Shown here: piece by piece, positions 1 through 64,000 of the stretch | Position numbering within the stretch: the first letter of the stretch is position 1 | Layout: every line of letters starts with the position of its first letter | Source of the DNA: a bacterium | GTDB lineage: Bacteria; Patescibacteriota; Microgenomatia; Daviesbacterales; UBA10151 | Assembly: GCA_021786315.1 (NCBI GenBank) | Contig: JAJYNN010000002.1 | Span: 31,370 to 95,369, forward strand | Direction: 5' to 3' | DNA length: 64,000 nucleotides | Program-made: the position numbers and the translations under genes | Notes under the pieces: model-generated | The model's database searches: none | Seen by the model: only the letters and a program-made list of their open reading frames with translations | What the model was told of the DNA's origin: nothing

Positions 1-42
1 AAGATGGCCGCCCCTACACAAGCGTCTAAGACACCTTTAGAG

Positions 43-636
43 TTAAACTACTTCGCCTTCTAAGGTAACCACCGGGCCAAAACGCCCCCCGAATTGTTCA
101 CGTTCGCGGTTAATCAGTCTTTCCAGGAGATTTTTGAGCTCAATAGGATAGTCCACATACTCCAAAATTATTTCCCCCTTATTCATCCCGGCGGTATTAA
201 TAATAATCCTGCCGTAGTGCATTAAAATTTTGTCTAAAAACCCCTGGTCAACTTCGATATGGGTAATTTTGTCGTACAAAGCAGCAGTAACCTTAACCGC
301 AAAGATCCCTTTTTTGATAATGACTCTGCGGGTTGTTAAAAGATAGCGGTTGGCATGATAAGCATGCAAAGCCTTTAAAAACCCTCCCACCATGGCCAAA
401 ATTAAACCAACCAATAGCCCGTACCCCAAATTCATCTGCAAAAAATAGGCTAACCCCAACCCTAAGGCCATGAAAATAATTCCCGGCCAGGCAATCCCTG
501 TCACAAACCTCCCCCGGATATAGGCTTTCCCTAAACCGGTCGCCAAAATCAGCTCCTCATCTTCGGCTAAATACTTGGCAAAGGCTTGTCTTTCTTTTTC
601 TGAAGGTGATTCCTTGTAATGTAGCTTAGCCATCAC
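43..636 (-). CDS. membrane protein with bacterial PH (bPH_2, YdbT-like) domain
   Basis: N-terminal hydrophobic helices followed by a YxLTxRRVIIKKG...IxIxTAG pattern typical of bPH_2/DUF304. Confidence 0.55.
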   Translation of the reverse strand: MMAKLHYKESPSEKERQAFAKYLAEDEELILATGLGKAYIRGRFVTGIAWPGIIFMALGLGLAYFLQMNLGYGLLVGLILAMVGGFLKALHAYHANRYLLTTRRVIIKKGIFAVKVTAALYDKITHIEVDQGFLDKILMHYGRIIINTAGMNKGEIILEYVDYPIELKNLLERLINREREQFGGRFGPVVTLEGEVV

Positions 637-654
637 TGACTATAATATCACAGA

Positions 655-2274
655 TTAATATTCAGGCATGCCATGGGGCATCGGAGGAGTTGGAGGTGTA
701 GATTCCGGTTTATCGGTTATTAAAACCTGGGTAGTCATGACCATGACTGCCACCGAGATAGCGTTTTGTAAAGCCGAACGGGTTACTTTAACCGGATCGA
801 TAATTCCGGCTTTCACTAAATCAGCCAACTCGCCTGTGGCCACATTAATTCCTTCATCACCTTTGGCCTCCAAAACTTTAGCCAAAGCTACCCCGTCATC
901 CATCCCAGCATTTTGCACCAGCCTTCGGAAGGGTTTATCCAGTGATTGTTTAACAATATTTACCCCCAATAGAACTTCCTGATTGTCAGAAACAATCTTA
1001 TCCAAAACTTTGGCAGCGCGGATCAAAGCTATTTCCCCACCAGGAACAATTCCCTCTTCAATTGCCGCTTTAGTCGCTGCCACCGCATCAATCACCCGTT
1101 CCTTTTTCTCCTTCATCTCCACCTCAGTCGCCGCCCCGACATTAATCACCGCTACCCCACCGGTTAATTTGGCCAGTCTCTCCTGAAATTTTTCTTTATC
1201 GAATTCTGAATCGGATTTGGCAAGCTCAGAGCGGATATGGGCGATCCGAGCTTGGATTTGGGATTTTGCCCCCTTACCATCCACAATGACTGTTGAATCT
1301 TTGGTTGAGGTAACCCGGCCAGCCCTCCCTAAATCAGAAATCTCTACAGCGTCTAATTTTTTACCGGTCTCTTCCGAGACTACAGTTCCGCCAGTCAAAA
1401 CCGCAATGTCTTCCAACATAGCTTTGCGCCTATCACCAAAACCAGGCGCCTGAACTGCCAGGACATTAATTACCCCTTTAAGCTTATTAACAATCAATAA
1501 AGCCAAGGCTTCACCCTCAATATCATCGGCAATAATCACCAGGTTCCGGGAAACGGAAACAAATTTGTTTAGAAATTCCACTAAATCAGAAGCCTGGGAA
1601 ATCTTTTTGTCGGTAATTAAAATATGGGCATCTTCAATTGAAGACTCCATTCTTTCGGTATCGGTAACAAAGTACGGGGAAGCATAACCTTTATCAAACT
1701 CCATACCTTCCTTGTAATCCACCGACATCTCAGTGGTTTTACCTTCCTCAACAGTGATCACTCCATCCTTGCCTACTTTGGCAATAGCCTCAGAAATAGT
1801 CTGGCCAATCTCCTCGTTTTGGGCGGAAATGGTTGCCACCTGGGTAATCTCCTCGTTGGTGGTCAGTTTTTTGCTCATTTTTTTCAGCTCTTCCACTAAA
1901 GCATCTGTCGCTTTTTCCATCCCCTGACGGAGGATCATCGGATTGGAACCGGCCTGGATATTTTTTAAACCCTCAGAAACAATGGCCCGGGTCAAAATTG
2001 TGGAGGTAGTTGTTCCGTCACCGGCCACGTCGTTGGTTTTGGAAGCCGCTTCTTTAATTAATTGTGCCCCCATATTTTCAAAAGGATCTTCCAACTCAAT
2101 TTCTTTGGCTACAGTTACACCATCGTGCACTACGTTCGGAGCTCCCCATTTTTTATCAATGGCCACATTTCTTCCTTTGGGACCCAAAGTGGAAGCCACA
2201 GCCTCGGTTAAGGTATCAATACCCTTTAATAATTTTTCCCTTGCTTCTGCATCAAATTTCAATATTTTTGCCAT
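655..2274 (-). CDS. groL: chaperonin GroEL (60 kDa)
   Basis: AKxIKFxxxAR...GPKGRNVxI...DGTTTAT motifs over full length; C-terminal GGM-like tail; directly downstream of groES. Confidence 0.97.
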   Translation of the reverse strand: MAKILKFDAEAREKLLKGIDTLTEAVASTLGPKGRNVAIDKKWGAPNVVHDGVTVAKEIELEDPFENMGAQLIKEAASKTNDVAGDGTTTSTILTRAIVSEGLKNIQAGSNPMILRQGMEKATDALVEELKKMSKKLTTNEEITQVATISAQNEEIGQTISEAIAKVGKDGVITVEEGKTTEMSVDYKEGMEFDKGYASPYFVTDTERMESSIEDAHILITDKKISQASDLVEFLNKFVSVSRNLVIIADDIEGEALALLIVNKLKGVINVLAVQAPGFGDRRKAMLEDIAVLTGGTVVSEETGKKLDAVEISDLGRAGRVTSTKDSTVIVDGKGAKSQIQARIAHIRSELAKSDSEFDKEKFQERLAKLTGGVAVINVGAATEVEMKEKKERVIDAVAATKAAIEEGIVPGGEIALIRAAKVLDKIVSDNQEVLLGVNIVKQSLDKPFRRLVQNAGMDDGVALAKVLEAKGDEGINVATGELADLVKAGIIDPVKVTRSALQNAISVAVMVMTTQVLITDKPESTPPTPPMPHGMPEY

Positions 2275-2276
2275 AA

Positions 2277-2609
2277 TTACTCCACAATTGCAATTAAATC
2301 GTCAAACTTTACCAATTTTAACTCTTTGCCGTCAATTTTAATTTCGTTTTCACCCCATTTTTTATAGAACACTTTATCGCCAGCCTTCACCGGAGTTTTG
2401 ATAGTTTTACCATTATCTAAAACCAACTCATCACCAGCTGATAAAACTATACCCATTGCTGGTTTTTCCTGAGCCGATTCCGGAAGGATAATTCCGGCGG
2501 AAGTAGTAGCCTGGGCCTCAGTTGGTTCAATTAAGACATAACCCGAAAGGGGCTTGATACTAGTTTTGGCAGATGTTTTTACATCAAAATCTTTAGCTTT
2601 TCTACCCAT
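2277..2609 (-). CDS. groS: co-chaperonin GroES
   Basis: IKPLxDRVLIE-like core and mobile-loop region; 110 aa; 2 nt upstream of groEL on the same strand. Confidence 0.9.
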   Translation of the reverse strand: MGRKAKDFDVKTSAKTSIKPLSGYVLIEPTEAQATTSAGIILPESAQEKPAMGIVLSAGDELVLDNGKTIKTPVKAGDKVFYKKWGENEIKIDGKELKLVKFDDLIAIVE

Positions 2610-2672
2610 AATCTTTAACAGATGCTTAACTAGGCAGAAATTATATGAGTTATCTAAAATTTTTGCAAGATT

Positions 2673-3335
2673 TTAAATATCTAGAATTTGGTTTTCCCTA
2701 AGGAAGTCTCTGACAGTATCAAAAATAAATTTATGCCCTTTTGCATTTCCGTGTACTCCGTCAAACAACAGTTTTTGATAATCCATATTGATCAACTCAT
2801 TAAAGATTTCCACAAAATGAGCCCCCATCACCCTCGCAGTCGATTTTGCAACTTCGTTATATTCCCTGAGAAATTCATTCTTATAAGAATGGGTTGGCAA
2901 CCAGGGAAGAGGGTCAACTTTTACTTCATCCACCGGTTGGGTTCCAACAATAATCACTTTATCTGAATACTCTTGAGACATCTCGATCAATCTCTCTAAA
3001 TTTTTCTGGAACTCATCCAAGGGAACTCGCAGATGTTTTGTTTTATTTTCAAATAAAGAATCATTAATCGCTGCAGAAATAATAATTATAGTTTCTTCAC
3101 CCTCCCATAACCTTCTTCCAACCTCATCCTCAAATCTTTCTAAAATCCCTTTCGTATCATCCCCGTCAATGGCTAAGTTGTAGACCAACCATTCAAAGTC
3201 AGCTTTAGTTGCCACAACTTTCTCATCAATAACCTTTCTCAATCTTTGCACCCAACCGCCTTCCGGATCCCAGCAACCATAAGTTGTACTCGCCCCAAAA
3301 ACCAGGATATTAGCCATTTGGGATAATTCTACCAC
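2673..3335 (-). CDS. SGNH/GDSL-family hydrolase
   Basis: GASTT block near the N-terminus (GDS-like), GxND block, C-terminal DGVH (DxxH) block; the true start is probably the internal Met near 3269. Confidence 0.55.
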   Translation of the reverse strand: MVELSQMANILVFGASTTYGCWDPEGGWVQRLRKVIDEKVVATKADFEWLVYNLAIDGDDTKGILERFEDEVGRRLWEGEETIIIISAAINDSLFENKTKHLRVPLDEFQKNLERLIEMSQEYSDKVIIVGTQPVDEVKVDPLPWLPTHSYKNEFLREYNEVAKSTARVMGAHFVEIFNELINMDYQKLLFDGVHGNAKGHKFIFDTVRDFLRENQILDI

Positions 3336-3355
3336 CTTACCTTAATCTAATACAT

Positions 3356-4144
3356 TTGCTTTCAATCCTGCAGAAAAATATAATTGAGGCCATGAAAATT
3401 GAATCTAATAATATGGGGGAGCCAGCCACACCGAAAGAGCTGGAGCAATTATTCCAAAGAATTCAACAATATTTGCAAAATCCTCAGGAAAAACAACCTA
3501 AAGAAAATACCACTCCTCAAAAGATAACCAGAGAAATATTCCACGCACCTATTTTAGAAAAAGTTCAAGAGGGACTATGTAAACTTCCCTTACTAGGACA
3601 TCTTTTTTATGGGTGGAAGGCTACAAGCAGAAATGCTGACCTGTTTTTAAGAAGATTGCAAAAAGGCGGTTTAGTTTACGAACAGCTTAAACCGTTTGAT
3701 TACGAAGGGGAAATTGACGGCTTTTACAACCGAGTTACGGAGCAACTCCGTCGAGTCGGCAAACCAATTAATAAAGGAAATTCTAATCTCCTCTACAAAT
3801 GGAAATATCAATATATTGGCGAAAAAGAACTCACCCTCGAACTGCACGAAGGAGGGTTCTTTGATAAGGCCTTGAGAATTGATTACCGCCACTATCCCCA
3901 TTTTTGGGGAATCAGGGATAGGTTAACCTACAAAGCGCATATTGTAAGCGGTAGGAATTTTACTCTTACAAGAAATAAAGAAAGAAGCCAAAAAAGAACC
4001 AAGGAAGGGAATGAAAAAGAGCCTCCATTTATCTGGGAACATCAAGTATCGCCGGGACATTGGTCGGTAGGAGAAACAATCCAGGCGGATATTGCCGAAC
4101 TTACGGAAGCCATTGACAGGCTTTTCTTAAACCCTCAGGATTAA
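3356..4144 (+). CDS. hypothetical protein
   Basis: 262-aa ORF with no recognisable motif. Confidence 0.35.
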   Translation: MLSILQKNIIEAMKIESNNMGEPATPKELEQLFQRIQQYLQNPQEKQPKENTTPQKITREIFHAPILEKVQEGLCKLPLLGHLFYGWKATSRNADLFLRRLQKGGLVYEQLKPFDYEGEIDGFYNRVTEQLRRVGKPINKGNSNLLYKWKYQYIGEKELTLELHEGGFFDKALRIDYRHYPHFWGIRDRLTYKAHIVSGRNFTLTRNKERSQKRTKEGNEKEPPFIWEHQVSPGHWSVGETIQADIAELTEAIDRLFLNPQD

Positions 4145-5451
4145 TTCCCTCCCGGTGTTGCTGCAACACGTCGGCTGTATTTATTAAAGACATCTGTAAT
4201 ACTTGCTTGGGTGTTTTGTAGAAGCACCGACGGAAGTTGCCCGCCCATCACCCCGTCTATAGCTGTTTGGTATAGGTTAATCATCTCTTCGTTGATGCCG
4301 TGATCCCCGGTTTGGGAATTTAAATACCAGCTACGGTAAAACGGGGCCTGGGAAACAAACGGCCCCATTATCGGATCGTTAATTAAAAGGTCTGACATAT
4401 CAACCCGGGAAAAAATTCTTGCCGGAGTTTGGGCCTGAGCGTGTTGTTGGTAAATTAATTGCTGAGTTTCCGGCGAAAGCAGATAATTTAAAAATTCCCA
4501 AGCCTCTTTAGGATTCTTGGACGTACCCGAAACCCCCGCTGCCCAAAAAGAACCCCAGTCGACGTTTCTTCCGGGAAGCTGGGGAACCGGAGCAATTTTA
4601 AAATGTAAATTAGGATTGGCTTGAAAAATCTGGGCCTGACTTAAGGGCCCAAAATAAAACGCTAACTTCCCGTCGGAAAACATCTGGGTTGAAGAGGGTA
4701 AGGTCACATCCCAGGTTTTATTTTTAGGGTCAGTGATAAAACTTGTATAAAATTGCAATACCTCCCCTCCTGCCTGGTTAGCCGGTTGTGTCAGGCTACC
4801 GTCAGGTTGTTGCAAAAACAACAGCCCTAAAATTTCCGGCCAGTAATCTACATTATTAGTAGAGCCTAGCGCTGCTCCGGCAGTTTGTATCTGGCCTTGT
4901 TGGTTTTTAACCGTCACTTTTCTGGCTGAATCAATAAACTCCTGCCAAGTTTTTGGGGTTTCAAGCCCTACCCCCTTTAAAATGTCCTCATTGTAATAGA
5001 GGGCTAAGCCATCCACCTCCAGCGGCAAGGCGTAAATGTTCCCCTGCCAGGTAAGGGATTCCTTGGCCACCGGGTAAAAAGTTTTCTCAAAGTCTTTCGT
5101 AGAGATCATGGATGTGGGAAGCGGAGACAAATCCTCCCAAAACATTGGTATCCAGGAAGAATGGATTTCCACAATATCCGGACCTTCCCCAGATTCCATC
5201 TGCGTCTGAACACGGGTGCGGTAGTTTAAGATAGTTTGTTTATTATAGGTAATTTTTACCTTGGGGTGAGAAAGTTGGTATTTTTCAATCACCGCCTGCA
5301 TTACCTGTTCATCTTCCCCTAACCCCCAATAAGAAAGCTCAACAGTTTTATTGTTTGATGAGGATTTATTAGATAAAACTGCCTGATAAACCCAAAATAA
5401 TATCCCTAAAAACACTGAAGCCGCTAAAACCAAGAGGATTGTTTTCTTCAC
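4141..5451 (-). CDS. extracellular solute-binding protein (ABC transporter SBP, family 1-like)
   Basis: N-terminal signal/anchor; overall pattern of sugar-type periplasmic binding proteins; no permease or ATPase adjacent. Confidence 0.6.
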   Translation of the reverse strand: MKKTILLVLAASVFLGILFWVYQAVLSNKSSSNNKTVELSYWGLGEDEQVMQAVIEKYQLSHPKVKITYNKQTILNYRTRVQTQMESGEGPDIVEIHSSWIPMFWEDLSPLPTSMISTKDFEKTFYPVAKESLTWQGNIYALPLEVDGLALYYNEDILKGVGLETPKTWQEFIDSARKVTVKNQQGQIQTAGAALGSTNNVDYWPEILGLLFLQQPDGSLTQPANQAGGEVLQFYTSFITDPKNKTWDVTLPSSTQMFSDGKLAFYFGPLSQAQIFQANPNLHFKIAPVPQLPGRNVDWGSFWAAGVSGTSKNPKEAWEFLNYLLSPETQQLIYQQHAQAQTPARIFSRVDMSDLLINDPIMGPFVSQAPFYRSWYLNSQTGDHGINEEMINLYQTAIDGVMGGQLPSVLLQNTQASITDVFNKYSRRVAATPGGN

Positions 5452-5531
5452 ACTTCGATTATATCAGTTTTCAGCTTGGTACATTCAGTTTACATGAACG
5501 TACCTTGATCAGATAGCCTAAAGCCTATACA

Positions 5532-7331
5532 ATGGCATTGTTAATGTTTCACCCTAAATTACCCCGATCCCTTTCTAAATTACTCCCGCTCATTGTTTTA
5601 GGACTGCTAACTATCGTGGCGTTTTCTTACCTTCTTTTTTTAAACTACTACCAAGGGAAAATTTTCCCGGGCATTTATATTGCTACATATAATGTAGGCA
5701 GTGAGACACCCGCGAATGTTTACCAAACCTTAAACCAAGAGTTTAACCAGCGTTCGAACAGAGAACTGAAATTTAATTATGAAGGACAAAACTTTGTCCT
5801 AAATCCTAAAAGCGCTTCCCCCAATTTAGACATTAACGCTACCGTAACGGAAGCTTACTCCAAGGGACGCGGAAGGAATTATCTGGAAAATTTCCGGACT
5901 CAACTGCAGGCTTTGATCTTTGGCTTTAAAATTGGTCCCAAGCTTACTTTTGACCGTCCTTCATCCTTAATTTATCAGGTGAGCAGCATCAACCAGGTTA
6001 TTAAAAAGGACCCCCAGGATGCTAAATTAGCGTTAGGGGAAAATATTATTATTACCCCTCAAGAGGTCGGTCAAGAGTTAGACAGCAGGTTATTACTGGA
6101 ACAGGTAGAAAATTATTTAAGCCTAAGTTCGTCTGCCCCGAAAACGCTGCCTCTAAAAACACTTATTCCAAAGTTTACTTCAGAAACTGCCCAAACTTAT
6201 GCCGAAGCCCTGGAAAACATCAAACAAAATCCCATCAAAATCCACCACGGCAAGGATAGTTTACTGGTTGACCAAGTTACACTCTTTAATCTGCTGGATA
6301 TGAGCGGTGTTGACCCTGATCAGGTTGTAGAAACAGAAAATATTAGAGGCTCACAAGTTAGAATTGACAATACAAAATTAACTCAATACCTGCAAAATAT
6401 GATTTCAGCAATTAACCAGGACGCCCGGGATGCCCGTTTTGTTTTTGACTCCAACACCAAAAGGGTCAAAGAGTTCCAGTCCGCCCAGGAAGGCAGAGAG
6501 GTAGATATTGAACGAACCGGGAACCTGTTAGCCCAGGCAGCCATGCAAGCCACCAGTTCCGATATCGACCTGCCGGTAAAAATTACTAAACCCAATGTAG
6601 CCACTGCCGACGTTAACAACTTTGGTATTAAAGATCTTTTAGGCAGAGGTTTTTCCAATTTCGCCGGTTCCATAGATAACCGCATTTATAATATCGGCCT
6701 GGCCGCCTCCCGATTAAACGGTGTTTTAATAGCACCCGGCGAAACCTTCTCATTTAATAAAACTGTTGGGGAAATCTCCGGGGCCACCGGTTATAAACCG
6801 GCTTATGTGATTAAATCCGGAAGAACGGTTTTGGATGACGGAGGAGGAGTTTGCCAGGTTTCCACCACCCTGTTCCGGGCTATCCTTAATTCTGGTTTAC
6901 CTATCACCCAACGGACTGCCCACGCTTACCGGGTCGGCTACTACGAACAGGGGTTTCCTCCGGGGCTGGACGCTACAGTCTTTGCTCCTTCTGTTGATTT
7001 TCAATTTAAAAACGATACCGGATCTTATATTCTCCTTCAGGCTTACACTTCGGGAGCAACTTTAACCATTGATGTTTACGGAGCCAGTGATGGACGGGTG
7101 GCGACAGTCTCTACCCCGGTTGTTTCCAACCAAACCCCACCCCCGCCCGACCTCCGCCAAGATGACCCCACATTACCCCGCGGCACGGTCAAACAAGTGG
7201 ACTGGTCACCCTGGGGAGCCAATGTCAGCTTCAACCGCACCGTCATCCGCAACGGCGAAACCTTAATTTCGGAAACCTGGAAGTCCAACTACCGCCCCTG
7301 GCAAGCAATTTATTTAGTTGGTACTCAGTAA
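5532..7331 (+). CDS. VanW-family protein
   Basis: N-terminal TM helix plus conserved VanW block (PGETFSFN...GGGVCQVSTTLFRA...RxxHxY...DATV). Confidence 0.85.
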   Translation: MALLMFHPKLPRSLSKLLPLIVLGLLTIVAFSYLLFLNYYQGKIFPGIYIATYNVGSETPANVYQTLNQEFNQRSNRELKFNYEGQNFVLNPKSASPNLDINATVTEAYSKGRGRNYLENFRTQLQALIFGFKIGPKLTFDRPSSLIYQVSSINQVIKKDPQDAKLALGENIIITPQEVGQELDSRLLLEQVENYLSLSSSAPKTLPLKTLIPKFTSETAQTYAEALENIKQNPIKIHHGKDSLLVDQVTLFNLLDMSGVDPDQVVETENIRGSQVRIDNTKLTQYLQNMISAINQDARDARFVFDSNTKRVKEFQSAQEGREVDIERTGNLLAQAAMQATSSDIDLPVKITKPNVATADVNNFGIKDLLGRGFSNFAGSIDNRIYNIGLAASRLNGVLIAPGETFSFNKTVGEISGATGYKPAYVIKSGRTVLDDGGGVCQVSTTLFRAILNSGLPITQRTAHAYRVGYYEQGFPPGLDATVFAPSVDFQFKNDTGSYILLQAYTSGATLTIDVYGASDGRVATVSTPVVSNQTPPPPDLRQDDPTLPRGTVKQVDWSPWGANVSFNRTVIRNGETLISETWKSNYRPWQAIYLVGTQ

Positions 7332-7970
7332 CTCTTTTAAGAAATCTTTAATCTCTTGCCTACGACTTTGATTTTGATCAGGTCCGCTAATTTCATCTAG
7401 GATTTCCTTTGACTTTTCAACAGACTTTCTGGCCTCCTCTATTTTTCCAGCTCTTTTTTGTACCTGAGCCAGGTCAAAATAAGCGCTCGAGAGGAAAAAC
7501 TTCTCTGGGCTTGGAGCAATCTCAACAATTCCTTTTTGTATGGTTTGCTCCGCCAGAGCCAGCTCCTCCTCATCAAGGTACACTTTCCCCAGCTTAACCC
7601 GGGTCATCCCCAAGTGTCCGGGAAATTTTTGTAAATGATCCAAGCTTTCTTGGTAATACCTTTTGGCTTGATCATAATTTTTCTGAGCTTTGGCTACCAG
7701 TCCCAAATCCCGAAGCGTTGCCCCAACAAGCATTTCATCACCCAATCTTTCCAACTCTTTTTGGGCCTTTTCCAAACTAGTTATAGCCTCCCGGTAACTT
7801 TCATCCTGATAATAGGCCACCCCGATCATATGCAGGCACTCCGCCCCCAGCCTTCGATCACCCACCCTTAAAGCCTGTTCTCTTACCTTCTGGTAATCAG
7901 CAACAGCTTGCTTAATTTGGCCGTTGTTTCTCTCAATTTGTGCCTTTTCAAACAATTCTTTTTCCGACAT
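7314..7970 (-). CDS. tetratricopeptide-repeat protein
   Basis: Repeated 34-aa units with the AxxYY/AxxxYQKALE pattern. Confidence 0.7.
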   Translation of the reverse strand: MSEKELFEKAQIERNNGQIKQAVADYQKVREQALRVGDRRLGAECLHMIGVAYYQDESYREAITSLEKAQKELERLGDEMLVGATLRDLGLVAKAQKNYDQAKRYYQESLDHLQKFPGHLGMTRVKLGKVYLDEEELALAEQTIQKGIVEIAPSPEKFFLSSAYFDLAQVQKRAGKIEEARKSVEKSKEILDEISGPDQNQSRRQEIKDFLKELLSTN

Positions 7971-8008
7971 ACTTAGTGGTATTATACCTTTAGTAAAACA
8001 AGTCTTAT

Positions 8009-8602
8009 ATGAGATATTTCATCGCCCTGGAAATTCCCGAAGAATCTAAACACGAGCTTAAAGCTGTCCAAAGAGAGATCGAGCAAATTATTCCTCAGGT
8101 AAGAATTACCAATAGCGAGAAATTACATCTGACAATTGCCTTTATCGGTGAACAACCGGAAAAATTAAAAGACCGGATTGTCCAGGTAATTGCCCAGGCT
8201 ACCTCAGAGATTCCTCCTTTTTCTATCACCCCCGCCTACATTGACGGTTTTCCTCATCTCCACACCGCCCACACCTTTTGGGTGGGAGTCAAAGGGGATA
8301 TCGATAAACTGGTCATTATTGAGGAAAGGATTAAGGATGGCTTAATCGGCTTGGGGCTTGATCCGGACGACCGCCGCTATGTTCCCCATATCGCAATTGG
8401 CAAAATTTCCGGGGACTTTCAGCTGCAGCCGGAACAGGAAGCAAAATTACAGGAAATGATGGTCAGAAATTCTTTTGAACCCATCCATATTTCCTCAATT
8501 AAACTGTTTGAATCAATTCCGGAAGAAGGTTTTCACCGTCACAACACATTAGCCGAAGTGGCGTTATCCCCCGAATCCTCCATCGGAGTCTCCAGTGCCT
8601 GA
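8009..8602 (+). CDS. 2H phosphoesterase superfamily protein (LigT/ThpR-like RNA 2',3'-cyclic phosphodiesterase)
   Basis: RYFIALEIP...HLTIAFIG first H-x-T motif and a second HIAIG block; the second motif lacks Thr. Confidence 0.5.
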   Translation: MRYFIALEIPEESKHELKAVQREIEQIIPQVRITNSEKLHLTIAFIGEQPEKLKDRIVQVIAQATSEIPPFSITPAYIDGFPHLHTAHTFWVGVKGDIDKLVIIEERIKDGLIGLGLDPDDRRYVPHIAIGKISGDFQLQPEQEAKLQEMMVRNSFEPIHISSIKLFESIPEEGFHRHNTLAEVALSPESSIGVSSA

Positions 8603-9432
8603 GGGGCTAGATAATAAACTTCCTTTTTAAAAGCATGGTCGGTAAACATAAACTCACCTTTTCCTTCAATTATCGCCTGATAATTCCGACAGTGTCGGCA
8701 AAGTGATTCTCCCTCAGGACAAACCCATTCATTCTTTTCGATTGCCTCCTGGATCTGTAATCCCTTTTCTTTTAACCAATCCAAAGTCTTTTCGGTTGGT
8801 TCCAGTATGATCTCCCGCGGGGTATCCTCCCGATCTAAATACCAATAACTCGCCTTGGTCACCGGCTTTTGGTAGTAGTTTTCCGAGAGAATGGCATAGA
8901 TATAGAGCTGGATTGGGTCTTTCTCGTCTTTAACCCCGGTTTTAAAATCAATCACAAGCAGGGTTCCGTCGGGAAGTTCACCCACAAAATCCATGTTTCC
9001 GGTCAGTATTATTTTATTAGAAAGCGGGTATTTCGGGAAGTTGGCGAAGGGAGCCATTTTCCCCAACCGGCCCGCGTTTTTGATAAAGTTGGCCACCATC
9101 GAAAGTCCCCGCTTGCCAAAAACCGCTTCCTCCTCATCCGAGGCAAATCCACCCCTTTTACCATGGAACTTCCACCACAGGCTGCGGAACTTGTCTTCGG
9201 CAGAAACTAATGAAGGTTTATCTAAATCCTCCAGGTACCATTTGGCCACATCGTGAACCACCGCCCCCAGACTAATGTTGGGTGAAGCTATCTGCAACCG
9301 GAACCCGTGTTCCGGATCGCGGTAAACATTCTTCAAATAATAGGCCCGGGGACAGTTTGTAAAATCATTTAAGGAGGTGTGGGAGAGAAAAATTGCATCT
9401 TTGATAAAGATTGAGGGCTTGTGCGGGACCAT
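8539..9432 (-). CDS. PD-(D/E)XK nuclease, Cas4/AddB-nuclease-like, with four-Cys cluster
   Basis: N-terminal Cys (FTNCPRAYYL), IDFKTG...QLYIY RecB-nuclease motif, C-terminal CX5CX2C; overlaps the 3' end of the convergent LigT-like gene. Confidence 0.6.
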   Translation of the reverse strand: MVPHKPSIFIKDAIFLSHTSLNDFTNCPRAYYLKNVYRDPEHGFRLQIASPNISLGAVVHDVAKWYLEDLDKPSLVSAEDKFRSLWWKFHGKRGGFASDEEEAVFGKRGLSMVANFIKNAGRLGKMAPFANFPKYPLSNKIILTGNMDFVGELPDGTLLVIDFKTGVKDEKDPIQLYIYAILSENYYQKPVTKASYWYLDREDTPREIILEPTEKTLDWLKEKGLQIQEAIEKNEWVCPEGESLCRHCRNYQAIIEGKGEFMFTDHAFKKEVYYLAPQALETPMEDSGDNATSANVL

Positions 9433-9510
9433 TAATTAAAGTTACACCCAAAAAATACTCTAGGACAAGATAGACTTTCTGGAACAAACTGGGTCTGATA
9501 CAATATCGGC

Positions 9511-10641
9511 ATGAAGAATCCTCAAATAATCTTAGGAGTTGAAACAAGCTGTGATGAAACGGCGGCTGCTGTCGTGCAAAAAGATAATAATGGAGTACAA
9601 GTTTTATCCAATATTGTAGCTTCGTCCGCTTCACTGCAAGCAAAATATGGCGGCGTAATTCCGGAACAGGCTGCCCGGGAACAGTTGAAAAGTATCGTTC
9701 CAGTTATCGAAACAGCGATTAATGATTCGGGGTTAAAGGTTGACGAAATTGATGCTATCGCCGTCACCGCCGGACCGGGGCTGATTGGCTCACTGTTAGT
9801 CGGGGTCGAAACTGCCAAAGTCCTCTCCAAAACGTGGCAAAAGCCGCTGGTACCGGTTAACCACCTTGTCGGTCATTTTTACGCCAACTGGGTTAATTCC
9901 AGTGTATCGGAATATCGGAATATCGGAATATCGGAAAAATCAAAACCTTCCGACAATCTGACACCCCGACACTCTGACACTCCAACCTTTCCAGCAATCG
10001 GACTTCTCATTTCCGGCGGTCATACCGATTTGATTTTAATGAAGGATCACGGCAAGTACGAATACTTAGGCGGCACCCGCGACGACGCGGCCGGAGAGAC
10101 CTTTGATAAAACCGCCCGGCTTTTGGGCCTTCCCTATCCCGGCGGTCCCCAAATCTCCAAAGCGGCTGAGTTCGGAAACCCAGTTACCTACGGTCTGCCC
10201 CGGCCGATGATTTCCTCCGACGACTTCGATTTTTCCTTTTCCGGACTAAAGACGGCCGTCTCCAATCTGGCTACCCGGGGCAATGCCCGAAACGACCATA
10301 AATTTACCAACAACCTGGCCGCCTCGGTCCAGGCAGCAATTATCGATGTTTTAATTAAGAAAACCCTCCGGGCAATAAAACTGTATGATGTAAAACAGGT
10401 CGTGGTAGCCGGCGGGGTTGCCGCAAACCAAAAGTTGCGCAAACGGTTGACCCAGGCAATCCAAATGGAAGCGGGGCATGTGAAAATCTCTATCCCCCCG
10501 GTTAATTTGTGCACTGATAACGCCGTCTATATTGCCACTGCCGCTTTTTTCAATTACCACCCAACTGACCCCTTAACTTTACAAGCCAACCCCAACCTTT
10601 CCTTAGGATCGTCAGATCGCAAGCTCTGCTTTAGATTATAA
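9511..10641 (+). CDS. tsaD: tRNA N6-adenosine threonylcarbamoyltransferase TsaD; carries an in-frame ~30-aa repeat-derived insertion
   Basis: GVETSCDETAAAVV N-terminus, Kae1/YgjD core; insertion SEYRNIGISEKSKPSDNLTPRHSDTPTF is encoded by a (TATCGGAA)x4 tandem. Confidence 0.9.
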   Translation: MKNPQIILGVETSCDETAAAVVQKDNNGVQVLSNIVASSASLQAKYGGVIPEQAAREQLKSIVPVIETAINDSGLKVDEIDAIAVTAGPGLIGSLLVGVETAKVLSKTWQKPLVPVNHLVGHFYANWVNSSVSEYRNIGISEKSKPSDNLTPRHSDTPTFPAIGLLISGGHTDLILMKDHGKYEYLGGTRDDAAGETFDKTARLLGLPYPGGPQISKAAEFGNPVTYGLPRPMISSDDFDFSFSGLKTAVSNLATRGNARNDHKFTNNLAASVQAAIIDVLIKKTLRAIKLYDVKQVVVAGGVAANQKLRKRLTQAIQMEAGHVKISIPPVNLCTDNAVYIATAAFFNYHPTDPLTLQANPNLSLGSSDRKLCFRL

Positions 10642-10660
10642 GATCGCAAGCTCTGCTTAT
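10613..10660 (+). repeat. tandem pair of 18-20-nt motif B (AGATCGCAAGCTCTGCTT) spanning the tsaD stop and valS promoter
   Basis: CAGATCGCAAGCTCTGCTTT (codes the TsaD C-terminus SDRKLCFRL) then TAGATTATA then AGATCGCAAGCTCTGCTTAT, followed by TATAAT; third copy at ~16977-16996. Confidence 0.6.
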
Positions 10661-10678
10661 CTCAGGTATAATACAGCT

Positions 10679-12814
10679 ATGGACAAATCAGATAACCAAA
10701 ATGTTGAACAAAAATTATATGAGTTTTGGGACAAGGAAGATTTATTCGCCGCCAACCCTGACTCAGATAAAAAACCCTACTCCCTTTTAATGCCTCCTCC
10801 CAATGTCAACGGAGAGCTGCATTTAGGCCACGCCATGGAACAGTCCATCATGGACGCTTTGGCCCGATTTAAGAGGATGCAGGGGTTCGACGTCCTATTA
10901 TTACCAGGCGTAGACCACGCCGGCATCTTGTTTGAAGGCACCTTTAACAAAATCCTGGAAAAGGAGGGGTTGTCAAAATATAAATTAGGCCGGGAAGAGT
11001 GGTTAAAACGGGCCTGGCAATATAAAGAGGAAGTCTATAACTCTTTTCATAAAACCTGGACTGTCATGGGAATTTCGGCTGACTGGTCCCGGGAAGTGTT
11101 TACTTTAGACCCCAAGGTTCAAAAAGCAGTGTTAGCCGAGTTTAAAGCCTTCTGGGACCAGGACTTGCTATATAAAGGGGCGTATATCGTCCAATGGTGT
11201 CCCAAGTGCGGCACCGCCATTGAGGACCTGGAGATGGAATACCAGGACAGAGAGGAAAAACTCTATTTTGTTAAATACCAGATTGAAGGAACAGACGAGT
11301 ATGTTACTGTCGCTACCGCCCGTCCGGAAACCATCTATGCCGACACCGGCATTGCCACCTATCCTAACCATCCAAAGTTTTCCAAATTTGTGGGCAAAAA
11401 TGCCGTCAACCCTTTAAACGGCAATAAGCTACCAATTTTTGAGGATGAGCGGGTTGAAAAAGATTTTGGTACCGGCGCCTTAAAAATTACCCCCGGTCAT
11501 GATCCTTTGGACTACGAGATTGGCAAGGACCACAATCTATCAATCCTGCATGCAGTTGACAAAGCCGGGAAGATGACTGATCTGACAGAAGATTTATCAG
11601 GACTCAAAATCGGTGAAGCTCGGGAAAAAGCTGCCGGAAAATTAGAAACTGCCGAAGCAATTGAAAAAGTGGAAGACTATACCCATTCAGTTCCGGTTTG
11701 CGAAAGGTGCAAAACAACTGTTGAACCACTAATCTCCGAGGAATGGTTTGTCAAAATGAAGCCATTGGCCGAAAAAGCCTTAAAACACATTAAAGAGGTC
11801 AACTTCCTACCGAAAAACTATGAGAAAATTCTCTCGGATTGGTATAAGGAAATCCACGACTGGTCAATCTCCCGCTCTCTTTGGTGGGGACACCAAATCC
11901 CGGTTTGGTATTGCCAGGAATGTAATCCCAACCATGAAGTCGGCAAAGACAAGGATATGGTTATCTTTCTAGACAAACCAAAGGAACCTTGTAAAACCTG
12001 CAAAGGCTCAACATGGGTACAGGATGAACAGGTTTTGGACACCTGGTTTTCCTCCGGGCTTTGGCCAATGGCGACTCTGGGCTGGCCAGAAGAAACCTCC
12101 GAGCTTAAAAAATACTACCCCTGGGATTTTGAAACTTCCGCCCCGGAAATTAAGTATCTCTGGATCTCCCGGATGATTATGTTGGGCCTATGGTTTAAAG
12201 ACGAGATCCCTTTTAAAAATCAGTTTTTCCACGGGATGCTCCGGGATTTACAGGGGCGCAAGTTTTCTAAGTCCTTAGGTAACGGCATCAGCCCTTATGA
12301 TTTGGTTAACCAGTGGGGTGTTGACGCTACCCGCATGGCGCTTTATACCTACTCTGTTCCCGGACGGGATTCCAAGGTCTCCCGCCAAATCATGGATGAA
12401 AGATGTAAAAATTTCCGCAACTTTAGCACTAAGCTCAAAAACATCCACCGTTTCATCTATGAATTAAAACCAGAAGACGCAGCCGAAGTGTCAGACTATT
12501 CTCATGATGATGATACCGAGATTATCCAACATCTAAACGGGTTAATTGATGCGGTCACTAAAAATATCGAAAATTACCAGTTACATCTGGCCACCGAGGA
12601 ACTTTATGACTTTATCTGGCATAAACTGGCTGACAGCTACATTGAATGGTCCAAGAAAAGAAGATCTGACGCTCAACCATGTTTGGAATATGTTTTTGAA
12701 ACATGCCTTAAACTTCTCCATCCATTCATGCCATTTTTGACTGAGGAACTTTATCAAAAACTACCCGAACACCAGAAATCTATCATACTGGCCCCTTGGC
12801 CGGAGACTAAATAA
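10679..12814 (+). CDS. valS: valyl-tRNA synthetase (class I; short form)
   Basis: PPPNVNGELHLGHA (HIGH region) and KFSKSLGN (KMSKS); anticodon-binding C-terminus; TATAAT abuts the start codon. Confidence 0.8.
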   Translation: MDKSDNQNVEQKLYEFWDKEDLFAANPDSDKKPYSLLMPPPNVNGELHLGHAMEQSIMDALARFKRMQGFDVLLLPGVDHAGILFEGTFNKILEKEGLSKYKLGREEWLKRAWQYKEEVYNSFHKTWTVMGISADWSREVFTLDPKVQKAVLAEFKAFWDQDLLYKGAYIVQWCPKCGTAIEDLEMEYQDREEKLYFVKYQIEGTDEYVTVATARPETIYADTGIATYPNHPKFSKFVGKNAVNPLNGNKLPIFEDERVEKDFGTGALKITPGHDPLDYEIGKDHNLSILHAVDKAGKMTDLTEDLSGLKIGEAREKAAGKLETAEAIEKVEDYTHSVPVCERCKTTVEPLISEEWFVKMKPLAEKALKHIKEVNFLPKNYEKILSDWYKEIHDWSISRSLWWGHQIPVWYCQECNPNHEVGKDKDMVIFLDKPKEPCKTCKGSTWVQDEQVLDTWFSSGLWPMATLGWPEETSELKKYYPWDFETSAPEIKYLWISRMIMLGLWFKDEIPFKNQFFHGMLRDLQGRKFSKSLGNGISPYDLVNQWGVDATRMALYTYSVPGRDSKVSRQIMDERCKNFRNFSTKLKNIHRFIYELKPEDAAEVSDYSHDDDTEIIQHLNGLIDAVTKNIENYQLHLATEELYDFIWHKLADSYIEWSKKRRSDAQPCLEYVFETCLKLLHPFMPFLTEELYQKLPEHQKSIILAPWPETK

Positions 12815-12815
12815 C

Positions 12816-13076
12816 TTACTTCTTATAGAGATGTTTCAGCCATAAAGATTTGAAAAACGGCAGGGTGAGCGTGGACAATAAAAATCCAACTGAGGGAACT
12901 ATAGCATTAAGCCAAGGCCTATCAATATTAATTGCCTGGAGATATAAACCAATAGCCAGATAGGTAAAAATTATCAGGAGTCCTCTCCTTAAAAAACTTG
13001 TTTCCCAAGCCTTGTCGGACTCGACCTTCTTATTCCTTTCTTCAATTTTTTGAACACGGTGCACTAAATCTTCCAT
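12816..13076 (-). CDS. small membrane protein, hypothetical
   Basis: 86 aa with one or two hydrophobic helices. Confidence 0.3.
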   Translation of the reverse strand: MEDLVHRVQKIEERNKKVESDKAWETSFLRRGLLIIFTYLAIGLYLQAINIDRPWLNAIVPSVGFLLSTLTLPFFKSLWLKHLYKK

Positions 13077-13120
13077 ATCTTAACCATACTAAAATTTTTT
13101 GGGAATTCAAGAGAGATAGA

Positions 13121-13870
13121 TTATTCTTGGGATTCTTCAGCGGGTTTCTCTTCCCCACCTTCAGTAGAAGTTTCACCTTCAGTGGCTTCACCCTCAGCTC
13201 CTTCTTCACCTTCAGCAGGAGCCTCGCCTTCAGCAACCTCAGCAGCAGCTTCAGCCTCCGCGGCTTCTTCTTCCATTAACTTTTGGGCTTCCTCAGACAC
13301 AGCATTATCAAGTTTAACAACGACTGCTTCCGGATCTGCCAAAACCGTAACTCCCTGGGGAACACTCATTTGGATAACAGTCACAGCATCGTCAATGGCT
13401 TTAAGGTTGGAAATATTAACTACCAGCTTTTCCGGAAGTTCAGTTGGCAAAGCTTCAACCTCAACCTCGCTCATCGGCTGGATAACAATCGCCTCACCGG
13501 ATTTAACCACTTCCGGTTCCTCACCCTCAAGCTCAATTGGCACCCAAACCTGAACTTTTTCATTCAAGTTAACCTGGTAAAAATCAACATGTAAAGTTGC
13601 ACCTTTTACCGGATCTACCTGGACATCACGGATTAAAACCGGGCGGACTTTCTCAGCTCCAATTTTAAGGTCAATTAAACCGGACTCACCAGCTTGGTCG
13701 TAAACTTTGGCAAAGTCTTGAGCTTTAACCGCCACGTGCTCGGTTTCAACCTTGTTTCCAAAAACGTGCGCCGGAACAAACCCCTCTTTGCGGAGCTTTT
13801 TGACTTGTTTTCCTAAAATCTCTCTTTCTTCAGCTTTAAGTGGAATTCTATCCATAATTTTTGTCCTCAA
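13121..13870 (-). CDS. rplY: ribosomal protein bL25 (Ctc form) with acidic E/A-rich C-terminal tail
   Basis: RxxxGKxxxKxLRKEGxVPAxVFG N-terminal block; probable true start is the ATG at ~13856 (MDRIPLKA). Confidence 0.85.
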   Translation of the reverse strand: MRTKIMDRIPLKAEEREILGKQVKKLRKEGFVPAHVFGNKVETEHVAVKAQDFAKVYDQAGESGLIDLKIGAEKVRPVLIRDVQVDPVKGATLHVDFYQVNLNEKVQVWVPIELEGEEPEVVKSGEAIVIQPMSEVEVEALPTELPEKLVVNISNLKAIDDAVTVIQMSVPQGVTVLADPEAVVVKLDNAVSEEAQKLMEEEAAEAEAAAEVAEGEAPAEGEEGAEGEATEGETSTEGGEEKPAEESQE

Positions 13871-13914
13871 AAATTACAAGATCGTTCGCCGCAGGCGAAG
13901 GTAGCCTTATAATT
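13870..13914 (+). promoter_or_regulatory. conserved intergenic motif family A (copy 3) between rplY and the epimerase-DUF4012 gene
   Basis: AAAATTACAAGATCG-TTCGCCGCAGGCGAA-GGTAGCCTTATAAT; points away from rplY. Confidence 0.5.
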
Positions 13915-13999
13915 TCTCAAATGACCAATGTAATTTATCACATCTTGAGGCTGGACGCAAGGTACATTCATGTAAACCGAATGTACCAAGGAGAAGCTA

Positions 14000-16840
14000 C
14001 TACTTTTGCAACGTGGCCTCGAAAGCCCGGTCCTGGGAGAGATCGGAAGAGAAACTGATTTCACCGGGGATAGCTGAATTAGTGTTTGAGGTCAGCTTAA
14101 AATCGCTGGGATAAATTATTTTATAGTTGAAGCTATCCGCTCCCGTTCCCATTTGTTTGAACACATTCAACCCAAAGTTTAACTGGTCATCTGCAAACTC
14201 CACAGGCTTACTGTCGGTATAATCAAGCACCAATTGGTATTTTCCCTGGGAAGCAAAATTAAGCGTAAACACATACCCTGCTCTTCCAAAATCACTAAAG
14301 GACCGGACGTATTTAGTAATATCCACATCCTTTACTTTCACCTGAGTCAACTTGGTCCCAGAAGGCAGGTAAACTTTTACCAGCCTGTTTTGCTGCCCTC
14401 CATTGTTTTCATAGTTGACCGTCAGAGTGTGTTTGACATTATTACCCCTATCAATTGTCGTGACCAGATTGAGGTCTTTCTTCAGGTTATAGCCTCCACG
14501 GGCCTCATCCAAATCTGTTTCAATGTACGCTAAAAATTCATCCCTCTCCCCCTTCACCTCTTTTCCCTGCCGTGGCAAAATTGACCCCCAACCTCCTGAC
14601 ATAACCTGTGATAAAAGCTCGTTATCGGCAAAATATAAAACAATGTGTTTCTCGGTGGCCAAGTTGCTGATTGTTTGTATTTGCAGAATAATATTCTTAT
14701 CAGACACAAAGAAGAGTTTATTTAATGTCTCCCTTAAAACTCCTGCTAAAAACTTCTCTTCGTTTGAAGATTGCCTTGCTTTTTGGATTAAATTCTTGCC
14801 ATCGACAGTTTCCCCTGTCTCCGGAATATTCACCAAACCTAAATTATCCAGCAAATTAGCTTCCGCCGTCAGGTCCAAAGCGATTACCCCTGAAATATTT
14901 TCACCTCCTTCTTTGTTATAAAACCATTGGGCAAGTTTAGCATCGGAAGCAAAATCAGCTTCCAGGTTCGAATCCCGCAACCCCCATCCTTTATTCCCAA
15001 TAATCTCTTTGACATCAGCCGGAGGATTAATACTGTCTGTTAATTTGGCGTCCAGACTTTTAATCTCCCCAACTTGGGTATTGGTAAGCTTTCCATGGTC
15101 AAAACTCACTTGGGCATAAGCCTTAATAATGCCTCCCCCACCTCTTAAGGAAGTATTGTCCACAAAAAGAATAAGGTAATTTTTCTTGGTGCCTGAAGGC
15201 GCAATTTGCGGCAATACCAAGGCTAAATTCTTACCCATTTCAGCTACCGTTTTTAAGTCCCCTACCTTCTGATTTATTCCGTTAAGCTTTGAGCCAAGAA
15301 TATTTTTTTTCGAAGCCACAGAGTTGATTGTAAACAGGGAATTTGTCAGTGTCCTATTTGCTTGGTCCAGTTCCGAAAAAGCCTCTTTTAATAACTCTTT
15401 ACTGTCTCCATCCTGTTCCCCGGTAATTACTTTTAAACTTTGGGATAGTTTTCCCAATCCTAAATTTTCATGTCCTACCGCCGAAGCTATATCTTCTGTT
15501 TCACCTAATAAATCGGTAGTTTGTTTTAAATCTTTGCTAAAAAAGTTGAACCCCTGAAGAGTCAACAAAATTTGCTTGACATCCCCTACCCCTTCCGCTG
15601 CCACCTTCATTTGTTCGGCCTCTTTTTTAGCACCTTCAAAATTTCCGGCAAATAACATCTTCTGTCCTGACAAAAGATGGGAATTAAAGCTATACAGACC
15701 GATGATAAACACCGCCAAAGGATAGATTAAGGCATAGGTCACCAGGGACAAAACTAAAATTACCTTGGTATAGTTTTTTAGGTTTCTTACCAGGTCTTTA
15801 AACTTTTTGCTCTCCCCTTTTAACTTCTCTTCAACCTTCTTTTCCATCACTTCAGCCTGGTTCTCTGATTTATCTGATTTCATCTGATCCACTGGTTCTT
15901 CGATGTCATCCGGTTTGATCTGGTTCTCCGGCTTCCTTTCTATCCTCTCCAATACCCTTTCAATCTTTATTGCTTCCGGATTCTCCTTAAAATAATGGAT
16001 AGTTTCCTTTAAGGCCTTAACCAAGGGGGTCTTGGCTTTCCAAGTTAACTCCCTCTCTGTTTTTTCTAAATTTGGAGTTGGCCAGGGAGGCAATTCCGTA
16101 GGGGTGAATCCCCGGCTTTCGTGCCACATGGGATCCATCAGTACCTGCCTGATTTCGGAAATTTTAATCGGCGCGGAAAGGGCCCCGTCATAAATCTTTT
16201 GAGCTGTAGCCCCGTGCATAACCGCTTTGACTAATAAACTGACGGCGTCATCCACAAAGATATCCCGGGTCGTAAAATCCAAGGGAGCCGCCTCTTTTTG
16301 TAATTCCTCCTTGCAGGTTGCCTGAATCAACCTGGCTACGGGATCAGAAGATTTAAAATGCATTCTTGGGCCATAAACATTTTCCAAACGGACAATCCGG
16401 GCGTTGGCCTTTTCTTCTTTGGTAAACTTTGCCAACTCTTTTTCTGCTTCCTTAAGGTTTTCCAAATCTGCAACGTGGGAATCGTAAAAATCGACCGAGG
16501 AGACCAGAACAATCTTGGATTTTAATTCCTTGCAAATTCCCAGAAAGTTGGCAAATGCCTGACGGTAAACGTACGGGGAGATATCCGCGGAGATAACAAA
16601 GAAAGCATAGTCTAACCGGACAAAGGTTTCCTCAAATTTGTCCGAGGCATCCGCCAATAGAAAGTGGAAATTTTTATCCCGGGAAGATTCCGCTAAATTC
16701 TCTTTTCTTCCGGATGAAAGGTTGTCGAGCCCTACTACCTGGATGCTCTTGGAAAGAAGTTTATCAACCAAAGATGACCCCAAAAACCCCGCAGCTCCCA
16801 CAACAAAAGCCACTGGAGTGTTTCGCGAAAGGGTAATCAT
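14000..16840 (-). CDS. fusion protein: N-terminal NAD-dependent epimerase/dehydratase-like Rossmann domain, TM segment, C-terminal DUF4012-like domain
   Basis: VVGAAGFLGSSL GxxGxxG at the N-terminus; central hydrophobic helix; C-terminal FVDNTSLRGGGGII block resembling the DUF4012 signature. Confidence 0.5.
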   Translation of the reverse strand: MITLSRNTPVAFVVGAAGFLGSSLVDKLLSKSIQVVGLDNLSSGRKENLAESSRDKNFHFLLADASDKFEETFVRLDYAFFVISADISPYVYRQAFANFLGICKELKSKIVLVSSVDFYDSHVADLENLKEAEKELAKFTKEEKANARIVRLENVYGPRMHFKSSDPVARLIQATCKEELQKEAAPLDFTTRDIFVDDAVSLLVKAVMHGATAQKIYDGALSAPIKISEIRQVLMDPMWHESRGFTPTELPPWPTPNLEKTERELTWKAKTPLVKALKETIHYFKENPEAIKIERVLERIERKPENQIKPDDIEEPVDQMKSDKSENQAEVMEKKVEEKLKGESKKFKDLVRNLKNYTKVILVLSLVTYALIYPLAVFIIGLYSFNSHLLSGQKMLFAGNFEGAKKEAEQMKVAAEGVGDVKQILLTLQGFNFFSKDLKQTTDLLGETEDIASAVGHENLGLGKLSQSLKVITGEQDGDSKELLKEAFSELDQANRTLTNSLFTINSVASKKNILGSKLNGINQKVGDLKTVAEMGKNLALVLPQIAPSGTKKNYLILFVDNTSLRGGGGIIKAYAQVSFDHGKLTNTQVGEIKSLDAKLTDSINPPADVKEIIGNKGWGLRDSNLEADFASDAKLAQWFYNKEGGENISGVIALDLTAEANLLDNLGLVNIPETGETVDGKNLIQKARQSSNEEKFLAGVLRETLNKLFFVSDKNIILQIQTISNLATEKHIVLYFADNELLSQVMSGGWGSILPRQGKEVKGERDEFLAYIETDLDEARGGYNLKKDLNLVTTIDRGNNVKHTLTVNYENNGGQQNRLVKVYLPSGTKLTQVKVKDVDITKYVRSFSDFGRAGYVFTLNFASQGKYQLVLDYTDSKPVEFADDQLNFGLNVFKQMGTGADSFNYKIIYPSDFKLTSNTNSAIPGEISFSSDLSQDRAFEATLQK

Positions 16841-16998
16841 ATTATTTTTCTTGCTATATTAGGCATCTTTCACACGTTATGGTACTTTTTGAGCGTGTGT
16901 ATTTCAAGAGAGAGCAAAGGTATAGAAGTAGTACAAGATTGTTCGGAGTTTCGGAACGTCAGCTTTTCAGAGTATCAGATCGCAAGCTCTGCTTATAT

Positions 16999-17415
16999 TC
17001 AGATATTCTGATCTAGGATTTCATTAACGAGGGCGTCGGCTTCTTTATTCTGTTCGCGGGGAATGTATGTGTAAACAACATGACCCAATTTCATTTCTAC
17101 ATTTTTGATTTCATCAACCACTATCTTTAATCTGGGGTTTTTAATTTTGAATTTTCCCGCAAGTTGGTTGACCACCAATTGGGAATCTGCCCGCAATTCA
17201 ATCTCTAAAGGTATATCTTGTGAAAAATTTGTCGAAAGATATTTAAAGGCTTCTTTTACCGCAGCATACTCAGCATCATTATTAGTTGCCACCCCAATAT
17301 AACCCCCCTCACGTGCGATGATTTGGCCGTTTTCATCGTGTAAAACAAAGGCTGCTGCTGCCTTACCGGGGTTACCGCGTGATCCTCCGTCAGTGTTAAT
17401 AATAAACTTTCTCAT
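16999..17415 (-). CDS. rnhA: ribonuclease HI
   Basis: INTDGGSRGNPG N-terminus; catalytic D/E/D/D pattern; ADALVNE near the C-terminus. Confidence 0.85.
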   Translation of the reverse strand: MRKFIINTDGGSRGNPGKAAAAFVLHDENGQIIAREGGYIGVATNNDAEYAAVKEAFKYLSTNFSQDIPLEIELRADSQLVVNQLAGKFKIKNPRLKIVVDEIKNVEMKLGHVVYTYIPREQNKEADALVNEILDQNI

Positions 17416-17424
17416 AGATTGAAG

Positions 17425-18681
17425 TTACTCAGTAATCTTAGCAGTAGAACGAAGCTTTGTCAGCAGGGGAATCAAAACTATGACCTGACACAATAAAATA
17501 AAGTATTCGGAAATGCCGGTAATATACGAGGCGGCAAGATAGCTAAACTTGGGGATAAAGATAAAGTTTAAGACGCTGTTTAGAATCAAGCCTAAAACGT
17601 AAATTAGCAGCATCAGTTTATAACGGCGGAGGGTAATTAGTGTCCACATTAAAATTGAGGATAGGAAGAAAGCTGGGAATCCTAAGGAAAGAATTTGCAG
17701 GGAAGTAATAGACCCGCCAAAACCGCGGGCTCCGGTAATAATCGGCACCACAAAAGGGGAGAGGAATAGAGTAAAAGCCATTCCTAAAATTCCCATAATT
17801 AGCATTAAACCCCCGGCTTTTTGCAGCCGGCTAATAAATTCCCTTTTATTGTTTTCAAAGTCTCTAAGCATCACCGGGTAATAGCTGTTCATAATAAAGG
17901 CCGGAACTACCAGGAGAGACTGGAAAATAGAGTAGGCGAGGTTATAAACCCCTACATCTGAGAAGCTTTTATAGTTGGAAAGAATAAAGGCATCCACCCG
18001 GAAATAGACCAGGTTTAAAATAATAGTGGCAGAAATCGGCCAGGACTCAGTAAACACCCGTTTAACATATGAGAGATCAAAAATAGGTTGAAGTTTGGAG
18101 ATATATTTCCGGGTAAAACTTAAGGCCAGGAGAGCGCTTAAAAACCAGCCCAGTGAATAACCGAGTATTAAATAAGGGTTTCCCAGCCCTTGTTTGATTA
18201 AAAACACCACTGCCCCCAAAATAAGCAATGAACCCAAAGAGTTAGCCAATACTGATAGATCAAAGCGTAACTTACTTTGAAAAACGACGTTAGCTGTTGT
18301 AGTAATAGCTGGCTGGATAATTCCCAATAGCCCTAATAAAACAGTCAGTTTAAAGACCATCATCTGGGGGTAAAAGAGGAGGATGGTGGCAGCCAGAATC
18401 GTTGCCAGGACAGCAATAATAATCCTTAGTCCTAAAAGCCTCTGCCACTCCCGGTGGCTGTTATCACCTAAAAAATTAGGCAAGACGTGGGCATTAAGCC
18501 CAAAATCAGCCACAACAGCAAAGAAACCTAAATAGGCAAGGGCTAAAGTCAAAACCCCTACCTCGCCTGGTCCAAAACTTCGGGCAAGGGCTCCTAAAAT
18601 AATAATCGTGGAAAAAGAAGTAATAGCTTTACCAATGAGTTGCCAGATAGTCTGCTCGGAAATTTTAAAGATCGTTCTCAC
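17425..18681 (-). CDS. polysaccharide biosynthesis/oligosaccharide flippase (MOP/Wzx-like)
   Basis: ~12 predicted TM helices; N-terminal pattern of Wzx-type polysaccharide biosynthesis proteins. Confidence 0.6.
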   Translation of the reverse strand: MRTIFKISEQTIWQLIGKAITSFSTIIILGALARSFGPGEVGVLTLALAYLGFFAVVADFGLNAHVLPNFLGDNSHREWQRLLGLRIIIAVLATILAATILLFYPQMMVFKLTVLLGLLGIIQPAITTTANVVFQSKLRFDLSVLANSLGSLLILGAVVFLIKQGLGNPYLILGYSLGWFLSALLALSFTRKYISKLQPIFDLSYVKRVFTESWPISATIILNLVYFRVDAFILSNYKSFSDVGVYNLAYSIFQSLLVVPAFIMNSYYPVMLRDFENNKREFISRLQKAGGLMLIMGILGMAFTLFLSPFVVPIITGARGFGGSITSLQILSLGFPAFFLSSILMWTLITLRRYKLMLLIYVLGLILNSVLNFIFIPKFSYLAASYITGISEYFILLCQVIVLIPLLTKLRSTAKITE

Positions 18682-18712
18682 AAATAAAGTCTAACACAGA
18701 TAGAGTGGGGAG

Positions 18713-19228
18713 TTACTCAGCCGCTTCTTCTTCGACGGGCTCAGAGACTTCAGCATCTTTAGTTTTCTTAGAAGCTTTTTTACCGGTTACAGGTTTTATC
18801 ACCAAGTGTCTGTCGCGACCCTCACCGGCACTTTCCGATTCCACACCCTCAATATCACCAATAACCATATGAATCACTCTTCTTTGCCAGGAAGGCATTG
18901 GGTCCAATTCTAATTCTTTACCACTCTCTTTTACCTCCTCTACCCAAGTCCTCGCTCGTCTTTCCAAATCCCCTTCTTTGTTCTTTCTCCAACCGGCAAC
19001 ATCAATAACCACTCTTTTAAACTCATCAGGGGTTTGGCGGCTGACAATTTGGTTGACGATGAGTTGCAGGGCATCCAAGGTCTCACCCTTAAAGCCAATG
19101 AGTCTTCCGGGGTCGGTTGTCTCAATAGAAACAGCAATTTCCTCAGGTCCCTCAATTACTTCAAAGCTGCCTTCTAAAGCCAAGAGTCCTAAAATATTCT
19201 CTAAAATTTCTGAAACTTTTGCTTCCAC
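18713..19228 (-). CDS. jag: Jag/KhpB-like RNA-binding protein (KH + R3H)
   Basis: KH-like GRLIGFKGETLDALQ and R3H-like RRVIHMVI blocks; downstream of yidC. Confidence 0.8.
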   Translation of the reverse strand: MEAKVSEILENILGLLALEGSFEVIEGPEEIAVSIETTDPGRLIGFKGETLDALQLIVNQIVSRQTPDEFKRVVIDVAGWRKNKEGDLERRARTWVEEVKESGKELELDPMPSWQRRVIHMVIGDIEGVESESAGEGRDRHLVIKPVTGKKASKKTKDAEVSEPVEEEAAE

Positions 19229-19385
19229 GTTTTTTATTTCTCCTTATTAAATACAATCCTTTTAAATTAAAAAGGCAAGGTTCTGTGAGTGCGAGGTATA
19301 ATTTCTCATACCGAAGCACGATACAGGTCCTTATGCGTGGTAAGTATAAAGGATTATCTTGAGCTCGTCAACGAGGATAAAAGAG

Positions 19386-20201
19386 TTATCTTTTAATAGC
19401 TTTTATCCAGCTCTCAAGCCCGCCCCAACCGGAGATTAAATATTGCTGGAAGATACCTAAAATTGTCATAGTGTTCCAGTAAAGGGCAAGCCCTGCGGGA
19501 AGCTGGAAAGCAAAGTAGCCAATCATAACCGGCATCATGTACATCATCTGACCCTGGACAGCTGCCATAGCGTCATCAGTGCTCTCTTTTTCCTTCTTTT
19601 CCTTAGGGGAATCAGACTTGTAGGTTTTTAGTGGTTTAGGCGACATCATCTTTGACTGCAGGAAGGTCATAGCGGCTGTAAACAGGGGAATAAGGAGTAG
19701 CATTCCGGTGGTGGGCTTAGTGGCTAAATTTAACCCAAAGAAACTTAAATCGGGAGTGGAGTTAAAATGCAGCCAGGGAAGATATAAGGCATTATTAATC
19801 CTTTCCAAACCTGAAGCTCCCGAAAAGAAAGCAAAAATTGTTTGGTAAAGGGCAATAAGTACAGGGAACTGGATTAAGGTTGGTAAACATCCTCCAGCCG
19901 GATTAACCCCATGTTCTTTATATAGGGCCATCTGGGCGGAAGCCAAGGCTTGTTTATCATCTTTGTGTTTTTCTTTTAAGGCATCCAGGTGAGGCTTTAA
20001 ATCCTGCATTTTTTTGGCGCTTTTTAACTGTGACCCCATAAACGGCCAAACCAACAAACGGATTAAAACTGTCAATAGAATAATTGATATACCAAAAGCG
20101 CCCGGGAAATGGATAGCCTCCAAAGCGTGCAAAATCATCGCCAAAAGGTTGACCACCGGTCCAAAGAATATTAAGTTAAAGATTTCGCCGATTATCTGCA
20201 T
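19386..20201 (-). CDS. yidC: membrane protein insertase YidC (short Gram-positive/CPR type)
   Basis: YidC/Oxa1 core with 5 TM helices; position in the rnpA-yidD-yidC-jag operon. Confidence 0.9.
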   Translation of the reverse strand: MQIIGEIFNLIFFGPVVNLLAMILHALEAIHFPGAFGISIILLTVLIRLLVWPFMGSQLKSAKKMQDLKPHLDALKEKHKDDKQALASAQMALYKEHGVNPAGGCLPTLIQFPVLIALYQTIFAFFSGASGLERINNALYLPWLHFNSTPDLSFFGLNLATKPTTGMLLLIPLFTAAMTFLQSKMMSPKPLKTYKSDSPKEKKEKESTDDAMAAVQGQMMYMMPVMIGYFAFQLPAGLALYWNTMTILGIFQQYLISGWGGLESWIKAIKR

Positions 20202-20392
20202 GAAATTACTCTCCTTATTCCTTTATAAACTCCGATAAGGATACCATACTTTTCTACCATTTGTTTAGTGTATTCCGAGCAGGTAGGGGATTGTTTACAC
20301 GCCCCGCCCGGAGCGAAAATGGCCAATACCCCCCGGTCAAACGAGAGATAAATTTGGTAAAAGCTAATTAGTTTTATGACTATCTTCTTCAT
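20192..20392 (-). CDS. yidD: membrane protein insertion efficiency factor YidD
   Basis: 66 aa; conserved YQxxxSxxxGxxCxFxPTCSxY block. Confidence 0.85.
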   Translation of the reverse strand: MKKIVIKLISFYQIYLSFDRGVLAIFAPGGACKQSPTCSEYTKQMVEKYGILIGVYKGIRRVISCR

Positions 20393-20723
20393 TTTTTTTT
20401 ATCCTTTTTAAAAGATCGTCCAAAGCATCTGTAATCTCTTTCGGGTTCGCTTTTAAAACATTTGCCTGGGGCATTGCCACAATATTTATTTTTTCAGGAA
20501 GAGTAGTATACAAAGCTTCGAAACCTGTGGAAATTAATCTTCTTGCCCGGTTCCTCTCGGTAGCTTTTTTAAAAGTAGATTTGGATAAAGCAATGCCAAC
20601 TCTTGGGGTTTTATTATCTCCAAACCTAATAAACAACTTAACCAAACTGTTGGCTTCTTTTCTTCCTGATGCTACCCATGAAAAATCTTTTTTCAGATTT
20701 AGCCTCTTGTTCCTGGATAACAT
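20364..20723 (-). CDS. rnpA: ribonuclease P protein component
   Basis: Basic 119-aa protein with RNR-like motif (ATERNRARRLI); between rpmH and yidD. Confidence 0.85.
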   Translation of the reverse strand: MLSRNKRLNLKKDFSWVASGRKEANSLVKLFIRFGDNKTPRVGIALSKSTFKKATERNRARRLISTGFEALYTTLPEKINIVAMPQANVLKANPKEITDALDDLLKRIKKNEEDSHKTN

Positions 20724-20861
20724 TTATATGGAAAGTCTTGCCCTGCCTTTGGCACGTCTTCTCTTCAAGACATTTTGACCATCAGTAGTGGCCATTCTCA
20801 ACATAAAGCCGTGGGCTCTTTGTCTTTTTACTTTTTTCGGTTGGTATGTTCTCTTTGGCAT
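20724..20861 (-). CDS. rpmH: ribosomal protein bL34
   Basis: Unlisted 45-aa ORF; translation [45 protein letters not shown] matches bL34 nearly end to end. Confidence 0.9.
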
Positions 20862-20933
20862 ACCAGTGAATTTTAAAGGTATTTAGCCAAAAAGGCAAGC
20901 TACTTATAAAAAGAATTTAAATTTTTCTGTTTT

Positions 20934-21458
20934 TTATTTTTTCTTAGTCAAAAACTGCAGTTCGTCGGTACTCAGTTCTGCCGCAACTTTTCCGCCAAAG
21001 GCATTAATCAGTAGCACCCGACATCTTCCCCGGGAATCAAGTTCCCGGTCATAAATAGCATCTAACCCTTCAAAAGGGCCAGAGACAACCTTTACATATT
21101 CCTCAGGGGAAAAGTGCGGAGAAAAGCGACGGTTTAGTTTATTTACCCTTTCTCTAACTCCTTCGACCACTAGCTCATCTATAGGAGTTGGCTCTGCTCC
21201 CTTAAGAAGAACATATTGGACTCCCGGAGCCGAACGGCTTCTTATATAATCCGGATCGCCCTTAAGATTTACAAAAATATAACCTGGAAAGAAAGGCTCA
21301 CTTTTATGAGAATTTTTCATCAGTAAAGGAAGGTAAACATCAACACCCAACGTCATTAGTAGTGTTGCTACCGGGAGTTCTACCCGGGGTTTAGTTCTAT
21401 ACACATACCAGTTAGGAACCTCAATCATGCTTGGGGATTTTACCATTTTTAGGCACAA
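20934..21458 (-). CDS. NusG-family transcription antitermination paralog (NGN + KOW)
   Basis: WYVYRTKPRVE...FPGYIFVNL NGN block and KVVSGPFEGLDAIY KOW block; lies between rpmH and dnaA, not in a secE-nusG-rplK context. Confidence 0.65.
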   Translation of the reverse strand: MCLKMVKSPSMIEVPNWYVYRTKPRVELPVATLLMTLGVDVYLPLLMKNSHKSEPFFPGYIFVNLKGDPDYIRSRSAPGVQYVLLKGAEPTPIDELVVEGVRERVNKLNRRFSPHFSPEEYVKVVSGPFEGLDAIYDRELDSRGRCRVLLINAFGGKVAAELSTDELQFLTKKK

Positions 21459-21514
21459 TTTCCAAATTAATTGACCTTACTTGATATATTTCGAAACACT
21501 TTCTCCCTCTTTTT

Positions 21515-21527
21515 TTGTGGATAACTT
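21515..21527. promoter_or_regulatory. DnaA box (TGTGGATAA) upstream of dnaA
   Basis: Perfect 9-mer reverse-complement of TTATCCACA about 40 nt upstream of the dnaA start. Confidence 0.6.
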
Positions 21528-21561
21528 TTGCACTAACATTGTCCCTGTGGAAAAGTAAAAT

Positions 21562-22887
21562 ATGGACAAGAATTGGTCGAAAGTTTTAGATAAGGTGCGT
21601 GATCAGGTTTCATACGTCAACTTTAAAGGGTGGCTCAATCCTTTATCTGCCGAGTTAAATGACAACGAACTGACTATCTTCGCACCTTCTGCCTTTGTTA
21701 AGGAAACGGTTTCCAGCCGTTATTTATCCCTACTGGAACCAGCCATTAAGGAAATCTATGGTGAAAATACCACCTTTTCTATTAAGGTTGACCCCAACAA
21801 AAATACTCCCAAGGAAGTTGTAGAGAGCGAGCCGGAAGAAATTTTTACCCCTGACATCCCATCACCGATGACTTTTGGATTAAATCCCAAATACACCCTG
21901 AGTAACTTTGTAGTGGGATTATCCAACAACCTGGCTTACGCGGCCGCCCAAGCTGTCGCTCAAAATCCCGGCACCAGCTACAACCCTCTCTTTATCTACG
22001 GCGGCACCGGAGTAGGGAAGACTCATTTAATGCAGGCTGTGGGAAATGTTTTGCTGCAAAAAAGGCCGAATATAAAAATCATTTATTGTTCCTCGGAAAG
22101 GTTTATGAATGATCTGGTCCAAAGTATCCAAACCAAAAGGACCGGGGAATTCCGGGCCAAATACCGGGCTTGCGATCTTTTACTAATTGACGATGTTCAA
22201 TTTATCTCCGGCCGGGATTCTACCCAGGAAGAGTTTTTCCACACCTTTAATGAACTCCAGGCTAAAAACTCCCAAATTATCCTCACCTCCGACCGGCCGC
22301 CCCAGGAAATCCAAAAACTGGAACCCCGTCTCCAGTCCCGTTTTCAGGGTGGATTAATGGTGGATATCCAAAACCCTGACTTTGATACCCGTGTCGCCAT
22401 TTTAAAGGCCAAGTGTGCTGAGCGGGGGGAGATAGTTTCGGAAGATATCCTAACCTTAATTGCTGAAAGCATGCCCACTAATGCCCGTGAACTTGAAGGT
22501 AAGTTTATCCAGATCGTTCAGTCAGCCAAACTGTTAGGCCAGACATTAACTGATGAAGGAGTCAGGCGTTTCCTAGGTGCCCCCATCCAAACTACCCAAA
22601 AGATTGACCATAAAAAGGTTATCGGGGAGATTAACCATTATTTCAATATTAAGACGGCCGATTTAACCGGTCCCCGGCGTAAAAAGGAATTGGTTATGCC
22701 CCGGCAAATCACTATGTACTTGCTTTATGAAGAGTGCAAACTTCCCTACGAGCGAATAGGGGAGCTTTTAGGAGGCCGGGACCATACCACTATTATGCAC
22801 GGTGTGGAAAAGATTGGCGAAGCCATCAACCGTGACCGGGAGATCCAAAGGATGCTTATTGAAATTAAACAGGCTTTGCAAGGATAA
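21562..22887 (+). CDS. dnaA: chromosomal replication initiator DnaA
   Basis: AAA+ Walker A (GGTGVGKTHLMQAVGN), Walker B, C-terminal DNA-binding domain. Confidence 0.97.
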   Translation: MDKNWSKVLDKVRDQVSYVNFKGWLNPLSAELNDNELTIFAPSAFVKETVSSRYLSLLEPAIKEIYGENTTFSIKVDPNKNTPKEVVESEPEEIFTPDIPSPMTFGLNPKYTLSNFVVGLSNNLAYAAAQAVAQNPGTSYNPLFIYGGTGVGKTHLMQAVGNVLLQKRPNIKIIYCSSERFMNDLVQSIQTKRTGEFRAKYRACDLLLIDDVQFISGRDSTQEEFFHTFNELQAKNSQIILTSDRPPQEIQKLEPRLQSRFQGGLMVDIQNPDFDTRVAILKAKCAERGEIVSEDILTLIAESMPTNARELEGKFIQIVQSAKLLGQTLTDEGVRRFLGAPIQTTQKIDHKKVIGEINHYFNIKTADLTGPRRKKELVMPRQITMYLLYEECKLPYERIGELLGGRDHTTIMHGVEKIGEAINRDREIQRMLIEIKQALQG

Positions 22888-22894
22888 TGGAGTG

Positions 22895-23090
22895 GGGGTT
22901 ATCCACACTATGCACAAGGATATCCACAAAGTTATCCACAAGTGCACAAGGTGTTTTACACACGAAGAAGGGGCGAAACGCGTGGGTAAAATGAGCTTAT
23001 TATCCCCTTATCAACCGGCCCTAATAATATAACTACTGTTTATAAATATAACAGGGATGTTCTACGGAACATGTGGACAACTGATAAATA
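22895..23090. promoter_or_regulatory. oriC-like region: DnaA-box cluster plus AT-rich stretch
   Basis: TTATCCACA at ~22899 and ~22932, ATATCCACA at ~22920, TGTGGACAA at ~23071; AT-rich ~23030-23060; TGCACAAGG occurs twice. Confidence 0.6.
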
Positions 23091-23543
23091 ATGAATAACG
23101 AGCTGGTCTATATTTTATTTGGCATTCTTGCTTTAATAATCGCCTATTTATTAGGAAGGTTACATAATAAACGTTCGGAAAATATTCCGACGGATTTAAT
23201 TGACCTTTATAAAGGAGTTCAGGATTTACCAACTAGAGTCCTACAAACCATCCAGGGTTCGATTAACCCCCAAAAGGGAAAGATGGCGGAACTTCTAACT
23301 TATGCGGAATTACGGTATGACTATGACCGGATTGTGCCTTTAGGGTGGCCGATTGACTTTGTGGGAATTAAGAATAATGAACGGATAGATTTTATTGAGG
23401 TGAAGTCTGGGAACTTTCCCACCTTGACAGAAGAGGAAAAACACATTAAAAACCTAATACAAACCGGAAGAGTCCATTTTCGGTTAATTAAGGTTTCTGA
23501 AGAAGAGGTTCACCGTTTAGTTTCTGCCCGAAAGGAAGAATAA
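23091..23543 (+). CDS. small membrane-anchored protein with possible PD-(D/E)XK (Hjc-like) nuclease motif
   Basis: N-terminal TM helix; IDFVGIK...IDFIEVKSG resembles the D...(D/E)xK core of Hjc/VRR-NUC nucleases; weak. Confidence 0.3.
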   Translation: MNNELVYILFGILALIIAYLLGRLHNKRSENIPTDLIDLYKGVQDLPTRVLQTIQGSINPQKGKMAELLTYAELRYDYDRIVPLGWPIDFVGIKNNERIDFIEVKSGNFPTLTEEEKHIKNLIQTGRVHFRLIKVSEEEVHRLVSARKEE

Positions 23544-23544
23544 A

Positions 23545-23589
23545 TTTAGGGCTACCTTTTGACTTTGTCAAAACGATCCTGTAATTTTT
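23545..23589 (-). promoter_or_regulatory. conserved intergenic motif family A (copy 4; reverse orientation) immediately upstream of dnaN
   Basis: Reverse-complement reads AAAAATTACAGGATCG-TTTTGACAAAGTCAAAA-GGTAGCCCTAAATT. Confidence 0.5.
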
Positions 23590-24703
23590 GAAGACAAAAA
23601 TTATGAAATTTTCAATCCTACAACAAGATTTAATGCCGGCTTTATCCGCAGTTGCCCGTTCATCCGGAGTCCGGGCCCAATTACCTGTTCTAAGTAATAT
23701 ACTTTTACAAACAGAAGCAGGTAGGCTTAAACTTTCAGCCACTAACTTAGAGGTTGGGGTGGTAAAGTATGTCAAGGCGGAGATAGTTGAGGAAGGCGAG
23801 GTAACGGTTCCCGCCAAGACTTTGGTTGAGGTAGTGGCAAATTTATCCGGAGAAAAAATCGAGTTTTCCACAGCCTCCGATATTCTGGAAGTGGTTACTC
23901 CCAGTTTTTCCTCTAAGATTTCCGGTATTTCAGCCAGCGAATTTCCCACCATTCCTTTAACAGGTAAAGAGGCGGTGGTGATTGAGGCGCCGTTAATTTC
24001 TAAGTCGTTACCTCAGGTAGTATTTTCAGCAGCTGTAGATGACGGCCGGCCGATATTGACCGGAATTTTAACCGAGATTAAGGATGGGAATTTACGGTTA
24101 GTGGCCACGGATGGATATAGGCTGGCTCATAAAATAGTTCCAACCCCTAAAGATATCTCTTTTAAAGCCTTGGTTCCCCGAAGGACTTTTGAAGAAATAG
24201 TCAGGCTTATCTCTGAGGAGGAGACAGACCAGGTTAAGATTTCAGTTTCCGACGATCAAAACCAGGTGGTTTTTAGTTTTGGGAATACCGAATTTTCTTC
24301 CAGGTTGATTGAGGGGCAGTTTCCGGCATGGGAAAAGATTATTCCTTCTGAGCCCAAAGCCCGGGTTGTGGTTGATAAAAATGAAATCCTGAAGGCGGTT
24401 AAATTAGCCTCGGTATTTGCCAGGAATGAAGCTAATATAGTGAAACTGCAAAACTTACCCGGAAAGTTACTACTGACTTCCGAGGCTAAAGAGGTGGGTC
24501 AGCAAAAGAAAGAAGTTGAGGCTCAGGTTGAAGGGGAAGAGGTGCAAATTGCTTTCAATACTAAATTTTTACTGGATGTTTTATCAGCTATAAGTTCTTC
24601 CCAGGTAATTATTGAGCTCTCCGGTAATCTTTCGGCAGCATTGTTTAAACCAATGGGGGATGAGGGGTTGGAATATATTGTGATGCCGGTAAACTTAAGC
24701 TAG
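23588..24703 (+). CDS. dnaN: DNA polymerase III beta sliding clamp
   Basis: Three-domain beta-clamp pattern; follows dnaA and oriC. Confidence 0.92.
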   Translation: MKTKIMKFSILQQDLMPALSAVARSSGVRAQLPVLSNILLQTEAGRLKLSATNLEVGVVKYVKAEIVEEGEVTVPAKTLVEVVANLSGEKIEFSTASDILEVVTPSFSSKISGISASEFPTIPLTGKEAVVIEAPLISKSLPQVVFSAAVDDGRPILTGILTEIKDGNLRLVATDGYRLAHKIVPTPKDISFKALVPRRTFEEIVRLISEEETDQVKISVSDDQNQVVFSFGNTEFSSRLIEGQFPAWEKIIPSEPKARVVVDKNEILKAVKLASVFARNEANIVKLQNLPGKLLLTSEAKEVGQQKKEVEAQVEGEEVQIAFNTKFLLDVLSAISSSQVIIELSGNLSAALFKPMGDEGLEYIVMPVNLS

Positions 24704-25168
24704 CTATACACCCTTGTACTCGATGGTTTTAAAGTGGTAGTTATAATCCCGGTCTAATTTTTTCCCGCCGTCAAACTTGGTATCGTTTTTATAGATAAAT
24801 AAAGTATAAGTGGTGCCTAAAGCGAAGGTGGAAGTGGGAATGATTTTAGCTGTCTTTTTATCGTCGGAAAGTTTAATGGTGTATCCTACTGCAGGCTCTA
24901 TTTTGTGTTTAAGTTCGTCTTTATTTTCCAAAGGCAGGTTAAAAGTAATTTCTATATCTTGAGTGGGTAAAATAATGGCGTTGTCTAAAGCTTCCGGGTT
25001 GGTGGAGATAATTTTGCCGTATTCAGGTGCTACAGAAATATTTTGCTGTTGCAACTTTGGGGAAGAATGTGATGGCGAGCTATAAAGCCCTTGTTTAAAA
25101 ATCAGGATTAATACAGCTCCGATTATGGTGGCTGCGGCAATAATTTTTTGTTTAAAACTTAAGGACAT
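24704..25168 (-). CDS. secreted/anchored protein with Ig-like (Big_5/SbsA-like) domain
   Basis: N-terminal TM/signal segment, then a beta-rich domain with an IxTxPxxxxxNxxxxxxIxIxF pattern; last gene of the T4SS-like operon. Confidence 0.35.
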   Translation of the reverse strand: MSLSFKQKIIAAATIIGAVLILIFKQGLYSSPSHSSPKLQQQNISVAPEYGKIISTNPEALDNAIILPTQDIEITFNLPLENKDELKHKIEPAVGYTIKLSDDKKTAKIIPTSTFALGTTYTLFIYKNDTKFDGGKKLDRDYNYHFKTIEYKGV

Positions 25169-25174
25169 ATTATT

Positions 25175-25909
25175 TTATTCCGGTTTTATCTCCCAGGTTA
25201 TATTGTACACCGATAAATCTATGCCCAGGTTGGTAAGTCTGGTTTTAATTTCATTTTGCATATTTGCAATCTGGTCATTAATTGAAGTGGAGGAGGAAGT
25301 CTGGGGATAAAGTTTTCCGATAAAATGGGGGTCTCCTTGGTTTGTCGTAAAGTAGACAAAATATTCCTTCTCCTCTAAAGGAAGGCTAAGGAACCAGGGA
25401 TATTTTTGTATAAACTGGTCTCTTTGCTCGGCAACTTGCTGGTCAGCTTGAAGTTGAAGTTTTGTTTGATCTTGGGAAGTAGCTTTCTCGACAGGCACGG
25501 TGGTAAATGTCCAGGAATGGGTTAGGCCAAGATAGATTAACTTGGCAATATATTTTTGGTTTGGATTAAGGGGTTTGGGTAAATCTAAGGAAAGGATTTT
25601 ATTGTCGGAAGACCAATTGGTGCTACCGGTAATGTCAGGAAGAATTGTGATGGATGTAGTATTTTTTTCTGTCTCAGTAAGTGAGCGGGAGAAATTAACC
25701 TGAATTTTAGGGAAAAGGCTGATATTGGTACTGTTAGGGGAGGGGTAAGCTGATGTAATTGTTATGCTTGGCTGGGTGGTGGGGGTTGGGGATTGAAACT
25801 GGATAAGATCCCTAGGCTTTTGGGTCTTTTTAAATAATGGGGAGATAAAAGAAACCACTATAAGGGCTAGAAGCAGAAAAACTCCTAAAATTAAAAAATA
25901 CTTTTTCAT
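25175..25909 (-). CDS. secreted protein with Ig-like (Big_5-like) N-terminal domain
   Basis: Signal peptide/TM then an ITSAYPSPNSTNISLFPKIQVNF-type Big_5 pattern; resembles the downstream neighbour. Confidence 0.35.
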   Translation of the reverse strand: MKKYFLILGVFLLLALIVVSFISPLFKKTQKPRDLIQFQSPTPTTQPSITITSAYPSPNSTNISLFPKIQVNFSRSLTETEKNTTSITILPDITGSTNWSSDNKILSLDLPKPLNPNQKYIAKLIYLGLTHSWTFTTVPVEKATSQDQTKLQLQADQQVAEQRDQFIQKYPWFLSLPLEEKEYFVYFTTNQGDPHFIGKLYPQTSSSTSINDQIANMQNEIKTRLTNLGIDLSVYNITWEIKPE

Positions 25910-28288
25910 TTAAATATGTCCTCCAAAACCGGTAATTTTCTCATCGGGATTAAAGTTATTTTGAATTTCCCAATTATCCACACTATATGTCCATCCGGTA
26001 TATTTACCAGCATTTGAATCATAGGTGGTTATATGACCAGTCCCGGTTGTTTTATCGACTGTGTTTTCTTTAACAATTGAGACATGCTCATTATAAGTTG
26101 TCACACCTGGTTTTTCTTCTTGGAACATGGCAAAACCCGGTTGGACATCTTTTAGAACCTGATGGTTTTGTTGATAATCGAGATAAATATAACCCAAAGA
26201 GGAAGATTTTTTCCAGAAGTTTTCCATATTAACTACCAAACCATGAACAGCTTTATCCAACCCTGAAAAACCAGCTAGATTGAAGGAGTCAATTACCAGG
26301 TATGTACAGGCATAGTTATTACTAGCTGCGGCAGTGTAACCATTATTTGTGATAGGAGAAAGGAGAATACTGCTGGATTTTTTATCGAAATTGTTAATAA
26401 TTGTCTGAGTCCATTGCAGAATATTATCCAATAAACCTCCGGAAGAAGCAGCGCTCTTACAGCCTTTGTAGCTGTTCCAGAGGTCGGAGCAGTAGCTGTA
26501 AGTTTGTCCGTTTTGGGAATACTCACATCCTCCATAGTAGGAGCTGGCTATTTGCCTTATTGTTGCCTCGTTATAAACAGGGTTTGTTCCGGCATCAAGT
26601 TTAGCCTTGATGGCGGTAGCTATAATTTCGTCCTTTATACTGTAGATCCGCATCTTATCTTCTGTTGTCTGCTTGTAAAGGGGATCATTAGGATCCTGGT
26701 ATCTTTTTTGGGTTATTTGGTTGCCTAATGGATTTGACAAATTCCCGTGATATTTATCAATAAAATCCCTACTTTTTACCCAAACGGGAATAAAACCTGT
26801 TTTTTCAGGGAACCTCTCTTTTAATTCATTGCTGTTGACTATATCAAGCCAAGTAGTGGGGGTGAATTGTGTGGCTCCAAAAGCTACCGGTTGTTGTGTG
26901 TCCTCGTCAAAAGAGTTGTGATCATCAAAATCATTCTCAAGATAGCTGGGATCATTGGTATAAAAACATTCCGGGCATTCGACCCGTAATATCCCCGCGA
27001 CGATAGATGGTGGGACTCCCACTCTTGAAGAAACATTATTAATAAGCTTTGGCCATTCGGGAGTTCTAAATTTTAATCCGGGAGTAGAATCCCCACCCCG
27101 GTAGAAAGTGCAGGAGGTTACATCTCCACTTGGGCTGACATTGTCGGGGTTACTAGAGGATCCACCCAAAAAGCCGAAGAATAGTATTATTCCAGCGAGA
27201 CCAAAAATAATACCGACAGCTGCCGGGCCTACCAGTCCAATTCGCAGCCAACTCAAAGGATTCAAATTAGAGCTAGAATGTTTATTGTTGTTATTCTTAG
27301 GAGTGTCTATATCAGGAAAGGTTTCTAACTCTCTAGGATTTTCTGATCCGCCTGCAATGGGCATAAGTACTCTCCCATTAGGCAAGATAAAATTAGAAAG
27401 ATCGACATCTGGTATCCCTAAATTAGATTGAGGTCTGGTGGGTCTTTGAAGAATAATATTTCCTGTAACTCTGCCTGATATTCCTCCAATGATAAAACCA
27501 AGCGCTGCTCCTGGTGGACCTCCCCAAAACAAACCTGCCGCTGCTCCTGCAGCTCCGCCTATAATTTCTCGGGGAAAGCGGGTAATAAGCCCGTGAAGTT
27601 TTCTTTGGCTATAGCTAACTGCATTTTTAATCGAAGATGGAGTTTCGAATTGCTTTAACCTTTGGATTATTGGATTCAACCTCTCTGAAAGTGTGGGTGA
27701 AGGGGCAGATGTAACACTTTCAGAAGATAGCGAACTTTCCTTAGGTGTTTCTTGCTTTTGGGATTGAGGTTGTTCTTCTTTGGCCTCGGTTGTTCTTTTG
27801 GAAGAAGACAATGTTAGTTCTTCTTTTTTGTCCTCTTCATTTATTCTTCTTTCAATCTCTTTTCGCCTGGCTCCATCGTCGTTAATATTATCCACCTCTT
27901 CCGGAATTAGATGGTTGGCTAGGAGAGGTTGTTGTTGCTCAGATCGGTTAACTGCTAAGGAGAATAGGTGTAATCTTTTCTCGTCATCAGAGTACTTAAC
28001 AAGGAAGGATTTAGAACTGTCAGGTGATTTTTTGCTGGAAAAGTATTCATTTTTATATTTTTGATCCATTCCTCCTGGAAGTTCAGATGAGACCATTGAA
28101 GCTGCATCCTGAAACATTTTTAAATAAAAGATTAAAGGTCGGCCTTGATACCTTATGGGCAGTCTGGCATCAATATAGCTGTCGATAAGTTTCCGTCCGC
28201 TTTCGGTTTGGTAGATTTTAAGAAACTGCTGGGCGTCTTTAATCTGATTAGGCCGGTATTTAGTAAAAAGATTGGTTAAATTAGCCAT
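25910..28288 (-). CDS. large membrane-anchored cell-wall hydrolase (PrgK/VirB1-like) with C-terminal CHAP-like domain
   Basis: Charged/coiled N-terminal region, Gly-rich TM region, central region with VPPSIVAGILRVE block, C-terminal Cys...His papain-like pattern (YACTYLV ... NEHVSIV). Confidence 0.55.
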   Translation of the reverse strand: MANLTNLFTKYRPNQIKDAQQFLKIYQTESGRKLIDSYIDARLPIRYQGRPLIFYLKMFQDAASMVSSELPGGMDQKYKNEYFSSKKSPDSSKSFLVKYSDDEKRLHLFSLAVNRSEQQQPLLANHLIPEEVDNINDDGARRKEIERRINEEDKKEELTLSSSKRTTEAKEEQPQSQKQETPKESSLSSESVTSAPSPTLSERLNPIIQRLKQFETPSSIKNAVSYSQRKLHGLITRFPREIIGGAAGAAAGLFWGGPPGAALGFIIGGISGRVTGNIILQRPTRPQSNLGIPDVDLSNFILPNGRVLMPIAGGSENPRELETFPDIDTPKNNNNKHSSSNLNPLSWLRIGLVGPAAVGIIFGLAGIILFFGFLGGSSSNPDNVSPSGDVTSCTFYRGGDSTPGLKFRTPEWPKLINNVSSRVGVPPSIVAGILRVECPECFYTNDPSYLENDFDDHNSFDEDTQQPVAFGATQFTPTTWLDIVNSNELKERFPEKTGFIPVWVKSRDFIDKYHGNLSNPLGNQITQKRYQDPNDPLYKQTTEDKMRIYSIKDEIIATAIKAKLDAGTNPVYNEATIRQIASSYYGGCEYSQNGQTYSYCSDLWNSYKGCKSAASSGGLLDNILQWTQTIINNFDKKSSSILLSPITNNGYTAAASNNYACTYLVIDSFNLAGFSGLDKAVHGLVVNMENFWKKSSSLGYIYLDYQQNHQVLKDVQPGFAMFQEEKPGVTTYNEHVSIVKENTVDKTTGTGHITTYDSNAGKYTGWTYSVDNWEIQNNFNPDEKITGFGGHI

Positions 28289-30041
28289 TATCTACTTTTT
28301 TCCTTGCGAGGAGTTCCTGGGGGTTGGTGGTGATTAAATTATGCTCTTCTTCTGAGGCAACTACCCTCATGGCAACGTGGGTATTGCCGGCAAAGAACAA
28401 TCCCTGGCCGATACTGCCTGCCTGCAGGATCCTTTTTTCTCCTTGGGAAAGGTTAAAGACCTGGCCTAAGGTTTCCACGGAAATAGGCGCTTGTTTTAGT
28501 AGAACCTGCATGGCGGAGTTGGAAATAATTTCCTTGCCCCGGTCGGTGCCTAAGAAATCCTCCACATCTTGGCTGATAGTGGTTACTCCTAAGAAATATT
28601 TACGTGAACGTTTAACCATCTCTACTAAGAAGGCGGCGGAATCGGGATACTTCATCATGTACCAGGCTTCATCTACTACCAGGATCCTTTTCTTAAGCTC
28701 CCGCCTGATCTTTGTCCAAACATAATCCAGGATCAGGTACATAGCCAAAGGCCGCAGCTGGTCGGGAAGTTCGCGGACGGAAAAGACGGTAAAAGGATTG
28801 TCTAATTTGATATTGGAGTGGGTAGAGAAAATCCCGGATAGTGATCCTTTAATAAACCTCTCTAGTCTTACAGCTAAGGAGTTGGCTATTTGGTCTTCCA
28901 TGCCGATTAAGACTTTATACAGATCCTCCATAAGGGGCGGTTCGGCTCCGGCGGGCATGTTGGTGGAGGTAATTCCTTTGAGGCGGTAAGTCGTATTTAG
29001 TGCCCGGTCTAAGATTGCTGCTTCCTGGGAATTAAGATCCCCTAAAACCAGCTTCAAAAATCCAATTAAAGAAAGGATTTTTCTTCCCAACTCATCCTCG
29101 CCTCTGTCGGCCACTTCCGGCAAGTCAAAGGGGTTAATCTTTACCGGTGAGTTTGAGGAGAAGCTAATATAATCCCCGCCCACGGCTTTAGCTAAATCGG
29201 CATACTCCCTTTCCGGATCGATCACGATAACCTCAGTGCCCAGCATTAACGACCTTAAGGCCTCAAGTTTGACGAAGTAGGATTTACCGCTGCCGGCCGT
29301 GGCCAAAACTACCGAGTTGGCGTTTTCCCCTCCAAAGCGGTCGTAAATAATTAAGGAATCATTATGTTCGTTGATCCCGTAAATTACCCCTTCAGCCGAC
29401 ATCAGTTCAGAAGATGTAAAAGGGAAAGTGGTGGCCAAAGAGGTGGTATCCATGTTGTGGGTCAGGTACAAAAGATCCTGGCCTAACGGCTCGGTGCAGA
29501 TAAACCCTTCCTGCATCTGTAAAATCGAAGGTCTGACAGTCACTGAAATACTTCCTAAGGTTGATTCAACGAGTTGAGATTTGTTGTCGAGCTCGGTTTT
29601 GGACCTGGCGGGAGCAGTAATATATAGGCTGTATTGGAAAAATCTTTCGGCGCCTTTGGCCAGTTGTTCCTGTAAATCCCGGGCATCTTCCAAGGCCACG
29701 GTAACTGAGGGGTCGATCACCCGGCCCCGTTCAACGTCGGTCTGAATGGTTGCCTCCATCTCGGCGATCTTTCTTTTTAGATCATCCAGAACTCCGGCAG
29801 ATTTAGTAGGGTATATAAACATGGAAATATATAAGGAATGCTCAAAAGAAACGAGTGGTTCCAGCCAATTGGGTTGAACAAATCTGGGGTATCCCGAAGC
29901 ATAAAAGGTGCGGTAAACACTGTTACAAAGCCGAAGATACGAAAAATCCACCTCCATCTCTAAAGGTGCAACGACATCTTCAATATTTAGCCCTGTGGAA
30001 ACAGGAGCTGGTTGGTTAGTTTTTTTACGGCCCAAAATCAT
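28281..30041 (-). CDS. VirB4/TraE/TrsE-family T4SS ATPase, C-terminal ATPase portion
   Basis: Walker A LATAGSGKS, Walker B ILVVDEAW, conserved YYRTF...GYP middle region and TTISQDVED block. Confidence 0.85.
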   Translation of the reverse strand: MILGRKKTNQPAPVSTGLNIEDVVAPLEMEVDFSYLRLCNSVYRTFYASGYPRFVQPNWLEPLVSFEHSLYISMFIYPTKSAGVLDDLKRKIAEMEATIQTDVERGRVIDPSVTVALEDARDLQEQLAKGAERFFQYSLYITAPARSKTELDNKSQLVESTLGSISVTVRPSILQMQEGFICTEPLGQDLLYLTHNMDTTSLATTFPFTSSELMSAEGVIYGINEHNDSLIIYDRFGGENANSVVLATAGSGKSYFVKLEALRSLMLGTEVIVIDPEREYADLAKAVGGDYISFSSNSPVKINPFDLPEVADRGEDELGRKILSLIGFLKLVLGDLNSQEAAILDRALNTTYRLKGITSTNMPAGAEPPLMEDLYKVLIGMEDQIANSLAVRLERFIKGSLSGIFSTHSNIKLDNPFTVFSVRELPDQLRPLAMYLILDYVWTKIRRELKKRILVVDEAWYMMKYPDSAAFLVEMVKRSRKYFLGVTTISQDVEDFLGTDRGKEIISNSAMQVLLKQAPISVETLGQVFNLSQGEKRILQAGSIGQGLFFAGNTHVAMRVVASEEEHNLITTNPQELLARKKVDNG

Positions 30042-30870
30042 CGTTTAACTCTTCCACGACAAATGGGGGAGAAAGGGGGGTGGTGGATGAAGGAGCTGGG
30101 GCAGAGGGAATGGGAGTTTGGGGTATGGGGTGAGGCGCAAAAGCTGGTTGAGTGGGAGCGGGTTGAGGTAAAGGTGCAGTAGTTTGGGGAGCAGCTACTT
30201 CCACAGGTTGGTTTATTAGCTTCTTGTCTTCACCGGCCACCTGGTCTACTGATTTATCTGATTTTCTGGCTTCCGGCTTCTGTTTTCCATCCTCCAGGCT
30301 AAACTGGTTTTCCGGATAAGGTGGGTTATAGATGTTGTAAAAGAGGGTCACCAGGTCAGGGGTGGTCATTTGTCTGGACTTTAACCCTAACCTGGAAAGT
30401 TGCCTAATGACGTGGTCTCGCCTGGGGGCAAGCACCGTGGTTGCCCGTTTGCTTTTGTCGGCAATATTTTTAGGTAAAACTCCGAGCTCCACCGGATTTA
30501 CCGCCAGGCAAACATAAAATTGTTTATCCAGGACGTTTTTCTCCTTAATAATACCGGCCACAAATTCGCGGTAACGGGCGGTCATGTTTTTTAACAGGGG
30601 ATTAGTCTGGGTGGCCAAAGCCTTATCTAAAGTTGACAGGTATGATGAGACATCCAGCCTTCTGGACTGGACAACAATTTGGATAGGGAAGGAGAGGGAG
30701 TTTAAAAACCCGGCAAAGGATTCAATAATCGACATTTGCTCAGTTTCAAAAAGCAGCCCGAAGTTCACAGCGGAGGTAGAAATGACCATAGTTACCCCTC
30801 CGTTTTTTAAAAAGACTAAATTATCTTTAATATCGGCAATAGGTACAAAACTTTGGCTACGATTGACCAT
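30025..30870 (-). CDS. VirB4 N-terminal domain encoded as a separate ORF with a Pro-rich C-terminal linker
   Basis: PIADIKDNLVFLKNGGVTMVI...SEEQ pattern typical of the VirB4/CagE N-terminal region; 17-nt overlap with the ATPase ORF in another frame. Confidence 0.5.
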   Translation of the reverse strand: MVNRSQSFVPIADIKDNLVFLKNGGVTMVISTSAVNFGLLFETEQMSIIESFAGFLNSLSFPIQIVVQSRRLDVSSYLSTLDKALATQTNPLLKNMTARYREFVAGIIKEKNVLDKQFYVCLAVNPVELGVLPKNIADKSKRATTVLAPRRDHVIRQLSRLGLKSRQMTTPDLVTLFYNIYNPPYPENQFSLEDGKQKPEARKSDKSVDQVAGEDKKLINQPVEVAAPQTTAPLPQPAPTQPAFAPHPIPQTPIPSAPAPSSTTPLSPPFVVEELNDDFGP

Positions 30871-32062
30871 TTTCTGCTTTCTTTGGATGGATTGTAATTG
30901 GCTGAATAACCTCCCCTTCTAAAGAAATTTGTAAGGTATCAAATTCCATGTTCTCTTTTTCCATGGTTAAGTTGTAGGTTCCTGAGGGGAGTGGAGTGGC
31001 GCCACTGAATTGTCCCAGCTTATTTGTCTTTAACGCCCTTACCGGAAGGCCCTCGCTGTTATGGATAATAACAATTACTCCTTCCAGGAAGTTGCCTGCT
31101 TCATCAGAGATAACTCCGTTGATGACGTTGGGGAGCGAAGTTAGGGTGATCTGGGTCTTAACCTCTTTTTTGGGTTCTACTACCACCACATGAGCTTTTT
31201 GGGGTTGCACAACTGGGGTCGGTACAGCAACAGGGTTTTGGGGTGTGGGCTGAGCGGTTACCTGGTTGATTTGGGAAGTTTGTTGATATAGTTTTCCGGT
31301 TTGGGCAACCAGGTTTTGTAAGTTTTGGGAAGCTTGTTGGAATTTTGCAGCGTATTCCGGCCCCGCGATTTCTTTTTGGGCGGCCATGCTCCGGAGAACT
31401 TGGATTTGCCTTTCGGCTTCGGCGATTTTGGATTGTAATAAATGCGCCTCATTAGCCATAGCTACCAATTTGGATAGGTTTTCACTGGAGGGGAGCGCTG
31501 TTGGCGCAGGATTGGTTTGGGTTGTTGTTTGCAGCTGTGGTGTTGGCTCAGGAGCAGGACTTGGACCAGGTGTTGAGGAAAGTGGTGCCTGTGTTTGAGA
31601 TACCGGGGTTGAAGACGGTGCCAAGCGGGTCATCCTTGGCAGAGGTGCGGCAGATTTGGGCTGGGGAGCGGGAGATGTTACCCCAATATTAGTCAGGTAT
31701 CGTTGCAGACGGTTCTTAAAGAGGGGATCGTTGTCGCTAACCTTATTTTTTTGGCCTGTGATTACCCAAAAGCCTTGGGTAGGCGAGTAAATGGCCTTAA
31801 GAAATGCCAAAACCCAGTGATCTAGAGGCCGGTCAAAGATAGGCACAAAAGCAAAGGCTATGCCGGTTAGGGTTGAGACTGTAATAATAGGCAGAGCCAG
31901 AAAAATATTTACCGGGAAGAGCAGGGTAAAAGATACATAGGCAATGGCAAAGCCGGTAGCCAGATACCCAAACTGTTTTAAGGTCATATCTCCCACCAAA
32001 CGGAACTGGAAGGAAGTGACGTTTTGGGGGACAGGATGATCTAGCATAGCAAAAGGGATCAT
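30857..32062 (-). CDS. PrgI/VirB3-like membrane protein fused to Pro-rich linker, coiled coil and C-terminal CarboxypepD_reg-like beta-sandwich domain
   Basis: N-terminal FQFRLVGDMTLKQF plus two TM helices (PrgI-family pattern); C-terminal GVISDEAGNFLEGVIVII...GxYNL pattern of carboxypeptidase regulatory-like domains. Confidence 0.45.
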   Translation of the reverse strand: MIPFAMLDHPVPQNVTSFQFRLVGDMTLKQFGYLATGFAIAYVSFTLLFPVNIFLALPIITVSTLTGIAFAFVPIFDRPLDHWVLAFLKAIYSPTQGFWVITGQKNKVSDNDPLFKNRLQRYLTNIGVTSPAPQPKSAAPLPRMTRLAPSSTPVSQTQAPLSSTPGPSPAPEPTPQLQTTTQTNPAPTALPSSENLSKLVAMANEAHLLQSKIAEAERQIQVLRSMAAQKEIAGPEYAAKFQQASQNLQNLVAQTGKLYQQTSQINQVTAQPTPQNPVAVPTPVVQPQKAHVVVVEPKKEVKTQITLTSLPNVINGVISDEAGNFLEGVIVIIHNSEGLPVRALKTNKLGQFSGATPLPSGTYNLTMEKENMEFDTLQISLEGEVIQPITIHPKKAENGQS

Positions 32063-32400
32063 ATAGCGTGAAAAATGGGTCGTCTAGGGGCTCAAAATGG
32101 GTCATTTCCGACCTATCCTTACTTATTTAATTCACAAGATGAAAAAATAAACCCAAAAATTGGGTAATTGACACAAAAATTTAAAGTTGTTAACGTAATT
32201 TCCGTGGTGTACCGGGTCAGTATTTTTGGCCCAAGGTACATAGGGAATCTTGTGTAAATCAAGAACTGTGCCGCAACGGTAATCCAGAATGTCGGAATAT
32301 CGGAGCGTCGGAACGTCAGAAAATTTAAATTCTGAAACGCTGATACTCTGAAACGCTAACACAATGGTTAAGTCCGGAGACCGACCACAATCCAAAATAT

Positions 32401-32703
32401 TTGGATCAATCCCGTTGCAGGAATATGACAGAGATATTTTTAAATCCTCTAAAATTAGATCAAGCTAATTCATCTAGCAGTTGCACTCCTGATCCTTCTC
32501 TCTTCGAAGAAGTTGTCGACCATGCTTCTAGAATTTCCCGTTTCGATTTAGAAATCCAACAAAAACCTGATCAGCCAGCCAACCAAATGCTGTTACAGGC
32601 CCTAACACTAACCCCTTATTTTTCCTGTCCTAAATGCGGCCAGGTTATCTTTTTAGGGCCGGAGAAATCGGGCTGTTGTAGCTGCTGTAAAACAGATGCT
32701 TAA
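32401..32703 (+). CDS. small Cys-rich protein (zinc-ribbon-like C-terminus)
   Basis: CPKCG...CCSCCK at the C-terminus; start uncertain. Confidence 0.3.
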   Translation: MDQSRCRNMTEIFLNPLKLDQANSSSSCTPDPSLFEEVVDHASRISRFDLEIQQKPDQPANQMLLQALTLTPYFSCPKCGQVIFLGPEKSGCCSCCKTDA

Positions 32704-32791
32704 TGTTTGACAGGCTCTAGAGTTTACGCGTACACTTAACTTGAGATTTGTCCCCTAAAGTGCTATAATTATAGGCTTTCATGGAGGACCT

Positions 32792-35230
32792 ATGTCAAAA
32801 GAATTTATGAGTGAAATTGGGTCAGAAATAGCACCAGGATCAGGATCTGGTTTTGTGGAAAATTCCTCTACTGGAGATCAAGGCAGTTCTCCGTCATCTA
32901 GTGAAATACTCAGTTCTCCTGTTACTTCTCCGGAATCAAAAACAACTTCAACAGATGATTTGATTATAAAAGAAGATGGCCATTTTTGGGTAGCTTATGA
33001 TTCTTCAGGTCACGAAGTTAGAAGATTTCCAAAAGTTGAAGGTGGGGCGCCTCGGGGTCGAGGCTTGGATCAAGAATTTCTCGAAGCAGAAGCCGCGAAA
33101 TTAGCAGCGGAAACAGATCCTTATAAAATTATTGCCACTGTAGATGGGATGGCTATTGGGGAAGCTGGGAAACTAGCGATCTTATTGCAAGTAGATAAGC
33201 TGCGGGGAGAACAGCCGTATTTAGTTTGGGAGAGAGTAGAGAACCTAATTCGGGGTATAGAAGCCCAGGGGGCTGAATTTCCTGATGGAACAGCCTCATC
33301 CCTTGCCAATATTGTCAACGAGGGATTGTCATCCAACGATGAGCTGCGTTCGAAACTGTTTAATTTAATTTTAGCCCGTTACCGTTATCAAAACATAAGC
33401 TACGGTATAGAAGTTGTGGGACTGGAGACTGCGGCGAAACATTTTGGTAATTTAAATGGAAAACAAAATGAAGCTATTTTGGGATTAGGTGGCGTCACTC
33501 AGGCGCTTGAGCTGTCTAACCGCCAGGATGTGGTCAGGCAAAAAGATGGTCTCTCAGATCTGGCTAAAAACGTTAACAACCGGATGACTATTGCCCGGGG
33601 AATTCTGGATGGTAAGGATTCAGTGGGGGTGGCTACAAAGAGAGATGAATATCACAAGCTTTTCCCTGACGTTGATATTGACGCTTTAATAAGCAGCGGG
33701 CATATGGAGGAATTATTCGCTTTAGATCTAAGCCTGCTTGCTGTAGTAGAAAAAAAAGGAACAGAAGCTGGCAAGGAAGATTTTATAAAAGCGGTCGATA
33801 AGGTGGCTAAAGTGGGCGATCGAACTTTTACTGATGCAGAGAAAGAAGCCTTAAAGAAATGGTGGGAATCGAGAAATGAGTTGGAACAACGGGCTTTAAG
33901 CAGATTGCAGCATGAAACTGTACGGGCATTTGATTTAGCCAAAAAAGCGATGAATGTGGTAGGAATTACCGGCAGGTATGACAGCCCGGTTGTCCGGACC
34001 GGTAAAGGCGCCAATGATTTTACTTTCTTGGATATTTATAGAGAGCTTGATCCGATTGTTTCCTATGAAGATGCCGCAGGGGAGAAGCTCGAAGTACACC
34101 TTAATTCTGTGGCTGATATAGCAGACGTTGTAAGAACTATCCGCGATGGGTCTGGAAGAGCAGGGATTGTGGCTATTGCCGGTGAAGATGCTGTCGCGAA
34201 AAAAGAAACTGAAACTAAAAAGAGTATTCTGGATGCGAGTGAAGACGATTTAATTAAATTAATCAGAGAAGGAATGTCCAAGGTAGCTACCAGGGCCCAG
34301 GTCGAAGCGATGGCAGCAATCATACCTGATGTCAGAATAAGAAATGGGCTGATTGATTTATGGGCAGTAGATAAGATTAAAAAAGGTGACGAGGCAGTTG
34401 TTAAAGACATTAAAGCAAAGCATGAGAGGGGTGAGGATGTTGGTTTAGATGACTTGAAAGATCTGGATTTAGGTTACTCTTATAAGATTGCCATGGCCTG
34501 GGATAAGGCCTTGCGGGAATACTTTGTAAAACATTGGGATGAAATTTCGATCCCGTTATCTTTACAGGGGAGTGCCCCAACTTCCCTTAAAAGGGCTTAC
34601 TATTTTCCAGCCTTTATTCCCAGAACGTCTAATGCTGATAGAGGCCGGGCAGGTTATCTTTGGAGATATTCCCATCTTAACGCGCTCGATTTAATGAGCT
34701 ATACAGGCAGGTCTTCTATTGTCGACCAGCTCAAAAATTGGGGTGATGACATCGGGATTATTCTTTCTTGGAGCGGAAGGCTAAAAGGAGCGGATGATAT
34801 GCGTAAAGTAATCGCTGCCGGAGGAGAGGTGGCACTCTTGGATAGTCCTGATGTGCTTAATAGCCCTATTACTTCTTTACCGAAGCTAAAAGGGAAAGCT
34901 GCTTATGTTCCACCAGAAGAGCTTCGTGACTATATGGGGCATTGGGCAGAGGGTGTATCAATATTTTTGAGAAAGTTTAACCGACAAACATTTGGTGGGA
35001 AATTTAAGAATGTTGATGTGAGTTCTGAATATGAAACTTATAAAGCCTTAACTGCTCAGGGAGTTATAGATCAGAACGTAGAAAAAGAGCTTGTAAGAAG
35101 AGAGTTTGGTTTCTGGGGGTATTTTAAAGCAGAAGTTATTTTATTTGTTCAAAGAGCGGATTGGGGAGGGGCGTTTGGAGATGCCTTAAAGAAATTTTTA
35201 AGCGCACTTGGTTTAGGTTCAGGAAAATAA
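32792..35230 (+). CDS. large hypothetical protein (812 aa) inside the T4SS-like locus
   Basis: No TM helix or recognisable catalytic motif; S/T-rich disordered N-terminus. Confidence 0.4.
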   Translation: MSKEFMSEIGSEIAPGSGSGFVENSSTGDQGSSPSSSEILSSPVTSPESKTTSTDDLIIKEDGHFWVAYDSSGHEVRRFPKVEGGAPRGRGLDQEFLEAEAAKLAAETDPYKIIATVDGMAIGEAGKLAILLQVDKLRGEQPYLVWERVENLIRGIEAQGAEFPDGTASSLANIVNEGLSSNDELRSKLFNLILARYRYQNISYGIEVVGLETAAKHFGNLNGKQNEAILGLGGVTQALELSNRQDVVRQKDGLSDLAKNVNNRMTIARGILDGKDSVGVATKRDEYHKLFPDVDIDALISSGHMEELFALDLSLLAVVEKKGTEAGKEDFIKAVDKVAKVGDRTFTDAEKEALKKWWESRNELEQRALSRLQHETVRAFDLAKKAMNVVGITGRYDSPVVRTGKGANDFTFLDIYRELDPIVSYEDAAGEKLEVHLNSVADIADVVRTIRDGSGRAGIVAIAGEDAVAKKETETKKSILDASEDDLIKLIREGMSKVATRAQVEAMAAIIPDVRIRNGLIDLWAVDKIKKGDEAVVKDIKAKHERGEDVGLDDLKDLDLGYSYKIAMAWDKALREYFVKHWDEISIPLSLQGSAPTSLKRAYYFPAFIPRTSNADRGRAGYLWRYSHLNALDLMSYTGRSSIVDQLKNWGDDIGIILSWSGRLKGADDMRKVIAAGGEVALLDSPDVLNSPITSLPKLKGKAAYVPPEELRDYMGHWAEGVSIFLRKFNRQTFGGKFKNVDVSSEYETYKALTAQGVIDQNVEKELVRREFGFWGYFKAEVILFVQRADWGGAFGDALKKFLSALGLGSGK

Positions 35231-35235
35231 TTTAA

Positions 35236-37047
35236 TTAAGGTAAGATTCGCCCTATTCTACTCCGAGTATCTGTGGGAGTAGGGCCAAGTCCCATTTTCT
35301 CTTTTTCTTTCGCTTCTGTATAAGCTTTATTTTGTTGTTTAAATCTGGAGGTCAGTTTTCCGTAGAAAGCTTGGCTTACACCCATACCACCCATGAAGCC
35401 TCCAATTATTGATTTGCCAAATAATGGATTATCTTTGATTCCAAAGGCACCCTTAACTGCGTCAGGTATAGAAGGAACCATAAGCAGAACACCATAAGCT
35501 AGAAGTAGACGTAAAAAGTCAGGGCTTAAATTTCCCAAAAGAGGAATGGTACCTGTAAAATTACCCGGATTGCCGGTTACGTTAAAGGGTGCACTCTGCC
35601 ATTTTAAAAGATAAGCAGCAAAAAGTAGTGCGGCAAAAACCGCTGGAAAGACCATCAAATTTCCTAACATATTTTTAATCCAGCTTCCCAAAACGTTTTG
35701 TCTTCCGGGAATACTACCTAAGAGGAACTGGAGGGGAGCTGTGACTGTATTTATTAAAATTGATATGTAAGATGTGATTAATCCGAATACGGTTTTAAAC
35801 ATGGCGATGAGTAATGCAATTATTAAGATAATATATAGCAAAAGCCCAACAATTCCTCCGGCAATATTAAAGTGGGTTAATGCAAAAACTATTCCGCTGC
35901 CGCCGATACATCCAACTGTTTTTTTAGGGTCAAGTGAAAACCCGATACCGAATGGTTTGATATCAATACTAGTAAGCCCTCCAAGCGGGCCCTCATCAAT
36001 AATTTTTTGTCCTAAATAACATCCCACTGCAGCAGAGGTTAGATCGATCATAGTGCCCAAAGGTCCTTGTTTGATGTAATCTAGTGTTTGGGCTGTAGTC
36101 CCGGCAAGTTCCCAGGGGGCATTACTGGTGGGGGAGCTATATTGGCCTACTATGAACGGGCTGAACAGACTAAAAATGTTTTGGCCGCTGAGCAAATTCT
36201 CGGTAGTATTTTTTTGCCCATCAATGATTCCTTCTTGTTCAAAAACTTTGCCTACCAAGTGTACTGAAACAAAAGTGACATCCACTACTAAGGCAGCTAA
36301 AAAGTAGCTGAAAGTAATTAGTATTAAACCGACGACTAGTCCTGGAAGAGCGCTTTGGGCGGAAATAACAGTTTGGGGGTTAATTTTTTGACGGAACATA
36401 ATCATAAAACCTATTACCAGGAAAATAAAAATCATCGCCAGATAGGAGATATTTCTGGCTAGTTTCCATAAAGGTAGGATGGGTGACAAAACATCATTCC
36501 CTGATCCTCTAACCTGGGCGTAAGCAGGTGTAATAATTCCCATACCCTTCCCTGCATCTGCAATATAATCTGCAGCAATTAACGGAGGGGTGGCATAAAG
36601 ATAAGAAATAAAGTAAGTCATTGAGCCGATTGCTCCTCCTGAGGAGATAAATGTTTCCTTGGGAACCATAGTTCCGGCTTTTGGTCCTTGAGTTTCCCTT
36701 TGATATTCGATACAGGGCTGACCAATGATAGAGGATCCTTCCGCTAAACAGCTAAAGGTATGAATTAGATTTATTACTACCATGTTGGCATATTGAGGTG
36801 ATTGATTGGAAAAATTAAGGGAAGTTGGTTGGACAAGTGCAGCGTCTGGAGTGGCAGGTTGAGTTTGGGCTTGAACTGAACTCGCGAAAAACCAGGAACT
36901 GACTATGAGCAGGAAGCTAACCAGGAAACGGGCAGGCATTACATCCAGAATATAATAGTTGGAGTCGAGTTTGCAACCATTAAGGACAGATTGGAGCAAA
37001 GCCGATACAAAATGTAAGGATATTAGGTACTCCGGTGAAAGCGGCAA
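35236..37047 (-). CDS. VirB6/TrbL-like polytopic membrane protein
   Basis: 603 aa; signal-like N-terminus, at least 8 hydrophobic helices, Gly-rich C-terminal tail; last gene of the pilin operon. Confidence 0.5.
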   Translation of the reverse strand: MPLSPEYLISLHFVSALLQSVLNGCKLDSNYYILDVMPARFLVSFLLIVSSWFFASSVQAQTQPATPDAALVQPTSLNFSNQSPQYANMVVINLIHTFSCLAEGSSIIGQPCIEYQRETQGPKAGTMVPKETFISSGGAIGSMTYFISYLYATPPLIAADYIADAGKGMGIITPAYAQVRGSGNDVLSPILPLWKLARNISYLAMIFIFLVIGFMIMFRQKINPQTVISAQSALPGLVVGLILITFSYFLAALVVDVTFVSVHLVGKVFEQEGIIDGQKNTTENLLSGQNIFSLFSPFIVGQYSSPTSNAPWELAGTTAQTLDYIKQGPLGTMIDLTSAAVGCYLGQKIIDEGPLGGLTSIDIKPFGIGFSLDPKKTVGCIGGSGIVFALTHFNIAGGIVGLLLYIILIIALLIAMFKTVFGLITSYISILINTVTAPLQFLLGSIPGRQNVLGSWIKNMLGNLMVFPAVFAALLFAAYLLKWQSAPFNVTGNPGNFTGTIPLLGNLSPDFLRLLLAYGVLLMVPSIPDAVKGAFGIKDNPLFGKSIIGGFMGGMGVSQAFYGKLTSRFKQQNKAYTEAKEKEKMGLGPTPTDTRSRIGRILP

Positions 37048-37279
37048 TTAGTTTCAGTATTAGCCAGGCAAGGATTAAAAATAGTATCCCTAAAAGTGCC
37101 CAGGTGATAGTGCCGGAGGCAGAACTTAAGGCTTTGGATTCTCCTCCGGAGGTAATCATCCTGATACCGGCCCAAGTCAGCATAATGATGACTAAAATAA
37201 AAGCCACACCCACTGAAAGATTAATAATTCTTTGGATTAGCTCTTGAAGTTGTGTAACACCGGCAGGTCCAGGCCCCAT
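36980..37279 (-). CDS. pilin-like small membrane protein, paralog P5 (VirB2/TrbC-like topology)
   Basis: Two hydrophobic helices; ITSGGESKALSSASGTITWALLGILFLILA motif shared with P1-P4. Confidence 0.5.
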   Translation of the reverse strand: MGPGPAGVTQLQELIQRIINLSVGVAFILVIIMLTWAGIRMITSGGESKALSSASGTITWALLGILFLILAWLILKLIAAFTGVPNILTFCIGFAPICP

Positions 37280-37326
37280 GTAACTAAAGGGTACTAAAAA
37301 AAGGGTAGTGAATCAATAACGGAGAT

Positions 37327-37767
37327 TTATCTGACTGGTGTGGGAGTAACTATGATTGGAGCGGTGGATGTCAGAGAGGGGATAGTTAAGTTGCCCAGGA
37401 TGTTAATGCCTAAGATATTGCCGACTACAAAGACTATCACAAAAGCAAATGCCAAGATTGCGAGGCCGATTAAAGCGTTGGTAATTCTCTTCCGGGCATT
37501 GCCTACAGCCTCCTTGTCACCACCGGAGGTGATCCATTGGAAGGCTCCGATAATCAGCATCACCAATACTGCTAAAGCGGCAACAACGAAAATAATTCTG
37601 ATAAGGTTGGTAAAAAGTACCCCGACAATACCATTGGTGGGGGTGATGGCGGTTCCCGGGGGAGGAGCAACGTTGACTGTAATGTCCGCAAAAGCTTTGC
37701 TGGTGATTGCGAGTGAGCCTAAAGTAGTGAGTAAAGCAGCAACTCTTTTCATGACTGATCTCATCAT
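37327..37767 (-). CDS. pilin-like small membrane protein, paralog P4
   Basis: Signal-like N-terminus; QWITSGGDKEAVGNARKRITNALIGLAIL motif; ~48 nt near-identical to P3. Confidence 0.6.
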   Translation of the reverse strand: MMRSVMKRVAALLTTLGSLAITSKAFADITVNVAPPPGTAITPTNGIVGVLFTNLIRIIFVVAALAVLVMLIIGAFQWITSGGDKEAVGNARKRITNALIGLAILAFAFVIVFVVGNILGINILGNLTIPSLTSTAPIIVTPTPVR

Positions 37768-37801
37768 ATGCCGATTATTATTTACTTGTCAAGCACGGCC
37801 T

Positions 37802-38203
37802 TTATTTAGTTAGCTTGACTTGTCCTTCGAAGAATTGGAATCCGGTAATATCGCCAATGACATTAATAATGACCCAGGCTAAAGCCAAAAGAACTATTCC
37901 AATAATTGCCCAAGTGAGCCTTCTCCGGGCGTTGCCTACAGCCTCCTTGTCACCGCCGGAGGTGATCCATTGAAGACCGCTGATTAAAACCATAAAGATA
38001 AAGATTATCCCTGCCGCCACATAAATTAATTGGATTGTATTGTTTAATACCGTGCTAATGCCTTTACCTCCCGGTCCTAAAGCGGCAATTGGGGTAGGGG
38101 CTTCAACTTTTCCGATGACATCGTCCACACTTTGGGCAGCAGCCAGACTAACTTGTTTTAAAAATATGGCGATACCCAAAAGAGGGACAAGAATTTTTTT
38201 CAT
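37802..38203 (-). CDS. pilin-like small membrane protein, paralog P3
   Basis: Signal peptide plus QWITSGGDKEAVGNARRRLTWAIIGIVLL motif. Confidence 0.6.
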   Translation of the reverse strand: MKKILVPLLGIAIFLKQVSLAAAQSVDDVIGKVEAPTPIAALGPGGKGISTVLNNTIQLIYVAAGIIFIFMVLISGLQWITSGGDKEAVGNARRRLTWAIIGIVLLALAWVIINVIGDITGFQFFEGQVKLTK

Positions 38204-38529
38204 GGGTTTGTTTTAATGACCTCGAATCCTTTCAGGCCTAAAAACTCCGGCACAAATTGGATAATTAAAAACATCAGCATTAATAGTATAAAACCTATAA
38301 TAGCATGGATAATCATGTTCCGGGCACCAGAAACGGCATTTTTATCGCCCCCGGAGAGGACAAACCTAAAGGCTCCAATTAAAAAGTAGATAATGACGGC
38401 CAGTGCAGCAATGGCAAATCCCGGGCCGACTAATGCACCCATGACACTGGCTAGTGAATCATAGTTGCCAAAGCCATAAGCATCTTTTAAATCAACACTG
38501 GCAGCATAAGCAGTCGGAATGAAATTCAT
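38200..38529 (-). CDS. pilin-like small membrane protein, paralog P2 (the track ORF 38200..38640 is probably N-terminally over-extended)
   Basis: VLSGGDKNAVSGARNMIIHAIIGFILL motif; start ATG overlaps the stop of P1 (ATGA). Confidence 0.5.
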   Translation of the reverse strand: MNFIPTAYAASVDLKDAYGFGNYDSLASVMGALVGPGFAIAALAVIIYFLIGAFRFVLSGGDKNAVSGARNMIIHAIIGFILLMLMFLIIQFVPEFLGLKGFEVIKTNP

Positions 38530-38864
38530 GGCGTTGTTACGGTTGTTATCGGTATATCTTTTGGTTTGGCCAGATCCTCTTTTAAGAATTGGCTGATAGC
38601 AAAAGCTAGAATCAGTATAACAAAACCAACGATTGACCAAATGATCCTTTTACGGGCATAGGACAAACCTTCCTTACTACCTCCGGCAAAGATGTATTGG
38701 AAAACTCCCCAGGCAAACCAAAAAAGCATTAAAAATCCTCCGACCATTAACGCCAGGTTCAAAAAAGCGGAGATTACTCCTCCTAAGGTAGGTTCTTTAA
38801 TGGCAAAACCCGCCCCGGTTTTTATTGGATCAGCATCAAAAATTGCTTTAAGTCCTGGAATCAT
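38526..38864 (-). CDS. pilin-like small membrane protein, paralog P1
   Basis: IFAGGSKEGLSYARKRIIWSIVGFVIL motif; start overlaps the stop of the upstream adhesin-like gene. Confidence 0.5.
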   Translation of the reverse strand: MIPGLKAIFDADPIKTGAGFAIKEPTLGGVISAFLNLALMVGGFLMLFWFAWGVFQYIFAGGSKEGLSYARKRIIWSIVGFVILILAFAISQFLKEDLAKPKDIPITTVTTP

Positions 38865-40318
38865 GGTTTAAACCCCGGTATTTGTAGTATATCAACACCA
38901 ATAACTCTAAGAAGCATGATAGCTAAAAGTAGAAAAAGTAGCCCAATAGCGGCGTTGACAAACTGATCCTGAGCTCTTTTTAGGTTATCTGGATTCCCAC
39001 CCGAAATAATCCATTGAATTGCCCCAAATATCATTAGCAGTAAAGCAATACCCCCACCAATACCAGCTGCCACTTTAACCAGGCTTTTAACTAAAACAGA
39101 GGGGTCAGTAGGAATACAGCCAACAGAAGTGGAAATCCCTCCTCCTGTAACACCGGCTTGAACATCACATGGATCACCTGTGGCTTTACTGCAACTAGAT
39201 CCTGAGCAATTAAGGGTAGTGGCGGTAGGAACCACAGTTGTGGGTCTCGGCCCTTGGTATTTTTGGACAGTAAACTGAGTGGCAGGACATGCTTCATTTC
39301 CGTTTTGATCATAAAGTTTTAGTGTTGCTGAGTAACCTTCTGAAATTCCTTTGCCGACTACCATTTGGAAAATTTGGCCGTTAGGTCCTGAATTTAGATT
39401 ATCAGCAATAGTGGTGGTTGTTCCTGAATTTATGGAATCAAGTCTAAAATTACTATTTTTAGGAAGGTTTGTAGCGGTGAAGGAAATATTGTCTTGTACT
39501 GTTGGTTGGGAAGGATTAATCAAACAGGTTGGTTGGCGGGTTATCTTTACGGCCCGATAAGTGAAGGTTGTAGAATAGGAACAGGTTAAACCCGCAGTCC
39601 CAAGAGATATTGAACGACCGTTTTTAACGGTTGCACAAATCTTCTTTTCGCCAATCTTTTTAAATCTGTCTCCATCATCACCAGGATTTAAAGAGATGGG
39701 GGTGTTGCTGCTGGAAGGAACTGTTGCCTCTTGGACAGAGAAATGATCTCCTTCCCACCAGAAAAGATAAGCGTTTCCTGGGTTAGCGTTAATCAAAAGG
39801 ACTTGTGGTGTTTCACCTAACTCCAGTTCTTGGATAACAGGTTCTAGTTGGACAGTACTGCCGCCTTGTTGCTGAACTTCGAATGAAGCTAATGCTACAA
39901 CATTGGGGTTACTACTTGGATCTCCTCCGCAGTCACTAACTTGAGTTGCAGCACATACTTTGGCGTACCATGCACCCAAGTTATTTCTTCCTATAGAGCC
40001 TTGAAATAAGTTGATACTGGCGGTAATTGTATGTTCGTCCGTCGGCTGGACGTCATGAACGATATTAAAATAGTTGGCGTAAAGGCCTACATTATTTTGG
40101 GCGGATTGTGGATATAGGATGACTTTATGGTTGGTTGCAGTAATAAATGATGAACACTCGGAGCTGGTTGTGATGGTCATTGAATTTCGGTAATCCGGAT
40201 CAGTAATTATTGAAGGAGTGGCAGTATAGCTACAGGCAGCAAAAGCATTTTTAGGGGTAAAAAGCTGAGCTAAGACTATAACTACGAAGAAAGACAATAA
40301 AGTTAAGAATTTAGGCAT
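38861..40318 (-). CDS. large secreted protein with C-terminal pilin-like domain (candidate minor pilin/tip adhesin)
   Basis: Signal peptide, ~400-aa Cys-containing beta-rich extracellular region, C-terminus IISGGNPDNLKRAQDQFVNAAIGLLFLLLAI matching the P1-P5 motif. Confidence 0.5.
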   Translation of the reverse strand: MPKFLTLLSFFVVIVLAQLFTPKNAFAACSYTATPSIITDPDYRNSMTITTSSECSSFITATNHKVILYPQSAQNNVGLYANYFNIVHDVQPTDEHTITASINLFQGSIGRNNLGAWYAKVCAATQVSDCGGDPSSNPNVVALASFEVQQQGGSTVQLEPVIQELELGETPQVLLINANPGNAYLFWWEGDHFSVQEATVPSSSNTPISLNPGDDGDRFKKIGEKKICATVKNGRSISLGTAGLTCSYSTTFTYRAVKITRQPTCLINPSQPTVQDNISFTATNLPKNSNFRLDSINSGTTTTIADNLNSGPNGQIFQMVVGKGISEGYSATLKLYDQNGNEACPATQFTVQKYQGPRPTTVVPTATTLNCSGSSCSKATGDPCDVQAGVTGGGISTSVGCIPTDPSVLVKSLVKVAAGIGGGIALLLMIFGAIQWIISGGNPDNLKRAQDQFVNAAIGLLFLLLAIMLLRVIGVDILQIPGFKP

Positions 40319-40381
40319 TAATCCCAGCTTAGCCTACCCTTGATTTCTTTGCAATATTAGGTGAGCTTCGTGTGGTAAAAT

Positions 40382-42139
40382 TTGGATATGCCCCGGTTGA
40401 ACCTTTTCCAACTTGCCGTAATTGTTGCTTCCCTAATTACCAGCTACTTTATACTAACTACTTTTGCCAAGGCTGATGAAATTGATGATTTACAGAAACA
40501 AATTGATTCCCTAAACAAGGCTCGGGAGATGTCCATCGCCGCTACCAAACCCCTGGAGGGGCAACTGGATTCTTTAAAAATACAGTTGGCCCAAATCCAG
40601 CAAAAATTACAAAACCTTTCCTACAGCATTTCCCAGAAGGAAATTGATCTTAAGCTTCGGGAAGATAAATTGGTGACCCAACAGGCCCTGCTTTCATCCC
40701 GGGTCCGTTCCTACTACATCCGTTCATATTCAGCTACACCGTTATTGGTTATTTTTTCTTCTGCCTCATCAGGTGACTTATTCCGTGACCTTTCTTACCG
40801 CCAGGCTGCTACCCAGGAGGACCAAAAAATCATTACCACCATTACCACAGAGATGTTGGATTTAATTACCCAAAAAGAAAAGCTGGAAAAAGACAAAGCC
40901 AGTTTGGCCTCGCTGCAGTCCCAGGTGGACAAAAATGCTACCTTTTTGGCGGGGGAGGTAGGAAAGGCGAAGGCTTATCAGCAAACTTTGTCCACCCAAA
41001 TTGCCCAGCTTTCTGCCCGGCAGCAGCAGCTATTAGCCCAGAAGTTAGGAAGCTTGAATTTGCCCATTTCGGCTTACGCGATGCACGGTGGGTGTTCCGA
41101 TGACCGGAATACCGATCCCGGTTTCTCCCCCCGCTTTGCCATGTTTACTTATGGTGTGCCCAACAGGGTAGGGTTGAGCCAATATGGGGCCTGGGGTAGG
41201 GCCAAAGCCGGCCAAAATGAGGACCAAATTTTGCGGGCCTACTACAACTTTGATGGCTACCAAAACGTAAATACTGGGGTCAATATCCGGGTCAATGATT
41301 CCAACGGCTTTAACTCCGGCAATATTATTTGGAGCGGAAGTTTGGAAGACTATATAAAAAGAATCTACGAGGTGCCTGATTCCTGGTCAGATAATAATTT
41401 AGCGGCCTTAAAGGCTCAGGCAATTGCCGCCAGGTCTTATGTTTTGGCGGCGACCAATAATGGCGCTTCCTCGATTTGTGCCAACGAAAATTGCCAGGCT
41501 TTCCAAACTAATCCCAAAGGCGGCAACTGGGAGTCGGCGGTGAATGCTACCTCGGGGAAAGTTATGGTCCAGGGTGGCCAGCCGATTAAGGCTTGGTTTT
41601 CCTCAACTCATGGAGGATATGTCTTCAGTTCGGGGGAAATTGGCTGGAGCGGAACTTCCTGGACCAAACATGCAATCGACACCACTTCCGGATCAGCCGG
41701 AAGTTTTGCTGATTTGCAAGGCAATGCCTACGATAAAGACTCACCGGTATTCTATTGTGACTGGGGTTCCCGGGCCCAATACAATAAAACTGCCTGGTTA
41801 AAATCCAGCGAGATGGCGGATATTGTTAACTCTATTTTGCTGGTCCAATCCGACAACTCTGCCGATTCCCATATCCTCCAAACGGATAAAGGCTATCCTG
41901 ACGCCTGGGATGAGAGCAGGGTCAGACAGGAATTATCTAAATACCGGACTCCTTTTAACAGTATTTCCTCAGGGAGTGTTGATGCTGACTTTGGGAACGG
42001 CAGGACGTCTACGGTGCACTTTAGTGGTGACGCCGGCTCAGTGGACTTTCCCGGGGATGTCTTTAAGAAATACTTTAACTTAAGGGCTCCCTCAAACATT
42101 AACATTGTCGGCCCCCTTTACAACCTGGAGAAAAGGTAA
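40382..42139 (+). CDS. membrane-anchored coiled-coil protein with C-terminal SpoIID/LytB-like peptidoglycan lytic domain
   Basis: N-terminal TM then ~200 aa of heptad-rich sequence; C-terminal ALKAQAIAARSYVL...CANENCQAFQ...KAWFSSTHGGYVFS matches SpoIID/LytB conserved blocks. Confidence 0.65.
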   Translation: MDMPRLNLFQLAVIVASLITSYFILTTFAKADEIDDLQKQIDSLNKAREMSIAATKPLEGQLDSLKIQLAQIQQKLQNLSYSISQKEIDLKLREDKLVTQQALLSSRVRSYYIRSYSATPLLVIFSSASSGDLFRDLSYRQAATQEDQKIITTITTEMLDLITQKEKLEKDKASLASLQSQVDKNATFLAGEVGKAKAYQQTLSTQIAQLSARQQQLLAQKLGSLNLPISAYAMHGGCSDDRNTDPGFSPRFAMFTYGVPNRVGLSQYGAWGRAKAGQNEDQILRAYYNFDGYQNVNTGVNIRVNDSNGFNSGNIIWSGSLEDYIKRIYEVPDSWSDNNLAALKAQAIAARSYVLAATNNGASSICANENCQAFQTNPKGGNWESAVNATSGKVMVQGGQPIKAWFSSTHGGYVFSSGEIGWSGTSWTKHAIDTTSGSAGSFADLQGNAYDKDSPVFYCDWGSRAQYNKTAWLKSSEMADIVNSILLVQSDNSADSHILQTDKGYPDAWDESRVRQELSKYRTPFNSISSGSVDADFGNGRTSTVHFSGDAGSVDFPGDVFKKYFNLRAPSNINIVGPLYNLEKR

Positions 42140-42165
42140 GTTATTTATGATATTATCCACCTAAG

Positions 42166-42738
42166 ATGGGCTTCTCGCTTTTTCCCGCTATCTTTGACCG
42201 TCCGGAAAAAATTGCTTTTGCTGATCAGGAAGAGGACGAATATATTGAACTCTTTTTAAGGCACCACTGGGTAACAAATGTCTCCTGGGTTTTTATCGTA
42301 ATTTTAGGTTTTGTTTTACCGATGGTGGTAGTGAACTTGCAGGTAGTAAAGGATTTATTGGTTTTCTCCAGAATGCCAACCGAAATTTTTCTCTCCCTGC
42401 TTCTTCTTTGGTATATGTTTATAGTGCTTTATGCCGTCTCCCAGTTCCTTCACTGGTACTTTAATATTTACATTATTACTAATAAACATTTAGTGGATGT
42501 CAACTTTGTCAATTTGATGTCCCGGGATAAAATCGAGGTCCAACTGGATGATATTCAAAGTGTAAAATCTACCCTGAAAGGGATTTTAGGCTCTTTATTT
42601 AATTTTGGGGATGTGGTGATTGAGACTGCGGCTGAAAAGCAGAACATTAATTTTTATGCCGTTCCTAAACCGGATTTTGTTACTGAAAGGATCCAGGATT
42701 TGCAGGAGGCGGAAGAGAGGAGTAATAATGCCGGTTGA
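42166..42738 (+). CDS. membrane protein with bPH_2 (YdbT-like) domain
   Basis: Two TM helices then the TNKHLVDVNF...IxLDDIQSV...VVIETAAEKQ pattern, similar to ORF 43..636. Confidence 0.5.
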   Translation: MGFSLFPAIFDRPEKIAFADQEEDEYIELFLRHHWVTNVSWVFIVILGFVLPMVVVNLQVVKDLLVFSRMPTEIFLSLLLLWYMFIVLYAVSQFLHWYFNIYIITNKHLVDVNFVNLMSRDKIEVQLDDIQSVKSTLKGILGSLFNFGDVVIETAAEKQNINFYAVPKPDFVTERIQDLQEAEERSNNAG

Positions 42739-42976
42739 AAGCCAGCTTTTTCCCCTAACACTGACTCCAATGGGAAGTTTTTGGTGGATTGTGAAAGCAG
42801 GGGTGGTTATCTTATCCCTTTTTGGTTTTGCCTTTAGTTTAATTACCCTCCGCCAGGTAAATTTAATGACGGACACCTTAATTACCGAAAATGCCGGCCT
42901 CTTGCGGGCATTTGCTATAATCTTTGCAGGTACCTGCCTAGGGTTAACGATTCTTTTTATTGGCTTGTTGTTTTAA
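42728..42976 (+). CDS. small two-TM membrane protein
   Basis: 83-aa ORF starting at an ATG that overlaps the upstream stop (ATGCCGGTTGA); internal part of track ORF 42620..42976. Confidence 0.4.
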   Translation: MPVESQLFPLTLTPMGSFWWIVKAGVVILSLFGFAFSLITLRQVNLMTDTLITENAGLLRAFAIIFAGTCLGLTILFIGLLF

Positions 42977-42982
42977 AATTGT

Positions 42983-44797
42983 ATGCTGAAAACAGCAAAA
43001 GTAGTGGGTCTAAATTCTGATACTGCTGCTGCCTTAGCTTTAATTTCTCCGTGGTTTGTTAGCGACCAGGGTGAGGGAGGCCAAAGATTCTTCCTTTCAA
43101 TTGTTTCCTGTGAATGTGAAGATGCTTTTTCTAAAGTCCGGCAGTCGCTTTCTTTAGCTGAAGAGGAAGCCATTACTTCCACCGAGCCGGCAGCTTTGCG
43201 CTTGCCGAAGATTCTGGGGCAAATAAAGGACTATTTAAAAGATGCTGATAATTTTGCAGCACTTTTAGTGGCGGTAGTTGAGGACAATGAAGGGACTGCC
43301 CTTTATCTTTTATCGGAAGGGGAGGGTTTAATTGCCAACCTTTGTCGGGATGGCAAAGAGAATAATTTACCGGGATTAGGCGATGGCCAAGTGGTTTCTG
43401 GGATTTTAAAAGAAGGGGACAGGATTGTCCTTTCTACCCAAAGTTTAGCTGATTTTCTTGGTACCCATTCTGTATCTTTAAGCAAAATACCAATCGAAAA
43501 CTTTGAGGATGAGGTTGAAAGCTTTTTGCCGGAGGCCCAAACGAATCCCCTGGCAGCTATTGTTTTAGAAAAAGAAGTTGAAGTTAAGGAAGAATCAACA
43601 GAACCAGTCTTAAAAGAACTAAATAATAAAATTGATATTCCCAAACCTTCACTTCCCAGAATTACCCCAAATTTAGGGGGAGTGTTGCAGGCTATCCGTC
43701 CCCACTCCAAAAAATCCGTGCTAATTTTGGCAGTTGCTATACTTTTGGGAGCAGGAATTGTCGGAGGTGTAACTTACAAGAAAAGACAGGATGCAAAAGT
43801 TACAAGTCAATTTACCCAAGCCCTAAATCAAGCCAGGGAAGCAATGGATAAATCAAATTCCGAAAAAGACAGCGACCCCCCGGCAGCTTTATCCGCTTTG
43901 GCGGACGCCAAAAAGTATGTCCTGGAAGCATTATCAATTAAACCTAACCAATCAGAAGCCCTGTCTTTAAAAGATCAAATTGAAAAAGCTTCGCCGGCAA
44001 TTTTAAAGGTCAACAGCGTCGAAAATTTCCCAGTCTGGTTGGACTTAGGTTTAATTAAACAGGGGTTTAGAGCTTCCAATCTTTCTTTATCCCATGGCAA
44101 TATCTTAATTTTAGACAACAATAAACAAACTTTAGTGAGTATTAACACAAAAACCAAATCTCATGAGATACTGGCCGGGTCAGAGAAGATTGGTGAAGCT
44201 AAAATTACTTCCCTAAATGGGGGAGTTTCCTGGATTTACTCGGATGATAAAGGGCTATTAAGGATTGAAGACGATAAAATTGTCAATGTGGCCAAACAGG
44301 ATAAGGACTGGGGGGATATTGCCGATATTTACGGTTTTGCCGGTAACGTCTATGTTTTGGATGAAGGGAAAAACCAAATCTGGAAATATATGCCGATTGC
44401 CAGCGGGTTTTCTGATAAGCGGGAATATTTGCAAAGCGGGGTGAAGGCTAATTTTGCCGGGGCCAAAAGGATGCAGATTGAATCCTCCATCTATATTCTT
44501 AAAGGGGGAGGGGAAATATTGCGGTTTACCCAGGGAAAGCCTGACTTTTTTGCCTACTCGGGTTTGGATAAGCCGGTCAAGGATGCCCGCAGTTTCTTCG
44601 TTTCCTCGGAAACCGACAATTTATATCTTTTGGATGGGGACAATAGCAGGCTTTTGGTTTTGGATAAAAAAGGCGCCTATAAAGCCCAATACCAATCCGA
44701 TAAATTCAGCCAATTTAGTGATCTGGTGGTAGATGAGGAGGGTAAAAAGGTTTATTTACTTGATGGTAGTAAAATATACTCAATGGATTTGAAATAA
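42983..44797 (+). CDS. single-pass membrane protein with C-terminal repeat (beta-propeller-like) domain
   Basis: Central TM helix (~aa 240-262); C-terminal recurring YVLDEGKNQIWKY / LYLLDGDNSRLLVLD / VYLLDGSKIYSMDL blades. Confidence 0.4.
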   Translation: MLKTAKVVGLNSDTAAALALISPWFVSDQGEGGQRFFLSIVSCECEDAFSKVRQSLSLAEEEAITSTEPAALRLPKILGQIKDYLKDADNFAALLVAVVEDNEGTALYLLSEGEGLIANLCRDGKENNLPGLGDGQVVSGILKEGDRIVLSTQSLADFLGTHSVSLSKIPIENFEDEVESFLPEAQTNPLAAIVLEKEVEVKEESTEPVLKELNNKIDIPKPSLPRITPNLGGVLQAIRPHSKKSVLILAVAILLGAGIVGGVTYKKRQDAKVTSQFTQALNQAREAMDKSNSEKDSDPPAALSALADAKKYVLEALSIKPNQSEALSLKDQIEKASPAILKVNSVENFPVWLDLGLIKQGFRASNLSLSHGNILILDNNKQTLVSINTKTKSHEILAGSEKIGEAKITSLNGGVSWIYSDDKGLLRIEDDKIVNVAKQDKDWGDIADIYGFAGNVYVLDEGKNQIWKYMPIASGFSDKREYLQSGVKANFAGAKRMQIESSIYILKGGGEILRFTQGKPDFFAYSGLDKPVKDARSFFVSSETDNLYLLDGDNSRLLVLDKKGAYKAQYQSDKFSQFSDLVVDEEGKKVYLLDGSKIYSMDLK

Positions 44798-44915
44798 ATT
44801 TTCAAGTACCAAGTACCAGTTTTCAATCAATATCCAATAACCAATTTTCCAATTTAGACGTTAAAAAATTGAAAATTCATTGGAAATTTAAAATTATGAA
44901 TTTAAAATTATAACA

Positions 44916-45356
44916 ATGAGGATTATCAACAAGCGGGCACTGCATGAGTACCATATTTTAGAAACCTTAGAAGCTGGGGTGAGGCTTTCCGGTGCTGAAG
45001 TGAAGTCAATCCGCTCAGGCAGAATTGATTTGGGCCAGTCTTTTGCGAGAATTTTGGATAATGAAGTATATCTAATTAACGCCAATATCCCTCCCTACCA
45101 AAACGCTCCGATTAAGGATTACGATCCGATCAGGAAAAGAAAACTTTTATTACATCGCTCTCAAATTGATTCTTTAATAGGAAAAGTATCCCGGGGTGGG
45201 ATGGTTTTGGTGCCGGTGGCAATTTATGAAAAACACAATTTAATGAAGGTTGAGTTGGGTTTAGGTAAATCCAAGAGGGAAGTGGACAAACGCAAGGTTA
45301 TTAAAGAACGCGACCATCTCCGCCGGGTGGAACAAGAACTGCGGGGCAAGGAGTGA
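44916..45356 (+). CDS. smpB: SsrA-binding protein
   Basis: Full-length SmpB pattern (GxxVKSxRxGxxxL...LLLHRxQI...); followed by tmRNA. Confidence 0.9.
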   Translation: MRIINKRALHEYHILETLEAGVRLSGAEVKSIRSGRIDLGQSFARILDNEVYLINANIPPYQNAPIKDYDPIRKRKLLLHRSQIDSLIGKVSRGGMVLVPVAIYEKHNLMKVELGLGKSKREVDKRKVIKERDHLRRVEQELRGKE

Positions 45357-45405
45357 TCTAGGAAAATTTGATTCCAGGCTCAAAATTTGCTAAAATACAC
45401 ATCAC

Positions 45406-45804
45406 GGGGACGTACAGATTCGACGTTCTGGCACTTTAAAAACTGCAAGCCGAAAAGGAAACCTTATTCGTAAAATACGGTTTCAAAAATAAATGCTAAG
45501 GTAAACACCTTCGCATCCCAGGTGCAAAAGTTTGCACTCGGTGTATTTTCTACACCGCAGCGCTACGCTCTAGCATAAGGGTACTTTAGGGTAATGTCTG
45601 TCTGGCGCAATCCTTAAGGTAAGTACAAAGCCAGGTTGCAAAAATTATGGTGTTGGTTGATCCGTAATTTTTAAAGACAACTCAATCAAGTTTTAGTTTT
45701 CCTGCTAGTTTGGTTACAACTAGAACTTAAAAATTAACTAGCTAAGCTTGTAGAAGTTTTTACTCTGTTAGTACACACAGGGCTCAATGCCCTCGTCTCC
45801 ACCA
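45406..45804 (+). ncRNA. ssrA: tmRNA (ssrA)
   Basis: 5' GGGGACGTACAGATTCGACG pairs with 3' ...CGTCTCCACCA (acceptor stem with G3-U wobble, Ala identity); internal tag ORF ends ...FSTPQRYALA-TAA; directly downstream of smpB. Confidence 0.8.
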
Positions 45805-45831
45805 TTTTTCTCTTTGTGGCATGATTAAGAT

Positions 45832-46527
45832 ATGCCACATATCCTTGATATCTTATTTCCTAAGCTCTGTGTGGGTTGTCATAAGCTTGGCACCTATTTT
45901 TGTCCCAAATGTATAAACAACATTGCCCAGGGGGAGTTGGTGTGCCCAAATTGCGAAAAAGCGGCTATTGGGGGAATGACCCATCCGCTTTGTAAAAAGA
46001 GGTATGGTTTGGATGGGCTTTGGAGTCTGGGAATTTATCAGGATCCTTTAAAGAAAGCGATCCAAAAACTCAAATATAAATTTGTTTCCCAGATTGCCGA
46101 AACGCTTTTGGATTTAATGATTGTTTATTGGGCCAAACACATTCCGCAATTTTTGGAGGAGATTAAAAAGGATAAGGGAGTAGGGTGGGTGGTAGTGCCG
46201 GTGCCCCTACATCCCAAAAGACAAAAGTGGCGGGGCTTTAATCAATCAGCCTTATTGGGAAAAATGTTATCCCAAAAATTAGGTATGGAATATGCTGAAG
46301 CTTTGAAGCGTACCCGTTACACTAAACCCCAGGTAGGTATAAAAGCTTGGGAAAGAAAACAAAATATGCACAATGCTTTTGCTCCGAATTTAAAATTTAA
46401 AATTGAAAATTTAAAATTTCTCCTGGTAGATGATGTCTGGACTACCGGTTCAACCCTAAAAGAATGTGCTTATGTCTTAAAAAAAGGAGGAGCCCAGAAA
46501 GTCTGGGCAATTACATTGGCTAGGTGA
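45832..46527 (+). CDS. comFC: ComF family protein (ComFC-like phosphoribosyltransferase)
   Basis: N-terminal CxxC...CPxC zinc finger; C-terminal PRTase block LLVDDVWTTGSTL. Confidence 0.8.
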   Translation: MPHILDILFPKLCVGCHKLGTYFCPKCINNIAQGELVCPNCEKAAIGGMTHPLCKKRYGLDGLWSLGIYQDPLKKAIQKLKYKFVSQIAETLLDLMIVYWAKHIPQFLEEIKKDKGVGWVVVPVPLHPKRQKWRGFNQSALLGKMLSQKLGMEYAEALKRTRYTKPQVGIKAWERKQNMHNAFAPNLKFKIENLKFLLVDDVWTTGSTLKECAYVLKKGGAQKVWAITLAR

Positions 46528-46626
46528 TTATTGATCCTGAATTTGATAAAATTGTCAGGCATGGAGAGGTCGCATAAGACATCTTTGCCTTCAGCAAAGA
46601 ATCTTGAGCTACTCTCTGTTGTAAAA

Positions 46627-46716
46627 GGAGAGGTCGCATAGTGGTCTAGTGCGGCGCAGTGCTAATGCGCTGACCCCGTAAGGGGTCCGTGGGTTCAAAT
46701 CCCACCCTCTCCGCCA
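46627..46716 (+). tRNA. tRNA-Ser(GCT)
   Basis: Type II cloverleaf with long variable arm; anticodon loop GTGCTAA; encoded CCA. Confidence 0.85.
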
Positions 46717-46718
46717 AA

Positions 46719-46803
46719 GGAGGGGTCGCATAGTGGTCTAGTGCGGCGGTCTTGAAAACCGCTGTCTCGCAAGGGACCGTGAGTTCGAATCTCACCCCCT
46801 CCG
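46719..46803 (+). tRNA. tRNA-Ser(TGA)
   Basis: Type II tRNA; anticodon loop CTTGAAA; 2 nt after the previous tRNA. Confidence 0.85.
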
Positions 46804-46850
46804 CTTCACATCTTGCAGTTTGTTTCCTATTCATCTAATATGTAGAAGAT

Positions 46851-47063
46851 ATGTTACCTGGATTGGCGGATTTCTTAAATGTTGGTAATCAGTGGCTAGT
46901 TCTTTTAATTGTAATTTGGGAATTGGTTTGGAAAGGGCTTGGACTTTGGAAAGCAGCCAAGAATAACCAAAGATATTGGTTTATAGCCATGTTTCTTTTA
47001 AACACCATCGGCATTCTGCCGATTGTCTACCTAAGATTCTTTCAAAAGAAAATGAAATCGTAG
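46851..47063 (+). CDS. small two-TM membrane protein, hypothetical
   Basis: 70 aa, two hydrophobic helices. Confidence 0.3.
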   Translation: MLPGLADFLNVGNQWLVLLIVIWELVWKGLGLWKAAKNNQRYWFIAMFLLNTIGILPIVYLRFFQKKMKS

Positions 47064-47076
47064 TATACTTTGGGTA

Positions 47077-47691
47077 ATGCCCAAGTTCTTTACCAGGAAA
47101 CCTTCGCTAAAAGAAGAAACAATCCCTGAAGCTGTCAAGCTGCAAACTGAGCCTATTAAAGAAGAAAAGCCACTTCCGGAAACCGAGGATGAAACTTACC
47201 TAATAAAAACCTATCTTAGCTGGACAGCCCCTTCCCGTCCTTTTCGGAAAAAAGACCGCTCCTATTACACCACTATTGCTATCATTGTCATTTTGTTAGC
47301 CTTAATTTTGCTTTTAGCCAAAGAAATTTTGCTAATTGGGGCGATTTTAGCAGCAGCCTTTGTGGCTTATGTGTTAGCTTTTGTGCCCCCTGATGATGTG
47401 GAATATAAAATTTCTTCCCAAGGGGTAACCATTGGAGGACATTTTTATTTTTGGAATCATCTGGATAGCTTTTGGTTTGCTGAGAAAGAAGGGCAGAGGA
47501 TTTTACACATCCTAACCCATTTAAAGTTTCCCGGAGAATTAATGTTGGTTTTGGGGGGACAGGATGAGGAAGAAATTAAAAAAGTTGTGGCCAGGTTTTT
47601 GCCGTTTCATGAAATTGCCCCCAAAAGTTTGATGGAAAAGTGGGGTGATTCGCTGCAAAAACATTTTCCCCTAGAAAATCCTCACCGATAA
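47077..47691 (+). CDS. membrane protein, hypothetical
   Basis: Charged N-terminus, two central TM helices. Confidence 0.35.
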   Translation: MPKFFTRKPSLKEETIPEAVKLQTEPIKEEKPLPETEDETYLIKTYLSWTAPSRPFRKKDRSYYTTIAIIVILLALILLLAKEILLIGAILAAAFVAYVLAFVPPDDVEYKISSQGVTIGGHFYFWNHLDSFWFAEKEGQRILHILTHLKFPGELMLVLGGQDEEEIKKVVARFLPFHEIAPKSLMEKWGDSLQKHFPLENPHR

Positions 47692-47734
47692 GTATTAGAT
47701 TCTAGGTTCCAGTTGTTGTAAAATTCACCTGTAT

Positions 47735-47806
47735 GCCCTCGTAGGCTAATGGATAGACCACGAGATTGCGGATCTTGATATGTGGGTTCGATTCCCGCCG
47801 AGGGCA
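47735..47806 (+). tRNA. tRNA-Arg (anticodon read as GCG; D-stem imperfect)
   Basis: Cloverleaf: acceptor GCCCTCG/CGAGGGC, anticodon stem CGAGA/TCTTG, loop TTGCGGA, T-arm GTGGG-TTCGATT-CCCGC. Confidence 0.55.
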
Positions 47807-47929
47807 CAAACAAACAAAGTGTGGTTTGTGCACGAAGGGGAACAGGATCTTTGACGAAGTCAAAGTAGCCCTAATCCCGCCGAGCGCGCCAAGTTTTGGA
47901 GGTGGGGTTGCATAATCCGCCAGGTGACG

Positions 47930-47975
47930 GATTGCGATAGTTCCACTGCTTCGCAGTGTGTAACTATCTAATGCG
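47930..47975. repeat. 38-nt hairpin repeat, copy 1 (GATAGTTCCACTGCTTCGCAGTGTGTAACTATCTAATG)
   Basis: Inverted repeat GATAGTT...AACTATC with an inner CACTGC/GCAGTG stem; a second copy at ~48120-48157 differs by 2 nt. Confidence 0.6.
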
Positions 47976-47988
47976 GCCTAGATAATTT

Positions 47989-48074
47989 GGAGGGTTGTCC
48001 GAGTGGTTTATGGAGATTGTTTCGAAAACAATTGGTGCGAAAGCGCCGCGCAGGTTCGAATCCTGCACCCTCCG
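47989..48074 (+). tRNA. tRNA-Ser(CGA)
   Basis: Type II tRNA; anticodon stem ATTGT/ACAAT, loop TTCGAAA; T-arm GCAGG-TTCGAAT-CCTGC. Confidence 0.75.
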
Positions 48075-48077
48075 CAC

Positions 48078-48170
48078 TTGCCTTCGTAGGCTAATGGATG
48101 AAGGAGTAAAGCTCCTTCCGATAGTTCCACTGCTTTGCAGTGTATAACTATCTAATGGCCACGAGATAAT
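48078..48170 (+). pseudogene. truncated tRNA-like fragment (copy of the 5' half of tRNA 47735..47806) interrupted by hairpin repeat copy 2
   Basis: GCCTTCGTAGGCTAATGGAT...GGCCACGAGATAATG parallels GCCCTCGTAGGCTAATGGATAGACCACGAGATTGCG with a ~57-nt insertion in the D-loop; runs directly into tRNA-Arg(CCG). Confidence 0.45.
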
Positions 48171-48243
48171 GTGCCCGTGGCGCAATGGATAGCGCATCAG
48201 ATTCCGGATCTGAGGGTTGGAGGTTCGAATCCTCTCGGGCACG
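48171..48243 (+). tRNA. tRNA-Arg(CCG)
   Basis: Clean cloverleaf: GTGCCCG/CGGGCAC acceptor, D-arm GCGC-AATGGATA-GCGC, anticodon loop TTCCGGA. Confidence 0.8.
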
Positions 48244-48250
48244 CTTTAAA

Positions 48251-48676
48251 ATGACAAGAGAATTTTCTGCAGGCGGAATAGTTTTTAATACTTCTGGGCA
48301 AGTCCTGCTTATTTGTGCTTCAGCCATGAAGGAACCGGAGAAAAAGCATTGGGGTTTTCCTAAAGGTAATGTCGGAGAAGGGGAGAGCATGAAGGAAGCG
48401 GCTTTACGCGAGGTGAGAGAGGAATCCGGAGTGGAGGCAGAAATTACCGCCAAAGTGGGAGACTCTAAGTATGTTTATACCCGGCCTTGCAGTGGGGAGA
48501 AGGTTTTTAAAGTGGTGAGTATTTTTTTAATGAAATATCTCTCCGGAGATACCAAAGATCATGATTGGGAAGTGGAAGATGTTGGATGGTTCGAACCGGA
48601 AGAAGCTTTAAAAACACTGAGTTTTTCCCAGGATAAGCTTTTATTAAAGAAGGCTTTGGAGATATATGGCCAGTAA
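48251..48676 (+). CDS. NUDIX hydrolase
   Basis: Nudix box GEGESMKEAALREVREESGVEAEI; track ORF 48185 start overlaps tRNA-Arg, so the internal Met MTREF is the likely start. Confidence 0.7.
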   Translation: MTREFSAGGIVFNTSGQVLLICASAMKEPEKKHWGFPKGNVGEGESMKEAALREVREESGVEAEITAKVGDSKYVYTRPCSGEKVFKVVSIFLMKYLSGDTKDHDWEVEDVGWFEPEEALKTLSFSQDKLLLKKALEIYGQ

Positions 48677-49226
48677 TAACTTTGTCTCACGCGGGGGTGA
48701 AAAACTCCAGGCTGCTATTGAAAATTGGAAACTGAAAATTAAAAATTCAACTATTCTCGACGTCGGTTCCTCCACTGGTGGGTTTGTTGACTGTTTACTG
48801 CAAAACGGAGCGGCTAAAGTGTACTCAGTAGATACTTCTTATGGGGAATTAGCCTGGAAATTGCGTAATGACCCCCGGGTGGTGGTAATGGAAAGAACCA
48901 ATATCCTTCATCTGGAAAAATTACCGGAGAAAGTTGATTTAATTACTATTGATGCCGGCTGGACTAAGCTGGAACTGGTTTTACCAGTAGTTAAAAAGTT
49001 TCTAAAACCAGAAGGCGCAATTATTGCTCTACTGAAACCTCACTACGAAGCCCCGAAAAGTATTCTAGTTAAAGGGGTAGTACCTGAGGAGAAAGTAGAA
49101 AGTATTAAGGGGCAAGTATTAAAAGAGATTGAGGATTTAGAATTTAAAGTGGAAAAAGAAATGGAGTCTCCAATTTTAGGTGGTGGAGGAAATAAAGAAT
49201 ATTTATTACTTATTAGGTCTGATTAG
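48666..49226 (+). CDS. tlyA: TlyA-family rRNA 2'-O-methyltransferase (FtsJ-like; no S4 domain)
   Basis: SRGGEKLQAAI...LDVGSSTGGFVDCLLQNGAAKVYSVD matches the TlyA signature. Confidence 0.75.
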   Translation: MASNNFVSRGGEKLQAAIENWKLKIKNSTILDVGSSTGGFVDCLLQNGAAKVYSVDTSYGELAWKLRNDPRVVVMERTNILHLEKLPEKVDLITIDAGWTKLELVLPVVKKFLKPEGAIIALLKPHYEAPKSILVKGVVPEEKVESIKGQVLKEIEDLEFKVEKEMESPILGGGGNKEYLLLIRSD

Positions 49227-49235
49227 ACTAAATTT

Positions 49236-49715
49236 TTATTTCGCTTTCAGTGCTTGATCTAAAATTTTGTGACAATCTACTGTGCTATAAAACTTTGCTT
49301 TTTTGGCGTTGTTAATGTCGAGCCACTCTGGATGCTCTATCTGTGATTTTTCGTAATCTTCTAAATATTCAAGAGAAGCGGTGCCTCCAATAACTTCACA
49401 TAAATAATAAATTAAAATTGATTGAACAAAGATGTCTTGGTCTGGAAACTTAAAAAAACAGTGCGTGCAGGTAACAAGTTTCCCCACTTTAATATCAAAC
49501 CCCGTTTCCTCTTTAACCTCTCTTATTAATGCTTCTTCAATAGTTTCACCGAGTTCTATGCCTCCACCTGGAAAGTTATAGCCACTCCATTGTTTAGAAA
49601 GAAGTACTTGATTATTTTTAATAATTATTCCGTAAACCGAGGGACGAAAAGAAAGTTTGTCGGAAGAAACTGTGAAAGTGGCTCCTGTGATATCTTTGCA
49701 AATTACTTGTTTCAT
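49236..49715 (-). CDS. NUDIX hydrolase (the track ORF 49236..50078 is over-extended across tRNA sequence)
   Basis: Nudix box GGGIELGETIEEALIREVKEETGFDI; plausible start MKQVICKD at ~49715. Confidence 0.65.
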   Translation of the reverse strand: MKQVICKDITGATFTVSSDKLSFRPSVYGIIIKNNQVLLSKQWSGYNFPGGGIELGETIEEALIREVKEETGFDIKVGKLVTCTHCFFKFPDQDIFVQSILIYYLCEVIGGTASLEYLEDYEKSQIEHPEWLDINNAKKAKFYSTVDCHKILDQALKAK

Positions 49716-49853
49716 ATCAGCGGAGAGGGAGGGATGATTCTCTCCTCGCTTTGCTCGGAGTTGAACCCGCTTCCTACTGTGTAGAGCGCAGATTCTCGGT
49801 CCCATTCCCTCAATATTTAAAAAACTCAACCATAAGGTTGGTTCTTTTAAATG

Positions 49854-49938
49854 CGGAGAGGGAGGGATTTGAACCCTCGATACCTTGCGGTATACGCGCT
49901 TTCCAAGCGCGCGCACTAGGCCACTATGCGACCTCTCC
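49854..49938 (-). tRNA. tRNA-Ser(GGA)
   Basis: Reverse-complement gives a type II tRNA GGAGAGG...; anticodon loop TTGGAAA; T-arm GAGGG-TTCAAAT-CCCTC. Confidence 0.8.
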
Positions 49939-50081
49939 ATATGCTTTCTAAGCTTAGGTATTATACCTAGTTTAAGCTTTCCAGTCATCACCCCTTGATT
50001 TTTGGGTTTTTTTAGGATACAATCCGCCCAACAATCCCTTGTGGCCACCAAAATTGGGGCGATCGGGTGAATTGACAAACT

Positions 50082-51857
50082 ATGGATGATTTAGACCTCA
50101 TTAAACAAAAGATCAATATCGTTGATCTGATTTCCGAATATCTCCCTTTAAAAAAAGCCGGTGTTAACTTTAAGGCACCTTGTCCCTTTCATCAAGAAAA
50201 AACTCCTTCCTTTATGGTTTCCCCTGACCGGGGTATTTGGCATTGTTTTGGCTGCCAAAAAGGCGGGGACATCTTTAAGTTTTTAATGGAAAGGGAAGGG
50301 GTGGATTTTGCTGAAGCTTTAGAAATTTTGGCCAAAAGAGCCGGAGTGACTTTAAAAAGAAAAAACAGCAAAGAAAAAGACAAAAGGCAAAGACTTTTTG
50401 ACGCTAACTTAAAGGCAGTCCAATTTTACCACCATCTTTTAGTAAAACATCCTTTAGGTAAGGTGGCCTTAGAGTATCTGAAAAAGCGGGGATTAACTGA
50501 CCAAACTATTGAGGAATTTAATTTAGGGTATGCCCCCAACTCCTGGGAATCTTTGTCCGGTTTTTTAAAAAAACGTGGTTTTACTACCCAGGAGTTAATT
50601 GATTCCGGACTAGGGGTGGCCTCTAAAAGCGGCTGTTATGACCGTTTCCGGGGGCGGATTATGTTTCCCTTAATAGATATTAAGAGCCAGGTTATTGCTT
50701 TTGCCGGCCGGGTTTTAGACAAGAGTGAACCGAAGTACATTAATACCCCGCAAACAGCAATTTTTGATAAAAGCAATTTCCTTTTCGGGTTAAACCTTTC
50801 CAAAGGAGAGGTGAAGATTAAAAAACAGCTGATTTTAACCGAAGGGGAGATGGATATGATTATGTCTTACCAATCCGGGGTTAAAAATGTGGTGGCTTCC
50901 AAAGGGACCGCTTTAACCCAGGGGCAAGTTGAGCTTATTAAAAGACATGCCGACAACTTACTTTTATGTTTTGATATGGATTTGGCTGGGGATAGCGCCT
51001 CCCGGCGGGGGATTGAGATGGCTGACGCTGCCGGTTTAAACATTAAAGTTATCGAGATTCCGGAAGGTAAAGATCCGGCGGAGTTGGCCAGTAAAAATAT
51101 CGAACGTTGGCAGGAAGCGGTAGATCGCGCCGAGCCGATTTATGACTATTACTTAAGGTCGGTTTCTGCCCGTTACAACCCCAAAACTGCCGAGGGCAAA
51201 AGGAAAATTGCGGAAGAGATGATCCCGGTTTTAGGGAAGATTACTGATTCTTTTACCCGTGAGCACTATATCCAAAAGTTGGCGGCATTAATTTCTACCT
51301 CTGATGAGTTGTTAAGGAAAGAAATTGGACGCCAGGGGAATGCTCTTGCCCCTAAATTTACCACAGTTGTTAACTTGCCGGTCGATAAAACCCGGGCTAA
51401 TATCCGTTCCCGCCGCGATCTTTTGGAGGAATACTTAATGACTTTGCTTCTGAAAATTCCCTCCGATATTACCTTTGTCCCAAGTTTCCCGGAAACCCTG
51501 TTGTTGTCTGAAAATTTCCGCTCGATATATGTGATGTTAGTTCTCTATCTTGACAATATTTCATTTAAGGGCGAAAGTTTTAATATTGGCGATTTTGTTA
51601 AAACTTTACCTCCCGAACTTATACCTATAGTTGACAGGTTGTATTTATCCGAGATTGATGATAAATTATCAAGCTCGAGGGTCTGGGAAAAGGAAATTGA
51701 GACAGTTGTGGCAGAATTAAAGAAGGCTTTGATTAAGGCCTCCCTGGAAAAACTATCAGCTGAGATCAAATCAGCTCAAGCTTTTGACAAGATGGAGCTA
51801 CTGGAAACTTTAAACAGGCGTTTTCGGGACCTATCGGTGAAGTTAAAGAATTTATAA
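50082..51857 (+). CDS. dnaG: DNA primase
   Basis: N-terminal zinc ribbon CPFHQEKTPSF...CFGCQKGGD; TOPRIM domain (EGEMD, DxDxAG). Confidence 0.92.
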   Translation: MDDLDLIKQKINIVDLISEYLPLKKAGVNFKAPCPFHQEKTPSFMVSPDRGIWHCFGCQKGGDIFKFLMEREGVDFAEALEILAKRAGVTLKRKNSKEKDKRQRLFDANLKAVQFYHHLLVKHPLGKVALEYLKKRGLTDQTIEEFNLGYAPNSWESLSGFLKKRGFTTQELIDSGLGVASKSGCYDRFRGRIMFPLIDIKSQVIAFAGRVLDKSEPKYINTPQTAIFDKSNFLFGLNLSKGEVKIKKQLILTEGEMDMIMSYQSGVKNVVASKGTALTQGQVELIKRHADNLLLCFDMDLAGDSASRRGIEMADAAGLNIKVIEIPEGKDPAELASKNIERWQEAVDRAEPIYDYYLRSVSARYNPKTAEGKRKIAEEMIPVLGKITDSFTREHYIQKLAALISTSDELLRKEIGRQGNALAPKFTTVVNLPVDKTRANIRSRRDLLEEYLMTLLLKIPSDITFVPSFPETLLLSENFRSIYVMLVLYLDNISFKGESFNIGDFVKTLPPELIPIVDRLYLSEIDDKLSSSRVWEKEIETVVAELKKALIKASLEKLSAEIKSAQAFDKMELLETLNRRFRDLSVKLKNL

Positions 51858-51875
51858 TTTATGAACGAAGTGAAG

Positions 51876-51921
51876 AAATTACAGGATCGTTTTAACAAAG
51901 TTAAAAGGTAGCCCTATAAAT
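51876..51921 (+). promoter_or_regulatory. conserved intergenic motif family A (copy 1) abutting the rpoD start codon
   Basis: GAAATTACAGGATCG-TTTTAACAAAGTTAAAA-GGTAGCCCTATAAAT immediately followed by ATG. Confidence 0.55.
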
Positions 51922-53010
51922 ATGGCACGAGCAAAAGACACACAACTTGATGATAAAAAATTATTAAAACTCGGACACGAGCGGGGTTTTGTGACCCAGG
52001 AAGAGATCTTACAGGTATTCCCCAAACCGGAAGAAAATATTGAGGCCCTTGATGATTTCTATCTAAAGCTCATTGAAGCTGAAGTTGATGTTTTTGAAAC
52101 TACTGCGGAAGAGGTGGCCGAATCCGAAAAATCTTCCACAGATTTGGAAAAAGAGCTGGAAATGCTGGCTTCTTTGGAGGAAGGGTCGGTAACCGACCCC
52201 GTCCGCCAATATTTACGTGAGATTGGAAGAGTTTCCCTGCTCACGGCTGACGAAGAGATTGAACTGGCCAAAAGAGCGGAAAAGGGTGAGCAGCGGGCTA
52301 AGGACAAATTAATCTCCGCTAACTTAAGGCTGGTTGTTTCCATTGCTAAAAAGTATGTTGGCCGCGGTATGAGCCTTTTGGACTTGATTGAAGAGGGGAA
52401 TATGGGTTTGATGAGGGCGGTGGAAAAATATGACTGGAAACGGGGGTTTAAGTTTTCCACTTATGCTACCTGGTGGATCAGGCAGGCTATTACCCGGGCC
52501 CTGGCTGACCAGGCCCGGACTATCCGGATTCCTGTCCATATGGTGGAAACAATTAACCGTTTCAACCGGGCCCAAAGAAAATTAATGCAGGACCTGGGAC
52601 GAGAGCCGACTCCGGAAGAGGTTGCTAAAGAGCTGGGGATTGATGCGGCTAAAGCCCGGGAGATTATTAAAGTTTCCCAGGAGCCAACCTCACTTGCCAC
52701 TAAAGTAGGGGATGAAGAGGATTCGGAATTGGGTGATTTTATTGAAGCTCCGGGATTAAAACCGGATGAGCAGGCAACCCGGGCTTTACTTCGTGGTCAT
52801 CTTGATGAAGTATTAGATTCACTTTCCCCGAGAGAGAAGAGGGTTTTGCAGCTGCGGTTTGGTTTAGAGGACGGAAAACAAAGAACTCTGGAAGAGGTAG
52901 GAAAAGAGTTTGGTGTAACCCGTGAACGTATCCGCCAGATCGAGGCGAAGGCAATTCGGAAACTTCGTCATCCCACCCGCGCCAAGAAACTCCGCGACTA
53001 TTTAGAGTAA
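51922..53010 (+). CDS. rpoD: RNA polymerase sigma-70 factor RpoD
   Basis: Regions 1.2-4 present, including [18 protein letters not shown] and the region 4 [21 protein letters not shown]. Confidence 0.95.
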
Positions 53011-53061
53011 TTTCCTATTCCAGCTTTGACTAAAAGCTTATAGTTTGATAAAATTATCTGC

Positions 53062-53313
53062 ATGAGTGAAATTTATAAGGCGATTCTATCGGCCAGAGCT
53101 GCTGCTGAGATAAGGCAAAGTACTGCCAAAGTTGCCGGGGATAATGTTGAAACTATTGATGTTACGGATTTTGGAAATGGGATTAAAGTAGTGGCTGACA
53201 AAAAGGGAATTCGGGTTGTCCGAGACGTAAAACCCACCAGTAACAATATTCTTTCCTCTAAGACAGAAAAACCAGTTGATTTCTGGGATGATGTGGTTAA
53301 GAAAAATATCTAA
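53062..53313 (+). CDS. small hypothetical protein
   Basis: 83-aa ORF, no motif. Confidence 0.3.
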   Translation: MSEIYKAILSARAAAEIRQSTAKVAGDNVETIDVTDFGNGIKVVADKKGIRVVRDVKPTSNNILSSKTEKPVDFWDDVVKKNI

Positions 53314-53600
53314 CTTTTTGCCCAGCGGTTATATAACCAGGCAAAAAAGAAACCGCTTATCCAGGTTGTGATCCCGGTGACTACCAAAGCAACTAGTAAA
53401 GATTGGATAGTGTGGGTTGGCTGGAAAAAGGAAGCCACATCGGCCCCCAAAGAAAGAGAGTTCATTAAAAAGTTGTAGGCATCAGTGGAAATCCGGAAAA
53501 TGATCCAGCAAATTAGGTAGGCGGCAACGGTAACGGCGGTTAAGGCATTGGCCAAAGGAATAGGTTTTAACATCTTTCTCACCTCCTCTTTATTTATCAT
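53310..53600 (-). CDS. small membrane protein, hypothetical
   Basis: 96 aa, three hydrophobic segments. Confidence 0.3.
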   Translation of the reverse strand: MINKEEVRKMLKPIPLANALTAVTVAAYLICWIIFRISTDAYNFLMNSLSLGADVASFFQPTHTIQSLLVALVVTGITTWISGFFFAWLYNRWAKS

Positions 53601-53676
53601 AAAGTAAGTTTTTGAGTTTGTCCAAAGGGTGGATTTCGGACTTTTTAGATGGTAAAATTCCTGAGTACATTAATAT

Positions 53677-53748
53677 TCCTCGGTAGCTCAATGGTAGAGC
53701 GGATCCCTGTTAAGGATAAGGTTCTAGGTTCGAGTCCTAGCCGAGGAG
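53677..53748 (+). tRNA. tRNA-Asn(GTT)
   Basis: U1-A72 acceptor (TCCTCGG/CCGAGGA), D-arm GCTC-AATGGTA-GAGC, anticodon loop CTGTTAA, T-loop TTCGAGT. Confidence 0.85.
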
Positions 53749-53822
53749 CTGAAATTTGTTATTATAACCAACCTTATTGTCAGAATTTAGCTTCTAGTCA
53801 CCTGGTTCTGTTCTATAAGTTT

Positions 53823-54341
53823 ATGAAGAAACAAGAATTGCAAAAACTCCACGAGCTTGAATATGCTCAATTTTTTATCGACTGGTTTAACGGTAAATAT
53901 GGTCTAGATTATAAAGTATTGCCAAATAAGGAAGAGTATTCAGATACTGACATTTTTGCTGATTCTGATACTCAAGAACAGCTACTGTTGCAAAATGTTA
54001 CTTCCGGGGGAGAAATGTTAGAGCTGGCTCATGTAAGCGCAGGACAAATACAAAGAGGAGAACAAATTAATGCCATGCAAGTAAGACCATTAGAGTGGAT
54101 CTCAAAGTCGATTGATGATAAAGAGAAAAAATACGGGAATTTAGCACAAAGTTTAATGTTGTTAGTTGAAGGATTCTTGCCGGTACCTTCACCAGAAGAA
54201 ATAAGTGGATTGTCTGCAAAATATAAGGATTCGAAATTTAAAGCTATTTTTTATGTTTCACCACCCGTATTGTCATCCACAAGAGAAGAATATGAAGAAA
54301 AAGGTTATGTATATCCTATTAAGGGCTTTAGGGTGAGCTAG
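53823..54341 (+). CDS. hypothetical protein (the track ORF start at 53649 overlaps tRNA-Asn)
   Basis: 172 aa from MKKQELQKL; no recognised motif. Confidence 0.35.
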   Translation: MKKQELQKLHELEYAQFFIDWFNGKYGLDYKVLPNKEEYSDTDIFADSDTQEQLLLQNVTSGGEMLELAHVSAGQIQRGEQINAMQVRPLEWISKSIDDKEKKYGNLAQSLMLLVEGFLPVPSPEEISGLSAKYKDSKFKAIFYVSPPVLSSTREEYEEKGYVYPIKGFRVS

Positions 54342-54416
54342 CACTTAGGGGTATAATGTTTCAAGGGATGGGGGGCAAAACTATTTTAATCTTGCTCAAA
54401 TATTTGCTATACTGTT

Positions 54417-54857
54417 TTGGTGAGTGTAATTAAAGGTTTAGTTGTCCTAGTAATTCTTGCAGTTTTAGGCTTTGGTTATTACCAGTTTTCTGCCAATAAA
54501 CAAACTGCAAATACCCCAACCCCTTCACCCACAGCTGTGCCTACCCAAACAACCCAGGAAACTGTTACCCCGACTTCATACCCCGATACCAAGTCCGCTA
54601 TTGCCGCTTTTTTGGCTAATAAATATCAAAAACCGGTGTCTGAAGTAAAGGTTACTGTGGATAAAGAAGTCCCGGGGTTTGCTTCGGGCACTGTTTCATT
54701 TGGTAATGGCGGACCCGGGGAGGTGGGTGCCTGGCTGGCTGTTTTAGGTAATGGCTGGAATGTGGTTTGGGACGGTAATGGTAATGTTGACTGTAATAAA
54801 ATGCGGAAAGATTATGGTTTCCCGGACACCATCTTAAAACCCAATTTCTGCAATTAG
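54417..54857 (+). CDS. secreted/anchored hypothetical protein
   Basis: N-terminal TM/signal, T/P-rich linker, Gly/Trp-rich C-terminal domain. Confidence 0.35.
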   Translation: MVSVIKGLVVLVILAVLGFGYYQFSANKQTANTPTPSPTAVPTQTTQETVTPTSYPDTKSAIAAFLANKYQKPVSEVKVTVDKEVPGFASGTVSFGNGGPGEVGAWLAVLGNGWNVVWDGNGNVDCNKMRKDYGFPDTILKPNFCN

Positions 54858-54861
54858 AATA

Positions 54862-55025
54862 TGAAGTTTAAAAAGCTGTTAATGCTTTTAATTGTATTTC
54901 TGCTTTTGGCTATTAGTTTTCTCGCCTTTCATGATATTTTTGAAAGACACACTCTTCGTGACTGGCTAACCCTTACAGCTTCAATTCTGGTTTTTCTTTA
55001 TTTTGTGAAAGAATCGAAGAAATAG
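54862..55025 (+). CDS. small two-TM membrane protein (54 aa; not in the ORF track)
   Basis: ATG...TAG ORF MKFKKLLMLLIVFLLLAISFLAFHDIFERHTLRDWLTLTASILVFLYFVKESKK. Confidence 0.3.
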
Positions 55026-55035
55026 TTTCCTAAAA

Positions 55036-55575
55036 TTATTCTTTACAGCAATCAATGGCTTTTTGGACAACTGAGCCGAGTTTATCAAAGACGGAAACGG
55101 AAGCAATTTTGGCTGATTTTTCATCAATTAAATTGACTTCATGACTCACTCTTTTACTGTCTTTTAAATTAACCAGCTTTAAATTGATACCCCAAAAGAG
55201 GGAGTAGAGTTTGTAGGCTTTGGAAAATAAGTCCCAGGCCTTTTTCTTGTTGCCGGAACCTAATTCCTTAGTTCCTACCTCCATTAATCTCATGGAGGAG
55301 GCTAAAAGGTGCTTACTGATGCACCAAACCTCGCCCTCATATTCGGTGATAATTTCCTGGAGCAACTCTTTGCGCATCTGCCGGACCTCGTTTAGAAGAT
55401 CCAAATAGCCGTCTTTGCCGGTTTTTTGGGAGGTGTAGAAGAGGTGTTCCTCAATTGCCACCAGGTTCATAATGGCGATGGACAAATCCTCATCAGAGGA
55501 AAGGTCCAGCTTTTTTTCTTTAGTTACCTTTTCGACCTTCTCTAATAACTTTTTAACGTCTTCTTCCTGTTTCAT
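55036..55575 (-). CDS. hypothetical protein
   Basis: 179-aa charged helical protein; 2 nt downstream of the gene at 55578..56090. Confidence 0.35.
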   Translation of the reverse strand: MKQEEDVKKLLEKVEKVTKEKKLDLSSDEDLSIAIMNLVAIEEHLFYTSQKTGKDGYLDLLNEVRQMRKELLQEIITEYEGEVWCISKHLLASSMRLMEVGTKELGSGNKKKAWDLFSKAYKLYSLFWGINLKLVNLKDSKRVSHEVNLIDEKSAKIASVSVFDKLGSVVQKAIDCCKE

Positions 55576-55577
55576 AA

Positions 55578-56090
55578 TTATTTACTTAAGAGATACATGG
55601 CCAAACTGCCCAAGGCTAAAGCCGCAACCGGAAAGACCACTTTTTGGTAAAGGAAAAATTGGTGCCCGGCAGCCTTGCGGACTTGTTTATCCAAATTCAT
55701 TCCCAAAAGAAAGACTAAGGATCCGACAATTGTGCCAAAGACTAGTTTATCGACACCGTAAATAGTGTTAAAAGGATGGCCGATGATTTTACTAAACCAT
55801 AAAGGCAGCAAAACAATTAAAAACATAAACACAACAGAAAGGAGGGAAAGATAAGAGTTTAAAGAGGGGAGCAACTTTCTTTTTTGTGCCCAGGAAGACA
55901 GCCAGAAAGAGGAGGAGAGGATTAACCCGCCGACCCAAACTCCGGAAACGGTATCATCAACCCCCAAATACCGGGCCAGACCCAATCCGGCTCCAACGGC
56001 GACGGTGCAAACCGGACAAACGGCGTGAACAGGAGTAGTAAGTATTAAGTAGAAAGTATTAAGGGATAGAAAAGCAACTGTCTTTCTCAT
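55578..56090 (-). CDS. polytopic membrane protein with N-terminal CPVC motif
   Basis: Five hydrophobic helices; CxxC adjacent to the first helix (DsbB/VKOR-like or peptidase-like; unresolved). Confidence 0.35.
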   Translation of the reverse strand: MRKTVAFLSLNTFYLILTTPVHAVCPVCTVAVGAGLGLARYLGVDDTVSGVWVGGLILSSSFWLSSWAQKRKLLPSLNSYLSLLSVVFMFLIVLLPLWFSKIIGHPFNTIYGVDKLVFGTIVGSLVFLLGMNLDKQVRKAAGHQFFLYQKVVFPVAALALGSLAMYLLSK

Positions 56091-56152
56091 GGGTCTTTTG
56101 CATCATATCATATAAATTTGAGACCTTGTAGTTAAAAAAAACGTTATGTACA

Positions 56153-56446
56153 ATGGGGTCAAACTTGCTGCCCGCAAGGGAGGTGAATAAATTGAGTCGA
56201 AACGTAACAATCTTGGTTATTATCTTGGTGATTTTACTTATTGCGGGATACCTTCTTTGGCTTCGGGGCAGATTCCAGGCTACAACTGTTACTCCTACCC
56301 CAACACCGGTTTCAGAAGTTGCAACTCCGACTGCGGTTCCAACCGTGGCCAGCCCATCGGCAACTGCGACGCCGTCCGGCACAAAGAAAGCGAGTCCAAC
56401 TCCAACCCGTACTTCTACTAGTTCCGCTGGTAGAACTACAAGATGA
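56153..56446 (+). CDS. small anchored protein with T/P-rich tail
   Basis: N-terminal TM helix followed by TPTPTPVSEVATPTAVPT low-complexity sequence. Confidence 0.3.
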   Translation: MGSNLLPAREVNKLSRNVTILVIILVILLIAGYLLWLRGRFQATTVTPTPTPVSEVATPTAVPTVASPSATATPSGTKKASPTPTRTSTSSAGRTTR

Positions 56447-56458
56447 CAACCTAGAAAG

Positions 56459-57385
56459 ATGGAAGATATGGAAAAAATAGTCATTATCGGTTCAGGGCCG
56501 GCGGGGCTGACCGCCGCCATCTATGCCGCCCGGAGTAATTTAAATCCGCTGGTTATCGCCGGCCGGACTCCCGGTGGCCAATTGACTTTAACTACAGATG
56601 TGGATGATTTTCCCGGGTTTCCCGAAGGTATCCAGGGCCCGGAATTAATGGCGCTTTTCCGGAAACAGGCGGAAAAATTTGGCACCCGGTTTATTGATGA
56701 AGACGTAACGGCGGTGGATTTAAAGGGCGCTCCTTTTAAAATTACCACTGAAACTCAGGAAGTTTCTGCCAAAGCGGTGATTGTGGCCACCGGCGCTTCA
56801 GCCCAATGGCTGGGGCTGCCGTCTGAACAACGGTTAATTGGTAAAGGAGTTTCGGCTTGTGCCACCTGTGACGGGCCTTTTTTCCGGGATAAAAAGATCA
56901 TCATTGTCGGCGGGGGAGATGTGGCGATGCGGGAAGCCCAACACCTCTCCAAATATGCATCCGAGGTGACCGTGGTCAACCGGAGGGATGAATTCCGGGC
57001 CAAACCGGCTTTAGTTGACCTGGTTAAAACTAAAACCAAGGTAAAGTTCCTGATGAATTCAGTAGTGGAGGAAGTTTTAGGGGAGGATAAAGTTACGGGA
57101 GTTAAAATTAAAAATACCCAAACCGGGGAAATTTCCGAGATGGAGATTGACGGGGTATTTGTAGCTATTGGGCATCGTCCAAATACTGAATTTCTAGGCT
57201 CCCATTTACACCTGGATGAAAAAGGTTATTTGGTGGTCAAGGACGAAACCCAAACCTCTGTCCCCGGAGTGTTTGTTGCCGGGGATGTGGCTGATTTTCG
57301 CTACCGACAGGCAATAACTGCGGCAGCGGCTGGATGTAAAGCTGCATTGGATGCGGAAGAATACTTAGAAAAACTTCAAGATTAG
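56459..57385 (+). CDS. trxB: thioredoxin-disulfide reductase
   Basis: FAD GxGxxG (IIGSGPAGLTAA), redox-active CATCDG, NADPH GGGDVAMREA. Confidence 0.92.
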   Translation: MEDMEKIVIIGSGPAGLTAAIYAARSNLNPLVIAGRTPGGQLTLTTDVDDFPGFPEGIQGPELMALFRKQAEKFGTRFIDEDVTAVDLKGAPFKITTETQEVSAKAVIVATGASAQWLGLPSEQRLIGKGVSACATCDGPFFRDKKIIIVGGGDVAMREAQHLSKYASEVTVVNRRDEFRAKPALVDLVKTKTKVKFLMNSVVEEVLGEDKVTGVKIKNTQTGEISEMEIDGVFVAIGHRPNTEFLGSHLHLDEKGYLVVKDETQTSVPGVFVAGDVADFRYRQAITAAAAGCKAALDAEEYLEKLQD

Positions 57386-57425
57386 CTTTCTATTCTGTGT
57401 GCGTTTTAGGGTATAATGTCTCTAT

Positions 57426-57755
57426 ATGGAATCTGCTCAAAATGAAGTAGTTATTACACCAGGACAAGACGATTCCCAACATGCCGCTGGTCTCCAGCAG
57501 GAAGTAGCTGATACTTTATCGGCTATTACCGGCCAAAAAATAGAACCGGAATCAGTGACCCCGGCGATAGACCAAACACCCGTCACCCAAAATAACCTGC
57601 ACGAAGAACCAAAGACCCAAGCTGATTTGCAGGAGATAATTGATGCGGAAAAAGGACGTCCGCGGACAGAAAGCTCGCATAACTTCTTAAAGATTTTATA
57701 CGGCAGGTTAAAGAAACAAAATCCGGGCAATGATATTAAAGTGAAGGAGGGGTAG
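57426..57755 (+). CDS. hypothetical protein
   Basis: 109-aa acidic ORF upstream of the coupling-protein-like ATPase. Confidence 0.3.
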   Translation: MESAQNEVVITPGQDDSQHAAGLQQEVADTLSAITGQKIEPESVTPAIDQTPVTQNNLHEEPKTQADLQEIIDAEKGRPRTESSHNFLKILYGRLKKQNPGNDIKVKEG

Positions 57756-57764
57756 AGTTTTAAA

Positions 57765-60107
57765 ATGGAAGCAAACCAGGTTGCAGCAGGTACTGATTTT
57801 TTTAATTTGTTTCTCCTTATCGGATTGCTGGTTATTCTTCTTTTAGGAGTTGTTTTAGGGCTGTTATATTTTAGCCGGTATTTTATCGCCATGTACCGTG
57901 ACCGGGACCGGGAAAAACGTTCCTTAAAGTCGGTTTTAATCCAGGTTAATGTTCCCCGGGACAACGAGATTAAGATCGATGCCATGGAGCAATTTTTTGC
58001 CTCCCTTTATGCCATCAAAAAAAACCAGGGGTTTATGAACTTAAAGCCTCAGGCCCAGATTTCCTTTGAAATAGTCGCGCTGCATGAATCTATCAGGTTT
58101 TTTATCTGTGTCCATGAATCGTTACGGGATTTGGTGGAAAAACAGATTCACGGAGCGTATCCTGACGCTGAAATTAAGGTTGTTCCGGAATACAATATTT
58201 TCTCGGAATCCGGTCAGACGGCTTATGTTATGTACAAGCTCAAAGGGGCAGACTACATGCCGATTAAAACCTACCGTGATTTGCCGACCGATCCGCTTTC
58301 CGCTTTGACTTCCGCTTTGGCCAAGATGCAGGAGGATGAGGGGGCGGTAGTCCAGATGATAATTTCCCCGGCGGACGGGAAGTGGAAGGACTTTGGAAAA
58401 AAGTGGCTTAAAAAAGAAAAGGATCCGGGAAAACCTGAGGCTCCCAAGGCTCCGCCTGACGCCAAACAACTGGAGGCGGTGGAAAACAAAATTTCCAAAC
58501 AAGGGTTTAATGTGTCTTTAAGGATTGTCACTTCTTCCACTTCCAAAGACAGCGCCAAAGCCCATTTGTCCAATATTAAAGCGGCTTTTGAGCAATTTGA
58601 CGGGCCATACAACAGCTTTTCGGGAATGAAGATCCGTTCCGAAAAAGGGTTCATGACCGATTTTATCTACCGCTATATGCCGATGTTTTCCAAAACTCCG
58701 GTTTTGACCGCCGACGAGCTGGCATCGGTTTACCATTTCCCCAATAAATCAGTGACCACGCCGCACATTTCCTGGCTGCCGGCCCGTTCCGCCCCGGCTT
58801 CAGAAAAAATTCCTACGAGCGGTTTGTACCTTGGGAAATCCGTTTTCCGGGGGACGGAGAGGCCGGTGTTTATTTCCGAGGAGGACCGGGCGCGCCACAT
58901 GTATATCATCGGAAGAACCGGTACCGGAAAAACTACCTTGCTCAAGACCCTGATGCTGCAGGATATTTTATCTGGCAAAGGTTTGTGTTTTATCGACCCC
59001 CACGGCGATGCGGCGGAGGAGCTGCTCTCGCTTATTCCGCCCCACCGGGCCCAGGATGTAATTTATTTTGATCCCGGAGACACCCAAAGGCCGTTCGGGA
59101 TGAATATGCTGGATGCGGAAACTGAGGATGAAAAACACTTTGTGGTGGCCAACATCTTAGGACTTATGTATAAGCTGTTTGACCCCAACAAGACCGGTAT
59201 TATTGGGCCGCGGTTTGAGCACGGTGTCCGCAACGCCATGTTGACTGTCATGTCGGTGCCGGGCAATACCTTTGTGGAAGTCATGCGGATTATGCAGGAT
59301 CCGGAGTTTGTCCGTGAGCTTTTGCCGCACGTGAACGATCCAATTGTTAAACGCTACTGGACCGACCAGATTGCCCACACCCAGGATTTCCATAAATCCG
59401 AGGTTTTGGATTACACCGTTTCCAAATTCGGCCGCTTTGTCACTAACCGGATGATGAGAAATATCATCGGCCAGTCAAAGTCTTCCTTTAACCTCCGCCA
59501 GATTATGGACGAGGGGAAAATTTTGATCGTCAACCTTTCCAAGGGAAAGATGGGGGAGGAGAACTCCAACTTCCTGGGATTAATTTTAGTGCCGAAGATC
59601 TTAGCCGCCGCCATGTCCCGGGCCAATATGCCGGAAGAGCAGCGCCGGCCGTTCTACCTTTACGTTGATGAGTTTCAAAACTTTGCCACCGATACCTTTG
59701 CCACTATTCTTTCTGAGGCCAGAAAATACCGCCTGAACTTAACGGTAGCCAACCAATTTATCGGCCAGATGCCGGAGGATATTAAATCCGCCATTTTCGG
59801 TAACGTTGGTACCACCATTGCTTACCGGGTGGGTGTGCCCGATGCCCAGTTCCTCCAGCATGAGTTTTCTCCGGTGTTTACTGAACAGGATCTGGTCAAT
59901 ATTGAGGCTTGGCATGTTTACATCAAGACCCAGGTAAAAGGTGAACCAATTCCGCCTTTTTCAATGTTTGTGAAACCTAACTTTGATGCCTGGAATGCCT
60001 TAAAACGGCCGGATATAGCCCAAGCCATTAAGGAGCTTTCCCGGCTCACTTATGGGCGGGATGTAGCGGAAGTGGAAGCAGAGATCAACCAAAGAGCCAA
60101 ACTTTAA
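57765..60107 (+). CDS. VirD4/TraG/TraD-like (FtsK-HerA superfamily) ATPase with N-terminal TM anchor, candidate T4SS coupling protein
   Basis: N-terminal TM helix; Walker A IIGRTGTGKTTLL, FIDPHGD, Walker B YLYVDEFQNF, TVANQFIGQM block. Confidence 0.55.
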   Translation: MEANQVAAGTDFFNLFLLIGLLVILLLGVVLGLLYFSRYFIAMYRDRDREKRSLKSVLIQVNVPRDNEIKIDAMEQFFASLYAIKKNQGFMNLKPQAQISFEIVALHESIRFFICVHESLRDLVEKQIHGAYPDAEIKVVPEYNIFSESGQTAYVMYKLKGADYMPIKTYRDLPTDPLSALTSALAKMQEDEGAVVQMIISPADGKWKDFGKKWLKKEKDPGKPEAPKAPPDAKQLEAVENKISKQGFNVSLRIVTSSTSKDSAKAHLSNIKAAFEQFDGPYNSFSGMKIRSEKGFMTDFIYRYMPMFSKTPVLTADELASVYHFPNKSVTTPHISWLPARSAPASEKIPTSGLYLGKSVFRGTERPVFISEEDRARHMYIIGRTGTGKTTLLKTLMLQDILSGKGLCFIDPHGDAAEELLSLIPPHRAQDVIYFDPGDTQRPFGMNMLDAETEDEKHFVVANILGLMYKLFDPNKTGIIGPRFEHGVRNAMLTVMSVPGNTFVEVMRIMQDPEFVRELLPHVNDPIVKRYWTDQIAHTQDFHKSEVLDYTVSKFGRFVTNRMMRNIIGQSKSSFNLRQIMDEGKILIVNLSKGKMGEENSNFLGLILVPKILAAAMSRANMPEEQRRPFYLYVDEFQNFATDTFATILSEARKYRLNLTVANQFIGQMPEDIKSAIFGNVGTTIAYRVGVPDAQFLQHEFSPVFTEQDLVNIEAWHVYIKTQVKGEPIPPFSMFVKPNFDAWNALKRPDIAQAIKELSRLTYGRDVAEVEAEINQRAKL

Positions 60108-61360
60108 GCAGCTTTTGGGTTGGAAGGCTTACGCTGTTCCTCCTGTAATCTTAATACAACCTTTTTCCAATTAGGAAGCGGCTCGTTTATTAGTAAGTTG
60201 AGGGTTTGTTGCCGGGATATCCCCATCATTTTTAGAATCCCCAAAGCATTAAAGCTGTTCTCTAGTATCTCTTGTTGATACTCGGTGACAAAAACTTTTT
60301 CTATATTTTGTTCGATTAGGGGACGGAGCGGTTCTCCTAATTTTTCAACAAAACGGTTAGTAATCATTTTTCTCCACTCTTGGCTGAAATAATCATACAA
60401 ACCTCCTTCCTCTTTGGGCTGTTTGAGATAATATCTAATTGTGGGTATTTCCCGCCCGTCTTTCCAGTAGGCCAAGATTTCATCTTTAGCTCGTCTTTCT
60501 CCTATTGCTCTTCCTGAAACAAGAGCTTGGTGAATAAGGGCTTGCTGCTCCTGCTCATTTTTGTCCTGCAGATCCATTTTTAATACCTTCAGTGCAAGCT
60601 CAGAGATAAAAAGATTAACTTGAATATTTTCCTTAACAAAAGAAGGGGCCTTCTGGCCATTCTCGAAGAGTTGAGCGCTATATTTTTTGTAGGAATCTTC
60701 AAATAATGCCATAACGGCGTGCTGCTCTTCGTGGGTTAAGATCTGTTTGCCCTGAGTATTAAAATCCCGTCCGTGGGCGTTTTCCAAAATAATGCTGTGT
60801 TCCAATCCTTTTATTTCCGGGTATTGAATAAACACCCCTCCAGATTTGTTGGCAGCTGCAACATCTGGTTGGCCTGATTCTTTATCCCTGAAATTGCCTC
60901 CGTACACATACGCGTAGTCTTCCGGGTTATTACAGCGAAAATATAAAGTAATTGGGCCGACTATAACTTCTACTTTGCCTTTTGGTTGATGTCCAAAAAG
61001 AAATCCAAAGAGTTCGTGGTCGTTGGGGTGTGCTGCCCTTATTTGTTTAACCTGTTGATGTCTATGCAGGTAGAGATCAATTCCGCTTTGGATTAAGTCT
61101 TTTTGTGTGGGGGTTAAATTCTCCTGTCCAGGGATCTTTTGGAAATAATCCATAAATTGTTCTTTAGTTAAGTCGGGATAATATCTGGCATAGTGTGCTA
61201 GGAACTGGAGGGTATTGCTGAGATCCTTTTTATTGGCAGCTAACTGTTCTTTAAACTCTTGAAGTTTTTGTGGTCTTTCTTTGGTAGGATATTTGAGAAT
61301 CTCTTTAGGGTTAAGGGAGCTGGGGGAGGTAGGAACCTCTGTTGTTTCTTGAGAGTCCAT
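60104..61360 (-). CDS. hypothetical protein with HExxH motif
   Basis: 418 aa; LTHEEQHAV is the only motif; convergent with the ATPase gene. Confidence 0.3.
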   Translation of the reverse strand: MDSQETTEVPTSPSSLNPKEILKYPTKERPQKLQEFKEQLAANKKDLSNTLQFLAHYARYYPDLTKEQFMDYFQKIPGQENLTPTQKDLIQSGIDLYLHRHQQVKQIRAAHPNDHELFGFLFGHQPKGKVEVIVGPITLYFRCNNPEDYAYVYGGNFRDKESGQPDVAAANKSGGVFIQYPEIKGLEHSIILENAHGRDFNTQGKQILTHEEQHAVMALFEDSYKKYSAQLFENGQKAPSFVKENIQVNLFISELALKVLKMDLQDKNEQEQQALIHQALVSGRAIGERRAKDEILAYWKDGREIPTIRYYLKQPKEEGGLYDYFSQEWRKMITNRFVEKLGEPLRPLIEQNIEKVFVTEYQQEILENSFNALGILKMMGISRQQTLNLLINEPLPNWKKVVLRLQEEQRKPSNPKAA

Positions 61361-61426
61361 AAAAACAGTATATCAGATGGTAAGCAGGCTCTAGCTTTGA
61401 TATAATTTGGCAGTTAGCGCGGATAG

Positions 61427-61489
61427 CTCAACGGTAAGCAAAGCTTGCGACCTTTGGTCTTAGAGCGATTGTCTTGCAATTTAAAATTT
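61427..61489 (+). pseudogene. tRNA 5'-fragment (acceptor 5' strand, D-arm, partial anticodon arm; no T-arm)
   Basis: GCGCGGATAGCTCAACGGTAAGC... then TTAGAGCGATTGTCTTGCAA resembling the D/anticodon region of the next tRNA. Confidence 0.4.
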
Positions 61490-61564
61490 GGAGCTGTAGC
61501 TCAATGGTAGAGCGAATGTCTTATACACATTTGGTTCCTGGTTCGAGTCCAGGCAGCTCCACCA
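61490..61564 (+). tRNA. tRNA-Ile(TAT) (anticodon UAU)
   Basis: Acceptor GGAGCTG/CAGCTCC, D-arm GCTC-AATGGTA-GAGC, anticodon stem AATGT/ACATT with loop CTTATAC, T-arm CCTGG-TTCGAGT-CCAGG, encoded CCA. Confidence 0.7.
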
Positions 61565-61584
61565 AATTTTAAATTGAGAATGTA

Positions 61585-61660
61585 ACAATTGGTTCCAGGT
61601 TCGTTCATAACAAGGTTATGCTTACTTGTTAAGGTCCAGGCAGCTCTACTAAATTAAAGT
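61585..61660 (+). repeat. partial duplicate of the tRNA-Ile 3' half with a ~31-nt insertion in the T-loop
   Basis: TGGTTCCAGGTTCG-[TTCATAACAAGGTTATGCTTACTTGTTAAGG]-TCCAGGCAGCTCTAC parallels TGGTTCCTGGTTCGAGTCCAGGCAGCTCCACCA. Confidence 0.55.
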
Positions 61661-61699
61661 TCTTCGAGTTTGATCTTGCTGCGAAGCAGAAGATTAAGT

Positions 61700-62566
61700 T
61701 TATAATTCTTCTAACTTGATCTTATCCTCGGAAGTTCGGGAGGGGACAAAGGCTAAATATCTTTCCGTAGTGGAAACCCGTTTGTGACCGGCAAGCTTGG
61801 AAACAATAGAGAGCGTTAACCCGGACTCCAGTTGGTGTACCACCCAGGTATGTCTTAAATCATTAACTTTAGCCCCTTTGATTCCGGCCAACCTAAAGTA
61901 CCTGTCGATGGCAGTCCTGATGTTTCTGACAAGCAGGGGACGGCCGGTTTTGGTGACAAATAAGGCTTTGCTTTGGGTCTTGGGTCTGATTTCGAGGTAT
62001 CTTTTTACAGCCTCAATAGCAGATTTAGTTAAAGGCACAGTTCTTTCTATAGAACCTTCTTCGGGACGGATATAGATGTGGGGGTTTTCTCCCTCAAGAC
62101 GGACATCTTCTACAGTGAGCTTGGCTAATTCACCGATTCTGATACCGGTTTGAAGAAGTAATTCGATAACAGCTGACATCCGGATATCGCCCCGGGCAGC
62201 GTCCCTTAAAGCCCGGTATTCCAGCTTAGAGAGCATCCTGGGAGGCTTGTTTTCAAACGTGGGGTGCTCCAGACCAACAGCCGGATCGGATTCAATAATA
62301 TTGGAGGTTTTTAAGAACTTAAAGAAGGTTTTGGTGGAGTTGGTTTTACGGGAAACAGATTTTGGGGTATAGTTTTCTTTGCCAAGTTTACGCATGAAAT
62401 CCCGTAAATCTTCGGTAGTGACTTGTGAGGGGTCTTCAATACCCTTAGAATTAAGGAAGTCTACCAGCTGCTCAATATCCTTACCGTACGCAAGGATAGT
62501 CGCAGAGGAGCGGCTTCGGCCTTTAAGATGCCCGATAAATTGTTGTCTGGCGTCTGATAATTTCAT
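61700..62566 (-). CDS. tyrosine recombinase (XerC/XerD-like; phage-integrase family)
   Basis: N-terminal SAM-like domain; catalytic R...HxxR...Y (LLQTGIRIGELAKL, LRHTWVVHQL, HKRVSTTERY). Confidence 0.8.
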   Translation of the reverse strand: MKLSDARQQFIGHLKGRSRSSATILAYGKDIEQLVDFLNSKGIEDPSQVTTEDLRDFMRKLGKENYTPKSVSRKTNSTKTFFKFLKTSNIIESDPAVGLEHPTFENKPPRMLSKLEYRALRDAARGDIRMSAVIELLLQTGIRIGELAKLTVEDVRLEGENPHIYIRPEEGSIERTVPLTKSAIEAVKRYLEIRPKTQSKALFVTKTGRPLLVRNIRTAIDRYFRLAGIKGAKVNDLRHTWVVHQLESGLTLSIVSKLAGHKRVSTTERYLAFVPSRTSEDKIKLEEL

Positions 62567-62576
62567 AAAGAATTAT

Positions 62577-62623
62577 GAAATTACAGGATCGTTCCAACGT
62601 AGTTGGAAGGTAGCCCTATAAAT
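62577..62623 (+). promoter_or_regulatory. conserved intergenic motif family A (copy 2) upstream of ftsB
   Basis: GAAATTACAGGATCG-TTCCAACGTAGTTGGAA-GGTAGCCCTATAAAT. Confidence 0.55.
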
Positions 62624-62677
62624 TCATAACAATGTAGTAATTTTAGCATACTACAGGATAGTTGTAAAGAGAAACTT

Positions 62678-63031
62678 ATGGGTAAGAAAATAATCTATTT
62701 TATAGCTATAGCCGCAGTTTTATTTTTGTTCTATAGTTTATCTCAACAAGTTTACCAATCACTGCGGGCAGGAAACCGTTTGGATTCAGAAGTTGAGACG
62801 CTGGCAGCTTTACAAAAGAAGAACTCTGAGCTCAAAAAGCAGCTTTTGGAAGTGGACAGCCTGCAATTTATTGAAAAAGAGGCCCGGGATAAGCTCAATC
62901 TTTCCCGGCCGGGTGAGACAATAGTGGTTATCCCTGAGGCTAACATCCAGAAAGTTTTAGACAGTTGGCAGGAGAAGAAGGTGGAAATAATTCCCAACTG
63001 GCAAGGTTGGTTGAGATTGTTTTCCAAATAA
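62678..63031 (+). CDS. ftsB: FtsB/DivIC-like septum formation initiator
   Basis: N-terminal TM helix then coiled-coil (LQKKNSELKKQLLEV...EKEARDKLNLSRPGE). Confidence 0.7.
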   Translation: MGKKIIYFIAIAAVLFLFYSLSQQVYQSLRAGNRLDSEVETLAALQKKNSELKKQLLEVDSLQFIEKEARDKLNLSRPGETIVVIPEANIQKVLDSWQEKKVEIIPNWQGWLRLFSK

Positions 63032-63035
63032 AAAG

Positions 63036-63060
63036 CCCCCTAGGGGCTTAACTTTTGTTG
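63036..63060 (+). terminator. Rho-independent terminator downstream of ftsB
   Basis: AAAAGCCCCCTAGGGGCTT hairpin followed by a T-run. Confidence 0.6.
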
Positions 63061-63216
63061 CGGGGGTTGGATTAAGTCTACTTTGACTTACGTCAAAGAT
63101 CTTGTAATCTCGCTTCGCTCGATTATCGAACCTGCTTAGAACTGTGTTCTGCGCATAGCTCTCCCAATACCCCCATATAACCGAAAAAGCCCCTCACAAA
63201 GAGGGACTTTTTCAAT

Positions 63217-63291
63217 TGGTTGCGGGGGTTGGATTCGAACCAACGACCTCGAGATTATGAGCCTCGCGAGCTGCCACTGCTCTACCCCGCG
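63217..63291 (-). tRNA. tRNA-Met(CAT) with C1-A72 mismatch
   Basis: Reverse-complement: CGCGGGG-TA-GAGC-AGTGGCA-GCTC, anticodon loop CTCATAA, T-arm GTTGG-TTCGAAT-CCAAC, CCCCGCA-A-CCA; terminator-like hairpin at ~63182-63210. Confidence 0.8.
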
Positions 63292-63350
63292 TTGTATAAC
63301 CAAGGTATTATACAACTTTGAGATCTTCATGCAAAGCTTGAGCTGATATA

Positions 63351-63872
63351 ATGGCCTTAATGGACAAGTATCCTGAAAAAAGTTGGATTAACCCTAAGTT
63401 AGAGGTTAGAGAAACTAAAATAGGGAAGGGAATGTTTACTAAGGAGCCTCTTAAAGAAGGTGAGGTCGTAGTAATTTGGGGTGGTGATGCTATTAATACA
63501 GAGGGTGCAAAACTAGCTGAGGAAGCTGGAAAGCTAGTTTTGCAATGGGATGACGATGTATTCTCCGTTGAGGACAGGGGAGATGACCCTAGTTATTATA
63601 TTAACCATTCTTGTGATCCTAATTTGTGGATGGAGGGTGTATCAACCTTAGTTACAAGAAAAGATATTAAAGCAGGAGAAGAATTAACTGCAGATTATGC
63701 TCTTTGGGAGGCGGATGAAAATTATGTTTCTAAGTGGGAATGTCATTGCGGATCACCTTTTTGCAGGCATAAAATAACAGGTCAAGATTGGAGGTTTCCA
63801 GAGCTTCAGCAAAGATATAGAAATCACTTTTCAAAGTTAATAAATAAAAGAATATCTCAACTAGATTCTTAA
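63351..63872 (+). CDS. SET-domain protein-lysine methyltransferase-like protein
   Basis: NHSCDPN and GEELTADY SET signatures; post-SET Cys cluster CHCGSPFCRHK. Confidence 0.75.
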   Translation: MALMDKYPEKSWINPKLEVRETKIGKGMFTKEPLKEGEVVVIWGGDAINTEGAKLAEEAGKLVLQWDDDVFSVEDRGDDPSYYINHSCDPNLWMEGVSTLVTRKDIKAGEELTADYALWEADENYVSKWECHCGSPFCRHKITGQDWRFPELQQRYRNHFSKLINKRISQLDS

Positions 63873-63913
63873 AGTTTGTTCAGGAGGTATAAATTTGGTA
63901 GAATTGATCCTGC

Positions 63914-63986
63914 GGCAGGGTAGCTCAGTGGTTAGAGCACAGCATTCATAACGCTGCGGTCGTGGGTTCGATCCCCACCCCTGCTA
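63914..63986 (+). tRNA. tRNA with CAT anticodon (Met or Ile2/lysidine type)
   Basis: GGCAGGG-TA-GCTC-AGTGGTTA-GAGC, anticodon loop TTCATAA, T-arm GTGGG-TTCGATC-CCCAC; G1-U72 and A31-C39 irregularities. Confidence 0.65.
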
Positions 63987-64000
63987 CAAAACAAAACGCT

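Follow-up and report, generated by a model that had tools for sequence, protein, structure and literature searches.

Why does tsaD, an essential gene, carry a perfect run of four identical octamers within its reading frame, and are the similar arrays seen at two other places nearby related to it? We address this question in a DNA stretch of 64,000 nucleotides (64 kb) from a CPR bacterium, hereafter referred to as the window. An earlier note had viewed the arrays either as a small repeat element or as iterated protein-binding sites. Here, the three arrays are referred to as E1, E2 and E3 (Table 1). They share a common layout, in which some four direct 8-nt units built on a TCRGA core are followed by a short A/T-rich loop and then by a similar number of units in inverted orientation, and "small repeat element" is still the most reasonable label for them.

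The best preserved array, E1, lies within tsaD. Re-reading of the exact sequence confirms the perfect fourfold octamer of its left arm, for which Tandem Repeats Finder returns (TATCGGAA)x4.0 with 100% matches and a score of 64. In the right half, which consists of four inverted TCYGACAN units, the same program finds CCGACAATCTGACACC x1.9 at 9950-9980 (periods 8 and 16). When the arms are paired on the plus strand, 25 of 43 positions are Watson-Crick pairs, 12 are A.C, 2 are G.T and 4 are other mismatches; the 32-nt arms are mutually inverted, as are the terminal inverted repeats of a MITE, with 14 mismatches attributable to transitions. Since the right half is an inverted, transition-diverged version of the left, E1 is a hairpin or dyad element and more than a direct array. 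Its minus strand forms the most stable hairpin of the entire window (-47 kcal/mol, GC-corrected z -5.3). Folded in isolation, E1 reaches -42.2 kcal/mol (z -5.25) on the minus strand and -23.4 kcal/mol (z -2.9) on the plus strand.

Table 1. Positions of the three arrays, their parts and their hosts in the window.
Feature	Position	Strand	Remarks
tsaD ORF hosting E1, 376 aa	9511..10641	+	PF00814; 100% match to P0001
E1, 79-nt dyad-symmetric core GTGT...ACAC	9902..9980	.	TsaD residues ~131-157
E1 left arm, perfect (TATCGGAA)x4	9905..9936	+	Tandem Repeats Finder
E1 loop, 12 nt, AAATCAAAACCT	9937..9948	+	sequence reading
E1 right arm, TCCGACAA TCTGACAC CCCGACAC TCTGACAC	9949..9980	+	inverted left-arm copy, transition-diverged
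E3, degraded member	16941..17015	.	TCRGA/TCAGC cores in 8-nt phase: 16943, 16951, 16959, 16967, 16975
E3 inverted unit TCAGATATTCTGA	16999-17011		
RNase H gene, last 5 codons and stop codon overlapped by E3	16999-17415	-	
Cobalamin riboswitch aptamer hosting E2	32191..32403	+	RF00174
E2	32290..32362	+	4+4 units; distal part of riboswitch P6-extension hairpin
E2 left arm, TGTCGGAA TATCGGAG CGTCGGAA CGTCAGAA	32290-32321	+	
E2 loop, AATTTAAAT	between 32321 and 32331	+	
E2 right arm, TCTGAAAC GCTGATAC TCTGAAAC GCTAACAC	32331-32362	+	

The gene that hosts E1 is intact, and the one independent contig bearing tsaD is 100% identical across 1874 nt. The AlphaFold2 model of TsaD (mean pLDDT 88.6, pTM 0.88) is confident except in a coil segment at residues 129-161, where pLDDT falls below 50 from 137 to 154. 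E1 encodes the peptide VNSSVSEYRNIGISEKSKPSDNLTPRHSDTPT and thereby lengthens a loop of predicted disorder by about 26 hydrophilic residues. An in-frame copy within tsaD had been reported in the earlier note, and this is confirmed. The extra residues had been put at about 30; they are indeed in frame, and number about 25-26 relative to a baseline loop of 6-7 aa.

The same loop was compared across 120 TsaD orthologues from CPR bacteria. It measures 6-8 aa in 31 of them (26%) and 16-41 aa in 70 (58%), and some insert is present in about three-quarters. The inserts are unrelated in sequence and are encoded by different 7- or 8-nt arrays and palindromes; some are periodic DNA with a hairpin, and others are pure direct arrays without one. 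The GACAC-type arm of E1 is found in only four of the 120 sequences (the query, P0007, P0033 and P0113). The supposition that the insertion is lineage-specific is thus correct for the sequence of the insert and incorrect for the site, which is shared. Judged from these orthologous sequences, this loop of TsaD is a hot spot for insertions throughout CPR bacteria. The nearest TsaD relative found in searches of genomes and metagenome contigs belongs to Candidatus Daviesbacteria (61% identity). A neighbour-joining tree of the 120 sequences is star-like, so that vertical inheritance and repeated insertion are not separable on it.

The second array, E2, had been described as intergenic and upstream of a T4SS operon. 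It lies instead within a plus-strand cobalamin riboswitch, whose RF00174 match covers model positions 1-189 of 189 with 48.7 bits (gathering score 31.5, E 3.8e-9), and its position relative to the T4SS operon is incidental. Within this match, E2 occupies the insertion-rich P6-extension, where posteriors are low, and the match is still above the gathering score. On the plus strand, E2 folds at -26 kcal/mol (z -3.4) into helices of 5-6 bp between symmetric internal loops. Against Rfam, the cobalamin riboswitch is the sole family covering any part of E1, E2 or E3. The 812-aa gene downstream of the riboswitch has no homologues in the protein database searched. The third array, E3, is rightly placed in the same family; it is weaker and degraded, and overlaps the 3' end of a minus-strand RNase H gene. 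Direct reading of the sequences shows that E3 and E2 are identical along the 12-nt TCGGAACGTCAG and the 14-nt CTGATACTCTGAAA.

That the three arrays form one related family, as the earlier note had proposed, is supported by several comparisons. E1 and E2 are identical at 60 of 82 aligned positions (73%) with one 3-nt gap, and they share the layout of 4+4 units, a YR prefix, a TCTGAMAC unit in the right arm and the position of the loop. When each arm of E1 is compared with the whole window, its best matches other than itself are E2 and E3. A scan for self-matches at lag 8 yields four stretches of at least 17/24, which are the arms of E1 (9895-9991) and of E2 (32284-32363), and none in shuffled sequences. 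Three TCRGA cores in 8-nt phase, with at most two mismatches, occur 13 times against 0.44 expected, solely at 9899-9985, 16943-16979 and 32284-32351. Pairs of TCNGA at 8-nt spacing occur 10 times in the window against 0.56 expected, and are confined to the same sites. The evidence base for the family is these three copies, about 73% alike, all from one 64-kb window.

The reading we favour, at roughly even confidence, is that E1, E2 and E3 are small, lineage-specific, quasi-palindromic repeats of short units, neutral or selfish, which persist only at permissive sites; a family without a function of its own is most likely. All three sites are permissive: a TsaD surface loop with predicted disorder, a peripheral riboswitch stem of variable form, and the 3' end of a gene. 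The differing lengths and unrelated sequences of the TsaD loop among the 120 orthologues likewise speak for an insert that is dispensable and changes fast. Under this reading, a short inverted repeat of the type TCGGAA ... TTCCGA would grow through replication slippage of an 8-nt unit. Within a gene, the frame would be kept only by a jump of three units (+24 nt, from one copy to four), which would explain the perfect fourfold arm of E1. The opposite arm would be matched through intramolecular template switching (quasi-palindrome correction), after which the arms would diverge through transitions. The copy in tsaD would then merely be transcribed and translated into about 26 hydrophilic, disordered residues. 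The anatomy of the arrays, their kinship, their permissive locations and the hot spot across CPR bacteria are shown, while the way they were built, including the one-step jump, and their arrival at three loci are inferred. It is important to note that arrays arising from purely local sequence should not share TCRGA at three loci, so either a copying step or a sequence-specific local process would be needed to account for their spread.

Arrays of short units, which appear to reflect the same process and support the preferred reading, are also found elsewhere in CPR bacteria. In 562 kb of CPR loci, a scan of equal stringency at each lag yields 14 arrays at lag 7, three at lag 8 and one at lag 9, whereas the remaining lags and shuffled sequences give none; the modal copy number is 4.3-4.7. 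In a Saccharibacteria locus (L366), 21 kb of DNA contain 11 heptamer arrays, each of 3.6-4.7 copies. Seven of these are in frame in ORFs, three of the seven in TsaD, and in one of the arrays (VSQKSKVKSQKF) the final partial unit overlaps conserved KFP codons. CPR bacteria may possess, though we think this rather unlikely, a distinct mutational process by which a single 7-8-nt motif becomes about four copies at once and can also be mirrored onto the other side of a hairpin. Modules of 21 or 24 nt could then be added to essential genes and structured RNAs with no frameshifted intermediate stage. In that case, the TCNGA-core family would have been left behind by a sequence-specific form of the process, such as staggered cleavage and fill-in in repeated rounds, or reiterative slippage at a hairpin. 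Such a process would be a common cause of the "four units" of Geobacter, Xanthomonas, Nostoc and CPR arrays.

Among the other explanations, the arrays could be a classical non-autonomous transposable element of the MITE, REP or RPE type, mobilised in trans by a transposase encoded elsewhere, with the arms as terminal inverted repeats. A dispersed family with inverted arms, whose members occupy a gene, an RNA element and an end between genes, would fit this description, and the E1 core is flanked on both sides by TCCA. In some other orthologues, the loop translations VIPAKAGI and SLRA...APRND are found at the same TsaD site, which we take to be translated multi-copy REP-like palindromes. Against this explanation, the copies are only about 73% alike where closely similar ones would be expected, and no consistent target-site duplication is evident in the flanks, TCCA at E1 having no counterpart at E2; in addition, 79 + 4 nt cannot be divided by three. 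The ends of the E2 array have no flanking direct repeat, and a 10-nt AATCCARAAT pair lies 26 nt outside the array. No autonomous relative is seen in the window: neither a transposase nor a RAYT is found among the tested ORFs of the 64 kb, which also yielded no ParAB and no Nop-domain protein. The orthologous inserts of L002-L004 have no second copy in BLAST searches of their own 6-17-kb loci, and E1 and E2 have no match in plasmid and phage collections. We consider a mobile element of this kind improbable.

Binding sites for a DNA-binding protein of the ribbon-helix-helix (RHH) type, serving as operators or as centromere-like sites near the origin, are distinctly unlikely. Two proteins of this type provide the model: MetJ, which recognises between two and five copies of an 8-bp metbox, and the omega protein of pSM19035, whose 7-bp heptads may be direct or inverted. 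The arrays of the window resemble such operators in their tandem boxes, their strict 8-bp phase and their direct and inverted TCNGA-core units, which occur at three sites only. Furthermore, oriC is located at about 22.9 kb of the window and all three arrays lie within 13 kb of it. A scan for canonical parS found no match above chance in the window, and this, together with the absence of ParAB, leaves room for a non-canonical system. The operators of MetJ and omega lie at a promoter or centromere and are served by a cognate repressor, whereas E1 is found in a coding loop, E2 in the stem of a riboswitch and E3 at the end of a gene. Among the larger ORFs, which were the ones searched by profile, there is no RHH domain or other candidate regulator. 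The units are poorly conserved (TCGGA, TCAGA, GACAC, CTGAA), the TsaD loops of other lineages hold unrelated arrays, and in L366 a single genome carries many different units. The proximity to oriC rests on three sites, too few for significance, with a probability of about 0.07 that 3/3 fall within 26 of 64 kb. The proposal of iterated protein-binding sites in the earlier note is therefore not borne out. The proximity itself is an observation that a purely neutral model does not predict.

It is similarly doubtful that the arrays are functional RNA hairpins conserved for their structure, with E2 as a structural part of the riboswitch and E1 as a putative cis-antisense RNA or an element of mRNA processing or stability. 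Besides the minus-strand hairpin of E1, the insert of the orthologous tsaD in L002 folds on the minus strand only (-51.6 kcal/mol, z -9.8; plus strand unfolded, z +0.2). In four tsaD hairpins of differing sequence, the arm mismatches on the sense strand are strongly biased towards A.C (43 vs 8) and are nearly all G.U-compatible on the antisense strand; E2 likewise uses G.U wobbles on its transcribed strand. These z-scores and mismatch counts are inflated, since each array repeats one unit pair four times. Such asymmetry would also be expected if T-rich hydrophobic codons were selected against, if a stable mRNA hairpin were avoided, or from the position of tsaD, which in five loci is C-rich and on the lagging strand. 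Moreover, 26% of the orthologues are insert-free, others have direct arrays without a hairpin, and P0033 has lost one arm, retaining the right arm alone with insignificant minus-strand folding (z -0.7). Beyond the riboswitch, no Rfam family matches any of the elements. The same A.C skew, seen from the other side, could reflect selection on an antisense RNA or a DNA hairpin, and is to that extent counter to a repeat without function.

Independent local slippage at three loci, with units alike by chance and no family, would agree with the heptamer and octamer arrays of many different units throughout related genomes, yet it is already unlikely and can be given very little credence: the chance of a TCRGA core, in any phase and on either strand, is about 3% for each of two further random octamer arrays, E1 and E2 agree in prefix, TCTGAMAC unit, 4+4 layout and loop position, and TCRGA- or TCNGA-phased motifs occur neither in the rest of the window nor in 655 kb of DNA from other CPR loci.

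The preferred reading, a tolerated repeat family without a function of its own, can be compared with known repeats. Rickettsia palindromic elements (RPEs) are regarded as selfish DNA (reviewed in PMC10969869, PMC1779305). Like them, the arrays are short palindromic DNA found in frame at a tolerant position of a housekeeping gene, where insert-less orthologues exist, and in non-coding DNA. Unlike RPEs, which are 100-150 bp long, belong to high-copy families of Rickettsiales and have no 8-nt periodicity, they are three diverged copies with an octamer-built core of 74-79 nt. With REP and BIME sequences, they share the form of short, imperfect, dispersed palindromes capable of a hairpin in DNA or RNA. 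The features particular to REP/BIME (extragenic location, 20-40 nt, hundreds of copies, a linked RAYT gene) are not established for E1, E2 or E3: E1 is intragenic, E2 is in a riboswitch, and no Y1_Tnp domain is found in ORFs of at least 100 aa.

The closest likeness in construction is to the arrays of Geobacter metallireducens, in which four hepta- or octanucleotide repeats stand in tandem and are paired with a set on the opposite strand, both in genes, sometimes several per gene, and in the spaces between them (PMC2700814). E1 (4.0 + 4 units) and E2 (4 + 4) have the same number of 7-8-nt units and the same inverted pairing, and are likewise inter- and intragenic. The Geobacter units differ (GTTGCTYN, GGACCGG), occur in tens of copies per genome and are paired at variable distance; they have been viewed as putative sites of IHF/HU or a global regulator, and some are targets of IS elements (PMC2700814). 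The GGGAATC arrays of Xanthomonas and Nostoc also prefer four units, some in inverted pairs (PMC4692102). Together with those of cyanobacteria and the TAACTGA repeats of Beggiatoaceae (PMC4679880), these heptameric repeats resemble the CPR arrays in their excess of 7-nt (some 8-nt) units, their four-unit number and their occasional stem-loop pairs. They are mostly intergenic, and their four-unit preference is attributed to a G-quadruplex, whereas CPR arrays are not G-rich and many are in frame in essential genes. The preference for four units is also seen in non-coding arrays (PMC4692102), where the reading frame cannot be its cause, which runs counter to the frame-based account given above. 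TIGR-Tas arrays, which occur in Patescibacteria and have CUGA box D motifs, were considered and rejected, as their period is 36 nt rather than 8 and no Tas/Nop protein is found in the window.

If the preferred reading is true, reduced CPR genomes tolerate, and keep making, non-triplet 7-8-nt tandem and palindromic DNA in essential genes and even in a riboswitch. Gene calling and protein alignment in CPR bacteria would be affected, since hypervariable low-complexity loops would be encoded by DNA repeats and not be selected peptides; riboswitch modelling would be affected as well, since peripheral stems can be repeat-derived. The reading would also bear on the long-standing, unexplained excess of heptameric repeats of about four units in bacteria, and the TsaD loop offers a natural set of filled and empty sites for studying the mechanism. 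If they serve instead as protein-binding sites near oriC, the arrays would be the marks of an unrecognised chromosome-organising system of CPR bacteria.

In public collections, a scan for four TCRGA units in 8-nt phase returned 110 viral loci. The same scan of the viral collection with the control cores AGRCT and GTRCA gave at least 120 rows each. Since the control cores are no rarer, the viral arrays are rejected as members of the family and are regarded as generic octamer microsatellites. One giant-virus contig (L009) carries (TATCGGAA)x6.

The octamer repeat first noted at 9898-9990 is borne out: its sequence is as described, and it lies well past chance expectation. In a self-comparison at a lag of 8 nt (at least 17 of 24 positions matching), only four stretches of the window were found, namely both halves of 9895-9991 and of 32284-32363, and shuffled windows yielded none. 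Three TCRGA cores in 8-nt phase, with up to two mismatches tolerated, occur 13 times versus 0.44 expected, all at 9.9, 16.9 and 32.3 kb; two phased TCNGA cores occur 10 times versus 0.56 and are confined to the tsaD element (E1) and its relatives E2 and E3. The right half of E1 is not another type of repeat; it is the left half inverted and diverged by transitions. On the plus strand, the arms form 25 Watson-Crick, 12 A.C, 2 G.T and 4 other pairings. As RNA, E1 folds at -42.2 kcal/mol on the minus strand (z -5.25) and -23.4 on the plus strand (z -2.9), and a sliding-window fold makes it the strongest hairpin of the entire window.

With each E1 arm compared against every position on both strands, E2, followed by E3, gave the best non-self match in the window. 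E2 aligns with E1 at 60/82 identities with a sole gap of 3 nt, in the loop, and identical stretches of 12 and 14 nt are common to E3 and E2. The three elements are a single family. An independent chance origin is unlikely because they share the TCRGA core, the YR prefix, the right-arm unit, the 4+4 layout and the loop position; copying, or a sequence-specific local process, is thus needed.

Coordinates of the repeat elements and of the genes and sites around them in the window
Feature	Position	Strand	Description
tsaD ORF	9511-10641	+	376 aa; PF00814; 100% match to P0001, the NCBI/ENA form of this TsaD, on a 942,606-bp NCBI contig
E1 core	9902-9980		79 nt; 4x TATCGGAA, 12-nt loop AAATCAAAACCT, 4x TCYGACAN
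E1, left repeat	9905-9936		TATCGGAA x4.0, 100% matches, score 64 (Tandem Repeats Finder, TRF)
E1, right repeat	9950-9980		CCGACAATCTGACACC x1.9 (TRF)
E3	16941-17015		degraded; five phased cores and one inverted unit
dnaA	21562-22887
DnaA-box-like 9-mers (three)	22895-22945		TTATCCACA, ATATCCACA, TTATCCACA; between dnaA and dnaN (~22.9 kb), dnaA on one side and a Holliday-junction-resolvase-like ORF on the other
dnaN	23588-24703
Cobalamin riboswitch aptamer	32191-32403	+	full length; Rfam RF00174, 48.7 bits vs gathering 31.5
E2 (whole)	32290-32362		left arm TGTCGGAA TATCGGAG CGTCGGAA CGTCAGAA, loop AATTTAAAT, right arm TCTGAAAC GCTGATAC TCTGAAAC GCTAACAC; layout as in E1
Heptamer arrays	46387-46419, 48717-48747, 56034-56063, 44828-44911		AATTTAA x4.7, ATTGAAA x4.4, AGTAGTA x4.3

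The description of E1 as a repeat element colonising an essential gene was broadly right; the element and its family are real. In an alignment of 120 CPR TsaD orthologues (57-70% identity), the stretch separating W127 from F160 is hypervariable in sequence; it measures 6-8 aa in 31 proteins (e.g., IGSIPT), whereas 70 proteins have 16 aa or more. The AlphaFold2 model of the query (mean pLDDT 88.6) has residues 129-161 as coil, with pLDDT <50 at 137-154, between the HxxxH-bearing helix and the strand running to SGGHT; the insert is therefore predicted to be a disordered surface loop of ~26 extra residues. The database form P0001 (NCBI/ENA, 355 aa) begins at a GTG that lies 21 codons past our ATG, which is also the start in the Logan assembly (376 aa; 9511-9573). 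It is probably truncated, because the longer form has the conserved ILGxETSCDET N-terminus.

Read as DNA, the inserts of the orthologues are periodic, palindromic, or both. In P0007, five to six ATCAGTRN units are followed, after a loop, by a perfect (CCGACACA)x4.6; P0033 retains the right arm alone; and the 7-nt TCAGCYN units of P0118 are matched by an inverted partner. Daviesbacteria loci contain an 11-bp perfect inverted repeat (HLPG...HLEG) or ACAGCAA-type units, and those of Saccharibacteria and other CPR contain 7-nt arrays alone. Because a GACAC-type arm is common to four orthologues (the query, P0007, P0033 and P0113), the query insert appears to have been inherited inside a sub-lineage. 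Lineage-specificity, which the earlier note had proposed to check by such an alignment, thus holds insofar as the inserts of other lineages are unrelated, but the site itself takes inserts across the CPR. The neighbour-joining tree of TsaD is star-like and resolves the insert history no further. Several orthologues (P0006, P0018, P0034, P0058, P0069, P0087 and L361) have peptides of the SLRA...APRND, VIPAKAGI and SDPSTSLGMT types in this loop, which we take to be translations of widespread, multi-copy REP-like palindromes; unrelated multi-copy palindromes would therefore insert there too. The loop is thus a CPR-wide insertion hot spot. TsaD also varies at a second site, close to its C-terminal third, where a 7-nt array, TTAAAAA x4.7 (peptide KLKIKSEKLKIK), occurs in P0007 and P0033 (L002:10968-11013, L003:5692-5739); the query has no insert there.

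E2 had been placed intergenically, upstream of a type IV secretion (T4SS) operon. Minus-strand T4SS genes (PrgI-like, TraG-like) do point away from the gap containing E2, but a T4SS context is unsupported, since E2 forms the distal portion of the P6-extension hairpin of a cobalamin riboswitch. Where E2 falls, the RF00174 alignment is of low posterior probability and contains long insertions, whereas it is good over the conserved core and around the B12 box. Downstream, the 812-aa ORF at 32792-35230 had no Pfam match and found only itself among 5.8 billion proteins, and would appear to be a B12-regulated orphan gene. A small ORF of ~92 aa without Pfam match, with a probable ATG at 32425, follows the riboswitch (region 32191-35230). 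E3 overlaps the 3' end of an RNase H gene (16999-17415, minus strand), covering its stop codon and the five codons before it, and sits upstream of a DUF4012 gene.

Short-unit arrays also form a general background. Across 562 kb of TsaD-bearing loci, mostly CPR, with at least 19/21 positions matching at each lag, there were 14 arrays at lag 7, three at lag 8 and one at lag 9; none occurred at lags 4-6 or 10-13, or in shuffles, at equal stringency. The mode of heptamer copy number is 4.3-4.7 (TRF). One Candidatus Saccharibacteria MAG locus (L366, CAZVFH010000006.1) has 11 heptamer arrays of 3.6-4.7 copies in 21 kb (2168-13694), seven of them in frame in ORFs, including three within TsaD. Each coding array covers ~11 aa of low-complexity peptide. 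In the array encoding VSQKSKVKSQKF, the final partial unit overlaps the codons of the conserved KFP, which is what in-situ multiplication of a local 7-mer would produce. One in-frame array lies in a 737-aa ORF, and many units follow an AAAANNN pattern, encoding Lys-rich peptides. The window has five lag-7 arrays versus 0.8 expected from shuffles; of the arrays tabulated, that at 48717-48747 is in frame in an FtsJ-like methyltransferase (peptide IENWKLKIKNS), and the remainder lie upstream of tRNA-Ser genes and smpB. A giant-virus MAG contig (GVMAG-M-3300023184-96; L009:7061-7110) carries (TATCGGAA)x6 within an A/T-rich tract that looks intergenic. Its identity to the tsaD unit is probably a coincidence, because controls showed such octamer microsatellites to be common in viral contigs.

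The best-supported explanation treats the E family as quasi-palindromic repeat DNA, either neutral or selfish. Slippage of units and intramolecular template switching would have built and reshaped it, and it would persist only at permissive sites: in a protein loop that is disordered, in a riboswitch stem that varies, and at the end of a gene. Adding three 7- or 8-nt units lengthens a sequence by 21 or 24 nt, so growth from one to four copies is the smallest frame-keeping expansion; this arithmetic matches the perfect (TATCGGAA)x4 of the query and the (CCGACACA)x4.6 of P0007. E1 (a 6-aa loop plus 78 nt) could thus have arisen from a 30-nt proto-hairpin (TCGGAA, 12-nt loop, TTCCGA) plus 24 nt per arm. 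That a dedicated process quadruplicates 7-8-nt motifs and mirrors them in one step seems improbable. Functionally, the nearest parallel is the Rickettsia palindromic element, a selfish palindrome found in frame in housekeeping genes, which differs in size, periodicity and copy number. In-frame palindromic inserts and four-copy short-unit arrays are known kinds; new are the E2 copy inside a riboswitch stem and the CPR-wide TsaD hot spot. TIGR arrays, REP/RAYT and RHH operators each miss at least one defining feature tested.

That the tsaD insert acts as an RNA hairpin is suggested by arm mismatches in four tsaD inserts, which are A.C in the sense strand (G.U in antisense) by 43 versus 8, counts that re-count one unit pair. 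However, many orthologues have lost the hairpin or have none, and the same asymmetry would be expected if selection disfavours T-rich hydrophobic codons or if a stable hairpin in the mRNA is avoided. It would likewise be expected from the C-rich lagging-strand setting of tsaD, common to the window and four Microgenomates loci (L002, L003, L348, L349). A classical MITE is possible, but the elements show no consistent target-site duplication, have no close copies and come with no transposase. The window encodes no transposase, RAYT, ParA/ParB or Nop-domain protein, and its sole recombinase gene is XerC/D-like (61.7 kb). Iterated protein-binding sites, as the earlier note had proposed, would, if of the MetJ or omega type, account for the 8-bp phase and the mixed orientation, and perhaps for the elements lying near oriC, but are not supported, given the locations of the elements, their weakly conserved units, the unrelated orthologous inserts and the lack of a candidate protein.

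The replication origin lies within the window, where GC skew changes sign at 22-24 kb; E1, E3 and E2 are 13, 6 and 9 kb from it, respectively. Immediately upstream of the origin region are rnpA, yidC, a Jag/KhpB-like gene and rpmH. T4SS-like genes at 25910-32062, 37327-40318 and 57765-60107 encode a PrgI-like protein, a TraG P-loop ATPase, several T4SS-pilin-domain proteins and a second VirD4/HerA-like ATPase; interspersed with them are several large ORFs without Pfam match (792, 603 and 281 aa). Two adjacent tRNA-Ser genes (GCT and TGA anticodons; 46624-46804) read as a 92-nt tandem repeat with 79% identity, and a tmRNA gene adjoins smpB (45406-45804).

What the first reader, a model, noticed from the sequence alone, without database searches (positions are those of the whole stretch)
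24704..44797. 20-kb Gram-positive-style T4SS / conjugative-pilus-like locus directly downstream of dnaN
The locus contains a VirB4 ATPase (28281-30870) and a PrgI/VirB3-like protein (30857-32062). It also has a VirB6/TrbL-like polytopic protein (35236-37047) and five tandem pilin-like paralogs plus a pilin-domain adhesin (36980-40318). Two peptidoglycan hydrolases (CHAP-type at 25910-28288, SpoIID-like at 40382-42139) and two Big_5-like surface proteins are present, along with bPH_2 membrane proteins and an 812-aa orphan. No relaxase, oriT-like nick region or integrase lies inside. The locus is wedged between dnaN and smpB/ssrA at the replication origin. That placement argues for a chromosomal, host-interaction or DNA-uptake apparatus rather than a mobile conjugative element. 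This particular combination, a Gram-positive-type VirB4/VirB3/VirB6/hydrolase core together with a multi-pilin array and pilin-tipped adhesin, is not a textbook architecture.
Basis: partly seen in the sequence, partly recalled or inferred. Interest (0 to 1): 0.85.

Follow-up and report, generated by a model that had tools for sequence, protein, structure and literature searches.

The report
Patescibacteria chromosomal T4SS with B12 riboswitch
This is the chromosomal, pilus-bearing type IV secretion system already described for ultra-small Patescibacteria (here a Daviesbacteria genome), so the main finding is real but known; the one undescribed detail I found is a vitamin-B12 riboswitch cassette nested inside it.

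Summary
The gene content holds, with corrections. VirB4 is natively split into a TrsD-like 281-aa protein and a 586-aa ATPase. The "CHAP" hydrolase call has only motif-level support. The locus has one bPH_2 protein plus one DUF5657 protein.

The prgI-trsD-virB4 core lies next to dnaN/dnaA in 48 of 55 informative related genomes. The pilin, SpoIID and smpB side is also syntenic. No relaxase or integrase lies in the locus. This is a vertically inherited chromosomal apparatus, not an ICE.

The architecture is published (Wang 2023; Quinonero-Coronel 2025): a monoderm-type T4SS core, VirB2-like pilin arrays, no relaxase, origin-proximal. Novelty is therefore low.

Two things appear undescribed:
- A cobalamin riboswitch (32191-32403) sits between prgI and the 812-aa "orphan". 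Twelve related riboswitches pass Rfam thresholds and show covariation. Elsewhere they precede a small lineage-specific zinc-ribbon protein family.
- The "orphan" occupies a positionally conserved slot. In 26 of 26 loci a large, TM-less, hypervariable protein lies between virB6 and prgI.

Their functions are unknown.

The parts
23588..24703 (+). dnaN (left boundary; context, not part of the machine)
   Evidence: Precomputed Pfam DNA_pol3_beta domains on the identical gene in L003. tblastn shows it conserved next to virB4 in 48/55 loci.
24704..25168 (-). 154-aa membrane-anchored Big_5 (bacterial Ig-like) surface protein
   Evidence: Pfam Big_5 35.8 bits, cut-off 23.6. N-terminal hydrophobic segment at residues 3-30. 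Homologue at the same position in Daviesbacteria-like loci.
25175..25909 (-). 244-aa membrane-anchored Big_5 surface protein
   Evidence: Pfam Big_5 30.4 bits, cut-off 23.6. N-terminal hydrophobic segment.
25910..28288 (-). 792-aa single-pass membrane protein; candidate VirB1-like cell-wall hydrolase with an SLT-like middle domain and a Cys/His/Asn C-terminal domain
   Evidence: One TM segment at 347-379. Homologues of the middle domain give sub-threshold SLT hits, E 0.0013 and 0.022. C-terminal domain has invariant C, H and N in four homologues. No family hit for the protein itself. The same position holds Peptidase_M23, SLT(faint) or GDSL-lipase proteins in relatives.
28281..30041 (-). VirB4-type ATPase, 586 aa (C-terminal two-thirds of a canonical VirB4)
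   Evidence: NCBIfam NF045971 conju_CD1110 374 bits, cut-off 325, profile positions 182-734 of 752. Pfam P-loop_TraG, AAA_10, DUF87. More than 8000 homologues; the best 120 are 531-618 aa.
30025..30870 (-). TrsD/TraC-like protein, 281 aa (VirB4 N-terminal domain encoded separately)
   Evidence: NCBIfam sub-threshold hits: TrsD E 1e-6; conju_CD1110 profile positions 14-184. Precomputed PF26593 TraC-like. Present upstream of virB4 in 66/68 loci.
30857..32062 (-). PrgI/VirB3-like membrane protein, 401 aa, with a Pro/Gln-rich linker and a C-terminal CarboxypepD_reg-like domain
   Evidence: Pfam PrgI 28.5 bits, cut-off 27. CarboxypepD_reg 26.8 bits, below its cut-off of 32.3. Hydrophobic hairpin at residues 31-77.
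32191..32403 (+). Cobalamin (B12) riboswitch aptamer, transcribed divergently from prgI
   Evidence: Rfam RF00174 48.7 bits, gathering score 31.5, E 3.8e-9, full model. Eleven further riboswitches in relatives pass gathering scores. The 5-bp stem is 100% paired with 31 compensatory cells; 0 of 500 shuffles reach this.
32425..32703 (+). 92-aa Cys-rich ORF (C-terminal CPKCG...CCSCC) directly after the riboswitch; possible remnant of the ZnR family gene
   Evidence: ATG lies 22 nt after the aptamer, with AGGA upstream. Called as a gene in L003. In relatives this position holds 310-485-aa proteins with GCGxSGG and a zinc ribbon. The window ORF itself is not significant against that family's HMM, E 0.96.
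32792..35230 (+). 812-aa TM-less 'orphan'; occupant of a positionally conserved slot for a large hypervariable protein between virB6 and prgI
   Evidence: No homologue among 5.8 billion proteins apart from itself. No Pfam, NCBIfam, PHROG or PDB hit. No TM segment. A 528-1337-aa TM-less opposite-strand protein sits at this position in 26/26 loci. Sequences fall into 18 clusters. Promoter-like site 32741-32769 matches 11 of 12 positions.
35236..36939 (-). VirB6-like polytopic membrane protein (567 aa from ATG; the ORF extends to 37047)
36980..37279 (-). VirB2-like T4SS pilin paralogue A (99 aa)
   Evidence: Pfam T4SS_pilin 38.5 bits, cut-off 26.6. Two hydrophobic helices.
37327..37752 (-). VirB2-like pilin paralogue B (141 aa, signal peptide)
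   Evidence: Pfam T4SS_pilin 31.3 bits. Alignment.
37802..38203 (-). VirB2-like pilin paralogue C (133 aa, signal peptide)
   Evidence: Pfam T4SS_pilin 52.1 bits. TrbC 23.6 bits, sub-threshold. NCBIfam Mbov_0395 pilin-like E 8e-7.
38200..38529 (-). VirB2-like pilin paralogue D (109 aa)
   Evidence: Pfam T4SS_pilin 23.4 bits, below the cut-off of 26.6. Aligns with the others through the SGG(D/E)K motif and both helices; 27-47% identity.
38526..38864 (-). VirB2-like pilin paralogue E (112 aa)
   Evidence: Pfam T4SS_pilin 30.1 bits.
38861..40318 (-). 485-aa secreted protein with a C-terminal pilin domain (candidate pilus-borne adhesin or minor pilin); first gene of the pilin operon
   Evidence: Pfam T4SS_pilin 33.4 bits at residues 411-473. 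N-terminal signal-like segment at 1-23. C-terminal domain conserved, ectodomain variable in relatives.
40382..42139 (+). SpoIID/LytB-type peptidoglycan lytic protein with an N-terminal coiled coil; syntenic neighbour, link to the T4SS unproven
   Evidence: Pfam SpoIID 48.4 bits. NCBIfam SpoIID_LytB 103.9 bits, cut-off 83.3. Conserved next to the pilin operon and upstream of smpB.
42166..42738 (+). bPH_2 membrane protein (190 aa)
   Evidence: Pfam bPH_2 26.3 bits, cut-off 22. Two TM segments.
42728..42976 (+). DUF5657 small membrane protein (82 aa from ATG)
   Evidence: Pfam DUF5657 36.4 bits, cut-off 25.
42983..44797 (+). 604-aa single-pass membrane protein with a possible C-terminal beta-propeller; function unknown
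   Evidence: Only sub-threshold NHL and DUF5128 hits. TM segment at 242-266. Syntenic before smpB.
45406..45804 (+). tmRNA (ssrA), with smpB at 44916-45356: right boundary (context)
   Evidence: Rfam RF00023 96.6 bits. ARAGORN missed it.
57765..60107 (+).
   Evidence: Pfam T4SS-DNA_transf 25.3 bits (cut-off 20.1), TrwB_AAD_bind 22.5 (20.5), TraG-D_C 23.2 (22). NCBIfam SXT_TraD E 2.9e-15, far below its cut-off.

Best explanation
[quoted passage not shown] It derives from the monoderm (MPF-FATA) conjugation machinery but has no relaxase.

Shown here:
- A split VirB4 ATPase (TrsD-like 281 aa plus 586 aa).
- A PrgI/VirB3 membrane anchor.
- A VirB6-fold polytopic channel protein.
- Five divergent VirB2-like pilins and a pilin-fused secreted protein.
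- A large single-pass protein after virB4 that is probably the VirB1-like wall hydrolase.
- A fixed position between dnaN and smpB across the class.

Inferred mechanism: VirB4/TrsD, docked on PrgI and VirB6, powers assembly of a VirB2-type pilus. The pilin-fused 485-aa protein would be a tip or minor subunit, and the paralogues would serve as variants. The pilus passes through a hydrolase-cut hole in the wall and forms a conduit to the host bacterium on which the epibiont lives.

Direction and cargo are unknown. My rough split is protein or effector export about 45%, import of host nucleic acid or nutrients about 35%, and adhesion only about 20%.

Two modules are nested between prgI and virB6, on the opposite strand:
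(a) A cobalamin riboswitch precedes a small Cys-rich ORF. In relatives the riboswitch precedes a 310-485-aa zinc-ribbon protein with a PAS-like core. I infer that B12 shuts this gene off.
(b) A large soluble hypervariable protein (812 aa here) is the best candidate in the locus for a secreted substrate or a host-specificity factor.
For: Component identities: (HMMs at or above curated cut-offs).

Native split of VirB4.

Pilin paralogy with 23-48% identity.

Class-wide synteny: trsD and prgI in 66/68 loci; dnaN/dnaA within 6 kb in 48/55; pilin-spoIID-smpB side.

No relaxase or integrase in the locus. Only a Xer-type recombinase 17 kb away.

Literature:
- PMC12102498 describes the same system, including TrsD, PrgI, pilin arrays abundant in Microgenomatia, absence of relaxase and dnaA/dnaN proximity.
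- PMC10633639 shows by Tn-seq that the homologous locus and its pilins are essential for epibiotic growth in Southlakia.
- A 2026 preprint reports tubular structures at the parasite-host interface that may be T4SS pili.

Riboswitch:
- 12 hits at or above Rfam gathering scores, each 9-92 nt upstream of the ORF on the same strand.
- covariation.
- 4 of 4 genes retrieved by protein homology alone carry the riboswitch.

Positional conservation of the large protein: (26/26).
Against: - Function is inferred from homology and from one distant cultivated relative (Saccharibacteria). Nothing here shows a pilus, a substrate or a direction of transport.
- The hydrolase assignment is weak: no HMM hit for the window protein.
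- No VirB8-like component was identified.
- The T4CP candidate is 13 kb away and scores only marginally.
- In this genome the ORF after the riboswitch is only 92 aa and is not significantly similar to the ZnR family.
- The 812-aa gene has its own strong promoter-like site, so riboswitch control of it is unproven.
- One ZnR-plus-riboswitch unit lies outside any T4SS locus (L089), so the riboswitch is tied to that gene, not necessarily to the T4SS.
- Homology among the large slot proteins cannot be demonstrated.
- SpoIID, bPH_2, DUF5657 and p604 may simply be a neighbouring operon that runs into smpB.
Confidence: 0.85

Rival explanations
1. An integrated conjugative element (ICE), or the remnant of one, that happens to sit next to dnaN.
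For: VirB4 scores above the cut-off of an ICE family, CD1110. A VirD4-like ATPase (57765-60107) and a tyrosine recombinase (61700-62566) next to tRNA genes are in the window.
Against: - No relaxase was found in the locus or among the window ORFs of 230 aa or more that were scanned.
- The recombinase matches XerC/XerD/XerA best, below their cut-offs, and lies 17 kb away.
- The locus is at the same chromosomal position in 48/55 related genomes spanning many candidate phyla of Microgenomatia.
- VirB4 is 68-86% identical across its 120 best homologues, which fits core-gene behaviour.
- GC content does not differ from the flanks.
Confidence: 0.03
2. A dedicated DNA or nucleic-acid import machine, like H. 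pylori ComB or the archaeal Ced system, that feeds an organism unable to make nucleotides. The pilus would act as the capture or entry device.
For: - There is no relaxase, and no T4CP within the locus.
- Weak hits of VirB4 to CedB (E 8e-12) and CedD, far below their cut-offs.
- comF lies just downstream at 45832-46527.
- PMC11665869 raises T4SS-mediated uptake as a candidate.
- A 2026 preprint links Patescibacteria parasitism to host RNA and shows putative T4SS pili.
Against: - In Southlakia, competence depends on T4P and ComEC, and ComEC is dispensable for growth while the T4SS is essential. This does not exclude ComEC-independent import.
- The CedB and CedD hits are generic ATPase similarity.
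- No DNA-binding or nuclease component was recognised in the locus.
Confidence: 0.3
3. The cobalamin riboswitch and the genes after it are an unrelated B12-regulon unit (for example B12 scavenging) that merely lodges in a permissive variable spacer of the T4SS locus. The 812-aa protein would be an unrelated, fast-evolving gene.
For: - The ZnR gene with its riboswitch also occurs between pgm and rpsI, outside any T4SS (L089).
- L007 and L011 have the large protein but no riboswitch.
- The spacer also collects toxin-antitoxin and AAA_14 genes in L002.
- The riboswitch is confined mostly to the Daviesbacteria-like clade: 5 of 8 informative loci with at least 66% VirB4 identity, and 1 of the more distant ones.
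Against: - In 11 of 12 cases the unit sits at exactly the same place, divergent from prgI.
- The large protein is present in 26/26 spacers. This is more than a permissive dump site would predict.
Confidence: 0.55

Closest known systems
Patescibacteria (CPR) T4SS as described in Southlakia epibionticum SEML1_0006-0019 (Wang et al. 2023, PMC10633639) and surveyed by Quinonero-Coronel et al. 2025 (PMC12102498)
   Same: - Order hydrolase - virB4 - trsD-like - prgI, then a large protein, then virB6, then an array of 5-6 divergent PF18895 pilins.
- No relaxase.
- Placed just after dnaA/dnaN.
- In Se, the hydrolase downstream of virB4 has lysozyme-like plus cysteine-proteinase domains. This matches the SLT-like plus Cys/His layout suspected here.
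   Different: - In Microgenomatia the pilin operon and virB6 are on the same strand as virB4, while the large slot protein is on the opposite strand.
- VirB6 is much shorter (567 aa against 1088 aa) and is not found by HMMs. The 2025 survey called VirB6 'scarce' in this class.
- No NTF2/VirB8-like gene was recognised.
- Two Big_5 proteins and a pilin-fused 485-aa protein are present.
- A cobalamin riboswitch cassette is present and is not mentioned in either paper.
MPF-FATA conjugative T4SS of Gram-positive plasmids and ICEs (pGO1/pSK41 TrsD-TrsE, pCF10 PrgI-PrgJ-PrgK-PrgH, C. difficile CTn CD1110)
   Same: - VirB4 above the CD1110-family cut-off.
- Separate TrsD-like protein, as in pGO1.
- PrgI.
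- Membrane-anchored multi-domain wall hydrolase following the ATPase.
- No outer-membrane core complex.
   Different: - No relaxase, oriT or adjacent coupling protein.
- Not mobile.
- Has VirB2-like pilins, which Gram-positive systems lack.
VirB2/TrbC pilins and VirB6 (TrwI, DotA) of diderm T4SSs
   Same: - Two-helix hairpin pilins with a basic loop.
- Paralogous pilin arrays, as in Bartonella and Anaplasma.
   Different: - No VirB5, VirB7, VirB9, VirB10 or VirB11.
- Monoderm envelope.
- One pilin domain is fused to a 400-aa ectodomain.
Cobalamin riboswitches (Rfam RF00174 and RF01689 AdoCbl-II)
   Same: - Full-length match above the gathering score.
- Conserved core and B12 box (AGTCCGGAGACCGACC).
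- Compensatory changes in the stem.
- In L002 the aptamer is followed by a terminator-like hairpin and a T-run.
   Different: - The downstream genes are not any known B12 transporter, biosynthesis gene or B12-independent isozyme.
- They form a 37-member lineage-restricted family without Pfam domains, plus (here) an orphan.
- The location is inside a secretion-system locus.

Membership tests
Patescibacteria-type T4SS (MPF-FATA-derived) | VirB4 signature ATPase of the monoderm type | tested here: met
   NF045971 374 bits, cut-off 325. Pfam P-loop_TraG 84 bits.
Patescibacteria-type T4SS (MPF-FATA-derived) | Separate TrsD-like protein adjacent to virB4 | tested here: met
   The 281-aa ORF matches the TrsD family (E 1e-6) and profile positions 14-184 of CD1110 VirB4, both below curated cut-offs. 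Precomputed PF26593 TraC-like. Found in 66/68 relatives.
Patescibacteria-type T4SS (MPF-FATA-derived) | PrgI/VirB3 membrane protein | tested here: met
   Pfam PrgI 28.5 bits, cut-off 27.
Patescibacteria-type T4SS (MPF-FATA-derived) | VirB6-like polytopic protein | tested here: met
Patescibacteria-type T4SS (MPF-FATA-derived) | Array of divergent VirB2-like pilins (PF18895) | tested here: met
   Four of five small ORFs and the 485-aa C-terminus score above the gathering score. The fifth scores 23.4 against 26.6. Pairwise identity 23-48%.
Patescibacteria-type T4SS (MPF-FATA-derived) | VirB1-like peptidoglycan hydrolase next to virB4 | tested here: inconclusive
   Single-pass 792-aa protein. Only sub-threshold SLT hits in homologues and an invariant C/H/N pattern. 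All direct searches were negative.
Patescibacteria-type T4SS (MPF-FATA-derived) | No relaxase associated; chromosomal, near dnaA/dnaN | tested here: met
   No relaxase hit in the locus or among the window ORFs of 230 aa or more that were scanned. dnaN/dnaA adjacency in 48/55 relatives.
Patescibacteria-type T4SS (MPF-FATA-derived) | Required for epibiotic growth; forms a pilus or channel to the host | not testable with these tools
   Known only for Southlakia by Tn-seq (PMC10633639).
Conjugative element (ICE or plasmid MPF-FATA) | Relaxase plus oriT | tested here: not met
   No relaxase family hit in any scanned ORF. oriT was not searched separately.
Conjugative element (ICE or plasmid MPF-FATA) | Integrase or att sites bounding the element; variable presence | tested here: not met
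   Only a Xer-like recombinase 17 kb away. The position is conserved across the class.
Conjugative element (ICE or plasmid MPF-FATA) | Coupling protein (VirD4/TcpA) in the transfer operon | tested here: not met
   None in 24704-44797. A marginal VirD4-like candidate lies at 57765-60107.
Cobalamin riboswitch (RF00174 / RF01689) | Match to the covariance model at or above the gathering score | tested here: met
   48.7 bits against 31.5 in the window. Eleven relatives score 35.3-62.2 bits.
Cobalamin riboswitch (RF00174 / RF01689) | Structure maintained by compensatory substitutions | tested here: met
   One 5-bp stem was tested: 65/65 cells paired, 31 double changes, 0/500 shuffles reach this, slid controls 29-51% paired. 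Other helices were not tested.
Cobalamin riboswitch (RF00174 / RF01689) | Controls a gene of B12 transport, synthesis or B12-independent metabolism | tested here: not met
Cobalamin riboswitch (RF00174 / RF01689) | Binds a cobalamin and switches expression | not testable with these tools
   Needs in-line probing or ITC and a reporter assay.
Type IV pilus / type II secretion (rival for 'pilin' genes) | PilB/GspE-type ATPase, prepilin peptidase, type IV prepilin leader | tested here: not met
   The ATPase is VirB4-type. The pilins match T4SS_pilin/TrbC, not type IV pilin families.

The most novel reading that the evidence does not exclude
The cobalamin riboswitch cassette and the positionally conserved hypervariable large protein may be functional accessories of the T4SS. 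B12, a metabolite these epibionts must obtain from a host, would be sensed by the riboswitch. The riboswitch would tune expression of a ZnR/PAS-like factor and, by read-through, of a hypervariable T4SS substrate or host-specificity protein. This would be the first natural small-molecule regulatory input to a Patescibacteria T4SS, and the first candidate cargo.
Probability: 0.15. Interest if true: 0.7.

Novelty: new member of a known kind. Interest (0 to 1): 0.4.

Why it matters
The role of the Patescibacteria T4SS is described in the literature as completely unknown (PMC11665869), although it is essential in the one species tested. This window adds no new kind of machine. It offers three concrete handles for the least-studied class, Microgenomatia:
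1. A structural identification of the VirB6 component that the 2025 HMM survey reported as scarce in this class.
2. A fixed slot for a large, soluble, hypervariable protein. This is the obvious first candidate for a secreted substrate or host-range determinant.
3. A covarying B12 riboswitch linked to a 37-member protein family of unknown function. The family is either a new B12-regulon member in organisms that cannot make B12, or a regulatory input to the locus.

Native riboswitches are also of practical interest as expression switches for Patescibacteria genetics.

Tried and rejected
- Frameshift or pseudogene explanation for the two VirB4 ORFs. Rejected: all 120 best homologues are 531-618 aa, and a separate TraC-like gene precedes virB4 in relatives.
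- ICE hypothesis. Rejected on synteny and the lack of a relaxase or integrase.
- Homologues of the 812-aa protein. None were found in the word-seeded search of 5.8 billion proteins. There is no Pfam, NCBIfam, PHROG or PDB hit. Local phmmer and iterative HMM searches among 32 positional analogues gave only a 15-bit link to L007 and no coalescence into one family.
- CHAP or SLT confirmation for the 792-aa protein. Pfam on the whole protein and on sub-domains, NCBIfam, PHROGs, PDB phmmer and a profile search, and tblastn against plasmids and phages were all negative or sub-threshold.
- More riboswitches. nhmmer with the conserved core found none beyond those listed, either in the 80 genome loci or in the 42 metagenome loci. 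A permissive Rfam search of L007, L011 and L013 was negative.
- A profile of the VirB6-like family against PDB sequences gave nothing. Only fold comparison worked.
- Literature searches combining riboswitch and cobalamin with Patescibacteria or CPR returned no paper.

Full report
**What is in the interval**

ORF listing and HMM scans give the following map.
- On the minus strand, running away from dnaN (23588-24703):
  - Two membrane-anchored Big_5 proteins (24704-25168, 25175-25909).
  - A 792-aa single-pass protein (25910-28288).
  - A VirB4-type ATPase of 586 aa (28281-30041). NCBIfam CD1110-family VirB4 scores 374 bits against a cut-off of 325.
  - A 281-aa TrsD/TraC-like protein (30025-30870).
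  - A PrgI/VirB3 protein (30857-32062).
- On the plus strand:
  - A cobalamin riboswitch (32191-32403; Rfam 48.7 bits against a gathering score of 31.5).
  - A 92-aa Cys-rich ORF (32425-32703).
  - The 812-aa orphan (32792-35230).
- Back on the minus strand:
  - A polytopic 567/603-aa protein (35236-36939/37047).
  - Five PF18895 T4SS-pilin paralogues.
  - A 485-aa secreted protein whose C-terminus is a sixth pilin domain (38861-40318).
- On the plus strand again: SpoIID (40382-42139), bPH_2, DUF5657, a 604-aa single-pass protein, smpB, and tmRNA (45406-45804).

dnaA lies at 21562-22887, and the cumulative GC skew reaches its minimum at about 20-22 kb. The locus therefore abuts the replication origin.

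- The 'VirB4 28281-30870' is two ORFs in different frames. They are collinear with a full VirB4 profile, at positions 14-184 and 182-734 of 752. All 120 best homologues of the ATPase are 531-618 aa, and relatives have a separate TraC-like gene upstream. The split is native. It corresponds to the TrsD component that the 2025 survey found to be the most abundant T4SS part in Patescibacteria.
- The CHAP label for the 792-aa protein could not be confirmed by any search.
  - The protein has one TM segment at residues 347-379.
  - Homologues of its middle domain give sub-threshold SLT hits.
  - Its C-terminal domain keeps an invariant Cys, His and Asn in four homologues.
  - In relatives the same slot holds Peptidase_M23, faint-SLT or GDSL proteins.
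  - In Southlakia it holds a protein with lysozyme-like plus cysteine-proteinase domains.
  - A VirB1-like hydrolase is therefore likely but unproven.
- Only one protein is bPH_2; the next gene is DUF5657.

**VirB6**

No HMM recognises the 603-aa protein. One of 17 locus homologues touches Pfam TrbL at E 0.0015. The family is large: 3233 representative clusters.

An AlphaFold model built on 66 sequences has pLDDT 78 and pTM 0.64.
- Foldseek independently ranks TrwI chains first (probability 0.95, E 0.033), though TM-scores are low.

I accept it as VirB6-like with moderate confidence. This fills the gap noted for Microgenomatia in PMC12102498.

**Is it mobile?**

No.
- A scan of one genome per species with a VirB4 alignment gave 80 loci across Daviesbacteria, Curtissbacteria, Woesebacteria, Levybacteria, Gottesmanbacteria, Beckwithbacteria, Amesbacteria, Dojkabacteria, WWE3 and others.
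- trsD and prgI precede virB4 in 66 of 68 loci with enough sequence.
- dnaN/dnaA lies within 6 kb downstream (median 2.65 kb) in 48 of 55.
- A metagenome scan with the SpoIID protein showed the order virB6 - five pilins - pilin-fused protein | spoIID - bPH_2 - DUF5657 - p604 - smpB in about 20 contigs.
- The locus has no relaxase or integrase.
- The rest of the window holds housekeeping genes, a marginal VirD4-like ATPase at 57765-60107, and a Xer-type recombinase at 61700-62566.

**Comparison with what is known**

The same system is published.
- Wang et al. 2023 showed by Tn-seq that the homologous locus (SEML1_0006-0019) and its pilin array are essential for epibiotic growth of Southlakia. 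They noted the Gram-positive-like composition, the unusual pilins, and the lack of coupling and relaxase proteins.
- Quinonero-Coronel et al. 2025 surveyed the phylum. They reported a monophyletic VirB4 clade sister to MPF-FATA, TrsD, PrgI, VirB2 arrays of 2-11 genes (abundant in Microgenomatia), almost no relaxases, and proximity to dnaA/dnaN in Microgenomatia and Paceibacteria.
- A 2025 review treats these systems as a recognised T4SS type.
- The function is still called completely unknown.
- A 2026 preprint reports putative T4SS pili at a parasite-host interface and proposes macromolecule transfer.

**The riboswitch cassette (not in the finding, not in the papers read)**

Cobalamin-clan hits at or above Rfam gathering scores occur at the same place, divergent from prgI, in L001, L002, L006, L008, L010, L014 and L036. 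L009 has the core motif.

In each case the first downstream gene encodes a 310-485-aa protein with a GCGxSGG motif and a C-terminal CPxCG...CxxCG zinc ribbon. A profile search found only 37 such proteins among 5.8 billion; the few named by their sources are Daviesbacteria or Microgenomates proteins, and none has a Pfam domain.

Four of these, chosen by protein homology alone, were looked up. All four carry a cobalamin riboswitch immediately upstream (35-62 bits). Three lie in the same T4SS position and one lies between pgm and rpsI.

In all 12 cases the aptamer ends 9-92 nt before the start codon. A 5-bp stem shows 65/65 paired cells and 31 compensatory cells, against 9.5 +/- 2.5 in shuffles (0 of 500 reach the observed value); slid controls pair at 29-51%. 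L002 has a terminator-like hairpin and a T-run after the aptamer.

Caveats for this window:
- The ORF after the aptamer is only 92 aa. It resembles the family only by position and by its Cys-rich tail (E 0.96).
- A strong promoter-like site (11 of 12 positions plus TG) sits just before the 812-aa gene.
- L007, L011 and L013 lack the riboswitch.

**The 'orphan'**

The 812-aa protein has no detectable homologue. But in 26 of 26 loci that contain both virB6 and prgI, the spacer holds a 528-1337-aa protein without TM segments, on the opposite strand and adjacent to virB6. Thirty-two such proteins fall into 18 clusters with only faint cross-links.

Positional conservation combined with extreme sequence turnover is what one expects of a host-facing or secreted factor. 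This is inference, not demonstration.

**Mechanism, and how sure**

- Identity as the Patescibacteria T4SS: about 0.85.
- Working model (inferred): TrsD/VirB4 on PrgI and VirB6 assembles a VirB2-type pilus through a hydrolase-made gap in the wall. The pilin-fused protein would serve as a minor or tip subunit, and the paralogues as variants. The result is a conduit to the host cell.
- Cargo and direction are open. I lean to protein export (about 45%), over import of nucleic acid or nutrients (about 35%), over adhesion only (about 20%).
- That the B12 riboswitch unit is functionally linked to the T4SS: about 15%. That it is an independent B12-regulon gene lodged in the variable spacer: about 55%.

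**Verdict**

The system is already known, so this is a new member of a known kind. Interest is moderate (0.4). It rests on the structural VirB6 assignment for Microgenomatia, the conserved hypervariable slot, and the undescribed B12 riboswitch-ZnR unit.

Noticed in passing
window 32191-32403 (+); also L001 7704-7834, L002 7811-7890, L006 7582-7727, L008 3216-3440, L010 5762-5841, L014 7864-7942, L036 1765-1963, L086 5908-5980, L087 5852-5989, L088 5800-5971, L089 2184-2388: Cobalamin riboswitches inside the T4SS locus, divergent from prgI. Each lies 9-92 nt upstream of a lineage-restricted zinc-ribbon protein family (37 members, no Pfam domain). The stem shows covariation. No paper in the held library links riboswitch and cobalamin with Patescibacteria or CPR.
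   Followed up: yes
window 32792-35230 and the virB6-prgI spacer of 26 loci (e.g. L007 4164-7808, L011 3752-7765, L001 4292-6526): A large (528-1337 aa), TM-less, opposite-strand protein occupies this slot in 26/26 loci. Its sequence is hypervariable (18 clusters from 32 proteins). It is a candidate substrate or host-specificity factor.
   Followed up: partly
window 57765-60107 (+) and 60104-61360 (-): A 780-aa VirD4/TraD-like coupling-protein candidate (marginal Pfam hits just above gathering scores) lies 13 kb beyond the locus. It is followed by a convergent 418-aa protein with no family hit.
   Followed up: partly
window 61700-62566 (-), tRNAs at 61490-61564 and 63217-63291: A tyrosine recombinase that best matches XerC/XerD/XerA (all below cut-off) lies between a tRNA-Ile with anticodon TAT and a tRNA-Met. 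It is probably a housekeeping Xer, but it sits next to tRNA genes and the T4CP-like gene.
   Followed up: partly
window 23091-23543 (+): A 150-aa protein between dnaA and dnaN, with an N-terminal hydrophobic segment. Relatives carry precomputed PF10107 Endonuc_Holl. It is 71-80% identical across Daviesbacteria-like loci, more conserved than DnaN itself (53-69%).
   Followed up: no
window 45832-46527 (+): A ComF-family gene (below the curated cut-off) lies directly after tmRNA, a few kb from the T4SS block. The 2025 survey noted comF near T4SS genes in class ABY1.
   Followed up: no
window 45406-45804 (+): tmRNA was found by Rfam (96.6 bits) but missed by ARAGORN on the same window.
   Followed up: no
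L002 915-6296; L009 4245-6137; L010 1668-4102: In some relatives the spacer beyond the ZnR gene has collected PIN/PhdYeFM and ParE toxin-antitoxin pairs and AAA_14/DUF4143 ATPases in place of virB6 and the pilins. This region is a hotspot for accessory genes.
   Followed up: no
L089 583-698 (-): A SAM-I/IV riboswitch hit (41.6 bits against a gathering score of 41.1) lies near the out-of-context ZnR gene in a Daviesbacteria-like contig.
   Followed up: no
window 46627-48244: A tight cluster of five tRNA genes (Ser-GCT, Ser-TGA, Arg-GCG, Ser-CGA, Arg-CCG) is interleaved with a 204-aa membrane protein of unknown function (47077-47691).
   Followed up: no

Follow-up and report, generated by a model that had tools for sequence, protein, structure and literature searches.

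In a 64,000-nt stretch of bacterial DNA (the window, at its full length), two real genes of one operon, ORF1 and ORF2, very probably (probability of about 0.93) supply jointly what a single VirB4 chain gives in most type IV secretion systems (T4SS). ORF1 is best explained as a protein of the TrsD type, in which the first module of the VirB4 N-terminal domain stands detached. ORF2 is then the remaining VirB4: the rest of the N-terminal region, followed by a RecA-like ATPase that carries the Walker A and B motifs. The main value of the result lies in annotation: ORF1 is properly annotated as a TrsD-type VirB4 N-domain protein, and the two genes should not be merged by "repair" as if they were a frameshifted pseudogene. 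The locus is one more instance of a Patescibacterial T4SS, and adds nothing new on the substrate of these systems. They are nevertheless of real interest, because they are essential for epibiotic growth in Saccharibacteria (shown in the one Patescibacterium tested).

Two overlapping genes and their products

ORF1 (30025-30870, minus strand) encodes 281 aa and ORF2 (28281-30041, minus strand) 586 aa, both from an ATG start. ORF calls and a frame check reproduced the coordinates of the initial annotation and the 17-nt overlap in different frames that it had noted (30025-30041, minus strand): ORF1 ends in GAT GAT TTT GGG CCG TAA and ORF2, shifted by +1 from the ORF1 frame, begins ATG ATT TTG GGC CGT AA, its ATG lying within the two Asp codons of ORF1. 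The junction reads GATGATTTTGGGCCGTAA. The ORF2 frame is closed by a TAA two codons 5' of its ATG (TAA-ACG-ATG), so that any shift fusing the two frames is confined to about 18 nt. A possible Shine-Dalgarno sequence, GGAAGAG, lies 7 nt 5' of the ORF2 ATG; a core Shine-Dalgarno is present in 10 of the 48 ORFs of the window. The first N-terminal module and the ATPase are encoded by separate ORFs that differ in frame, with a stop and the ORF2 ATG between them. The public gene call for ORF1 has 254 aa and is 27 codons too short, and the 281-aa form has no name in public collections.

The first 185 residues of ORF1 (30316-30870, minus strand), starting MVNRSQSFVPIADIKDNLVFLKNGGVTMVI, form a folded domain of the TrsD type, which corresponds by homology to the initial part of the VirB4 N-terminal domain, as supported by partial NCBIfam matches, AlphaFold2, Foldseek and hhalign. 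ORF1 partially matched the NCBIfam profiles conju_CD1110 (positions 14-184 of 752, E 4e-4) and VirB4_plasma (positions 102-291 of 894, E 7.6e-8), with scores under the whole-family VirB4 cut-offs, as expected for a fragment. The match to the TrsD/TraD profile NF041427 covered positions 21-200 of 201 (E 1.1e-6), with 28.7 bits against a curated cut-off of 200; judged by sequence, ORF1 is a distant relative of this family and not a member by the NCBI threshold. Profile alignment of the ORF1 family with TrsD of pSK41 gave E 4.4e-5 over 178 columns, at 19% identity and a probability of 69% (hhalign). Residues 1-185 were predicted as folded, with pLDDT mostly 72-96, and all 14 of the top 14 PDB matches of the model were R388 TrwK/VirB4 (Foldseek probability 0.85-1.0). 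The E-values of these matches were modest (3e-3 and weaker) and the TM-scores low (0.28-0.36), the latter being normalised over 281 residues that include a disordered tail of 96. When the ORF1 family profile was searched by sequence against every PDB chain, nothing matched at E <= 1, VirB4 being found only by fold comparison. Homology of ORF1 to the VirB4 N-terminus, claimed in the initial annotation, is remote; it is borne out both by the profile positions 14-184 and by the TrwK/VirB4 fold matches.

No transmembrane segment was predicted in ORF1, which is a small soluble homologue of the VirB4 N-terminus just 5' of an N-terminally short VirB4 gene; such an upstream homologue is the criterion by which a published survey calls TrsD homologues in Patescibacteria (PMC12102498). 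The Pfam family PF26593 ("TraC-like") is on record for a protein identical to ORF1 (P0001) and for 119 of its 120 listed homologues; our local Pfam hmmscan of ORF1 gave nothing at E <= 0.01, a discrepancy likely due to a difference in library version.

ORF2 is a VirB4 ATPase without the first N-terminal module. It exceeded the cut-off of NCBIfam NF045971 conju_CD1110 (374.1 bits against 325; E 1.4e-111, positions 182-734 of 752) and those of the Pfam ATPase domains P-loop_TraG (84 bits against 25.8), AAA_10 (44.1 against 27.5) and DUF87 (35.7 against 23.2), and matched the VirB4-like ATPase of pSK41 in BLASTP at 5e-39. The nucleotide-binding and YRTF...GYP motifs expected from the initial annotation were all located in ORF2: Walker A, ATAGSGKS, at residues 247-254 (29280-29303, minus strand), Walker B, ILVVDE, at residues 453-458 (28668-28685, minus strand), and VYRTFYASGYP at residues 42-52. 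ORF1 (14-184) and ORF2 (182-734) match complementary, abutting parts of the 752-position CD1110 profile, and the homology is far above chance.

The split in related genomes

The initial annotation had left three options for the junction: a genuine two-polypeptide VirB4, a programmed frameshift, or a sequencing or assembly frameshift. Comparison with orthologous virB4 genes favours the first. In related Microgenomates genomes, 80 of 81 distinct junctions are split, with the second frame at +1 in 39, at +2 in 29, and at 0 with an intervening stop in 12. Overlaps range from 1 to 317 nt and gaps from 0 to 135 nt, 25 junctions being abutting or separated. The sole unsplit junction of the 81, in a Woesebacteria MAG (L048), encodes a fused protein of 914 aa, and the split is therefore not obligatory. 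A second assembly, a Logan contig made by another assembler (SRR22746126), is identical to the window over 5147 nt including the junction. With 80 of 81 junctions split, in all frames and with varied overlaps and gaps, we regard both an error of assembly and a programmed frameshift conserved in the group as excluded.

The case for an error in the window itself would be that one continuous VirB4 was split by a single-base indel, e.g. an extra T in the TTTT at 30030-30033. Removing one T from GATGATTTTGGGCCG does fuse the frames (...EELNDDLGRKKTNQ...), and short homopolymers lie within the 18-nt region open in both frames. However, the split junctions, with their many geometries, come from other species-level genomes, the independently assembled contig carries the same bases, the 120 nearest homologues of each half are all stand-alone proteins (222-405 aa for the 120 best of ORF1, 531-618 aa for those of ORF2), and the ending PFVVEELxDDFGP-stop of ORF1 is conserved as a C-terminus. 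We consider such an error highly improbable. A programmed +1 ribosomal frameshift, by which some ribosomes would make a fused full-length VirB4 besides the two separate products, has somewhat more in its favour: ORF2 lies in the +1 frame with both frames open over about 18 nt, the same 17-nt overlap recurs at six distinct junctions of relatives, and a naturally fused relative exists. Some of the relatives with the 17-nt overlap also end in CCC-TAA, which could re-pair in +1 as CCU, and CCC followed by a stop is a shift-prone pair. In the window, however, the codons at the junction are CCG-TAA, where after a +1 slip the P-site tRNA would face the non-cognate CGU. The search for a slippery heptamer advised in the initial annotation found no X XXY YYZ sequence at the overlap, where a -1 slip would lead to the wrong frame, and ORF2 has its own ATG just past the last upstream stop in its frame. 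Nor is a shift-prone site conserved in relatives, whose mixed frames and gaps imply that no single frameshift mechanism is conserved. We therefore consider frameshifting, too, very unlikely.

It could also be that ORF1 is independent of the ATPase, either decaying or taken over for a different role, with an adjacency that is only historical; in Gracilibacteria, TrsD homologues are reported mostly not to adjoin virB4 (PMC12102498). This is the least probable of the alternatives, with hardly any weight, since ORF1 is under strong purifying selection (41 invariant columns among 26 homologues of 48-65% identity), its adjacency to and overlap with virB4 are conserved, and a TrsD homologue is listed as essential in Southlakia epibionticum ML1 (PMC12102498).

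Two genes acting as one VirB4 thus remain the preferred reading. The gene overlaps would couple translation, so that the subunits are produced together, and the two products probably associate physically. The TrsD-like subunit would be the module gripped by the VirB3/PrgI membrane protein, by comparison with the R388 structure, in which the VirB4 N-terminal domain is wrapped by VirB3 (PMC9259494). The ATPase subunit would form a hexameric motor below this module, and the complex would drive a chromosomal, dnaA-proximal Patescibacterial T4SS with a pilin array.

The disordered tail of ORF1 and its terminal peptide

Residues 186-281 of ORF1 (30028-30315), 96 in all, were predicted as disordered by AlphaFold2. 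Most of them (residues 186-268; 30067-30315, minus strand) form a linker, defined by pLDDT and composition, that is charged at first and then rich in Pro, Gln, Thr and Ala; its pLDDT was 48-67 in the model of ORF1 alone. The Pro-rich core (residues 222-269) has 17 Pro among its 48 residues, so the tail of about 55 aa reported initially was about right in size. The tail is real; it is present only in a Daviesbacteria-like clade and does not accompany the split generally. Linker length and sequence vary among ORF1 homologues, and the tails of the clade measure 58-167 residues, are disordered and Pro/Gln/Thr-rich, and end in PF[VI]VEEL.

In the alignment of homologues this peptide stands out as conserved. 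It reads PFVVEEL in ORF1 (residues 269-275; 30046-30066, minus strand), followed by NDDFGP and the stop. Across 26 homologues E273 and E274 never vary, while conservation is at least 90% at P269, F270, V272 and L275. PF[VI]VEEL is found in 24 distinct Daviesbacteria-like loci, and its third-codon positions vary; since the amino acids are kept while synonymous codons differ, we count this as support for a C-terminal motif. In most members, the motif nucleotides also serve as the virB4 start (inside the Asp codons) and as a purine-rich stretch upstream. A Shine-Dalgarno function was rejected as the sole cause of the conservation: a core Shine-Dalgarno is found in only the minority of window ORFs given above, and the motif is also kept in two relatives (L018 and L021) in which ORF2 starts about 27 nt downstream. 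We did not find PF[VI]VEEL elsewhere in the window or in the 84 loci searched; it occurs once per locus, at the C-terminus of the TrsD-like protein only, and the idea of a signal shared with other T4SS proteins was rejected because of this confinement.

We also modelled ORF1 and ORF2 as a concatenated chain, using both homologue sets. A first MAFFT alignment (A2) misplaced ORF1 homologues onto the ATPase and was discarded, and another (A3) was used for AlphaFold2. In A3, the PFVVEEL of some homologues was matched to the ORF2 segment NPFTVFSVRELPDQ (residues 415-428), which we put down to chance or an alignment artefact. The resulting model was poor (mean pLDDT 60, pTM 0.35, with a pLDDT of 26-35 in the tail); no docking of the tail or motif was seen in it, and given its quality it carries no weight for or against docking.

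Most likely, though speculatively, the tail with its terminal PF[VI]VEEL would act as a flexible tether whose end docks onto a partner within the secretion machinery. On this view PFVVEELNDDFGP is a candidate docking peptide, whose partner could speculatively be the ATPase, PrgI or the 792-aa protein encoded downstream. That PF[VI]VEEL-x-D[DE] in the Daviesbacteria-like clade docks so as to re-link the N-module non-covalently to the hexameric ATPase, or to some other part of the T4SS, is a tentative and rather doubtful proposal. In principle, such a tail would resemble the flexible tails of other machines that bear anchor peptides at their C-termini. The clade-specific tail and terminal peptide are the sole undescribed detail of the locus, and a conserved peptide on a disordered tether gives a small, testable lead on what keeps the parts of a split VirB4 together.

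The wider locus and comparison with known systems

Four consecutive genes on the minus strand overlap by 14, 17 and 8 nt. The first, whose end overlaps the start of ORF1, encodes a PrgI/VirB3-like membrane protein of 401 aa (30857-32062; PF12666 PrgI 28.5 bits, cut-off 27; PF13620 E 6.9e-6). It has TM-like segments at residues 31-49 and 50-77, and a linker rich in Pro and Gln leads to a CarboxypepD_reg-like domain at its C-terminus. The fourth, overlapping the end of ORF2, encodes a bitopic protein of 792 aa (25910-28288) with one TM-like segment (residues 347-379). In four relatives (L001-L004) a PrgI/VirB3-like gene likewise lies 5' of the TrsD-like gene and a large ORF 3' of the ATPase gene. 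The operon ends with genes for two small signal-anchored, Ig-like Big_5 proteins (24704-25909, minus strand; E 7e-7 and 1.4e-8) with N-terminal hydrophobic segments, which adjoin dnaN (23588-24703, plus strand; DnaN domain); dnaA (21562-22887, plus strand; DnaA domain) follows, the two lying 3.6-5.4 kb away from the end of virB4. The Big_5/dnaN/dnaA synteny is common to the same four relatives, and the order PrgI, TrsD-like, ATPase, large ORF, Big_5, dnaN is kept in relatives at 53-54% identity.

Further along, a polytopic membrane protein of 603 aa (35236-37047, minus strand), with six TM-like stretches of which two are long enough for two helices each, is a candidate VirB6-like component; in L001 a 583-aa ORF is found at the matching position, after pilin-like genes. 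An array of four genes with VirB2-like T4SS pilin domains (37327-40318, minus strand) matched PF18895 T4SS_pilin at E 2e-7, 7e-14, 6e-5 and 5e-8. A VirD4-like gene (57765-60107) lies far from virB4. The 792-, 603- and 812-aa neighbours gave no significant Pfam or NCBIfam family, and no relaxase domain was found in the ORFs scanned, which took in part of the small ORFs of the window. With TrsD, PrgI/VirB3, VirB2-like pilins, dnaA/dnaN nearby and no relaxase in the scanned cluster, the locus is of the Patescibacteria type.

The two published accounts of Patescibacteria T4SS (PMC12102498; PMC10633639, Wang et al. 2023) describe the same components, also for Microgenomatia: a Patescibacteria-clade VirB4 with TrsD, PrgI/VirB3, a VirB2-like pilin array, a distant VirD4-like gene, no relaxase, and dnaA/dnaN nearby. 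We see no difference of substance; in the parts consulted, the papers do not describe the Daviesbacteria-type tail with its terminal peptide or the variable overlap geometry. The 2025 survey (Quinonero-Coronel et al., PMC12102498) reports TrsD as a remote homologue of the VirB4 N-terminus and as the T4SS component met most often in Patescibacteria, with 2,272 homologues, 1,664 of them adjoining virB4; VirB2 arrays are typical of Microgenomatia. Guglielmini et al. 2014 (PMC4027160) do not use the string "TrsD" in their main text, and the resemblance of TrsD to the VirB4 N-terminus is credited here to PMC12102498 and to our own comparisons. A TrsD gene paired with virB4 is the standard layout, previously published, in Patescibacteria and in pGO1/pSK41-type plasmids, and the split seen here is therefore not unusual.

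In the staphylococcal plasmids pGO1/pSK41 (TrsD/TraD and TrsE/TraE, an MPF-FATA subclass), as here, a small cytoplasmic homologue of the VirB4 N-terminus lies directly 5' of an N-terminally short ATPase, and in pSK41 a pilin-like gene and a small gene in the VirB3 position likewise precede trsD. The profile alignment with pSK41 TrsD spans nearly the whole folded domain of ORF1, although sequence similarity is very low and ORF1 falls under the NCBIfam TrsD/TraD cut-off. In pSK41 trsD (25886-26569, 227 aa) and the ATPase gene (26584-28602) are 14 nt apart, whereas ours overlap, and pSK41 TrsD has neither the long Pro-rich tail nor the PF[VI]VEEL terminus of ORF1. The 792-aa gene takes the operon slot that in pSK41 holds a membrane protein and a CHAP hydrolase. 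Furthermore, pSK41 is a conjugative plasmid with a relaxase and a coupling protein, while the locus here is chromosomal and adjoins dnaN/dnaA.

Single-chain VirB4 proteins (R388 TrwK, the C. difficile CD1110 family and VirB4 of mycoplasma ICEs) have the same domains in the same order as ORF1 and ORF2, which together tile the CD1110 profile from 14 to 734 gap-free. At about position 184 the chain is interrupted in the present locus, and the N-terminal piece, whose fold matches the N-terminal region of TrwK, carries the extra disordered tail. The VirB3-VirB4 fusions of some Gram-negative systems, of which none was found in Patescibacteria (PMC12102498), are the opposite rearrangement, a fusion instead of a fission. 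Taken with the split described here, they indicate that VirB3, VirB4-N and VirB4-ATPase modules shuffle among one, two or three polypeptides.

Two overlapping genes for the halves of a VirB4

On the minus strand of the window, four consecutive ORFs each overlap the next, by 14, 17 and 8 nt: a 401-aa ORF assigned by family match to the PrgI/VirB3 membrane proteins (30857-32062), ORF1 (30025-30870, 281 aa), ORF2 (28281-30041, 586 aa) and a 792-aa ORF (25910-28288). ORF1 ends in ...CCA TTT GTC GTG GAA GAG TTA AAC GAT GAT TTT GGG CCG TAA, and the two GAT codons contain the ORF2 ATG, so ORF2 lies in the +1 frame relative to ORF1. Since a TAA two codons before this ATG closes the ORF2 frame, the two frames share an open stretch of only ~18 nt. 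The initial annotation, which had described VirB4 here as two overlapping ORFs, was borne out in every respect (coordinates, 17-nt overlap, frames, motifs and tail). The public gene call for the ORF1 protein (P0001, 254 aa) starts at Met28; homologues align to the 281-aa form from residue 1-5, so this call cuts off a conserved N-terminus (window 30790-30870, minus strand). A 281-aa version (P0121) is also in the collection. The PrgI/VirB3-like protein (401 aa) is unusually long, with two TM segments followed by Pro/Gln-rich linkers, a coiled-coil-like stretch and a CarboxypepD_reg-like beta-sandwich domain, an architecture also flagged in two related loci (L003 and L004).

ORF2 scored 374 bits against the NCBIfam “VirB4-like conjugal transfer ATPase, CD1110 family” (curated cut-off 325), covering only positions 182–734 of 752, and ORF1 covered positions 14–184 of the same profile (E 4e-4); with these complementary positions, the two together cover a full-length Gram-positive VirB4 without a break. 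ORF1 also matched the mycoplasma-ICE VirB4 profile (positions 102–291, E 7.6e-8) and almost all of the TrsD/TraD profile (positions 21–200 of 201, E 1.1e-6). The VYRTFYASGYP segment and the Walker motifs were located on ORF2, with Walker A (ATAGSGKS) at residues 247–254 and Walker B (ILVVDE) at 453–458. A sequence-only PDB search with ORF1 gave no match. Its AlphaFold2 model, built from an alignment of 26 homologues, was well folded over residues 1–185 (pLDDT mostly 72–96) and disordered in the rest; the best 14 PDB matches of the model were all R388 TrwK/VirB4 chains (probability 0.85–1.0), unrelated folds coming next, only at E > 0.1. The ORF1 and ORF2 products are two halves of a VirB4, and their genes are kept as an overlapping pair within an overlapping four-gene operon.

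From established knowledge, the overlap of stop and start codons would couple translation of the operon genes, and re-initiation is a likelier route than a strong Shine-Dalgarno sequence, because core Shine-Dalgarno motifs are rare in the window (10 of 48 ORFs). The TrsD-like subunit would probably contact the PrgI/VirB3 protein encoded just upstream, and the motor ring would be made up of the ATPase subunit. Many window ORFs have a TATAAT-like box 6–10 nt ahead of the start codon (e.g. 10679, 9511, 5451 (-), 7970 (-) and 61360 (-)); with start codons assigned mechanically for both motif counts, this suggests that leaderless mRNAs may be widespread in the window.

The split junction among related genomes

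The best 120 ORF1 homologues from a search of 5.8 billion proteins were all stand-alone proteins of 222–405 aa, from Daviesbacteria, Microgenomates and Patescibacteria, and the N-module was absent from all of the best 120 ORF2 homologues (68–100% identity, 531–618 aa). Two relatives with 53–54% identity have the identical order PrgI, TrsD-like, ATPase, large ORF, Big_5, dnaN, and share the 17-nt overlap. We then surveyed the junction in 80 loci from species-representative genomes of Davies-, Gottesman-, Woese-, Collier- and Blackburnbacteria and others. The same split recurred in 80 of the 81 distinct junctions, with the ATPase gene in the +1 frame in 39, in +2 in 29, and in the remaining 12 in frame 0, following a stop codon; the two genes overlap by 1–317 nt or are 0–135 nt apart.

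Besides a genuine pair of polypeptides, the initial annotation had considered an indel and a programmed frameshift. That a sequencing or assembly error split one continuous VirB4 is extremely improbable: the same error with such varied geometries is impossible in 80 genomes, and a contig that a different assembler built from run SRR22746126 matches the window without a difference over 5147 nt, junction included. Only marginally more credible is programmed ribosomal frameshifting joining ORF1 and ORF2, which survives solely because some relatives end in CCC-TAA. The window reads CCG-TAA, where a +1 slip would set the tRNA on CGU and a -1 slip would lead to the wrong frame; an X XXY YYZ slippery heptamer was looked for at the window overlap, where neither this nor any shift-prone site was found, and one mechanism could not serve the three different frame relations. 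The low standing we give to both alternatives follows from these varied junctions, frame relations and the lack of a shift-prone site.

The sole fused N-domain and ATPase VirB4 (L048 4938-7682, Woesebacteria RBG_16_42_24; 914 aa) has a Gly/Pro-rich linker of ~110 aa between the two parts, and is explained either by a secondary re-fusion or by an assembly indel. Many related MAGs (L005, L012, L013, L017-L021 and others) that carry this Microgenomates-type locus at 41–70% protein identity are titled “uncultured Gammaproteobacteria” or “Pseudomonadales” in their records; these titles look like mislabels.

The ORF1 tail and its terminal peptide

The Pro-rich tail reported for ORF1 is present (residues 186–281 include a 48-residue stretch with 17 prolines), and among 53 window ORFs, Pro-rich stretches are confined to ORF1 and the PrgI-like protein. 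It is no general feature of the split. Daviesbacteria-like members only (the window and 24 distinct loci) form a clade with a long tail, variable in length (58–167 residues) and sequence; in most other Microgenomates relatives the tail is 2–49 residues long, and a few have long tails (77–189 residues) of different composition lacking the PF[VI]VEEL motif. The Daviesbacteria-like long tail always terminates in PF[VI]VEEL-x-D[DE]..., with a single variant, LFIVEKL (L022). E273 and E274 are invariant, P269, F270, V272 and L275 are at least 90% conserved, and the preceding linker is unalignable. A search of the window and of the loci found the motif at no other site.

Third-codon positions within the motif vary freely (GTC/GTT/GTG/GTA, GAA/GAG, TTA/CTA/CTG/CTT), which indicates that selection acts on the peptide. 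In most members the virB4 ATG lies inside the Asp codons past the motif and the Glu codons form a purine-rich stretch 7–10 nt upstream, so dual coding may be behind part of the conservation; the motif is nevertheless still present in L018 and L021, where virB4 starts ~27 nt farther downstream. The tail may act as a flexible tether ending in a docking peptide. A concatenated-chain AlphaFold2 model from an unpaired alignment was of low confidence, with pTM 0.35 and tail pLDDT about 30.

The wider locus and known type IV secretion systems

Four tandem VirB2-like genes with the T4SS_pilin domain (37327-40318, minus strand), one encoding a 485-aa protein with the domain at its C-terminus, are followed by the gene of a 603-aa polytopic protein (35236-37047, minus strand) with 6 TM-like stretches and no family match, a possible VirB6 analogue. 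Just past the operon end lie dnaN and dnaA. A gene for a 780-aa VirD4-like protein (57765-60107, plus strand), with weak DUF87 and T4SS-DNA_transf (VirD4/TraG coupling-protein) matches, is 28 kb from virB4, consistent with reports that Patescibacterial T4CP homologues usually lie apart from virB4. The remaining window genes are housekeeping (GroEL, a class I aminoacyl-tRNA synthetase, DnaG, tmRNA, tRNAs); the tmRNA gene and the tRNA cluster after it (45406-45804 and 46627-48243, plus strand) are ordinary chromosomal features.

A cobalamin riboswitch (32191-32403, plus strand; Rfam RF00174, 48.7 bits, gathering score 31.5) is divergent from the T4SS operon, in the interval separating the PrgI-like gene from an 812-aa ORF (32792-35230, plus strand) that matched no Pfam or NCBIfam family. 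Of 13 relatives tested, 7 have it at the corresponding position (L001 4733-4863, L003 4379-4544, L009 3479-3683, L011 3129-3275, L014 3543-3688, L015 3581-3711 and L028 3852-4011). Why a bacterium with a reduced genome would place a protein next to a T4SS of the essential type under B12 control is a puzzle. In five relatives (L026, L027, L053, L054 and L057) the VirB4 ATPase ORFs reach 1220–1310 aa, the match to ORF2 being interrupted at the Walker A motif by a ~600-aa insert. To judge from its sequence in L053 (about 5660-9360; GK|SVASWEP...FVHN|SGGGKSYF, with LAGLIDADG-like motifs), this P-loop insert resembles an intein carrying a homing endonuclease. Several side observations, the riboswitch and these putative inteins among them, may deserve more attention than the split VirB4.

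In Staphylococcus aureus pSK41, trsD (227 aa, “TrsD/TraD family conjugative transfer protein”) likewise stands directly upstream of a VirB4-like DUF87 ATPase gene, with a pilin-like gene and, in the VirB3 position, a small gene ahead of it. The ORF1 family profile matched pSK41 TrsD over 178 columns (E 4.4e-5, probability 69%), and ORF2 matched the pSK41 ATPase at 5e-39. Quinonero-Coronel et al. 2025 (PMC12102498) recovered TrsD in Patescibacteria more often than any other T4SS component (2,272 homologues, 1,664 of them VirB4-associated) and list it as essential in Southlakia epibionticum ML1; the clusters are described there as having PrgI/VirB3 and VirB2-like pilin arrays, usually without a relaxase, and as often adjoining dnaA/dnaN. 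Wang et al. 2023 (PMC10633639) characterize the essential T4SS of S. epibionticum as Gram-positive-like: it includes pilins, and they recognised neither a coupling protein nor a relaxase in it. The window agrees with the published Patescibacterial description point by point; the proposed tether and terminal peptide of the Daviesbacteria-like clade are a minor point that seems not to have been described before. The split is ordinary for the phylum and already published as a kind, and the pair is properly labelled [quoted passage not shown].
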